From Proteromonas lacertae (Eukaryota): 64,000 nucleotides of DNA. Location of the stretch: NCBI GenBank assembly GCA_002245135.1, contig NGBS01001168.1, forward strand, positions 62,001 through 126,000. The letters run 5' to 3'. Shown piece after piece: positions 1 through 64,000 of the stretch. How positions within the stretch are numbered: position 1 is the stretch's first letter; each line of letters opens with the position of its first letter. Under the pieces are notes generated by a model. The model was not told the origin of the DNA. It searched no databases and saw only the letters and a list, made by a program, of their open reading frames with translations. The position numbers and the translations under genes were made by a program.

Positions 1-789
1 ATATCAAATTTTTATTCAAGAAATCAAAATATAAGAAAAATCATAAATGACAGTTTTCTAGCATTATTTATCCAATTTTTTAGACTTCGAGCTTAAGCTT
101 GATCCAGGATTTATGTTAATAATCAAACTAAGTGGAAAACTATTCGTTTCAAAATATGATCATAGTTCTCCTACTCATCAACTGTTTAAGAAATATATGA
201 TTATGTTTATAAGAGTATAATATTTAATTTATCTTCTTAGCATCCATCTTTTGAGACTTTTTCAGTTGAATATCAAACAATAATAAATGAACTAATAGAT
301 GAAGATGATTCACTACTATCTGAAATAATAAATACAATATCCAAATATTGGCCATCTTCCAACACATACAAAGAAGAAGTATTTATAGAATTATTATATA
401 CAATAATGCCAAATCGAACAGTGATGATGAATAAGAAAGATTTGCATAAGTTCATTCAGTTAGTAGAGAGAATAATGAATGAAGGCAAACCGAGAATAAT
501 TCATTGCGTGTTTGAACTTTGTAAAGATAAAGATATGATTTGCTATTTCCAAGAAAATAATAATGATTTAAAGATATTGTTGGAAAGAATTAGAGATGGT
601 AAAAAATACAAATTGGAATAGAGATATTAGGAAAGATTGTTGTTCTTTACTTGATATTTTGAAATTAGAAATATTTTGATGTATTGTCTTTTAATAATTA
701 ATTAATATATATATATATATTGTATTTTGTTATTTGTTTATAAAAGAAATAAAAATGTATATCAATCAATGGTTTTAATAATAATTGAT

Positions 790-3700
790 TTAGATGAGAA
801 TTACCATTATCATACAAATCAATAAAGCCATTGATATTTCAATAATACTGCCCTCATCTTCTAATCCTCCTGTTGGTTTAATTGTAACACTTGGAGATTC
901 TGTTGTATCTTTACTTGGTTCATTTTTCATTGAATTAAGAACATCTTCTAACACTTTATTAAACTGAATATCCAGATTAGATAGTAGCTTTTGTTTTATT
1001 TCTCCAAACTCACTAATAAACGGATATCTTCCTTTATTAATCCAATTATGATAGACGTGTTTGAATGTCATACAATAATCTGTATTAGGTAAAGTATAAA
1101 CATGAAAATCAAAATCATAATAAGAATCAAAATAACCCACATTTATCATCTCAGTAGCATTTTGAATAAATATAATCTCTATTCCTTTAAAAGAAGGATC
1201 ACTTCCATTTATTAACATAATCATTCCTTCATTTATTTTCAATAGATTGTAGATAAGATTTTCTTTTTCCTTCTTTAAATATGTATCATATGATTTATCT
1301 AATGATACTGCTCTTGTATTCTTTGTTATTATTGACATTTCATCCTGCAATTTTGATAATTCTCTTTCTTGTAATGGTATAATTAAAAACACATTCTCAT
1401 TCTTTGTTATATTTATTCTTTTATTATCTATATTAATATCAATATTTGCATCAACTAAATCATTCAAATAAACATCAATTTCTTCTTTATTATTACAACT
1501 GTCAAATTGATCTTTAAATGTTTTCTTTGAATTTGGACAATCTTCATCACCACTACATGGTAATTCTATTTCACTCAATTCACAATCAAAATCATTAATA
1601 TTTAAACTCTGTTTCTTACTAATATCATAAACTAACTTAATCTGATATCTTCTATCTTTGGTATATGAATTTGATTTTTCATATTGATATATGATAGTGA
1701 ATTGATTCGAAGTAATGAAATATCCTCTGTAATGATCATAACGATTATCATTTTTATCATAATAATTGTTACATTCACTGCAGTAATACTCATAATAATA
1801 ACTTTTTCCTTCTTCTTTCCTTAATTTCATTGCTTCTATTCTTTTATTCTCTTCTATTGATTTTACTTCACCATTTGTAATAGAATTTAATTGCTCTTCA
1901 ATTTCTGTCTTTGTTTGTTGTGCCAATGTGGGATAGTCTGCTTTAAATTGTTCAATAACTTCATCTGGCTCTATTCAAATATATGTATATAATTTATATT
2001 ATACTTGTCACCTTGTAACATTCATTAATTAAATATTCACTATCGAAAAATGTATAATCTTCAACACCCTCATAACATATTCTTGAATCATTTTCTACCA
2101 AATGAAATAATCTTATTTTGCCAAGTTCATATTTTATACTACCATCAATAGGATTAAAAGAGTAGTTGTATAACACATAACCATAGATTTTATCAAAATC
2201 ACCATTTGATAAAATTACTTCAAATATTGACGAATTTGTCTGAAGAATATATCCTTTTCCCAATTCAAATTCAGCTTTATGCCAACTCCATATTTCATAT
2301 TGCTTAATTGGATAGTCCTTTATACGTGGATGATCAATTTTGTAATGAATATCAGCATTACTTATTTCATATAATGAATAGCCTTCACTATATAAATTTT
2401 CATAATACAATCTATTATTCTCTATGTAACTTGGGATTTTTATATCTCTCTTTTTATCCTCGAATATTGTTTGATATTCATCTGGACATTTTTCTTTTAT
2501 ATTTTTACAACTGTAAATCCCTGGATCAATTTGACATGTTATCTCATCACTACTGTATATGGTAATATAAGATTTATCTTCATCTATATCTCCTAACTTT
2601 ATAATCGTCTTTTTTCCTTCTTTTGTTGATGTATAGGAATACACAATTCTATAATTATTACCACCATAAGGAAATAAAAGTATTTTATCATTTGATATTA
2701 ATGCTGATCTACCATCAGTAACACCATTTCCTTTATATAATTCATCATAATTATCTTTTGTATTAAACTCTATATCTTCATTTTTATCACCATCTCTTTT
2801 ACATTATTAATTAATTCCAATATTTTATTATAATTATTTTCTCTTGAAGATATGTATTTAGATTTTACATCTTTAATAACAGTAGATGTATCACTTTCAA
2901 AATCATATCCACTCAAATTGAAAAATTCAACTAATCCTTTAAAATACTTATCATCAATTCCTTCAACCATATGATTATTAAGAATATCTCTACAGTTAAT
3001 TTCAGCAGAATTTTCATTATAATTAAAACATTTTCCATTTGAATATAAATAGTTTCTATTGCCATATGTTTCTAATATTGTTTTATCTTTAGGAATTGGA
3101 GGGAATAAAACTGTAATTTTTGGAACAGTTACATCAAAGATTTCACAAGCTATTTATTAATAACAATATATTTATATACTTGTATTTTTAAGCGATATTC
3201 TTCTTGTTCCATATTCTTTGTAGGTAATTGTCTTATCATCTGATGAAAATGAAAAATTACCCATATTCAAATAATGATTTATATCACTTTTCAATTTTTG
3301 ATTATTATCAATATCGCAATTTCCATAATACTCTTCAAATGACATTCTTGACTCATTGTAAAATATTTCTATTTGACTTTCTTTACAGTTCATATTCTTC
3401 AATGATATTGATGCTAATTAAATAATATACAATCTATATAATATATACATGGATCAGTAAAGGGAATAATAATTTTGAATTGTTGTCTGTTTGATCCATA
3501 ATATGTAAAAATCAACGTAAACGCATTTTCATTCACAAAATATCCTTCATATTTTTCATAAAATTCATTTTCCAAATTTTCAATATAGTAACACTCTTTA
3601 TTTGCAAATTCTTTTTTCTCCATCATCTCTTTACTATTTCCCATCAAACTTCTTTTTGATGACGTAATGATTTTATCATAATTATCATCAAAAGATGTGG

Positions 3701-4758
3701 ATAGTTGATTGTAAACACTTTTAAACTTTTCTATTAATTCAGTTTTACTCATTGTATATACACATTCATTAACATAAAAATCGCTCCAAATATCATTCAT
3801 ATCATCACCTAAGGTTGAATAGCATATTCTATCATCATCTTTATTCAACTTAACATACACTACACCATTATAATTTTCACTTTTTGGATATACTAAAATA
3901 TCATATGAGTCTGAAGTTTTTATTGTTAATTCTACATCTTCATTAATCACAAATTCATATGTGTCATTATCTATAGATTGTTGTATATATCCATTCGAAT
4001 GTGGTGTATGAAACCAATGATTGTAATATTTAAAGAATTCACCACTCCAAGAACAAGAATAAAATAAGATTTGACTTGGTTTTGGTTGATATATGTATAA
4101 TTCTGAATTTATTTTATATGTAATATCATCAATACCTATACAATAATAATATCAAAATAATACTGTTTTTACTATAATAGTAATCATAATAATCACATTA
4201 CCATAACTGGCTTTGTGCATAATATCCATTTCACTATCAATATAACTGCTAAGAGAGATATGCACTATTCTGGCATCGATTAAATAGCTTGTAGATATAC
4301 ACAACTATTTTGAATTTCACTATTTATTTATATAATTCATTATATATAATATACTTAATTTTGTATTTTCTATTCTCAGCTACACAACCTTCCATTGTGT
4401 TTATATAATCCATAGAATCTGAAGTAAAGTCAATATAAGATTTTTCTTCGTCTAAGGTATAACCTGTAATATTTAAAGTGGTAGGGGATGATATAGTTGT
4501 AATAGAGTAGAATAATTTCATCATATAGGTGATTTTATAATCATTGTAAGAAACTTCTTTTTCTTTGTAACTTCTGTATATTGCACACAATGTATTACCT
4601 TTTAATAAGTAAATAAAGCCATATGTTTCACATACAATACCATACTTCTCTAAATCAATCAAATCTTTCTCAGACTTCTCACTTTTAGCTTCAACACCTC
4701 CACAACAGCATGAATTCATCACAATGAACCAAATAAAAAATATTAAAGTAATGTTCAT
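790..4758 (-). CDS. Large multi-exon predicted surface/secreted protein with an internally duplicated domain; apparent single-base frameshifts
   Basis: ORFs 4324-4758, 3414-3950, 3172-3402, 1994-2644 and 790-1926 are joined by short GT-AG introns. It has a hydrophobic N-terminus (MNITLIFFIWFIV) and a hydrophobic C-terminus (ISMALLICMIMVILI) after an S/T/P spacer. Frames shift near 2800 and 4200-4290. Confidence 0.55.
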
Positions 4759-5588
4759 TCTTTAAGATCACTTTATCAACGATTTAAAACGAGTTTAAAA
4801 AAGTTAACTAAATATAAACTGATAATATACTCATAATGACTAATTACTATTACATATAATAAGGTGATATTAAGATATACAGCAGCTTCAGCATAGTATT
4901 GAGTGATGTAATTGTTGTAATTTTGATTGTACATAAATTAAGGTATTTTCTTGAATGTTTTAAACATTATTCATATATATATAGTGTGTTTAATCGCATC
5001 CTTCACCATAAAGTGATTTGCTTAATAAATTTACTCACAGAATTGATTTATTTGTCATGTGATGGTTTAAAATTATACTTTTAACTATCCATTCGAAATA
5101 AATTCTATACAACCATTTTCAATTATTCACTTTATCAACCCCCCAAAATCACAAAAAAAAAGTGTAGAATAATATAACAAACAACCAGTTTTAGAATTCT
5201 TCACATTTTGCAATCTTTATTTCCTTCATATATAAAGCTCTTCAGATAAAAAAAGTGAATGTAATTATTTATGTAATTTACACGAAAAATGTAATTTAAC
5301 TTTTTTTGTTGATAAAAGAAATTTATAAAGATAATACAGTTTTCTATGTGCTATTTGATGAAAGTAAGTAATATAAATAAAGTTTAAGAAATACATACAA
5401 TATTTATATTATGGGTATTAATGGCTCAACATAAATAACAATAACATAAATAATGATTATATATGATTATATAGTTCATTTATTTGTGAGTTATTTTGTA
5501 TGTAAAATCCTAACAAAACGAATATAATTTATTAATTAATTATTGGTCAAAGTTATAAAAATTATTCTTCGAAATACTGATAGAAACA

Positions 5589-6458
5589 ATGTCATTATGC
5601 GAAAGCTTACCATCAGAAAGCGATACTGATGATGGAAATTTAGGTTTGCCAAGTTTAGAGGATGAAATGAACTATAATCCATACTTTAGTGAGGTGTCTT
5701 ACGTTTATTTTTTTGGAAATGATAATATAGAAAGGTATAATGCAGATATTATTGATATTGAGGGTAGTGAATGCGGTCTACATAAATGTGACAATTCGAC
5801 TGATTTACAGAACCAAACAGAAGAAATTCCATGTAATTCCCTTGACAGCAACGCAAATATGCTTACAACATATATTAGCAATGCAAGTGAGTTGAAATAT
5901 GAAGATAGAATGTTATACTATAAAATTAATCAGAAACAAATACAACAAAACGAATTGCCATCTTTACCAGAATCATCCTTCGAAAGAAAAATAAAACGCA
6001 AATTAGAAACAAATGAATCACAATCTAAGATAAAGAAGTACAAGACATGTAAGAGTATAAATAGTAGATATAAATGTGGAGAAAGAATAGATAAAAAAAT
6101 GGAATTATCTGATGAAGATATAGAAGAATTTAAGAAATTAGAAAATACAAAACTGAAATGTAGTTGTTGTGGAAAGAATAAGAGTATTACCAAAATATTT
6201 AAAGTTGATGATTTTGATATATGTTGTGAAGAATGTGTAAAAGAAAGAAAAATTGATTTGATTCGATTGAAATCTGATATATTTGAAGATTATAATTATG
6301 ATGGACAAATGTTGTATAAATGCTGTAGATTAGAACACGCTAGACCTTTATCTCATTATACAAAGTATAGTAAGAGAAACAAATCTTATAGAGTTGTAAC
6401 AAATTGTTGTTATTGTCGACTCTACAAATCTCAAGAAAATGAACTTAAGAAAAAATAG
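5589..6458 (+). CDS. Hypothetical Cys-rich Zn-finger-like protein
   Basis: Intronless 289-aa ORF with acidic N-terminus and CSCCG...CCEEC and C-terminal CC..H..CCYC clusters. Confidence 0.65.
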   Translation: MSLCESLPSESDTDDGNLGLPSLEDEMNYNPYFSEVSYVYFFGNDNIERYNADIIDIEGSECGLHKCDNSTDLQNQTEEIPCNSLDSNANMLTTYISNASELKYEDRMLYYKINQKQIQQNELPSLPESSFERKIKRKLETNESQSKIKKYKTCKSINSRYKCGERIDKKMELSDEDIEEFKKLENTKLKCSCCGKNKSITKIFKVDDFDICCEECVKERKIDLIRLKSDIFEDYNYDGQMLYKCCRLEHARPLSHYTKYSKRNKSYRVVTNCCYCRLYKSQENELKKK

Positions 6459-6832
6459 AATATCTTAACGCTCTTCTTACGAATTAAATAGTATGTTATA
6501 TATATAAAATGAATTATATAAACGCTATTAAGCAATATTTTTATATATTTTTGTTGTTGGTGTTAATGACAGTTTAGGTGTATAATTTAAAACATGTGAT
6601 AAGAAATAATAAATTCTTACGCTTATGAATTATGTTTGGTGGGATTAATTTATTATCATAACTGTGTATATAACTGCTATTATAACTATCTGCTAATATT
6701 ATAATATTATTCATATATATAAGAATATATGACTACTTCCAATTATTTTTGTAATAGATGAAATAATTGGATGTTATTTAAGTTATTTTTATAATCAAAA
6801 ATCTCAAGATTGCAATATCGTCTAAGTATAAT

Positions 6833-7156
6833 ATGTGTGTAGAAAACAATGTTAGCTATACAAATAGATTATTACACTTATACATTACAAACGAAAACAA
6901 TCAAATAGAAAGGAATAACCATACATTTGTGAGAGTAGAAGGGATTCTAGATAATGATGCAAAAACGTTGTTTGATTTGTTCAGTCTAGTAAATAATTTG
7001 CATTCTATTAAGATTGAGAGAGATATAAACGGGAAATATGCTTTAATAGAATATTATTCTCGAGAATCAGCAATTAAAGCTTTAAATAAATTTAATGCAA
7101 AACAAATGAAATATAATGGAAGATACAGTGAGATTTTAAAGGTTAATATATTGTGA
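6833..7156 (+). CDS. Small single-RRM protein
   Basis: RNP2-like VRVEGI and RNP1-like KYALIEY followed by SAIKALNKFN, a typical RRM pattern. Confidence 0.6.
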   Translation: MCVENNVSYTNRLLHLYITNENNQIERNNHTFVRVEGILDNDAKTLFDLFSLVNNLHSIKIERDINGKYALIEYYSRESAIKALNKFNAKQMKYNGRYSEILKVNIL

Positions 7157-7356
7157 TAATTCTAAACTACCATTACTTTTGTATCTGTTTGTATGTTTGA
7201 TGTTGTTCTACATAATATACATTTTATACTATTGATATACACACTATAAATCATTAAATACAAAAAATTCCAAAATACTTTTTGAAACCCCCATTTTATA
7301 TTTTGATAAACCTATTTTAGAGATTTACATACAAAAGAATTTTTCATCAAAAATCA

Positions 7357-7583
7357 ATGAGTGTTGAAGAATATAGAAGATTAAATAGTGAAACATTACA
7401 ATGTAGTTGTTGTGGAAGAGATTGTAGTATAATAAAAGCGTTAAAAGTTAATAATTCTTTTATGTGTGCAGAATGTGTTGTAAGAAATGAAATACTAATG
7501 CACATGTTGCATGATTTTTTTTTGATGAAAGTACTTCTACTGAAGAAGAAGACATTCACCACATGAGAAGGTTAAGTAATTAA
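7357..7583 (+). pseudogene. Short paralogue of the 5589-6458 Zn-finger segment, frameshifted in a T run (pseudogene or assembly error)
   Basis: EEYRRLNSETLQCSCCGRDCSIIK..CAECV matches EEFKKLENTKLKCSCCGKNKSITK..CEECV. A shift at the T run near 7515-7523 gives DESTSTEEEDIHHMRRLSN*. Confidence 0.5.
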
Positions 7584-7634
7584 ACCAAAACATGTGAATT
7601 ACACTAAAACTATGATTAAAAATAAAATGACAAA

Positions 7635-9305
7635 TTATGCAACATCACTCTTACCAGGAGTAATGGTATTAGCACCTCCACTAGAGACAAACCCTCTTTT
7701 ACCATACTTATCTAAAGGATAAATTTTCAATCTAAATCTCAATCTTTCATTTAGATTCTTCACTTTATCCATTTCTTTATTCAAACTGGTTATTGCCTTT
7801 TTATTCTTTTCTATTATGTCGTGTTGTTCAGTAATTGTGTTTTTCATTTCATTATATTTAAATCTCATGTATTCTATCAGTTCTATAGGAGTTATTTCTT
7901 CTTTTAAATTATAATCATTTTTCATATCTTTTTCTAGTATTTCTTTTATTAACGATTCTATCTCCAAATATTTCGTATTATCATGTTTGGTTATAATATA
8001 ATCAAATAAAGTGAATAATGAAGATATTGTTGCTTCAGGGCCATTTGGAGGATTATTCTATACATCAATATAAATATAAATATAGTATTATTATACTTGT
8101 AGATATATTGAAGTAGATGATGAAACTTTATCATACAATTCACTTAAAGAATCATCAATATTATTAATCGCTTCTTTTAATCTTTTAATCTCTTCAAATT
8201 GGCGAAGATTCTTCATATCCATTGATTGCATTTCATTGGCTCTTTGTTCATTATAAATTGTATTATTTTTGATTTGTTCTTGTAATTGATTGATTGTTCT
8301 TTCAAGTTGATTTTTAGTGGTGATAAATTTCATTTCTCTATTTTCTACTTCATTTTCTTTTCTTTTAATAACAGCTTTATATTATCAGCATCTTCTTTTA
8401 ATGATTTTAGTTTTATTACTACATCTTCTGGTGTTTTTAAATCAAAATGATTCTGTAATTCATTAAATAATGGGACTAGATTGTGATAAATCTAATCAAT
8501 AACAATAAAAATAATAATAAATATACTTTCATTTGATTTTGTGTATGAATATCTCTATTTGTTGATAATTCTATTTGTTTTTGTAATAAATTAATTGCAT
8601 ATCTTAAATTCTCATTTTCTTCTTTTACTGTTTTTAAATCACTATTACTAATAATTAAGTCATGTTTTAATATCTTTATTTCTCTCTGTAATTCTACTAC
8701 TTCTGACTTTATTTGATGCTTTTCATTGTTTATTTCACATTTCATTGCTTGACGAGCGTATTCTACAACACCTGGAAGATCTTTTGGACGAACTAATAGA
8801 AGAATAATTATCACTGTTATTATTAATACATGAATATTGTGGATTTGGTTCTTCTAAATATAAATCTTCAGCTATTCAATAACAATAATTACTATAAATA
8901 ATATACGCGGAACATCACATGGATATACTGCATTGCTTTCAAACACTCTAAATATAGAATAAATCAGATGTTACTAATACTCTGACGGTTTATAATTAAA
9001 TAAATAATCATCTGATAGTTCTTCTATTTAGTAATTATATTTTAGAGTAATTTATACTAACAGGGTTTGATGAACCGATAGTAACTGGTGCTTTACGAGC
9101 AGATGAACATTTCATGAAAGGAGCACTATATGCTCTTACTAACTTCTTTGGTCTTAGAATTGAATCCTCAGCTGCAAAAGGAGCTGGATTTCTTCCCAAA
9201 ACAATTCCGGAGGATGAAGGCTTTATAATTCGTATGGTTTTACCTAAAAAATAGTATGGATGTATTAATACGCCTGTTCTGTTTCTTCGTTGTGCTAGAA
9301 TACAT
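7635..9305 (-). CDS. Multi-exon coiled-coil protein of unknown function
   Basis: ATG at 9305, several short GT-AG introns and heptad-rich exons (8091-8333, 8476-8814, 7635-7967). One apparent missing A near 8380. Confidence 0.55.
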
Positions 9306-9354
9306 AAAACAGAAAATATTTTTGAATAAAAAACGAATTTATTATTGAAACAGA

Positions 9355-10158
9355 ATGAAATTTGTCATTTATTCAGCGATATACCAAGGGTATGTTTTTT
9401 TAAGTAACTAATTTAGAGATAAATATCTTGTTGGAGATCAAATACCTGGATATAATCACGGAAATAATAATTACCAACAAATTGTAACAAAATTATTCGA
9501 TAGATACCCAATCAAAATAACTAAAACTACATTTAAATACGAAGAGTATACTTTTCATGAATAACAAAATCATAGTACTTACGAATTTCATTGTTTTAAA
9601 AAGGGTTTGTTCATATATTTATGTATATCAGAAGCAGATTTTCCAAAAAGACAGTCATATGTATGATCTTTGAAAGAATAACATATTTGTAGAAAATGTT
9701 AGATGAAGTAGCCACAACTTTTGAAAATTCATTTCCCAATCTTTCTACAACTGTATCATCCACAAATTCAACACAATATGATAGTTTCAATATGGAATTG
9801 AGAAAAATTATGAAAAAATTCAATGATCCTTCCTCTGATCCTTTAAGCGCAGCATTAGACAAAGCAGATGAAGTAAAAGGAATAATGTGTGATAATATCG
9901 ACCAGATAATGAGAAATCAGGAACAATTGAGTGTAATAGATACAAAGAGTATGACCCTTCTAAATTCATCAGAAATATCATTTTATTTTATTTTATTTAT
10001 ATATATGTTTATCTTTAATGAAATTGTAACAATTCAATAATAATGCAGGTACTTTGAAGGCATTATTATATGCTAAAAGAATGAAATTAATGATTGCTGC
10101 TGCTGGTATTGGTATTGGTATTGCAGTAGTACTTTTCTTCATATTTGTTGTATTTTAA
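9355..10158 (+). CDS. VAMP7: Longin R-SNARE (VAMP7-like)
   Basis: N-terminal longin-like exons, R-SNARE motif VKGIMCDNIDQIMRNQEQLSVIDTKS and C-terminal TM (IAAAGIGIGIAVVLFFIFVVF*). Two GT-AG introns plus one AT-AA intron. Confidence 0.85.
9975..10029 (+). other. U12-type intron, AT-AA (55 nt), in VAMP7
   Basis: ATATCATTTT...ATCTTTAAT-GAAATTGTAA. Removal gives SSE|QFNNNAGTLK in frame with the TM exon. Confidence 0.75.
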
Positions 10159-10283
10159 TCAAATTCAATTTTTCTTCCCAATATAATAACATCTAACGAA
10201 AAAGAAAACTTTTTATTATTATTATTATTAGTAATTATTTGTAATTTACATTTATATATTTGTTTCTATCAATCTAAGTATAA

Positions 10284-11271
10284 TTAACAGAATAAATCTG
10301 CAGGGCCTTCTTTATCGTTATTCATCATAAATAGATAGTTGCTAGTACCACCATCAGGAAATGCACCACTGCCTGTTGAAGATGTCCCATAAGTTCTTGC
10401 CATTGGGTTTAATTCACTTAATATTTCTCTATCTCTTCGTTCCAATATATCTCCATTATGATATAGCAATTTAATACTTTGTGAGGAATGTAAGTAGACT
10501 GTGTGATAGAGATTTCCATTTTTGGGATGATTATATTTTAATACTGTTTCTATATATAATAATAATAATAATAATATACCATTACCACAAGTTGCTGCAA
10601 GAAATTGTGGTTCTATTAATTTTTGGTTTGTTAAATCAGATCTAGTCAAAAAACAATTAGGATCTTGTTTCTATTATCATCATAATTATTAATATTATTA
10701 TTATACTATTTTTAATATCATTGTATTTAAATTAGCCATTTCTTCATCAATCTTTTCTAGACTTTTTCTCACTCTTTCGCTTTCTGCTGTTATTTCTGAC
10801 TGATCACCTCGTAACGATACACCTCTACAATATAATTAAAAAAATATATGTTTATATATATACTTCCACACAACTGAACCTTTATTTTGTTTTAATTTTT
10901 CTAAAAGACCTATCCCTTCCAGTACATTTGTCACATCGTATAAACGACGTTTCTGTATATTAAGCTTCTGGGCTGCTTCTGTTATATCTATTTGTGAACA
11001 TGTCTATTTTTAAGTATATTATAGTCTAATGGTACTTTAAATAAATCTATGAATTCTGATGCTAATGTTGATAGACTTGCTGCTTTTCTATTTCCATTTG
11101 AATCTAGTTGTTCTCTAATTTGATAAATTAAAGTTCATACGGGTAATCAGGTGATTGAGTAGATACTTTTGGTTTTTTCTAATTTATTAAATAAAGTCAA
11201 GATGATACTGCTGCAGGTTCCTCCAAAGTGGATCGTCTTCTGGTCATAGTGGTGGATTTATGTGAACTCAT
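10284..11271 (-). CDS. E2F: E2F-family transcription factor
   Basis: Spliced reading gives RKAASLSTLASEFIDLFK...IDITEAAQKLNIQKRRLYDVTNVLEGIGLLEK, the E2F DNA-binding signature. Several ~30-nt GT-AG introns. Confidence 0.9.
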
Positions 11272-11438
11272 TGATTATTTGTATTAGTTTAAAATGATAC
11301 GCTATTTAAATAAAGGATCTGGTTGGATAGTTGATAAAAAAATAATTCAAATGAGAATTTCAAGCTACAGTCAAGCCTCCAACAGTTTTTTTCTTTTTTT
11401 ATTAAGTTTTATTCAACATATAGAAGGTATCGGATTAT

Positions 11439-13535
11439 ATGGCGTTAAAATTAGTATACTATTTCTTATATATTTATATTTAGGAAGAAAATCCTTTAGA
11501 AATAATTGATAAACATTTCAAAACTCTTCCTTTTTTTAAGGTATTTAATTAAATAATGATTGTAATATTATGAATAGTATTTTTCAAGTGAAAAAATATC
11601 GAAAATTATTTCATGTTTAAAAATAGAGACAATTAGTCCAGAACAAATTATTTTTCATAAAGGTATATTGTGAAATGTATTATATACTTATAATAGGATG
11701 TTTATATGATAGAATGATTATCCTATATGATGGTATGGTTGAAGTAAAAGATGGAAATTTAACATATTTTACTGGTTTATTAATTCAAGGAACATATGTG
11801 TTCTTAAGAGAGAAAAATGAAAAAGAAGTATATCCGATGACAATAAGCAGTATAAAAGAATGCACAATATACAGTTGTCCAATGTCATTATTAACAGAAT
11901 TAAAACAAGAAATAGAAAGAGAGTTAGAAGAGAATAAAAAGAAATCTATTTATTTATTCTTATCAATACATAAAATGTTTCGTGCTTGTAGTGAAGATGA
12001 ATTATCATATTATTGTACATTTATAGAAGAGAAAAATATAAAAAGTGATACTTTGATTATTGAACAAGATAGAATAACAGATGGAGTATATGTTATTGTA
12101 TCAGGTAAATGTGAGATTCTATATGACAGTTCTGATGGAGGAAGTATATTATTATATTGTTGTTATTATATTAATAGTGTGTAATAAAAATGAAATTATT
12201 GCTACTGTATCTGATGGAACTGTTCTTGGTGCAATGAATGTATTGAAATTATTACAGTTAACTGGAATAAAAACTGATTATGAATTAATACATGATAGAT
12301 ATAAAGAACCACATTTTTACACTGCTAGAACAGTGACACCATGTATTGTTGGTTTTATTAAAGATAAAGATTTTGTTTTAAACATTAGTAATGATGTTTT
12401 TAAAAGAATGGATAGAATTATCAAAAATGATTATAAATGGGTAGAAAGCTGTAAAAATGTAGAAGTAAAAAGTTCATTATGTAGTGATAAACCTGAAATA
12501 GATAGAGTATTCAAAGTTAAGCCAGTTAAACATTATGTTAGATTAGATAAAATAGGAAGAAGTAAATCTGTGAATGAGAATATATTAAGAGAGAATAGTG
12601 AATTGATGAAAGAGAATAGTAATATTCGTAATTTAGTTACTCCACCAGTCGATAATAATTACGGTATAACATGTGAAACAAAAGATAATAAGAAGCAACC
12701 AAATTTGCATGAATGGGATGAAGAAGCTGAAGTGACATATAGCAAAACTGAGAAAGAAAAATGTAATGAACTTCCAAGATTTGGTAAACAATATAAGACA
12801 CTATTACCAGATGATTCAATGGTTGATACTCCCTGGTTGCATCATTTAAGTAGGTATAATTTACCATGGGTATCTCCATTTATGTTTAATGTTAAAAGAC
12901 CACCAGTATATTTTAATATTTTTTATTTATAATTATGATGAAATAGAAACAAAGAGGAGCAATTCGATTGAGTAGTATTCCTAAAAGATATAGAATTGAT
13001 ATGATATTTGATCTTTTTAAATCCTTTTTTGTATATTTCTATTATTATTATATATTATTATGATATAATAGCCTGAAGAGTTATTAACATATAGTGACTA
13101 TTGGGATTTAAAACCAATTTATAATGTCAATGATAGAAGTGAAATTGTTACATTATATATCATCTGTAGAAATGAAAAAGAAAGTCAACAACTCTACAAT
13201 TATCATATTAGAAATAAACTAAAGTTTGAAAGGACTAGTTTAGTTATAAAATTATGTGATCCAGTAGATGCTAAGCATGAATATGATGAGTATAAGAAGA
13301 AAGTAAATGCAATACTAAAGAAAGAAAGAAAAATGAAAGCTAAACCACATTTACCTCCTACTAATATTCATTTTAGTATATATTTATTTAATGTTTTTAT
13401 TTTATAGAGAGTTATGCTGATAGATACAAAGCTCTGCATGGAAGGAAAGTGTATTGTAGAAATTACATTCAATTGTGTGCTGGAGTACCAATACCTGAGG
13501 ATATCGATGATAAAGATTTATATAATTTTAAGTAA
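11439..13535 (+). CDS. Tandem cyclic-nucleotide-binding-domain protein
   Basis: Two CNB-like domains (IFHK..YDRMIILYDGMVEV; IIEQDRITDGVYVIVSGKCEI..GTVLG..TARTVTPC) with about seven GT-AG introns. Confidence 0.7.
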
Positions 13536-13694
13536 GATGTTTTTTTTCGTCTAATTGTATTGTTTTTGTTTTTATTATAGAAGGACAGTTTATGTCAAAC
13601 TTTTGTTTGAAGAATTAAATTTGATTTATGAGAATGAATAACAGTTTAATTCATATTGTAGTCTTTCTACTTGCTTTAAATCAATGCTTGTGTG

Positions 13695-26672: not shown

Positions 26673-27964
26673 TGAAAAAAATAAATTTAATTAAAAAACA
26701 GTCTGGTGTGTGAAAATCATTAACTTCCAAAAAATCTTACTGTTTCATTTTTTGGCAGTTCCATTTTTATTTTTTCTGTAATTTGGAAATATATAAGATA
26801 AATATATACCATATATTATTAAAGCATGCTATTGTGAATGAATTATAAGGTTTGCACTCAATTTATTTATTACTTCTATTTTTGTGTTTCTTTTTTTATT
26901 AGAGAAAATATTAATTATTTACAATTCTAAAAACTGAAAATAGAAATTAAAGTCTAATATCTTACTACATTTGCATTATTTATTAAATTTTATAAAATGG
27001 CAAACAAAGAATCAAGCCTATTTATCATTTTGTTTTATTCTTTTAGGTATAAGAATTTTTAGCGAATAAAAATTAAGTTATGAGGTTATATATGACGATA
27101 TAAATTAAGTATAGTTGTTTAATGTAGAAAAGATATAATATTTACAGAAATGGGTATTTAAGAGAAAATGATGTAACTTTTCAGATGAAATAAATAAATA
27201 TGTATATAAAAAACTTGTGCTGTGTAGATGCAGTATAAAAGAATTGATTACAGCTGTATAGAAAATAACAGATAGTTAAAAAGCGATGTAAAGATGAAGC
27301 GATTACTCATTAAAGATAAATATCCAAGTAGAGTGCAATAATAGTGAATGTAAAGAAAGATCTATAAATCATATTTTAATTTAATTCCAAATTGAGTATG
27401 CAATCTGATAACAATAACTATGCAAATGTTAATAGTATTGATTAATGACTTTTTATTGTGTATGTTTGTTAGATAAATAATTTATCTGCATAAACATAAG
27501 AATAGCAAATATAATCCGTTTTAAAGTCGATAGTTATATATAAATGTGGTTAAGGTATTGTAATAAGCTATAGCATAATATCGTAAAATACTCTTAAAAA
27601 CTATTCAATTTCATTAACATTAGGTTTCTATAAGCTATCATAATATATGCATAAACAAAGCAAGTATATATAGAAAGATATAAACTATATCTTATATTGG
27701 TCTCTAATTAACGACCTTCTAGCTATATTTAAATTATTTATTTGCAAATTCTATTACAACTTATAGATCGAGTAAGTGCAAGGAAGCTAGATACATAAAA
27801 AGACAATTTAAGAAAAGTTAAGAAACAAACATAGATATAAAAATATTAATATTTAAAAGTAGCAATAATAATGTAAGTTTATGGTTAAAAAAAGCTATTG
27901 CTGCTTGTAAAATGCTCTAAAAGTGGTAAGATAAAATAAAAACTGCAAAAATTTTTCAACGAGT

Positions 27965-29078
27965 ATGAGAAGCAAATCTTGTTGTTTTTGTAATATTGAT
28001 TATTGTAGTTGCGGATCAAATGAGTTACATGAAGCATATGTTCCTAAGTAAGAATTCAATTATCTAAATCTATAGGAGAAAAAGAATTTACTTCCACCTG
28101 AACTGTGTTCAGTGGTCTTTAGGGTTTTTGAGAAAAAATTATAGAGATAAAGACACATATGTTTGTCATTTGTATGATAGTACCTGCAATAAGCTCTGCA
28201 CAATATGTAATAAATGCAATCCTACGATAAAGGGAGATAATTCACACCAATATTACCACTACCATTGTGCTTTGTCAAATAACATACCTATCAACCTAAC
28301 AAGATATGTAGATTTTGTAGATTACTTTAATGAACAAAGAAAAATCGATTGTAAAGAAAAATTACAAGAAAATGAGGAAGAAATAGAATTAGTTGACAAT
28401 TCTTATGATAAAGCAGAAGATAAAGTATCATCTACTCCAACTACTATTTGTGAAGTTGATAGTATAAGTAATGCAGAGCCTTTTTCCTTAGAATCAAGAA
28501 GAGACTCAAAAAAAGTATATTCAATGGTGTTATTATAAAAATAGAGAAAGTATGAAGAAAATGATATTGAACAAGAGAAAGAGAGTAAAAGAGTAAGAAA
28601 ATCAATACTACATATAACAGATAATATCCAAACCAATGGTTACAGTGTGTATAACAACGATGGTATTCATGAAGTTGATACATTTTTACTACAACCAGAC
28701 ATACATAATATAAGTAATGATGATGATGATGTTGATAACAATAATAATAACTCATTTCCAAATGATTATTATATAGTAAATAACTATACAGATACAGATA
28801 ATAATAGTATCAACAATAGCAGTCAATATATTTACTTTTCCAATATTATTGATCTTGAAAGTGATGATGATGATGATGAACCAAATAGTAATTCAGCTTA
28901 TCAACAATATATTAGTGACATAGGAAGAATTAGTAGTGAAGAGGATAGTATTGGCAACTCAGATGATGATTTAGATGATAATAATAATAATAATAATAGT
29001 TTTGATGACCTTGAACCTTTATCCTATAGTAGTAAACAAATTCATTCGATTATATCAAAATTAATTTCATTTGACTAA
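27965..29078 (+). CDS. Extended-PHD (zf-HC5HC2H-like) protein, paralogue 1, with acidic Asn-rich tail
   Basis: CCFC...FHLNCVQWSLGFLRK...CTICNKCNPTIK...YYHYHCA, with two GT-AG introns. Confidence 0.7.
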
Positions 29079-29628
29079 TACAACCATACACCACAAAAAC
29101 AAGCCTACTTCCTGCTACCTATATCTCTTCTGTATTCACGTTTGCCTTCTATATATCTATCTATTTTTAAAAACTTTTATTTTGTTATGCTTTCAAATGA
29201 ATGATTATTGAAAATTACCTATGACCTATCAACATTATCTTTCATTTTTTTCATAAATTATTATTTAATGTGTATCTAATACACTAAATAATATTATCTT
29301 TTGATATAATATATAGAAATAAACTAATTAGCTTAATCTGTATTTATGGAGTTTTCTAATATCTACTTCTGTATATATAGTGCAACATAAACTCATACAT
29401 AAACTATGAGCACAAGAAAAGATAAGCTTATTTACTAAGCAGCAACTATTCAATAAAAGAGAAATAGACTATAAAATAAATATAGTATAATATTTCATAT
29501 GTATACTCCTTGCTTATACTAAAAAAAGCTGTGTCAGATATGTCCTTTCACATCAAAACACCTTCTAAAATAAACAACAAAAATTGTATTTTTTAATTTA
29601 TTTTTATTTTTTGTAGGTTATTTTTATT

Positions 29629-31399
29629 ATGTTTTGTTCATTTTGCACTTATTCTGAAAATCATTTAGGTATGGGACCATTATATCAAGCATTTGTTAAA
29701 AAGTATCTCACATGTTTAATTCTTTTAGGAAGAAGCGCGTATTCTATCACATTGATTGCGTACAGTGGTCCGCAGGTTTGGTTCGTAAAAAGATAGTCGA
29801 CAAGGATGAATTTGTAACTCGTTTATTCGAAATTAGCAAGAAAAAGACATGTTATATATGTGGTTTGGCCTGCCCTACAGTTAAAGTGTTAAAAAACAAG
29901 TATAGCCATATAGAATATTGACTTATAAATAATAGCATTTCTTATTATTACCACTTCATTTGTGCAAATGATGCAGGTATAACAATATCTCCAGACAAGT
30001 TAATAGGAGATATTAATTTCAGAGGTAATAATGAATCATCAGTGTCTATGAATAAAGATCCAATTTCTGTAAAAGTATTATATATTTTTTATCAATATGT
30101 TGAAATAGAGTGAAAAATTAGTTAAGAAAAATGATCAAGAAGAACCTAAGAAAAGAAAGATAGAAAATTCACTTCAAAATGAAACATCAAACAAAAAATG
30201 CAGTCCAAATGGTTCTGAAATTAATCGTATTATAGAAAATAATTATTTAATCTAAATAGATACATTAATAATATCTTCAGCATCCCCAAATGGTTATACA
30301 GTATCTCCATCATTACAAGCAATTATCTCATTCACGTTCTCCAGCATTTATGTCATTACCACCATCAGAAAAGTACTGTGATAATAATAACGAAATGAGT
30401 TATACTCATAATGATATATTATCAGGATATCCAAATTCATTATTTGCAAATGATGATTTAGAGCTATCTTCTCCTTATATATCAGATAAACCAAAAACGA
30501 TAACACCTCCAGATTTCTTATTAGATTCAAAAGAATATAATACTCATTCAAAAGACATAAGTAAACTGATAAGTTCATCATCATCTTCTTCATCAACATC
30601 CTCGCCAGAAGGTGAAAATAATAATAACAACAATATTCTTTTAAGAAACAAGTTGATAAAAGTTAGTAGAGTTATAAATGATAATGGATCATTATCGTCA
30701 TCATCACATTCATCATCTTCATTCTCAATAGAAGGTAAAGAAAAAGAAAATCAAACACATTTTATTGATAATTGTCATATTACAATTAAAACAGATAATA
30801 ATTTAAACATGTTATCTAAAAATTCAGCAATTATTGATCTTAAAAACGTTATAAATGGAAAAAATATAACAAATATAAGCAAATATAATATGCATATTGA
30901 AGAAAGAGATATATTACAGGTGAAAATAACAAGAAAAGAAAAACTAATAAGTGATGGATTATTCATTTGTGTTTATGGTCCAAGTTATTATATGGATTCT
31001 CTTCGTTCAAATGAACCAATGCAAATACCAATAGAAAGAGGATTACCTGAAGATGAATTCATTGATATATTTAACAATTTATACTTGTCACAAGTTAATT
31101 TAATCCAATTATCAGTCTCAGATTATAGTTCAACATGTCCATTGAAGTTATTATTTACAAAATTAGTACAAAAGAAGTTAGTTGGATATTTGGACTTTAA
31201 TGAGTATGAATTATTTATTGTTCCTCATGGTCTCCATCTATTAAAATATGGAAGTTTTAATTTCTTAATTGACAGGTATATGAGAAATGGTCCAGTTATA
31301 CCTGCTTGGATATTGCTAGTAAGTAAAATAAATGGATTATTTGCTCCTACAAATGCTAATAACAATGACAGCAATGCTGATTCTATTAAAAATAATTAA
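29629..31399 (+). CDS. Extended-PHD protein with C-terminal SPOC-like domain, paralogue 2
   Basis: CSFC...YHIDCVQWSAGLVRK...CYICGLACPTVK...YYHFICA, then C-terminal GLFICVYGPS...LVGYLDFNEYELFIVP. Confidence 0.7.
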
Positions 31400-32515
31400 A
31401 ACAAAACCAAATTTGAAAAAACTCTATACTATTATTTGAAATAAACAAAACTCTTCTTTTCTTTACACTTTCTATACTCTATATTATCATCCTATATATC
31501 TATTTTTATGCTATAGACTGCTAGTGTGTTGATTCATTTAAGCCTCAGTGGTGTATTTTATCAAAACATTAGAAATTACAAAAAAAATTCAATGTATTTT
31601 GTTTTATTGTTATTTTCATAGATTTATGTGTATGTTTATGTTATTTACTGATATTTATGTATAATATATAATCATTTTTTATTTTTTAAGAGTTTATGAT
31701 ATTTTATATAAAACTTCAAATAACTAGGTTGTTGGTTTTCGGGTAATTTTTTCTATTTTTATGATAACTAAGGATATATATTGAAAATTCATATATTAAA
31801 TATATCAATACTCCACTTTTTTGTTATTTTTTTTATTTTCATTGTTGTATTTTTATCTATTTTTATTTGTTTTTAATATTTTAAAGTTTTGTATTTCTTT
31901 TTCTTTTCATTATATTTTTTGTAATTATAGCGCTATTATCTGGATATGTTAATATTAATACATGCATCGACTAATAAAGGTATATTTGACTAATGGAGCT
32001 AATAACCCAGGCAAATATCATGCACAGCAATAAATTCACGTATATATCCTGAATATGATGATTGCGAGATTCTCGTATATGTATCAATAATATTGACACC
32101 TGCAAACGTTAAATAATGGAAATATTTAGTGCAATATTGGAAGTAATGATAATATTTCCCTAAAAATGATCCAGCTGTTAGAGTTATCTCTATTATACAA
32201 CAAAGAGAGTCTCATTTATGTAAATGGCAGGCTATTATCATATTAAACGTAATTTGTATAGTATACTATATATATTGCTGGAATACAATCGTTTCCATGA
32301 GTAATCATATAGTTTGTTTATCTTGATAATTACAATTTACATATAATCCTCTTTAAACTTTACAGGATATCCGAAATATTATAGAAATAGCAAGATATAT
32401 GCACTATATAATGTAAAATAAGTTATAAATGATAAAATTAATCAATAATTATTAAACCAAATTCAACCAATAAAAACTCTTTTATTTCAAAGTATGATAT
32501 GATTATATTATTATA

Positions 32516-33462
32516 TTAATTATTTATAGAAGAAGTATAAGCAACAGTACTACTGTTATTTGTCTTTGATACAAATAAAACCCATGCAGGAACTACAGGT
32601 CCGTTTCTCATATATCGATCAACTATAAAGTGGAATATAGGGCAATTCATCATATTCATTCCATTTGGAACAATGAATAATTCATAATCACTATAATCCA
32701 AGTATCCAACTAAGTTATTCTGGGTTAACTTATTCAATAAAAGCTTCAATGGACAAGTACTTGTATATTCTTTTGCTAGTAATCGTATGATACTGATCTG
32801 TGATGTAGGAACATCATTAAAGATATCATTAAAGTCTTTTTCAGGTATTCCTCTGTCTAGTTGAATATCCATAGGTGCATTTGAACGTAATGCGTCCATA
32901 TAACTACTTGGACCATATAAACACACAAATAAACCTTCGCATATCACTTTATCCTTATCCATAATATTCACTTCTAACATATCTCTTGCTTCAATAAACA
33001 TATTGAATTTAATAATATCACCACTTGTGAGGTTAAATATTCTCCTGTAATTTATTGTGTGATTATTATTATTATTATTATTATTATTGTCATTGTTATT
33101 ATTAGGAGTAACATCACTATTTGAGTTACTGTCTGGAGGTAATTGATACACAACACTATTATTACTATTATTATTAATTGGTAAATATGCTGTTATTAAA
33201 CTCCTATTATTACTTTCATAATCAGTTTCTATTTCAAAATCACCGTAAACATTAATTGGATTCGAAAGACTATTATCAGATAATGATAGTGAGGATGATG
33301 AAGATTTTGATGGAGTAACATCTGATGATTCAATAATGTATGGAGATGAAGTAATACATGAAGTAGTACATGATGATGATTGGATATCCTCATCACCAGT
33401 TTTTCCATTCTTACTTCTCCTTTTAATTATTTCACTTTTTAACAAATGTTTAGATGATATGA

Positions 33463-33494
<32 letters not shown>

Positions 33495-34639
33495 TCAGTT
33501 GTTATTGTTGTTGGTGTTTGTAAATCCTGTTGTTGTTGTTGCTGTTTCTTGGTTTGGATTTGTTGTTTTTGTTGAGAAGTCATTGAAGAAACTATTGGAG
33601 AAGGTTTAAGTGGTAAAATAGGAAATAATCGTCTATCAGAAGATGTATTGTATTGGCTTAGAGTTGGTATTTCCACAGGTATTTGTGAAAGGAGTGGTGT
33701 TAATTGTTCTTCCTGCTGCTGTTCTATTTGTTGTAGTTTTGATGGATGATGATGATGAAGTGGTGGTAATGGTGGTGGTGGTGGATATTGTCTTGGTCTA
33801 TCTTCATTCTCTTTAAAAAAGTATAAAACTGCATCATCTGAAATATTGCTGTTATTCTTGTGTAATGGAGAAGAGAGAGGTGATAATGAATCTGTATGAA
33901 TGTTATTCACTTGTTGTTGTTGTTGTTGTTCTAGTATCATATTACTATCATTAAATGGATAAGGTAAATCATTTATTTCAAAATTAATTTGTTTTTGTTT
34001 TTTTGACTCTTGTATATTTACTGCATCTAATCCTTCCTCTTCTTCTGATAATGTTGCTGAGGAGGAAGAAGTAATTTCGTCAGTATTTCTCTAAATTTAA
34101 TAAATCGTGTTTATAATATGTATACCTTTCTCTTTTGACTATTTGTATCATCTTTTTGTGATGCTACGACATCATTTTGTGTTACATCAACTATATTAAC
34201 TGCATTATTTACTAAACTTTGATTTTCAGCTAACTCCTTATCAAAATTTAACTTCTCGACACGATATTCATTATCAATTACTACTTTATTAGCCACAGCA
34301 CACGTATAGTGATAATACATTTTGCTATACAAAATATTAATACTATTCTTACCCCGAGCTTTTATCAACTAAAGTTGGTCCAGTTTTCTTACACACAACA
34401 CACTCTCTCTTGGAAGCTACTTCGTATAAACTTGTAATATAGGTTGCCTTATCAGTATATCTTTTTCTTAGAACTCCTTTCGACCACATGACGCAATTTA
34501 AATGATAGAAAATTCGTTTTCGTCTAATGCTTTTTATAAAGAATCTATACTTTACTTTATAAGCCACAAATAATTGGCCTAAATCATTCTCTCCAAATTT
34601 TTTCTCACAAAAAGTGCAAGTTGAAACCTTCGCAGACAT
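32516..34639 (-). CDS. Extended-PHD protein with C-terminal SPOC-like domain, paralogue 3
   Basis: CTFC...YHLNCVMWSKGVLRK...CVVCKKTGPTL...YYHYTCA, a Q/N/P-rich linker and a C-terminal domain strongly similar to paralogue 2. Confidence 0.7.
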
Positions 34640-35543
34640 AAAAAAAACAAACAAAAATATCAAAAAAATCAACCGCAGATTATTTCCTAAACTACAATCT
34701 GTCATATATATGAGATGATAGAGAGATGTCAACTACATTGTTATGCAATAGATTTCATAAGCTTCACAGCTGTACTATCAGAATTTCTGAAATTTATTTA
34801 GAAACAGGCTAATTTATGTAAGTCAGTAAATAAAAGCGTCTTAAGCAGCCATCACAACAAATATGCATCAATTATATAGCTCTTGCATTGTTTCGGTATT
34901 ATACCACACTATATATCACTCTGTTTAAATTCATCACGCACGTTGTATTTCAATACCATCTTCCTATCACATAATCTTCAAACAATTAAAGCCGCATATT
35001 TACATCTGTGTCTCATAAGATTTTTCTTGATTTTGGATTTTAAAACAGTAATTCACAACCACTTTGCTAGCATTTACTCAGCATTAGCACAATATTACCA
35101 ATGCTCATTCCGTATACTACTCACAGCACCATAATCACCTCTACATGCATAATTACTCATCTTACCTCATTTTTTCATCATAACTACCAAAAAAAACCTT
35201 TTATCTGCATCATTCTACTTCTCTAACAATCCATCTCTCTATTGAATTTCAAAACACATTTTGATGGCCCCATTTGGATCGTTGTGGCATAATATTGACC
35301 ATTTCAGTACTACAATAGAAAACAGTTAGTTGCTAGCCTTTTACATTCAGTAATTCATACTATGAATCACAGAAATAACGTAAAATAAAAAGGCTTGATT
35401 TGAGTGAATGTTGTTACTGAAAATCATCAAACAACAATTTTCATGAAAGTTGATTATCATTTCATTGGGTAACATATCATTATGCTTCGATTTGGATTAA
35501 AAAATTAAAAAAATATGAAGTAAATCAAAAAAAATAATCTTGT

Positions 35544-35976
35544 TTAACAAAACGCTCTAAAAATGTCATTGTATATTTGATATGTACCATTAGCTTGTAT
35601 TAATTGAAATGTTTCTGAGAAGTGAATAGGTTCATTTGAGCCAACAAACTAAAAATAAAAAATATCCTTCAATACTTGAACTTTTCCTACTACAGTACAA
35701 AACATATCACTTGGATCTTTTGATGGTTGGTAATCCATACAATCAATCACATGTTTCGACACAGGCATAGACTAAAGTAATAAATACTATAATACGTTTA
35801 TTTTAGCTAACACATTAGCTTGACCAACAACAGCTTCTCCGGCAAAGGTTAACATGGCATTTGGGTGCTAAATTCATTTAAATGATTTGAAATACGAAAA
35901 TTTGTGCTAACATAGCTCTATTCTCATCAAAATAATTATAATAACTTTGTGCAAATTGTTTTGCGATTGAATCCAT
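35544..35976 (-). CDS. NTF2: Nuclear transport factor 2 (absent from the ORF track)
   Basis: Four exons: MDSIAKQFAQSYYNYFDENRAMLAQIF|HPNAMLTFAGEAVVGQANVLAKIN|...DYQP...VVGKVQ|...HFSETFQL...IYNDIFR, matching the NTF2 motifs. Confidence 0.9.
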
Positions 35977-36058
35977 GAAAATGAAAAAATTCAAAAATAA
36001 GCCTCACGTCAAATACACAATAATACATTGTATTTTCTGTATTTGAAAAAACATAAAA

Positions 36059-37075
36059 ATGATGTTTCTTAATCCTTGCAGCTTAATATTGTTTATAGCA
36101 TTGGGGTGTATGGTTGGTGTTAGTGTATTTTACACTGTAAAAGCAATAAGAAACCCATCAGCTTTATTTGATGTTGACTTACCAATTGAATGGTGTGAAT
36201 ATTCATATTATTTCCCTCTTTCCGGATTCTCTTCAAATGAATTCATTGGTGTCAGTTATGCTGATAAAACAGGTTATTTATTTAGTAGTAAGTCATTTGG
36301 TTTAGTAAAGAATATTCTAATCAATGGTAAAGCATCTACATTCAAATTTGTTTATGATCTTAGTATAGCACATAATCCGTGTAATATGTCACCCAAAAAC
36401 CTCAATTTACAATCTTCTTCATTATTAGTCAGTTCAGAAACAAAAGACTACTTAAATAAGAATAATTGTAGTATTAGTAATACATTTGTTAGTTTAAATA
36501 CTATTAAAAACTGTCCAATCATTGAATCTCAAATTGAAACACACAAAACATTGTTAAACAAACAAATTCAAGTTATAGAACAAGATCAATTTAAATTCAC
36601 ACTTAATTCCACTATCTTCCCATCAGGGAAAATGTCTATACGTAGTTATTCAAAATCATATGTAAATCAAGTAATTGAAAGTTCTTTACAAACATCTCCA
36701 ATTAAAACTGGTTATTATGATAATCATAATAAAGAAATGTCAATTGGTGGTGGTACAAATATTGTTTTAACACCTGATTATTATAGAATTGTAGAATCAA
36801 TGTATGGAAGTAGAAAAAGAATTCAAAAATGTAAAAAGATGATTAAAATAATGAAATATGAACAATTACAGTCAGTTACTTTAGTTCATTTAGAAAAAGA
36901 AAAAGAAATATTATATTTTTGCTTATTAGTGGATCATGATAAAGAAAATGTGTATTGTGGTTCAAAATCAATTTTTGATACAGATGTTTTATTTATGATC
37001 CCATTTTATGATGGTATTGATAAAATGACTGCTATAAATGAAAGTGTTATTGATAATAGTGTTGTATGTAACTGA
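36059..37075 (+). CDS. Type II membrane protein of unknown function
   Basis: Intronless 338-aa ORF with an N-terminal TM anchor and a beta-rich remainder. Confidence 0.65.
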   Translation: MMFLNPCSLILFIALGCMVGVSVFYTVKAIRNPSALFDVDLPIEWCEYSYYFPLSGFSSNEFIGVSYADKTGYLFSSKSFGLVKNILINGKASTFKFVYDLSIAHNPCNMSPKNLNLQSSSLLVSSETKDYLNKNNCSISNTFVSLNTIKNCPIIESQIETHKTLLNKQIQVIEQDQFKFTLNSTIFPSGKMSIRSYSKSYVNQVIESSLQTSPIKTGYYDNHNKEMSIGGGTNIVLTPDYYRIVESMYGSRKRIQKCKKMIKIMKYEQLQSVTLVHLEKEKEILYFCLLVDHDKENVYCGSKSIFDTDVLFMIPFYDGIDKMTAINESVIDNSVVCN

Positions 37076-37284
37076 TAAAAATGATAAATTAATTAATTAT
37101 TATTTTTTGTATTATTTTTATGAGATTATATGGTTATTTGTTAATAGAAAATTCAAATTCGGTTAATGCTACATATAAACATTTTAAATCGCTTGTGCTA
37201 CTATCCAAATAATATAGTTTAAATTTTCAAATTATAGGCAAGTCAAACCTATATTATTTTTCTTAAATCGTTATACATTTAAAA

Positions 37285-38550
37285 GTGGATCTTTCTGATA
37301 AAAAACTAAAAGAGTCTCAGACAGCATCTGTGACTTTGTTTACAAAAGTCCCAATTAGTGATAAAAAGATGCGTCTTACTACATCACTCCTTCAGATTAA
37401 CCAAAATAATTCTAATATTCATCCAGTTTCACCAGCAATAGTAGCTTTGAGGAATGATCAATTAAATAGTGTGTCACTAAGTTCAATTTCACTTGGTCAA
37501 CGATTTGGGAATGATTTTGATGAGTTAGATGAAGAAAGTGATTATGTACCAACTGAAGAGGAATCAAATACATTAGTTCTTCATTGTAGAGCTTCTAATA
37601 AATTAACACTTGATAGCTACCCCAGTTGCGAAAGTTCTAGTTGTTTATTAGACGAAGAAAGCGCAGCAAAGAGGAGAAAGCGTGCTAAACAGTATTTTGA
37701 AGAAAGAGGATCAATATTGATATATAAACACAGCAAACTGTCAACAAACCTAACTCAACCACCATATAATGAAGCTAATGATACTGCTGTTGATAATACT
37801 AATCATGATATTAGTTTAAATAAATATAGACATGATCTTAAACAGATTATAATAGTAGAAAGTATAATTAGAAGATGGTTAATAAATCATTATTATAAAA
37901 AAGAGAATATAGATCGAATGAAGCGAAGAGAAACTTTCAAAAATGAATTAAAATGTAAATATGATTTAAAAATGAGTGAAATTATGAATAAAATAAACAG
38001 TGGTAAAATGTGTGAAGAATATAAAGATGCTAAAGATTTATTTAAAGATTATAATGAAATAATATTTGGAAAAAACTCAAGTGGTGAAGAAACAAGAAGT
38101 ACATTACATTATCTCTTCAATTTGTGTAATAAAAATCAATTAAATATTGATGATGGAATAAATAAAAGTGAATTTGTTGTTTTAACAAGTGAGCTTTTGA
38201 ATATACCCATCAGTGATAATGATATTAATATATTATATGAAAATGATCATGTACTTTTAAATTTTGAGTCGTTTTGTAATTGGTTGTTTCATTATTTAAA
38301 TGAACCAAAGAGCGATTTTTATACAATGGTAAAACACAATTTTAGTCATTTATTTAGAAAGAAAAATGTTTATCCATATGTAAATCATATAAAATGTATA
38401 TTATATATGGAATTAGTTGAGAATCAATTGGAAGAATTTGACAAAGAGAATGATAGTAAAATGTTTAAGTGTGAAGTGTGTGGATTAATTGATAGTAATT
38501 TAAATTTGTTATGTAAACATATCGTTCAATGCAAACTCGATAATAAATAA
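37285..38550 (+). CDS. Hypothetical protein with IQ-like motif, EF-hand-like pair and C-terminal C2HC Zn finger
   Basis: IIVESIIRRWL, DDGINKSEF...LNFESFCNW and FKCEVCG..LCKHIVQC. The true start codon is uncertain. Confidence 0.6.
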   Translation: MDLSDKKLKESQTASVTLFTKVPISDKKMRLTTSLLQINQNNSNIHPVSPAIVALRNDQLNSVSLSSISLGQRFGNDFDELDEESDYVPTEEESNTLVLHCRASNKLTLDSYPSCESSSCLLDEESAAKRRKRAKQYFEERGSILIYKHSKLSTNLTQPPYNEANDTAVDNTNHDISLNKYRHDLKQIIIVESIIRRWLINHYYKKENIDRMKRRETFKNELKCKYDLKMSEIMNKINSGKMCEEYKDAKDLFKDYNEIIFGKNSSGEETRSTLHYLFNLCNKNQLNIDDGINKSEFVVLTSELLNIPISDNDINILYENDHVLLNFESFCNWLFHYLNEPKSDFYTMVKHNFSHLFRKKNVYPYVNHIKCILYMELVENQLEEFDKENDSKMFKCEVCGLIDSNLNLLCKHIVQCKLDNK

Positions 38551-38713
38551 ATATTTTGTCATTCATGATTTTTAAATATAATAGGTTTTATATGGTATTC
38601 TTTAATTGCATATTTGTATTTTTTGGATTATATAAATAAATACAAACAATAATCATCAATAAAAAATATAAAGAAATAATCACACCATTACCACTTTCTA
38701 TTGATTTATTTTT

Positions 38714-39786
38714 CTACTTCCACAGGTTTTCTCTATCTGTATCATTATCAAAGAAATGAACTCCAAGGAATATACGATTCTATTCAATATTTATACAATA
38801 ATAATAAAATATATACATTGCAATTCAATTTGTTAATACTTTTCATTTCTTCATCACTCAATTCAAAGTCAAATATATTGAAATTCTCTTCAATTCTTTC
38901 TTTATGAACACTCTTTGGAATAACAACAATACCTCTTTGGATATCCCATCTTAATATAATTTGAGCTGGTGTCTTATTATGCTTCTTTGCTATATCCAAT
39001 ATAACTGGATCTTTCAATGGAATAGGATTGGAATCTTTAACAAATTTTGCTGGTCTATCCATACTACCTAATGGCGAATAAGCTGTAACTTGAATTCCTT
39101 TACTTTGACACCAATTCACTACTTCTTCGTTGGATAAAGCTGGATGAATCTCGATTTGGTTAATTGCTGGTGGTATTTTGGCTATCTCTAACACTTTCTC
39201 TAATTTTGAAACTGTGAAGTTACTAACACCAATAGATTTGATTAATCCTTTTTCTACACATGCCTCTAAATCTTTCCAGAGTTTAACTATCCATTCTTTT
39301 TCATAAGGTAAAGTTTCAGCATCAATATCTAAACCAGGAAACCAATGATCAAAATCTTTTGGATCTCTAGTTGTTTTTGGCTTTTTATAAACAGGCCAAT
39401 GCACTAAATATAAATCAACATATTCAACACCTAGTTTGTGAAGCGTCACTCTTAAAGCATTTTCTACTTCTTCGAAATCGGTTATCCTAGAATATATTAA
39501 TACTATTTTACAATTATACCATAGCTTAGAAGTAATAAACAAATCTTCTCTTTTTACAAGTGAAGGAATACATTCCTTCAAAGCTTCACCAACTTCGTAC
39601 TCATTGTCATAAGACATAGCACAATCAATATGACGATATCCTGCTTTTATGGCATCTATAACAGACTGTTTTACCTCACCCTTTTTACCCTTCCAGGTTC
39701 TAAAGATTAATATAGGGGTATAGATACCCAAGACCAATTTGAGGTATAGTTTTACCATTATTTAACTTAACAAGTGGCGGAGTCAT
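38714..39786 (-). CDS. Aldo-keto reductase (AKR1/AKR4-like)
   Basis: GYRHIDCA..Y.NE, LFITSKLW, DLYLVHWP, KSIGVSNF, AYSPLGS and IPKS motifs. Three GT-AG introns. Confidence 0.95.
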
Positions 39787-39893
39787 GAAGATTTTTAATT
39801 GTGTCTTTTATATTTTAATACAATGTATATCTATGTACTACCCTGTATTTGTCAATTTGACCGTTTATATATATTTTTTGTTTTTCAGTTTTT

Positions 39894-41858
39894 ATGCCAA
39901 ATACGATAGATTCAGAGGAACTTAAAACTCAAAAAGCAATATTAGAAGATTTAAGATCGAGAGATATAAAGAAAACAGGCTTTGTTTCTGCAGAAGACTT
40001 TCAAAACGCATTGGATGGAAATCAATTGGTATAATTGTTTTTATAATATTATTATAAGACTCCTGGTACTGAATTATGTGATAGAATATTTCTGGAATGC
40101 ACAATTGACGATAATGGTTTAGTCTTCTATGGTGGCTTTGCAAAAATAGTAGAACATGAAATGAATGTATCAAAGAAACAAGCTATGATAAGGTTGATCA
40201 GAGATCAAGTACCTGCTCGTATAATTTAATAAATTATATATATTTTTATTAAATTAGCAACTCAAAAACAAGAAACCAATGCCGATATTATCTACAATCA
40301 CACATCAGAATTGAAAGCTTTATTTGCCAATTATGAATTCTTCAGAATTAATCTCTCTCAGCTAAGAGAAGGTATAAAATCATTAGGAATAAAAGAAACA
40401 GGAAAAGTGTTGTTATTATACCGTGAACCATCCAATATATCATATACAAGTCTTATTAGAGCATTGATGGTGGAAGAAGATGAAGAAATGTATAACAAAC
40501 CAGCTGGAAAAACAGTATGAATAAATATTAATAATTATATATATATATTATAGACTGCACAAATGACAAATGATTTATCTCATTACGATAATATAACTAG
40601 TAATAATTGTGAAGTGAATGAACATGAAAATCCATTAAATTGGGGAGATGATATACCACCATTACCAGAACAAGGAAAATATATAAAACTGAAAGAAAAA
40701 CCACCAATTCCAGAATTAATGATTAGTAATTTAAATGAAATACAAAATAAATCACAAATGTTGATAGATGGTGAAGAGATTGAAGACTTAGATAATTATG
40801 ATAATGAAGATGGAGAAGATGGTTTTGAAGAACCAACTTATGATGAATGTTTGAAAATATTAAGACAAAAAATATATGATCAGTATATTCTATTTTATTA
40901 CTATATTATAGAATTCGAATGTTAACTTCAGGATATATAAATGTAAAACAATTCAGAGATGAATTGGAACAAATGAATGTACCAATTCCAGAATCAGCTG
41001 AACATCATTTAAATCAATTTGAATTGACTGGTGATATTCCATTTCATTCATTTGTAAGTGCATTTGATAAATATTTTGACACATTAGTTGAAGTACCACC
41101 ATCTCCACCTCCTCCACGTATATATATAATATTTCTTTTATAATTTACTATTTGTATATATAAATAGCAGAAGAAGAGGATGAAAGATTTATTGAACTTG
41201 GAAAAGCAATTGAAGAAAGATTAAAAGAACCATCACCTGCTAAGACAGCTACACATCATCATGGTGATATTATTGCATGGCAACATGATGGAGAATTAAC
41301 TGATAACATAGAGAATATACAAACAGTATTCTAATTATTATTATTATTATCAATAGAAAAATAGAAGTGTTTTAGATGAATCAGATCCAACTGCATTATA
41401 TTGGAATGACGATACAATCAGACAGAATAAAGAGAATGTTGCCCCAGCTCCTATTGTTGTAAAGAAAACGTGTTGGGCAGCAGGAGATTCAGGTGATTTT
41501 ATCACTTGGACAGATGTACCTGAAGAAGCAACTTGTGAAGGACCAAAGTTTAATAAAGTTACTTTGTTGTATATTTATAATAATAATAATTATTATTATT
41601 ATATTTATAGACATTATGATTCACCAGAACCACCTTTTGCTACACATGAGAATGTAACACCTGATTTTGAACCTGGTAAAACGTATATTTATATATAATA
41701 ATCAATTTATTTATATTTGTATGAATAGTAAAACATGGAAATCAAGTATTACAATAAAAAAGAAAGAAAAAACTGGAGATTGGCTCTTTACTCCACCCCC
41801 TCCTCCACCACAACCATATCAGATGGATTACCCATTTGGAACTAATTTACCGATATAA
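39894..41858 (+). CDS. Multi-exon EF-hand-containing protein
   Basis: DIKKTGFVSAEDFQ and TSGYINVKQFRDEL EF-hand-like loops, many short GT-AG introns and a Pro-rich C-terminus. Confidence 0.6.
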
Positions 41859-42354
41859 ATGTGTAAAAATTATGATTATTTATGATAATAATTTTTCATT
41901 GTTTATATAATTATATTATGTTATTAATTTTATTAAAGGGTGCTTTATTTGCCAAATAATGAGGAGGATAATTATAGCCTAACGGCAGTTTGAGATAACT
42001 TTAACCACTGTAAAGTCTAATAAATAAGCAAAAAATTATGGAAGTGTGTCAAGTATGCATAATTCATTTATTATACTACCTCACAAGCCTTCAAAACAGG
42101 AAGGAAAATGAGTTAAAAAGAGTTTAAAAATGAATTGGTTTTATATATAAGAAAAAAGAATGAAAGTTGAAAATAAGATTAGACCCCCTTAGAAGTGTTT
42201 TTGAGGATCTATCATTTATTCATTTTAGTTAGTAATAAAGGTATAATATAGCAATTTTAATTATCTCTCATGGCTTTATTAATTTTTATTCTACGGTCTA
42301 TATCTAATAACTTTTAAATATATAACGTTTTTTTATAATTTTGTCTAATAGAAG

Positions 42355-44283
42355 ATGGAATACAGAAGAATTGGGTTACTTGCAATACTTTTAGTAAGTG
42401 TTGCAGCAATGAAACTTCCTGGTATCAAACCAATAGATTATCATGATGGTGATACTGTATAGAATATTTTCAATCATATATTCACATAGGTCCCTGTTTT
42501 TGTAAACAAGTTGACATCATCAAAGACTCAGGTTCCATTACCTTACTATTCAGCACCATATCCAAAACCTGAACAAATCTATGATGCTCCAGAGTCAATT
42601 GGTTCAATTTTAGCAGGTGATAAAATCGAAAGCTCTTTATATCGTTTCACTATGTTAAGAAATGAGAATTGTGTTGTATTAGGTAAGAAATCATTAGTAA
42701 AGAAAGATATTAAAAGAGCACAAAAGTTAATTCGTGAAAAATATCGAGCTAACCTATTAGTCGATGAATTACCAGCTGCTGAAAGAGTATTTTACCAAAT
42801 CCCAAAGTCAAACAGAGATTATTACTATGAAAAAGGTTTCTTAGTTGGTACAAAAGAAGGTGATGATTACTATTGGCACAATCACGTATCATTTACAGTT
42901 AGATACCATAAAGTAGAAAGTGGTAACAGAGTAGTTGGATTTGAAGCTGATCCAAAATCCGTCAAACACACTTATAATGGAGGTTTTAGTGAATCATCAG
43001 TTACAACATGTAATCAAAACACTAATGTTGACAATTTAGATAAAGAAACAATTGTATTAAGCGAAGCTGGTACAGTTGAAATGATTTATTCATATTCAGT
43101 AAAATGGGAAGAAGATGAAACAGAATGGGCATCAAGATGGGATTTATATTTAAGATATATTCCAGGAAGTGATGTTCATTGGTTCACTTTAGGTAACTCA
43201 ATTTTGATCGCTGTATTCTTAACCATTATGGTTGGTCTTATTATCTTAAGAACAGTTTATAGTGATATTGCTAGATACAATAGTTATATTCAATTAGAAG
43301 AATCTAAAGAAGAAATCCAAGAAGAAAGTGGTTGGAAGTTAGTACATGGTGATGTATTTAGACCGCCAACATTATTCCCAATGTTATTCTCTATTATGGT
43401 TGGTACAGGATATCAATTATTCTGGATGACTTTAATCTGCATGGGATTTGCCTGTTTGGGATTCTTATCTCCAGTTAGTAGAGGTAGTTTATTAACAGCT
43501 GCATTGTTTATATTCATCTTCTTAGGTACAGTTGCTGGTTATAGTGCAGCTAGATTATACAAATTCTTCAAAGGTGTTAATTGGAAGACAATGACTATTT
43601 ACACTGCTTTATTCTTCCCTGGTTTAATTTTTTCAATAACATTTTTTATTAATCTATTCTTCTGGTTCCAAGGATCAACTAGAGCTATTCCATTCTTGAG
43701 TTTATTATCATTATTAATCATGTGGTTTGGTGTATCAACTCCATTAGTATTTGTTGGTGCATTCTTAGGTTTCAGAAGAGATCCAATTGAAGTAACTGCT
43801 AGAACTAATCAAGTACCACGTCAAATAATGCCAATTCCATGGTATAATGGAGGTATGGCAAGTATAATATTAGCTGGATTATTACCATTCGGTGGATTAT
43901 TCTTAGAATTATACTTTGTTATGAGTTCAGTCTGGATGTATCAAGTATTTTATGTGTTTGGCTTATTCTTTGTGATATTCTTATTGACTTTGATTACTTC
44001 TGCTGAAGTTGCTATTGTAATGTGTTACTTCCAATTAATTAATGAAGATTGGCATTGGTGGTGGAGATCAATGTTCACTGGAGGTTCTATCGCTTTATAT
44101 TTGTTTGGATATTCTTTCTATTATGCTAGTACTTTACAAATTACCAAATTGACAACTATCTTAGTTTATTTTGGTAATATGTTTATGATTAGTACTTTGG
44201 TATTCTTAGTTACTGGTTCTATTGGTTTCTTCTCTTGCTTCTGGTTTGTGAAGAAGATTTATGGCTCAATTAAAGTTGATTAA
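42355..44283 (+). CDS. TM9SF: Transmembrane 9 superfamily (EMP70/TM9SF2/4-like)
   Basis: Signal-peptide exon, WASRWDLYL, VHWF, EESGWKLVHGDVFRPP, nine TMs and C-terminal KIYGSIKVD. Confidence 0.95.
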
Positions 44284-44459
44284 GCTTATTTTAAGGGAGA
44301 GACACTTTAACAATTAAAATTGTATTGTTGTTTGGGGGATATATTTATATGTAGTTCATTTGAAAGAGAAATAATTGAAAAAGAACATTCAAACCATAAT
44401 CAAGCAATTTTAACATTTTTATCAAAATAAGACCATTCATTTACTTTGCAAAGAGAAAA

Positions 44460-45796
44460 ATGTCACAATCTACACCACCATTAGTGTTTGAAATAAAAGC
44501 TAAATGTAAAAGAGCTAGAGCTTCAACTTTGACATTAAGACATTGGTCCAATACTTACACCTGTGTTTATGCCTGTTGGAACTAAAGGTATAATACTATT
44601 ATGTTGGATTTATCTTATTTAAATAGGAACTATAAAAGGATTAACTTCAGAACAAGTCTATTCAGAACCATTAGATGCTCAAATTATTCTGGGAAACACA
44701 TATCATCTTAGTTCACATCCAGGTTCTGATCAAATAGCAGAATTTGGAGGATTACACAAGTTTATGAATTGGCCTAGAAATCTATTGACAGATAGTGGTG
44801 GATTTCAAATGGTATCGCTTTTAGATTTAGCAGAAATAACAGAAGAAGGAGTGAAATTCAGAAATCCAAATGATGGAAAAGAAATGTTATTAACACCAGA
44901 AGAATCGATCAGATGTCAAGTATAGCTAAATAATAAACTATTCATTTTATATAAATAGAATAATATAGGAGCTGATATAATAATGGCTTTAGATGATGTT
45001 GTTCATAGTTGTACTCCAGGATATGAACGATTTAAAGAAGCGACACATCGTACATTACGTTGGATAGATAGATGTATAGCTGCACACAAACGTCCAAACG
45101 ATCAGAATCTATTTGGTATTTGTCAAGGAGGATTAGACACAAGTGAAGGTGGATTAAGAGAAATCTGTTTAAAAGGAATGTTAGAAAGATCAGCTCATTT
45201 ACCAGGTTATGCAATTGGTGGATTAGCAGGTGGTGAAGATAAAGAATCCTTCTGGAGAGTAGTAGAGCAAGCTACAAGATATTTACCAGAAGATAAACCA
45301 AGATATCTAATGGGTGTAGGATATCCAGTTGATATTGTTGTTTGTACAGCGTTAGGAGTTGATATGTATGATTGTGTCTATCCAACAAGGACTGCACGGT
45401 TTGGTACAGCAATGGTACCATGGGGTACGTTGAGATTGAATAGTAATGAATGTACAAATGATTTGAGACCAATTGATCCAGATTGTGGATGTAATACTTG
45501 TAAAGTATATATATATATATATATACATAAATATTTATTTCATATATAAATAGAGTTATTCAAGAGCAGTATTGAAAAGACTATGTAAACGTGAAGCACT
45601 TGGAGCAATATTAGTAACACATCATAATATTTATTATATGATTCATTTTATGCGATCTTTGAGACAAAGTATAATTGATGGTAGATTTCCTGAGTATGTA
45701 CAGGAGTTTTTTGATAGACAATTTCCTGATAAGAATTATCCTTCATGGTGTGTTGATGCTTTACATGTTGCTGGTATTGATTTGAAGAAAGAATAG
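44460..45796 (+). CDS. QTRT1: Queuine tRNA-ribosyltransferase catalytic subunit
   Basis: [60 protein letters not shown] and Zn ligands CGCNTC...H. Three GT-AG introns. Confidence 0.95.
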
Positions 45797-45926
45797 AATT
45801 AAGAATTAGTATTCATTTAATTTGTGTGGTTTTTAAGTAAATATTCTTTAATAAACATTTTTTCTATTTGCTTATTTACAAATAATTCAAAATACAACAA
45901 AAGCAACAATGTAAATTATTAATTAC

Positions 45927-47165
45927 CTACAAAGCTATATCAATTTCATCTCCATTATCATCATACTTTCTTCTAGGACCAGGATAAGGAGTTGCACATC
46001 TTTTCAACAATTTAGCTGATGCTTTAGGATGATTAACAATCATATCAACAGGTTCTTCAATAGTAATATGTTTATCATTATAATTATAAGGAGTATGATA
46101 ATTTGGTGGTGGTGGTGGTTGATCATAATATGGATAATCATTATATGGATTAACTGGAGGTGGTGATTGAGAATAATAATCATATGGTTGTTGTGGTTGT
46201 AATGGATAATAATATGATGGAGGTGGTGGTGGTGGAGGAGGAGCATAATAAGGAGATATATTAGAAGAAGAAGGAGGAGGAGGAGGTAAAGCTGGTGGTG
46301 GTGGTTGATTTCTATAATAATAATCTCTATTATAATCATAATAATAATTATCATTATATTGTTTTGATGGTAGTGCAGGTTGTTGTTGTTTATTGTATTT
46401 CAATGATTTACTTAAATTAGGAGGTACAGATGTAGATCTTCTATTACTATATTTACTTTTATTATTATATAAATCAGTTGGATTAGCTTGAACTGCAATT
46501 GATTCTCTCTCAATTGTTTGTATTGCTTTTGATTTTTGATTTGACATATCTGTGATATGATGATGATGTTTATGTTTTGATCTATCTCTTTCTATAGCTG
46601 CTGATCGTTCTGCTTCTGTGGTTTCATCATAGTCAGGCCACCATTGAGGATAAATCTCTTTATCATTCTCTGAATATCGATTATTGATATTGTTATTATC
46701 ATCTATATGAGCTGGTGGTATACCATATTGTCTGTAAGGTATATATTGACTTTTACTTTTCCAACCATTTGGCTTTACATATATTCCATTTTCTATTTGC
46801 ATTAGAATATAAACTATATACTTGATTTTGGCATATGTGATTCTTCTCCGATTTCTGTTATATTTTTGGGTTTCTATTGTATTTATTATTATATTTATAC
46901 AGCTCTATGAACAAGACCTGCTATATTTTCTATTCTAGATTTTGTTAACCATTTCTTTGGATATTTTGAATCAATAAATTTAATTCCAAGATACAAAGAA
47001 TTCTAATAAATAGTATAATTTTATTCATACAACAAGTACATCATGAACATCTTCTGGAGGGAATAATCTTATGAAATTTTTAACAAGATTAACATCCAGT
47101 AATTCTGATATATCCAAGAATTGCAGATCAGCCTTTTCCTCAGCTGTAAAAGGAGTATTAATCAT
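45927..47165 (-). CDS. Pro/Tyr-rich hypothetical protein
   Basis: ATG at 47165, three short introns, and a long last exon rich in PPPP and YY. Confidence 0.6.
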
Positions 47166-47223
47166 TTTTAAATATCAAAACAGAATCAAACCTGCATCGT
47201 TATTCTTTTTTGTTTTTTAAAAA

Positions 47224-48818
47224 ATGTCTTCTGTCAAAGTTCCTGGAATTGATCCAATGTTTTATGCGTTGAGTAAATATCGTAGAAGAAAGTATGATGA
47301 GTGTATAACTATCTGCACAGAGTTGTTAGAGGTAAATCCTCTTGATCAAGCTGTTTGGTTTTTGAAAACAAGAGCTTTGACAGCAAAATCATGGATAGAT
47401 GATACAGAACTTGAAGAAGAAGGTGTAGCTGAAGTATTACTTGATGAACATGGTATAACTGAAGCTCCTCGTCCAGGTACATCCTTAAACAACCCTAATA
47501 GACCAACTACTGGTGTAGATCAATCAATAAGACCTGTGAGTGCTAGTGGCAGACCAATTACAGGATTTCTTCGACCTGGTACAAGTAGTCATGGAAGTGC
47601 AAGTCGTGGAAATACAGTAGATGGTGCATTCCGTTCAAATAGACCAGGTACATCACGTCCAATGACTTCCTTGGGAAGACAAGTTAGATTAGGAACAGCT
47701 TCAATGAGATCTGATCCTGGTGGTGTATTTATCAATATAGACAGATTAGATATGAATAAATACGCACGAAGACCAACCTTAGCGAAGGCACTATGTGATT
47801 ATTTAATATATCATGAACATAATCCAAGAAAAGCAATGGAATTAGCAGCAAAAGCAACTCAAGTATGTGAGTTTAAAGATTGGTGGTGGAAAGCGAGATT
47901 AGGTAAATGTTATTATCAATTAGGACTGTATAGAGATGCAGAGAAACAGTATAAAAGTGCATTAAGACAACAACCAATATCTTTTTTTTTTGGATGATTT
48001 TTTCATTTTGAATATTTTTTCTTTAATTCTTGATTTAATTGATTACTACTGTTTTAGAATTATCAAAGATCTATATTAGATTGGATTTACCTAATAATGC
48101 CTTGGAGTTATTCCAAGATTCAATTAATCAATATATTACAGATCCACAGTTATTATTAGGTATTGGTAGAATATATGATATGCTAAATAATGTTGATAAG
48201 AGTATAGAATACTATAAGAAAGTCTTACAATACGATTCTTCTAATATTGAAGCATTAGCTAATTTAGCCTCACATCACTTTTATTCTGACCAACCAGAAA
48301 TCGCTTTAAGATATTATAGAAGGTTATTACAGATGGGAGTAACTCAGAATAGCGAATTATGGAATAATATGGGATTGTGCTGTTATTATTCATCTCAATA
48401 TGATTTAGCATTGACTTGCTTTGAAAGAGCTATCAATTTAGGCACAGATGATACATTGCCAGATATATGGTATAATATAGGACAAATTGCTATTTCTTTG
48501 GGTGAGAGTGGGTTAGCTTATCAATGCTTCAAAATATGTGTTAGTTTAGATAATAACCACATTGAAGCATACAATAATTTAGGTATTTTGGAATTAAGGA
48601 AAGCTTCCATTGATGCTGCTAAAGCTAATTTCAGAACAGCACAACAGAATAATGATCATATCTATGAACCATTCTATAATTCTGCTTTGTTATCGTATAA
48701 AATGGGTGATTTCCAAGAAAGTTATAAGAATGTGGAGAAATCATTAGAAATATATCCAGAACATTCTGATTCTCAAGAATTGATGAAACAATTAAAACAG
48801 CATTTCACATCTATTTAA
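47224..48818 (+). CDS. BBS8: BBSome subunit BBS8 (TPR protein)
   Basis: PRPGTSL, RPITGFLRPGT, VRLGTASM, DWWWKARLGKCYYQLG and TPR repeats. Two exons separated only by an AT-AA intron. Confidence 0.95.
47977..48038 (+). other. U12-type intron, AT-AA (62 nt), in BBS8
   Basis: ATATCTTTTT...TTCTTTAAT-TCTTGATTTAA. Removal gives KSALRQQP|LITTVLELSK. The interval contains no GT. Confidence 0.85.
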
Positions 48819-48986
48819 ATTATTATTTTTGATATTATTGTTCTTTGTTTATATGAATAAGCAATGCATATAATGGTAATTAATAGTATACAATAATGAA
48901 ACTAAGAAGAAATATCTCAACTGTAAATTATCAATAAAAAACTAACCGTTTTATTGATTTGACAAACAAACATTTTATTTTTTAAA

Positions 48987-50296
48987 ATGTCTTCATCTTC
49001 TGGACCTGAGCTTCTATACCCTAGAGAGTTCTATACTGAAACATTCTCAGATAGCATATTTCGTATAGACACGAGATATCAAAATCTTCAACCAATTGGC
49101 CATGGTTCTTACGGAACTGTATGTTCAGCAGACGATACAGTATATTAAAAAGTATATATATATATTCGCTAGTTGACTGGCAAGAAGGTTGCAGTTAAGA
49201 AAATTACCAACATGTTTGAAGATCTGGTGGATGCAAAAAGAATAGTAGTATGTGCATATGTTTTATTATATTTATATATAGCGTGAGGAGAAATTGCTTA
49301 AGCATTTAGGTGAACATAAGAATATTGTTGGATTAGTGGATCTATTTGCACAGCCATATGGTACTGAAGAGTTTGAAGATCTATATATGATAATGGAATT
49401 GTACGAATGTGATTTAGATCGAATATTATCCAGTGATCAAGAATTATCTGAACAACATATTCAATATTTCTTAGCTCAGGTATTAAGAGCAGTTAAATAT
49501 ATTCATTCTGCAAATATATCATTTTTTCTTACAAAAATAAGTAAATTAATTTCTTTAATTTTGTTGTTGTAAGTATTACATCGAGATTTAAAACCTCAGA
49601 ATTTATTGGTTAATGCAAATTGCGATTTAGCTGTATAAATGAATATATTTATTCTTAAAATAGATATGTGATTTTGGATTAGGACGTGGAATATCAGACG
49701 AAGTAGAGAATCCTTCCAAATCCGACAAACTAACATCCTACGTAGTAACAAGATGGTACAGAGCTCCAGAAATCATATTAGAATGCAACAATTACGGTAA
49801 AGCAGTGGATATGTGGAGTGTAGGATGTATTTTCGCTGAGATGTTAAGAAAGAAACCATTTTTAAAAGGAAGAGATTATATGCACCAATTGAAATTGATT
49901 CTAAGAGTTTGCGGTAAACCATCTGAAGAAGAATTAGAATGGATTCCTGACCATGAAGCTAGAAATACTGTATTAAATATGGATTCTGAATCGAGTGTTG
50001 AATTCCACGAATATTTCCCTGATTCATCACCTGAAGCTGTTAATTTATTGAAAAAAATGTTAAAGTTCAATCCAAATGAAAGAATCACTGATCAAGAAGC
50101 ATTAGATCATCCATTTTTACGAAAATTCCATCGTGTAAGTGAAGAAATAAGTTGTAGAGAACCATTTGACTTTGGTTTTGAGAAAGGATATGGCGAAGAA
50201 ATACCTCAAGATGTTTTACAAAAAACTACATTTGATGATATTTTATATTATGATAAAATATATAAGAAATTGGTAGGAGATAGACCTGGAAAGTAG
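48987..50296 (+). CDS. Mitogen-activated protein kinase (TSY activation loop)
   Basis: IGHGSYGTV, VAVKK, HRDLKP, ICDFGL and LTSYVVTRWYRAPE. Three GT-AG introns plus one AT-AA intron. Confidence 0.93.
49516..49572 (+). other. U12-type intron, AT-AA (57 nt), in MAPK
   Basis: ATATCATTTT...TTCTTTAAT-TTTGTTGTTGTAA. Removal restores YIHSAN|VLHRDLKP exactly. Confidence 0.9.
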
Positions 50297-50479
50297 AACT
50301 CTTTTGTAGTAAGTTATAATAATAATATTTAGAATTCCTTTACTTTTTATTATATATATATTCAAATAATAGCAGTTATAAATCATTTTCAAAACTCCTA
50401 TATTTTATTAATTATGTTGTTTTTATGTGGATTTACAAAAATAATGTTACAATTATTATAAAAAGACAGATTAAAATAT

Positions 50480-50827
50480 TTAAACGGTAGGATTGATATT
50501 CATTCTAGCGACTCTAGTGTAATCATCGTGAATTTCATTATCATCATCACTTGATATAGTATTCATTATCTTCTCTCTCACTATAATAATAATAATAATA
50601 ACATAAATATAATATAAATACTAGCAGCAGTTTCTGCATTATTAACCAAAAAAGGAAAAAAGTAATTTATATCTAAAAAACTCCAATTCAAATTTTCCCA
50701 TAATAATTTCCATGTTAATTCTTCTGTAGCTACTGTAGGTCCACGAGCTATATAATTACAATATAATATAATATATACTATCATCACTATTAGCATTATC
50801 TCTTGGTGAAACATTACTCTCAATTGA

Positions 50828-50878
<51 letters not shown>

Positions 50879-52334
50879 TGACAAATGACTTAACTTACAA
50901 ACTGGAGCTAAAGATGAACCAACAATAAATATAGAAAATATAATATAACATGTAGTCATTCCTACGATTAAATAACTTTGACTACCATCTAATATTTGTT
51001 CTAATCCTTTGATTGCTAATGCATAACTCATTGAACCTCTTGGACCAGCATATGATACAACAAACATCATATTCTTACTGATTTTATTCTCTCTGAATAG
51101 ATTAGCTAACCAACAGGATGGATATACTGACATAAATCTTGATATAAATACAATACAAGTTGTACAAATCATAAGAGCTGGATTTTGACGAATTATATTT
51201 AATATAGAAACCATTGAAACTCCTAAAATAACGAAAGTTAGAGTTTCTGAAATCATTGATAATAAACTATATAATCTTCTAAAGAAGTGACGATTGAATT
51301 CACCATTAAAGAAAAATTTACAAAATTATAAAATAAAAAATAAAATGATATCTTTTAGGCGACATATTTTGTGTAGTATACCATGACATTACTATTCCAC
51401 AAAATAACATTGCAACAATTCCACTCATATCACATCCATCAGCAAATAAATAACATACAAATGGAATTAATAACAGTAAAGCTCGTTCTATGTCTTTATT
51501 TTCAGGTTTTGATAGATTTGTATATTTGAGAAATAAAGATGCAAAAACACCTACTACAATTCCACAACTTAATGAACCTAGGAAAATACTGAAGAAATTA
51601 TAAAAACCATAAAAAAGAGATTTTAATGTAAATGGTAAATATTGAAAATTTAATAGCGACTTGTACAATACCATAGCTACAGCATCATTAAACATACTTT
51701 CACCAAATATTAAAGCATATAATGTATCATCAACTCCAAGTGAAGTGAATAATGTTAATACTGAAATAGTATCAGTAGCAGAGATTATTGATCCAAACAA
51801 TAAGCAGTTTATCATTGAAAAGGACCTTATTATACCAAGATAAGTAGATATAAATAACAATAATCCAACAAAAATTGTTGTTAATGTTGTATTTATAAAT
51901 GCTAATATTAATATTGCTCCTAGATTTTGGAAAAACTTCACATTTTGCATATTAAAACTATATGAATATATTATTAAACACAAATTATACCCTGAATCAA
52001 ATATAATTATTGGAAGAAGGAAAAAGAAGAAAATATTTGATTCAAATACCAGATACTTCTCCATTAAATGTGATAACATACTTTTATTATCTGATAAATG
52101 GACCATTAACGATAACACGAAACCAATAATAATATACAATCCAGGTTCTGGAATATATTCACATGACCAATCTCTCAATTTATAACTACATCATATAATT
52201 CATAAATCTATATACGCAACAATCAACGATAGGATTAAGCCTATTAAGAATAAAAGTATGGCAAATGATTCAGCAGACTCTATTTCATCTGTGCTGATAG
52301 TGACATTGTTTTCTACTTCTAATAATCCCCTCAT
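50480..52334 (-). CDS. Na+/H+ exchanger, CPA1 family (endosomal/Golgi NHE6-8-like)
   Basis: FFFFLLPIIIFDSG, FGSIISATD, LIFGESMFNDAVAMVLY, SGIVAMLFCGI and AGPRG motifs. GT-AG introns (one in frame, 33 nt) plus one AT-AA intron. Confidence 0.92.
50827..50876. repeat. (AAT)n microsatellite encoding poly-Asn in NHE
   Basis: Long ATT run on the + strand. Similar poly-N/poly-Q tracts occur near 33060-33100 and 33460-33545. Confidence 0.9.
51294..51351 (-). other. U12-type intron, AT-AA (58 nt), in NHE
   Basis: Minus strand ATATCATTTT...TTCTTTAAT-GGTGAATTCAA. Phase-2 removal gives NMSPKS-RHFFRRLYSLLSMISET. Confidence 0.85.
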
Positions 52335-52559
52335 TTTTGGGATTTACTGAAACGACACTTTCTGAAATGTTCATGAAACATTCTTCACAGATCAAATACT
52401 AAGTATTAATTACTACTCGGCTTACTCTGTGTATATTTACAATTATAAACACAAACAACAAAGCCATCAACAAATGTTACATTCATTTATGAATTTATTC
52501 CCATTATCTACTCAAATACATAAAAATATAGAGATAACCTTCATAAATTAAATAATATT

Positions 52560-54266
52560 CTACTTATTACAAATGTTACAAAAATAAAACAGAGATTCAT
52601 CAAGTTTATCAGTTTTGTTGAATGAAAAACAGTTACACCACCAATAACACTTATGCATATTCTCTTTGTTTAATAAATCTGCTTTTATATCAAAAACTGA
52701 GTTTAACAACACAGAAAACAACATTTGAATGTTGGTATTTGACTTATCCAAATCATCACAATTTCCTTCTTGAAATGGATTAGTTAAAGGCCAATGAAGA
52801 TAAGAGTATTCATTAAAACCATAATAATATTCATCATTCTCTTCTAACTCATCTCCTTTATACAAATAATACTTCGGTTTCCCTGCATTTCTAATAAATT
52901 GACAAGATGCTTTCCATCCAACATTATTTCCTCTACAAGGATATATAAACCATTTACCACAAAAATCTTTCTCTTTTTCACATCTTAATCTTAACTGTAA
53001 TATATCATTATAACTATGAGAATAATAAATATTCTTATTAAATGATTCATCACTACAAATATCGAAAATAGTTTGATAATCATTGTATATATCATTCTTT
53101 TCACTACATATAACATCATATTCATTGTTTTTTGTATTGTTATTCATTTCATCACATTTTATATTTGATATAAACACTATATCTTTATCTTTTGTTTGAT
53201 ATTTCTGAATATTGCTATTCATATTGTTTATTTTTAATCCCTGGACTATTTTACAATATTCAACGAGATTCTTAACCACATCAATTGAATCTTTTTCATA
53301 AGTAGTTTCATTTACAGATATAGGATTTAACAACCCTTTACACCATCCTAAATTAAACAAATTTGTTTTTTCATAGTTAAAATACACTTCATAATCATAC
53401 AACAGATTGAAATACAACGTATAATATGTATGTGGGAAAAAATTAATATCTTTATTAAACTTTACAGTTGAATATAATGTTTTATAATTAGGAGCAAATT
53501 GATTGTTTTGTGGTTTTTGTATCCATGTTTTATATAAATATTCACTTCCATAACTATAGGAAAATTCTATATTATCTGACATTAAATCAGATGGAATTGA
53601 TTGACTATTACTCATAATCCATTTTTCAGCTGAATATCTATCGCCATTATATCCATCAAAACCAGCAGTATATCTTTTACCAAATATTGTATATTTTGGT
53701 TGTTTTAATGTTTTAATATAACTGCATTTCGACCACCACATATTCCCTGAGTAATGTCTATATGGTAGCAATGAATATCTTGATCCACATACATCAGCAC
53801 CATGATGTAACTTTCTTATACAATTATCATAATTCTTAATCACATAATAAATTAACATCTTTCTCAATTCACTATTCTCTCTGCTGTTGTGATATGATCC
53901 TTTGAAATGAATGTATAACACATAATTATCTTCATTTTCATCATCATTACAATAACTCATTATATTTTCTAATACATTAAATTCATCAAAATTCGGTAAT
54001 ACTTCAATACTCTTAAATCCATACCCTCTTAAAATTTCTTCTGTTTGAATATCTCTCACTATAGAAATTCCATCTGAATAAAACAATAATTGTGATTCGT
54101 TTAACGCATTCATAAACTCTTCATACACTAGAGAATCGGATGGTTTCCATGCATTTAAGAATACAGCTTTTTTATGTATATCTTTTGATAAATATTTCCT
54201 TTTAATAGCATAAAATGAAATATATAATATGAATATTAGAAGAAAAGAGATAAGCCAAATAAACAT
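52560..54266 (-). CDS. Intronless type II membrane protein, putative glycosyltransferase-like
   Basis: N-terminal TM, then YVLYIHFKGS...HYSGNMWWSKCSYIKTL...RYSAEKWI motifs. Confidence 0.6.
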   Translation of the reverse strand: MFIWLISFLLIFILYISFYAIKRKYLSKDIHKKAVFLNAWKPSDSLVYEEFMNALNESQLLFYSDGISIVRDIQTEEILRGYGFKSIEVLPNFDEFNVLENIMSYCNDDENEDNYVLYIHFKGSYHNSRENSELRKMLIYYVIKNYDNCIRKLHHGADVCGSRYSLLPYRHYSGNMWWSKCSYIKTLKQPKYTIFGKRYTAGFDGYNGDRYSAEKWIMSNSQSIPSDLMSDNIEFSYSYGSEYLYKTWIQKPQNNQFAPNYKTLYSTVKFNKDINFFPHTYYTLYFNLLYDYEVYFNYEKTNLFNLGWCKGLLNPISVNETTYEKDSIDVVKNLVEYCKIVQGLKINNMNSNIQKYQTKDKDIVFISNIKCDEMNNNTKNNEYDVICSEKNDIYNDYQTIFDICSDESFNKNIYYSHSYNDILQLRLRCEKEKDFCGKWFIYPCRGNNVGWKASCQFIRNAGKPKYYLYKGDELEENDEYYYGFNEYSYLHWPLTNPFQEGNCDDLDKSNTNIQMLFSVLLNSVFDIKADLLNKENMHKCYWWCNCFSFNKTDKLDESLFYFCNICNK

Positions 54267-54713
54267 GATTTTTCAAATTAACTAACACAACAACCACAGT
54301 TAGTTTTATAAATCTTTTAACTTTCTGCTTATATGTAAATTTGTTTGTGCTTCTCTTGCTGGATTCTTTTATTCCCAAAATTAATAATGAGGCTAAAATA
54401 TTATCACTTTTCTATATAACATAATTAATCATTTTCATTTTGAATTGAATTAGATGTATTATTTGCTATATTTGATAATTTGTATTTATTGATTATATTT
54501 ACCAACAATTATTCTATATATTTTGAAAAATAATCTATTATCATCCATATTTTCAAAAATAATAATAACAGATTTACATCTATTTAACTTATATATTATT
54601 CTTAACTATATTTTTGTTTTTAAAATACCTTTATCTGCATCATTTAAAGAGATTTTTTAAAAATAAAAAACTTGGCTTGACTGTTTTTATTTTTTATTTC
54701 CCAATATCTTGTA

Positions 54714-57700
54714 ATGAATTCTAGCAGTAGGCCCCAAAGTGGTCGTATCATTTATATGTCATATTGATATCTTATAGATCGAAAATCTTTGATGGACACA
54801 GCTTTTGCTTCTGGAAGTGTTTCACCTATGCGTCGTCTGTCAAAAATACCATCTGGTAGTCAGGCACCATTAGCTAGAAGAGTGAGTAGGTTAAGCAATC
54901 CCGGTACTTCTGTTGTACATACAAATCCTGTTAGAAAACTTGTATCTATAAATAATTATAATCATTTTAATAGCCTCCAGAAGAAGTTGAAGAGGGTGAT
55001 ACACCTAGTAATGCTCTATCAAAGTATTTATTTAAATTGGGTAAAACATGTCAGCTTTCCTACAGGTGGAAGATATGAAAAACGGAATACTAGCCGTTTT
55101 AAGTAATTTTCTAATAGCTAAACCTATAACTAGTGAAAGTGCAGATAATATAGAAAATGCCATTTTGTTGAATAGATGGATGAATAAAAACCCATTGCCA
55201 GATGTATATATATATACAGTAATAATTATATATAAATAGAAAGAAATATTAGACTTGTCTATGAAATGTTTAAAGAAATTATCATTCTTATTTGAACCTT
55301 ATAAATCATTATTGAATATAGTATATAGAATAATCGCATTTTCATGTTATGATTCAATTAATATAAACCAAATAAACCAATGTAATTGTTATGAAATATT
55401 AGAACCCTATTATTTAATTATACATAATTTTATTGAAGAAAGAAAACAACTTGAATCATCAACCAATAATAATTTAAATAATAATAATAATGAAGTAAAT
55501 CCAATAGATACAATTAAGGATATTTATTTATCATTATCCGATAGTAAGAAGATTGGAGTATTATCGATGTTATGTAGAATGTATGGAAGTGATAGTGAAC
55601 TGAGTAATGATTTAATGTCAAATATAAATGTATTAATATTATTCATTTATATTTCTATAATATATTAGCCATTACAAAGATCAATATTAATAAAAAAACA
55701 AATATCATTAATAGTGAAGTTAATGAAGAGTAATGATAATAATATTGATATTGAAGTAATGAGGAGTTTATGGTTTAATGAATCTGATTTCCATAATGTT
55801 TTTGTATTACTTGGTTCAGCAGGAAGAGAGTATGTTAGGAATGGGAAATATACAGAATATTCTGATAAAAATATATCCGTTGATATGGGATGTTTGACTT
55901 GTAAACCATATGGAGATGATAATAATATGTTGAAAGAGAAATCCATTTTATATATCTTTTTATTGTAATAATAATTTATGTTTTTTTTATTTTCTTTAAT
56001 TTTAGTTTTTGTTACTGAATAATGATTTAAATGTAGTTGAAGGAAGAGATACAAAAGTAAGTGAAGAATATAACTCATTATTATCAATGTATAATGAATT
56101 AGAAACTAAAAAGAAAAGAACAATGAAATGAAGTTAAACAACTTACTAGTAATTATGAAAGAATATCAATGATAGAAGCACCAGTTCCAGTAAAAGACTT
56201 AGTATTTATTCATATTTTTATTATGATAATAGACAATAAGAGAAATAGATGAAAGAATATCACTAGATACAAAATTAGAATTATTTACTTATTACTTATC
56301 AAATAACAATAATAAAAGTTTAGCTGATTTGACACTTTATGCTCAAGAAATATTTTGTGGTATAAAGTATGAGAATATGAGTGTTATTATTGATTTCTTT
56401 ATGAAATATATACAGAATACAACTTATTTGGTTGATATTTATAAATTTATGAATGATTTAGTGAAAGAAAAACCAAAACAACTAACTATAGAAGAAACAG
56501 ATAATGACAATGAAAATGTACAAAAGACAGAGAAAGAGTTAGAAGAAGAAGCAAAATTATTGAAAGAAAAAATGATTGAGGAATTACCAAGATATGAATT
56601 TTCATATAAGAGTATATTCAAACAATAATATCCTCTTTTTTATAATTCAATATTATCAATGTTGTCTTTAATTTATTATTACTCTGAATCAAAAATACCT
56701 AATTCAACCAAATAAATTACCTAATTTTGGTCTTTATTCAATGTCTCATGTATTTTATCATTATATTAATATGTATAGTCTCACTATTCAGCATCAACAG
56801 ATACAATCAGTAAAGAAGAATTACATCAAATTATTTCACATATTTATATCAATATATATAATGAATATGATATGCCTGAATTTGATGTATTTACTACAGC
56901 ATTTCAAACTCTATTCTTAATTTATGGTTTACCACAAATCATTTATATAAAAATATCAGAAATAATAAAGTCTTGTCAAAAACATTACTTAAATGATAAA
57001 TATATTGAATTATTTTGTGAATTATTTGGAATTAAAAAGTGTTGTAAAATACAATGTTATCATAGAGTATATTATAATCCAGAAGATTTGAATACTTTTC
57101 TTAGTTTCATTAAATTAATGTATATATTTATTGTGATTATCTTATTATGTAGTTATAAAAAAGATTCTAATATAGAATTGAAAAATCATGAATTGAAATT
57201 AGATTATAATACTTATTTCATTGTATATAAGTATATTAATATATAATAATAATAGTTATCAGATAAAATCTATGAATTTCACAGTCAAGAGATATATAAT
57301 GATTATATCAATAGTTTAGATTCATTTATACACAAATCCAAAGATGTAAATGAAGGTAAGAATTATATTGATTTATACTCTGCTATACTTAATTTAATTA
57401 TTTATAAACATTATGATGAAAATTTAGATTTATTAAACAAATCTGCAATACCAATTCAAAAACATTTTAGAGGTTATATTGTCAGAAAGCAATATTATGA
57501 AATTGTTAAACTTTCAACCATTAAACTGTTAAATAAAACATTTATTCAAATAACAAAGACAAATAATATGAGTATTGATGATTTCAAAAACAATATTCAC
57601 ATAATGAGTAAGGAGAATGAAATAGATTTATCGTTTTTATCTGATCTGTTCGTAGATTGTATTGAATTATCTCAACATTATAACGATGATGGATTGTGTG

Positions 57701-57840
57701 CTAGTGGTTTTAGTAATAATCTATGGATTAACAACTTTAGATATTATAGAAAGCAATGGATGATATTGAATAAAAATTTACCTTCTGTTGTTCTTTATGC
57801 AAGTTTGAAGAATAATAATCTAATATATGAAACTGATTAA
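54714..57840 (+). CDS. Multi-exon hypothetical protein with IQ motif; contains two AT-AC introns
   Basis: Exons joined by many GT-AG and two AT-AC introns. IQ motif AIPIQKHFRGYIVRKQY. One apparent indel near 56125. Confidence 0.6.
55952..56015 (+). other. U12-type intron, AT-AC (64 nt)
   Basis: ATATCTTTTT...TTCTTTAAT-TTTAGTTTTTGTTAC. Phase-1 removal gives KSILLNNDLNVVEGR. Confidence 0.75.
56628..56682 (+). other. U12-type intron, AT-AC (55 nt)
   Basis: ATATCCTCTT...GTCTTTAAT-TTATTATTAC. Removal turns an apparent TAA into TA|T (Tyr) and links in frame to the 56872 ORF. Confidence 0.8.
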
Positions 57841-57946
57841 TGAATTATAAATGTGCTATTTTTTAATTTCATTTATATTTTACCCTATATAAAAAAAAAC
57901 ATTAATAAAACAATTCAACATAACAAAAAAGATAAAGTCTAATAAA

Positions 57947-60900
57947 TTATAAATTATCATTATCTGGAGAGAGAGTAGGAGATGGAGGTTTAGATGATGA
58001 ATATTCTGGTCTTTTGTATAATGGATTATTGTTATTTGGACTAACAATATTTGGATGAGGATGTGGTGATGTTGATCCACCTGATATATCAGGCTCCGGA
58101 TGATTAGGTGATGCAGGAGGTTGAGAATTAGATGGAGATGATGATGGAGGAGTATGAGATGATTCAGGTTTAGGCTTTTTCACCAATTGACTTGTTCCAT
58201 CATTTTCATCTTCATTCTTTTCTAATTTTTCTTTTGAGGATAAGTCACTCTTTTTAATTGGACTAACAATTGTTGAAGGAGGTGAAGGTGAATTAGATCC
58301 ATTTGAAATATCCGGTGATGGTTTACCATCATTGTCATCACTATCAGAAGAGTTAGGAGATGGAGTACGAGAATGTGTAGGAGTTGTAGGTGGAGGATTA
58401 TTAGGTCTTTTCATATCATTATTCTTTTCATCTTCTTTCATTGATAATTTTATAGATTCATTTTCTTTAAATGGAATGACAATTGTAGTAGTAGATGATG
58501 AAATTTCAGCAGTTGTATTAGATATATTATCATCGGGCCTATCACATTCAACAGATTCAACTGAAGGAAATTTGATAAATTGAGGTTGAGAATTCGATGG
58601 AGGTGAAGGTGTATTAGATTGAGGTGATTTCATTATTTTCATTTCATCACTCTTCTCAGAATCCTCTTTAAATTGATCTTCATCCACATTTATGTCTGTT
58701 AAATCAATCTCCATTCCATCAAAATCATTCATATTACAACAATCAGAAAGATCAATTTTATTGTCATTGGTAGAAATACTATCTTGCTTTTTCTCATTAT
58801 TATTATTATTATCATCATCATCATTTACTTCTTCTATTTCTACCAAATTGTTATTTCCACTTCTATAATTAACATCGGAATTTTCAGTCTTTATTGAATC
58901 TCCACTTATTTGAGATGATATTTTAGAACTAATTCCACTACTTCTACCACTAGATACTATAGTCTGCGTTTTTGTATGTGCTTCAGTAAAAAAAACATCT
59001 ATAGTAAGTATATCAATAAACTAACTAATTCATACTCATTCCTTCTGGTATTTTCATTGTCTGTAATTCTTTATTAACAGTATTATATTTAAGATTCAAT
59101 ATTTTTATATTGGTAAACTGATAGAAATCATTTAACAACACTGATTCAAACACTATATCGTTATTATCCAGACTTAATTCTTTCAATTTTGTCACATATT
59201 GTAGATTCTTTATTATAAATGAACAACCCATTTTATCAATTTTATTATCTAATAAAACTGTATTACTAATAATATACATGATAAAGATAACTTCTGAAGA
59301 TTAGTTACAGAAGAAAGATTAGAAGCTAATGAATAAACTGTTGTTCCATCAATTCCATTCTCATTTAGTGTCAATTGTTCTAAATTTGGCATTTTTGTTA
59401 AACAACGACTAAAAATGGATAATCCTTCAGATCCAAGAGAGTTATTTCCTAGATTCAAACATTTCAAATCCTTTAAAAAGACTTTTTCACTAAAGAAATA
59501 TTTAGACTGTGATAGTGGATTATGTGAATTATTAATACCTGAAAGTGTAAGATAAGATAAACTATTGCAGAAATAATTACTCATCTCCTCTAAATCTGAA
59601 GCATTAATTGGATTATCTATAATAGTATAATATTATATTGTTATACTTTTAATAACTAGTTTATCTAACTTGTTAATGCTATGTAACGACTTACATATAT
59701 TTATAAACTCTTTAGATTCAGCATTAATACTATTATCAATTGTAAAATTATTCAACTCTTTTATTAGACATAAATTTGACATATCTTTACAGAACATTTT
59801 AAATATAGCTATTATTCAATAAAGTAGAAATTAAAAAAATACTTTCAGTTAGTTTAATGCTGATTTTTACTTCTTTTTTATCTTTTATTTCCATCCATTT
59901 GAACATATTCTCATATTTCTTCTTATCTTTTAGTTTTAAGCCAATACTTAGGAAGTATAATATGTACTTTCTCAGCCAATCAATCTTAAAATTACTTTCT
60001 TTATGCATATTTTCAATCATCATAACAAAACTGTCAATTCTTTTTTTATTTTTTTTGTTTTCAAAAAATTCATGCACATCCTTAGGATTTTTAACTATAT
60101 AAATAATTATTATCATTATATATATATACTATGAATAAACAATCCTAACCTATTACAGTCTTCATTATCACACAATAACATTGATTCTAATGGAATACTT
60201 AATAATACTTCCTCTTCATATTTTGTAACATTATGATATTGATAATCCATATATCTCCTCTTTACATCATCTAATACTATAATACATTCATCACTATGAT
60301 TTATATCAATTGGATAATTTAATAACTGATGTTTAAATTGTTTAGTTATTTTCACTAATTGATTAGAATCGATATCTATTTGATTCTTCTTGACAAAACC
60401 TATAAAATAAATGAATTATTGATATAAATGTAAATATAAATACTGTCAAAATTAATAGATGCTTTCTTCCAATCCACATAATTAAGTAATAACTCTGTTA
60501 CTTTAGGTAGAACTTCTTGATGATATGAAATAAACAATAATATTCTATCTGCTAAATAATCTTCATTTGGAATAACTATATTATCCTGCTCAAGTATTGT
60601 GATAAATGTAGACAACTTCATTTCTCTAATATTCTCATTGTTTAACATAATAATTATATTATTTGTTATAATTTGATTAAAACTATAGTTGTTTAAAACG
60701 CTTTGAAATGAGGATATAAATTTTATATTTTCACTATTCAATAAACGCAATAGAGTAATTGGAGATTGATGATCCAAATAATATCTATATAACTGAACAA
60801 AACTATACATACTGTTTTGAATTCTCTAATAAATCTAATTCTTCAAAATACCAAGAAGTAACTATAATATCAGCTACATTTATATCGTTTATATCAATTT

Positions 60901-61160
60901 CACTATATCCAAAATAATCAATTAATTCTTTAAAACCAACAGCTGTTACTTGATTATCAATTTCTTTGTTATTATTGATTATATCTGCAGCTTTTGGGTT
61001 TTGAACAGTTATTAAAGGAGCAAATATTTTTATTTCTTCTCCATTAACAGTAATAGTTACATTTCCACATGAACTAATAAATCTGTCATTTAAATTATCT
61101 CTAGATAATTACATTAATCATATAATACGATTTTGGAAGATACTTTTTTGCTATTCTCAT
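57947..61160 (-). CDS. BTB/BACK-like plus LRR protein with Pro/Ser-rich tail
   Basis: N-terminal BTB-like exon, BACK-like TILEQDNIVIPNEDYL...VDW, RI-type LRRs (LKCLNLGNNSLG, LEQLTLNENGI) and a low-complexity C-terminus. Confidence 0.65.
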
Positions 61161-61331
61161 TGACTCACTTTAAATTCAGCAAATTAAAAATGTGATAGGC
61201 TTGATAAAAAGTTTGAACAGAATAAAAATGAAAATATGGAAAGGAGATTTATAATATATTCAATTGAATAATAATTGTGCCTTCCAATCTTAAATATAAA
61301 AATACTAAGAAAAAGAAGTATTTTATAACAA

Positions 61332-63140
61332 TTATTTTTTATCTACTTTATTATTCATTCTCTTTGTTAAAGTTTTATTCTTTATCAATGAACTACTACT
61401 AATTACATGCTGTTGATGAGTTTGTCTCTGTTTTGCAGGCTGTTGTGTAGGTGGAGGAGGATGAGGAATTTCAGTTGGTTTAGAAGGACTTGATTCAACA
61501 TTAGATTCATAAATAGTACCAAGTTGCCTATAAATAATAATAATAATAATAAACATACGATTTAATATAATTAAGATTACTTTCATTCTTTCTTATTAAT
61601 TCAGATATCTCACTATCATATTGATCATATTCATCTAATATATTCTAATACAAATATAATAACATATAACATATATATATACTATAGCAGTAGTTGGTCT
61701 TTTCAAATGTAATGATTCAGCTGTAGATTGTGTTTGATTGTATAATAAATTATATCTTTCAGTCAAATTCGATAAAGCATCTCTTAATCTGTGATTCTCT
61801 TTCACCAATTCATCTGTGTGTGAATGATCTTCTAATTTTTTTAATCTTTCTCTTATTTCATCATTTTCTTTCTTTAGAATATACATATTTGCATTTTCTA
61901 CTCTCAATTCTTGATCTTCTGTAATTATCTTTTTCGTTTCTTCAAGTTCAGTGTTTAGTTTCTTTATTTCATCTTTTAATACATTTATATAGTTTAATAA
62001 GTTGGATATTGTTTCACTTGAATTTGATGGATCTACATTTGGTTCATATAATAATAAATCATCTGTAGTTTGCTCAGGAGGAGGTGGAACTATTAAGAAA
62101 TATTAAATTACAAATAGAGAAAATATACTTGGATCAGTTCCTCTTATTCTAGAAACAAATGATACTTTTTCTTTTTCTATAAAATAAATATAATTCAATA
62201 TTATATTTATATACTATGGTTATGTTCTTTCAATCTTATTTCTGCTCTGATTGTCCTTAAATAATCATCAACACTTCCATTTTCAAATGATACTGCTCCA
62301 TTTGCTAGATATTCCATTAATATTTCATTTTTATTTAATTCATCATTTCTAAATAATTTTATTCCTCCTAACAGTGGTGGACGATGAGCTAAGGGTGCTG
62401 GAGCTGTTGATGGTCTTAATTTCACTATTTAATAATAGTTTTAATATGTAATTTTATTATACAATCTGGTTCTAATGTGTCATTGTCAAAATCTACATTT
62501 AAATCTTCATTATTTCTCATATAATCAGATATTAGATCTCCATTATAATATTCTAATGTTATTAATTCTGATATGATTTTGTTTTTTGAATTGTAACTAC
62601 TTGAACAAGGATTACCACCTAAATCTAATTTTTTCAACTATTTATATTATATATAGTAGAATTAACATACACATGACAATTTCTTCAGTATATTTAGAGA
62701 ATCATTAAAGTTTACTATTTGGTTACTATACGCAGAAAGTTCAATTAGTTTTGGATATTGGTCAATACCATACAATGATGTGAGTTTATTGTGAGAGATA
62801 AATAGTTTTTGCAAATTTGGACATTCTAGACCTATTAGACTATCGATTTGGTTGAAACTGAGATTAATTTCTATCAAGTTCAGGAAATTAAATCCCAAAA
62901 CATTATCAAACTCATTGTGTGATAAGGATAGCAACTCTAAATTGCCTAGTTCTTCCATTAAATTGTGATCAAACGTCTGAAGCTTTTGATCTCTTAAAAT
63001 AATCTACAAAATAGACATGAAATAAATAAAAATACTTCTCTCACATCACACAGTTCAAGTTCACCTGAATATTCTAGAACCAACTCTTTTGTAATGACAC
63101 CAGGATGTGAATTGATAAATTTAGTTTCAAATTCACTCAT
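61332..63140 (-). CDS. LRR (SDS22-like) plus coiled-coil protein, possibly centrosomal/ciliary
   Basis: LELLSLSHNEF, LIEINLSFNQI, LQKLFISHNKL, an LRR cap LDLGGNPC, and a C-terminal coiled coil. Many short introns. Confidence 0.7.
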
Positions 63141-63426
63141 ATTGTTGTTTGTCTATATTAATCAGTGGTTATTGATTAAGAAATTTGAATTTATGAATTT
63201 GAAATAGATTCGTTTCATCCAAATTGGTTTTATTCATTATCTCAATAAAAGAATTACTAATGTAATCAGACTAAACTGATATTTTATTTATTTATATGCT
63301 AATTTTGTAAGGACAAATGGTAGAAGCCATTATGTTACCAAATTCATTTAACATCAAGATATTTTAGATATTATATCACACAAATTGTATGTGTAATAAC
63401 TACAAAATAAATAAACATCAAACAAA

Positions 63427-64000
63427 TCAAGATAATAAATAATTCATTAAATGAGTAACTACAGTGACATTTAAACTCTATATACACATAAAAATACTAA
63501 ATATATATATACATTTCCTAACAACGAACATCTTGTTCTTTCAGACATATCTTTAGGAAAAACAAAGTCTTTATCATATCCAAATATTGACTTTATTTCT
63601 TCACTTTCAAAATACCTTAATTTCATTCCCTTCAAATTATCAAAATCTCTAAGCATTGGTGGAGTAACATAGGGTATATTAGTTTGAATAATACTGCCAG
63701 CACCTCTAAAATACTTCCTATAAGCTTTGGTAAAACAAATTGAATATTTATCTGTAGGAGAAATAATGTCAACACATTTCATTGAATTTGTTTTAGATAA
63801 TATTGAATCAGAGAGATAACTACTCTCACTGATTTCTTCTTCTGGTAATAAATAACTGGATATTGCTTTACAATGTGAATTCAATTCATTCCATTTTTGA
63901 TTATTCTCTAAAGTTCCCATTTCACCTGTTATTGCATTATTCTTTATAAATTTACATTCTGCATCATCAGGAATTATTCTACAGAGATTATTTTCTATTA
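63427..64000 (-). CDS. TRDMT1: tRNA (cytosine-38) methyltransferase DNMT2, 3' part (5' end outside the window)
   Basis: CFTKAY (the DNMT2-specific CFT motif), LRYF..EI...GY, and LLGN|SLNVTVV motif X across a GT-AG intron. Confidence 0.9.

Follow-up and report, generated by a model that had tools for sequence, protein, structure and literature searches.

Putative U12-type introns with mostly AT-AA ends in a 64-kb genomic window of a probable relative of Blastocystis

The analysis of a 64-kb genomic window, which is the whole stretch of DNA considered in this work, has revealed six short segments in protein-coding genes that are likely U12-type introns; the minor spliceosome excising them would take either A or C as the final intron base (estimated probability about 0.83). 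The six segments follow the single design announced in the original prediction, with AT...AM ends and 55-64 nt at coordinates as originally given, and they are longer than all 124 modelled GT-AG introns. Motif anatomy and protein homology give good support to their U12-type identity, and what is new is how many of the ends are AA and how densely the introns occur locally.

Introns, host genes and junctions

The six introns (i1-i6) and the genes that contain them are the following:

9355..10158, plus strand: VAMP7-like R-SNARE, 220 aa, three GT-AG introns and i1 (Pfam Synaptobrevin; gene model)
9975..10029, plus strand: i1, AT-AA, 55 nt, phase 0, within the SNARE motif of the VAMP7-like longin R-SNARE; branch motif 10012-10019
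47224..48818, plus strand: BBS8/TTC8 (flagellar BBSome subunit), 511 aa (homolog search, best 62%; gene model)
47977..48038, plus strand: i2, AT-AA, 62 nt, phase 0, sole intron of BBS8/TTC8; branch motif 48020-48027
48987..50296, plus strand: MAP kinase, 385 aa, three GT-AG introns and i3 (homology; gene model)
49516..49572, plus strand: i3, AT-AA, 57 nt, phase 0, immediately upstream of the MAP kinase catalytic loop; branch motif 49552-49559
50480..52334, minus strand: Na+/H+ exchanger (NHE6/8-like), about 544 aa, five GT-AG introns and i4 (homology; gene model)
51294..51351, minus strand: i4, AT-AA, 58 nt, phase 2; branch motif 51312-51305
54714..57840, plus strand: protein with a C-terminal IQ motif, host of i5 and i6 (gene models)
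55952..56015, plus strand: i5, probable AT-AC, 64 nt, phase 1; branch motif 55993-56000
56628..56682, plus strand: i6, probable AT-AC, 55 nt, phase 2; branch motif 56665-56672

Removal of the intron restores a conserved protein at the four sites comparable with homologs (i1-i4, 4/4), and alignment gives good support to codon-exact AT-AA junctions in the VAMP7, BBS8, MAPK and NHE genes. The AA reading of i1 leaves a residue count matched by 20/20 full-length VAMP7 homologs, the AA end of i2 gives the 11-residue spacing found in 40 of the 41 homologs that match both anchors, and the AA junction of i4 allows a gap-free alignment in 27/28 NHE homologs. When the i3 junction was placed on PDB 5ci6_A, the upstream exon extended to residue 159 and the downstream exon started from residue 160, which corresponds to 153/154 in 6dtl_A and 147/148 in 7w5c_A. 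Of the four AA and two AC ends originally proposed, the former are fixed by homology, whereas the latter (i5 and i6) are probable, their basis being frame and motif spacing rather than homology. The i5 intron is recognized by its motifs, T-rich body and frame. Retention of i6 produces a stop at the donor, whereas once it is excised the frame continues into the following GT-AG-bounded exon; an alternative in-frame AA end located 6 nt later was preferred by one gene model, and another model chose AC. Searches with the i5/i6 host protein found no homolog, and the protein atlas gave no answer. The frame of this gene is apparently broken by one base near 56126, unless two adjacent genes are present, and the five host genes initially counted hold if the break is an assembly error and become six otherwise. 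As had been anticipated, GT-AG-only prediction mis-builds these genes, which was seen in a GT-AG-only gene model; in a region of this kind, about 5 in every 37 genes would be mis-built by gene finders restricted to GT-AG or AT-AC introns.

Motif pattern, proposed recognition and alternative splice sites

A strict search of both strands of the 64-kb window for ATATC(A/T/C)T with a downstream TCTTTAAT gave exactly 6 matches, which are the six sites and nothing else. The spacing between the donor motif and TCTTTAAT is 36-43 nt, and the distance from the last base of TCTTTAAT to the end of the intron is 10, 11, 13, 11, 15 and 10 nt in i1-i6, in agreement with the 10-15 nt originally noted. Block shuffles (n=300) produced a mean of 0.32 matches (maximum 3) for a spacing of 30-50 nt and 0.87 (maximum 5) for 23-78 nt, and Markov models produced means of 0.6-1.2 (maximum 4), a chance test that overstates significance because the pattern was defined from the same six segments. 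Independent support is provided by the reading-frame break found at 6/6 sites and by the presence of the donor 36-43 nt upstream at 6 of the 12 TCTTTAAT sites in the window. Relaxed patterns gave 13 and 34 matches, none of them at a further frame break in the gene models, and only the six minor-type introns were called in the refined gene models. Two U12 calls of the first gene model, both on the minus strand, were dropped: at 35583 an NTF2-like gene ends before the site, and at 62758 an LRR frame reads through.

All six donors (6/6) read ATATC from +1 to +5 and have T at +7, and 5/6 also have T at +8; position +6 may be A, T or C and is not C in 5/6. The TCTTTAAT motif, present in 6/6, differs from the canonical branch motif (TTCCTTRAC-like) by two C-to-T changes and was found in 0/133 modelled GT-AG introns. 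All six introns (6/6) have Y at -3 and A at -2, matching the YAC register, and no in-frame YAG for the ATATC donor lies within 12 nt at any of the six sites. The predicted lack of a YAG acceptor is thus confirmed within this distance, but the predicted lack of a polypyrimidine tract holds loosely, the stretch between branch motif and acceptor being 62% T. No G-type minor intron was found in the window, nor any major intron starting with GTATC and carrying the branch motif; GTATC is at the start of 5/109 confident major introns, fitting the intron composition (about 6% C, with T as the commonest base).

According to established minor-spliceosome biology, the donor would be read by U11 and then by U6atac, position +6 being free here, and U12 snRNA would pair with TCTTTAAT, bulging the branch A. 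As acceptor, the Y-A-N some 10-15 nt beyond the branch motif would be chosen, without any YAG of the U2AF type. Constraint on the final base would then be weak, and it could drift from C to A in a genome with such C-poor introns; since T, in spite of its abundance, is absent from this position in 6/6, A and C are probably both preferred there. With the U12 core motif that we take to be canonical, TCTTTAAT pairs through G-U pairs at -4.0 kcal/mol, compared to -6.7 kcal/mol for the canonical branch site, and with a changed core at -4.3 kcal/mol; as pairing energy does not separate the canonical and changed cores, co-evolution is not claimed. The best reading of these features is a lineage rich in A-type introns in which the last base would have drifted from C to A.

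Other readings of the ends have been weighed against this one. Use of GT-AG or GC-AG sites by the major spliceosome, with the U12-like motifs as relics, is very unlikely. A GT-AG-only model does have in-frame paths through i1-i5, and in the MAPK gene the alternative 49541-49573 has the usual size (33 nt), is in frame and shares the acceptor region; however, this one would add 8 residues just ahead of the catalytic loop of the kinase, the VAMP7, BBS8 and NHE genes would need introns of 100, 101 and 115 nt with loss of 15, 13 and 19 conserved residues, a 5-nt exon would be required at i5, the gene would be split at i6, and relics would not hold both motifs intact in 6/6. If the AA ends were assembly artefacts, the true ends would be AC, AG or AT with one base missing per acceptor. 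Single-base frame breaks are indeed found at 8380, 30322, 56126 and 2799 and in a tRNA-guanine transglycosylase gene near 44541, and a base lost from a two-letter run would shift the end by one at all four sites. The probable single-base assembly errors are nevertheless 5-11 in the 47 kb of coding sequence of the window, and at 1.1-2.3 errors per 10 kb the probability of four of six acceptors being affected within 12 nt is p < 1e-9, with about 0.5-1% for any one of the four; moreover, the observed ends hold the Y-A-N register, whereas correction would bring A to -3 at all four sites. Assembly errors are too few to explain four AA ends, and an artefact is regarded as extremely improbable. The least credible alternative is a displacement of the splice sites one base downstream at both ends, giving another non-canonical class (TA...AC, TA...AT, TA...AG and TA...AT). 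Such a slide keeps the frame by construction and at BBS8 yields Met, as in 31/41 homologs, where AT-AA yields Leu, but it generates an in-frame stop at i5 and i6, places Arg at the NHE junction, a position occupied by S, T, A, G or C in 28/28 homologs, and replaces one type of end by four mixed ends. We know of no spliceosome that begins introns at TA.

Host lineage, intron age and known minor-intron systems

In a PRP6 tree obtained by a quick search, with long and compositionally biased branches, the window sequence groups with Blastocystis (SH-aLRT 98), and the host, which has retained flagellar genes, probably belongs to a flagellated lineage that is sister to Blastocystis (Opalinata). None of five reading frames of the window (0/5) had an exact match in the protein collection, so that it provides no independent sequence copy. 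The VAMP7 intron is common to relatives at 81%, 65% and 49% identity, at the same codon, and is also present in a paralog. Read-through gene calls of the relatives contain I-S-F, the translated ATATCNTTY donor, at that codon, and P0296 and P0319 keep 14 extra codons (42 nt), the last one being Tyr, which implies that the intron ends in AC or AT. This retained stretch has the mean length given for Blastocystis ST1 minor introns (PMC10639083). P0318, a member of the P0290 cluster, was set aside as an unrelated bacterial-type ATPase. When metagenomes were searched for minor-type donors at the codon of the MAPK intron, 34 matches were obtained, 0/34 in a kinase gene, and all were treated as chance. 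[quoted passage not shown] Intron positions were compared with a human list only: the NHE site lies about 60 codons from the AT-AC site of human SLC9A6-9, the MAPK site coincides with none of those inspected in human MAPK and NLK genes (6/12 MAPK rows plus MAPK1), and the list has no TTC8, BBS or VAMP entry. In view of the VAMP7 intron of the relatives, the introns are probably lineage-specific gains older than this species.

Blastocystis ST1 has 346 minor introns among 35,412 (1.0%), 77% of them AT-AC and 49% in phase 0, with a mean of 42 nt, and all four minor snRNAs and seven proteins have been identified (PMC5608401; PMC10639083). The six introns resemble those of this probable sister in being short and from an A-type-rich set (6/6 A-type here) with a high phase-0 share (3/6), beside GT-AG introns of about 30 nt. 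They differ in frequency (6/130 here), in length (55-64 nt) and in their ends, which are typically AT-AC in ST1, with no mention of an AT-AA class in the parts of those sources available to us, and include four AT-AA here. Physarum polycephalum has 20,899 minor introns (about 12%), mostly GT-AG, a TTTGA branch with compensated U12 snRNA and transposon-like termini, AT-AA making up 27% of about 1,014 non-canonical introns, which by arithmetic is about 1% of its minor introns (10.1101/2020.10.12.336362). High density, an altered branch motif, positions mostly unlike human (here at the sites compared) and numerous non-canonical ends with AT-AA among them are shared with Physarum, but the six introns described here are AT-AN and have no transposon-like termini. 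In animals and plants, A-type minor introns are known to vary in their last base (PMC8280824), the non-canonical end most often found in conserved minor introns is AT-AA, all non-canonical ends together account for about 4% of minor introns (PMC8280824; PMC1557818; PMC10639083), and 3 human AT-AA minor introns are given in Table 2 of PMC1557818. The ATATC donor, the branch near the acceptor and the variable last base are like those of animal and plant A-type introns, whereas +6 is C and the branch CCTTAAC-like there, compared to A/T/C and CTTTAAT here. The distance from known systems was therefore overstated in the original prediction, with about 1% in Blastocystis ST1, about 12% in Physarum and the variable last base already known. 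A literature search, mostly outside subscription journals, found no description of an AT-AA-dominated genome and nothing linking the minor spliceosome to Proteromonas.

Intron density, origin and significance

Minor-type introns represent 6/130 modelled introns in the window (4.6%, CI 1.7-9.8%). The 124 modelled GT-AG introns have a median of 33 nt and a maximum of 50, in a model whose length prior favours short introns, with typical lengths of about 26-42 nt and GTA...YAG ends in 115/124. An Rfam search of the 64-kb window at E 0.1 gave 0 matches; neither minor snRNAs nor U11/U12 proteins were found in the window, which is uninformative for the rest of the genome.

An origin like that proposed for Physarum, by recent insertion of a single small transposon, would fit the narrow size range and the positions absent from the human list, but it is unlikely: 0/15 intron pairs are above shuffles, neither terminal inverted repeats nor target duplications were found, and both a paralog and divergent relatives have the VAMP7 intron. 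Insertion in a burst long ago is a separate possibility. Concerning extent, an independent expansion of minor introns throughout the genome, to several per cent of all introns, almost all A-type and with AT-AA dominant over AT-AC, is tentatively given nearly even odds, and would correspond to the order of 30-200 minor introns per Mb of gene-dense sequence. It is also possible, although we would bet against it, that the minor introns are real but locally clustered, with a genome-wide level of about 1%, as in Blastocystis, and AT-AC as the main form, which is compatible with the U12-type reading and bears on extrapolation alone. A stretch of 8.7 kb contains five of the six sites (p about 0.009 against modelled intron positions; 0.034 at one per gene), the window was chosen for its unusual look, and the exact 95% interval for the AA share of six is wide (22-96%). 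On the other hand, 6/130 has p = 0.002 at the ST1 rate before allowing for selection of the window, and finding four AA ends among six has p = 4e-5 if the non-canonical share is 4% and p = 0.03 even if all non-AT-AC introns of ST1 (23%) were AT-AA; furthermore, the introns are in unrelated genes and their bodies are alike in composition only (15/15 pairs not above shuffles).

This lineage may be the first with AT-AA as the usual form of minor intron. If the genome-wide reading is true, it would be the first known organism that routinely uses the A-A terminal nucleotide pair in the minor spliceosome, and the second large minor-intron expansion after Physarum, without a transposon signature. Acceptor choice and persistence of A-type introns have been studied so far on a handful of human exceptions, and an AT-AA-rich genome would be a natural experiment on a freed last base, involving U12, U6atac, Prp8, ZRSR2 and CENATAC. 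The gain of a new minor intron is regarded as an extremely rare event, and such a genome would therefore test the suggestion of recent gain made for Blastocystis. This suggestion, and the less efficient splicing of A-type introns, are described in PMC10639083 and PMC8280824, respectively. Gene finders limited to GT-AG or AT-AC introns would mis-build flagellar genes such as BBS8, which serve for the reconstruction of gene loss in Blastocystis.

Common design of the six segments

A scan of both strands of the window for TCTTTAAT downstream of an ATATC(A/T/C)T donor motif has revealed six matches only, which are precisely the following segments, all present with the common donor and branch design that the original prediction had described:

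9975-10029, plus strand: i1, in a VAMP7-like SNARE gene
47977-48038, plus strand: i2, in BBS8/TTC8
49516-49572, plus strand: i3, in a MAP kinase (MAPK) gene
51294-51351, minus strand: i4, in a Na+/H+ exchanger (NHE) gene
55952-56015, plus strand: i5, in a fifth host gene (54714-57840)
56628-56682, plus strand: i6, in the same gene as i5

At the six sites TCTTTAAT starts 36-43 nt past the donor motif start, the spacing permitted in the scan being much broader, and a donor at this distance accompanies 6 of the 12 TCTTTAAT sites of the whole window. In 300 block shuffles (30-50 nt spacing) chance matches averaged 0.32 and never exceeded 3, a generous test because the pattern was derived from the same six segments; stronger and independent support is given by the reading frame, which is broken at all six, and by the above share of TCTTTAAT sites with a donor at this distance. 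Every donor has ATATC plus T at +7, +9 and +10, position +6 being free (three A, two T and one C), and the 3' ends are Y-A-A in four segments and T-A-C in two, 10-15 nt after the end of the branch motif. Judged by these sequence tests, the six segments are U12-type introns, and the feature is real.

According to parts of PMC8280824 and PMC1874599, the minor spliceosome recognises an extended donor and branch site and is less stringent at the 3' site, and A-type introns may end in any base. In the proposed mechanism, U11 and U6atac would recognise the ATATCNT donor, U12 would bind TCTTTAAT, whose pairing with the canonical U12 core is possible via G-U pairs (-4.0 vs -6.7 kcal/mol), and the acceptor would be Y-A-N about 10-15 nt downstream. 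The C content of the window introns is 6%, given which a weakly constrained last base would drift off C; the absence of T at this base points to a preference for A and C alike. The six introns show nothing to indicate a transposon family.

Exon junctions and alternative explanations

Four host genes were named by Pfam and homolog searches, and their junctions were compared with the AT-AA reading. In BBS8 (120 homologs, 41 with both anchor patterns), 11 residues separate the anchors in 40 of 41 homologs, the number predicted by the AT-AA end of i2, whereas adjacent in-frame ends give 10 residues, or 12 including a stop. The upstream MAPK exon extends to residue 159 of PDB 5ci6_A, the next exon resumes at 160, and the two exons likewise adjoin in 6dtl_A and 7w5c_A. 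In NHE, 27 of 28 homologs align to the AT-AA reading free of gaps, the remaining one being aberrant beyond the junction. Among 29 VAMP7 matches, five long repeat proteins were excluded; of the 24 kept, the residue count agrees in all 20 full-length homologs, and the other four are read-through gene calls. No homolog was found for the fifth host; for i5 and i6, frame and spacing suggest an AC end, and the gene models allow an alternative in-frame AA end for i6, 6 nt further on. Of the four AA and two AC ends originally claimed, the homolog junctions uphold the four AA ends.

No frame-keeping GT/GC-AG pair exists within 15 nt at five sites, and the two options in NHE require 82-85 nt. A gene model with U12 introns disallowed, in which GT-AG splicing replaces them, needs introns of 100-115 nt in three genes, at a cost of 13-19 conserved residues; in the kinase it takes a 33-nt GT-AG intron, whereby 8 residues are added before the catalytic loop, and this path is a real cryptic option. 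This intron (49541-49573) is nested within i3 and keeps the frame; through it a minor intron might be converted to the major type. Splice sites shifted one base at both ends would place Met at the BBS8 junction, as in 31 of 41 homologs, instead of the Leu of the AT-AA reading, the sole datum counted against the latter. The same slide gives Arg in NHE, where all 28 homologs have a small residue, and stops at i5 and i6, and it was therefore rejected as a general rule.

Assembly errors have also been considered. With frameshifts allowed, a gene model placed between 5 and 11 probable breaks of one base in the window (47,232 coding bases); most likely these are assembly errors, at a coding-sequence rate of about 1-2 per 10 kb. 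Apparent breaks in otherwise intact genes lie at 44541, 8380 (minus), 30322, 56126 and 2799 (minus), with weaker candidates at 7516, 11357 and 54193 (minus); one falls in a tRNA-guanine transglycosylase gene, at its conserved start, and one separates i5 from i6. At the observed rate, the probability of an error in any one of the four AA ends is about 0.5-1%, and of errors at four of six acceptors below 1e-9, so random errors cannot account for the AA class; a systematic error directed at AA acceptors is possible. The probability that the six segments are minor introns, four of them with AT-AA ends, is put at about 0.83.

Density and comparison with other minor introns

The refined gene model of the window contains 37 genes, 124 GT-AG introns (median 33 nt, maximum 50, 115 of 124 GTA...YAG, sizes favoured by the length prior of the model) and the six minor introns, 4.6% of modelled introns (interval 1.7-9.8%). 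No G-type minor introns were found in the window. Against the Blastocystis ST1 rate (346/35,412) the p value is 0.002, unadjusted for the choice of the window on account of these introns. Of the six minor introns, five, in four genes, lie inside 8.7 kb (47977-56682; p about 0.009 against major-intron positions, 0.034 at one per gene), a clustering that exceeds the major-intron prediction, and hence 4.6% may fail to hold genome-wide. A whole genome rich in minor introns and dominated by AT-AA is a tentative proposal, at slightly less than even odds.

The confident major introns are a very uniform, short class, with GTAT starts in 103 of 109, TAG ends in 105 of 109 and a median of 33 nt; a CTRAY branch motif occurs in only 6 of 109.

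Blastocystis ST1 has 253-346 short minor introns, mainly AT-AC (77%; parts of PMC10639083 and PMC5608401, section 8 and S1 Table), whereas the window has four AT-AA and two probable AT-AC. About 1% of the 20,899 Physarum polycephalum minor introns are AT-AA (10.1101/2020.10.12.336362, in part), all non-canonical ends together make about 4% in animals and plants (PMC10639083, section 30), and for humans 3 AT-AA minor introns are listed (PMC1557818, Table 2). The AT-AA share of the window is far outside these values (p = 4e-5 for four of six at a 4% share), with a wide interval of 22-96%. A literature search, with most subscription journals outside its scope, yielded no paper describing minor introns in this lineage or a genome dominated by AT-AA.

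Lineage and intron history

A quick maximum-likelihood PRP6 tree of 39 rows (the window and 38 of 120 matches, picked for spread) grouped the window and two relatives (86% and 62%) with Blastocystis sp. Blastoise (SH-aLRT 98), on long, compositionally biased branches; the best named matches are mostly oomycetes. Both relatives occur in public run assemblies (P0150/P0270-P0279, 11 sequences at 86%; P0151/P0280-P0282, four at 62%), so a comparative intron study has relatives to draw on. The short GTAT...TAG introns are similar to those of Blastocystis, which measure 30 nt. A flagellum, lost in all Blastocystis (PMC10690189, in part), is suggested by the BBS8 and sperm-tail PG-repeat genes. Tree, introns and flagellar genes would fit a Proteromonas-like opalinatan.

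The VAMP7 intron lies at the same codon in relatives, whose gene calls, made on unspliced contigs, continue into I-S-F, which is how an ATATCNTTY donor translates. The sequences of the VAMP7 search that reach it are:

seven of the P0284 cluster, about 81% identity
P0290 and P0296/P0319, 65%
P0286, paralog-like, 49%

In P0294/P0320 the reading is continuous. P0296 reads through 14 additional codons (42 nt) ending with Tyr, so its intron ends in AC or AT; orthologous VAMP7 introns therefore vary in the last base, i1 having AA.

A search of the human minor introns tabulated in PMC8280824 (supplements 1 and 4) gave no entry for TTC8, BBS or VAMP genes. The AT-AC intron of human SLC9A6-9 corresponds to a site about 60 codons upstream of i4, where the window gene has no intron, and human MAPK and NLK minor introns (6 of 12 MAPK rows, plus MAPK1 and NLK) are at codons other than that of i3. 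NHE (50480-52334, minus) and MAPK (48987-50296) thus have no intron at the compared human sites, yet one minor intron each elsewhere. The difference in position from the human sites compared favours gain within the lineage.

Among other genes of the window, a transcription factor gene (10284-11271, minus), presumably E2F-like from a sequence motif, has six GT-AG introns and no minor ones. Three neighbouring genes (27965-31399, plus; 32516-34639, minus) with similar N-terminal Cys/His zinc-finger (PHD-like) starts are perhaps a local paralog set.
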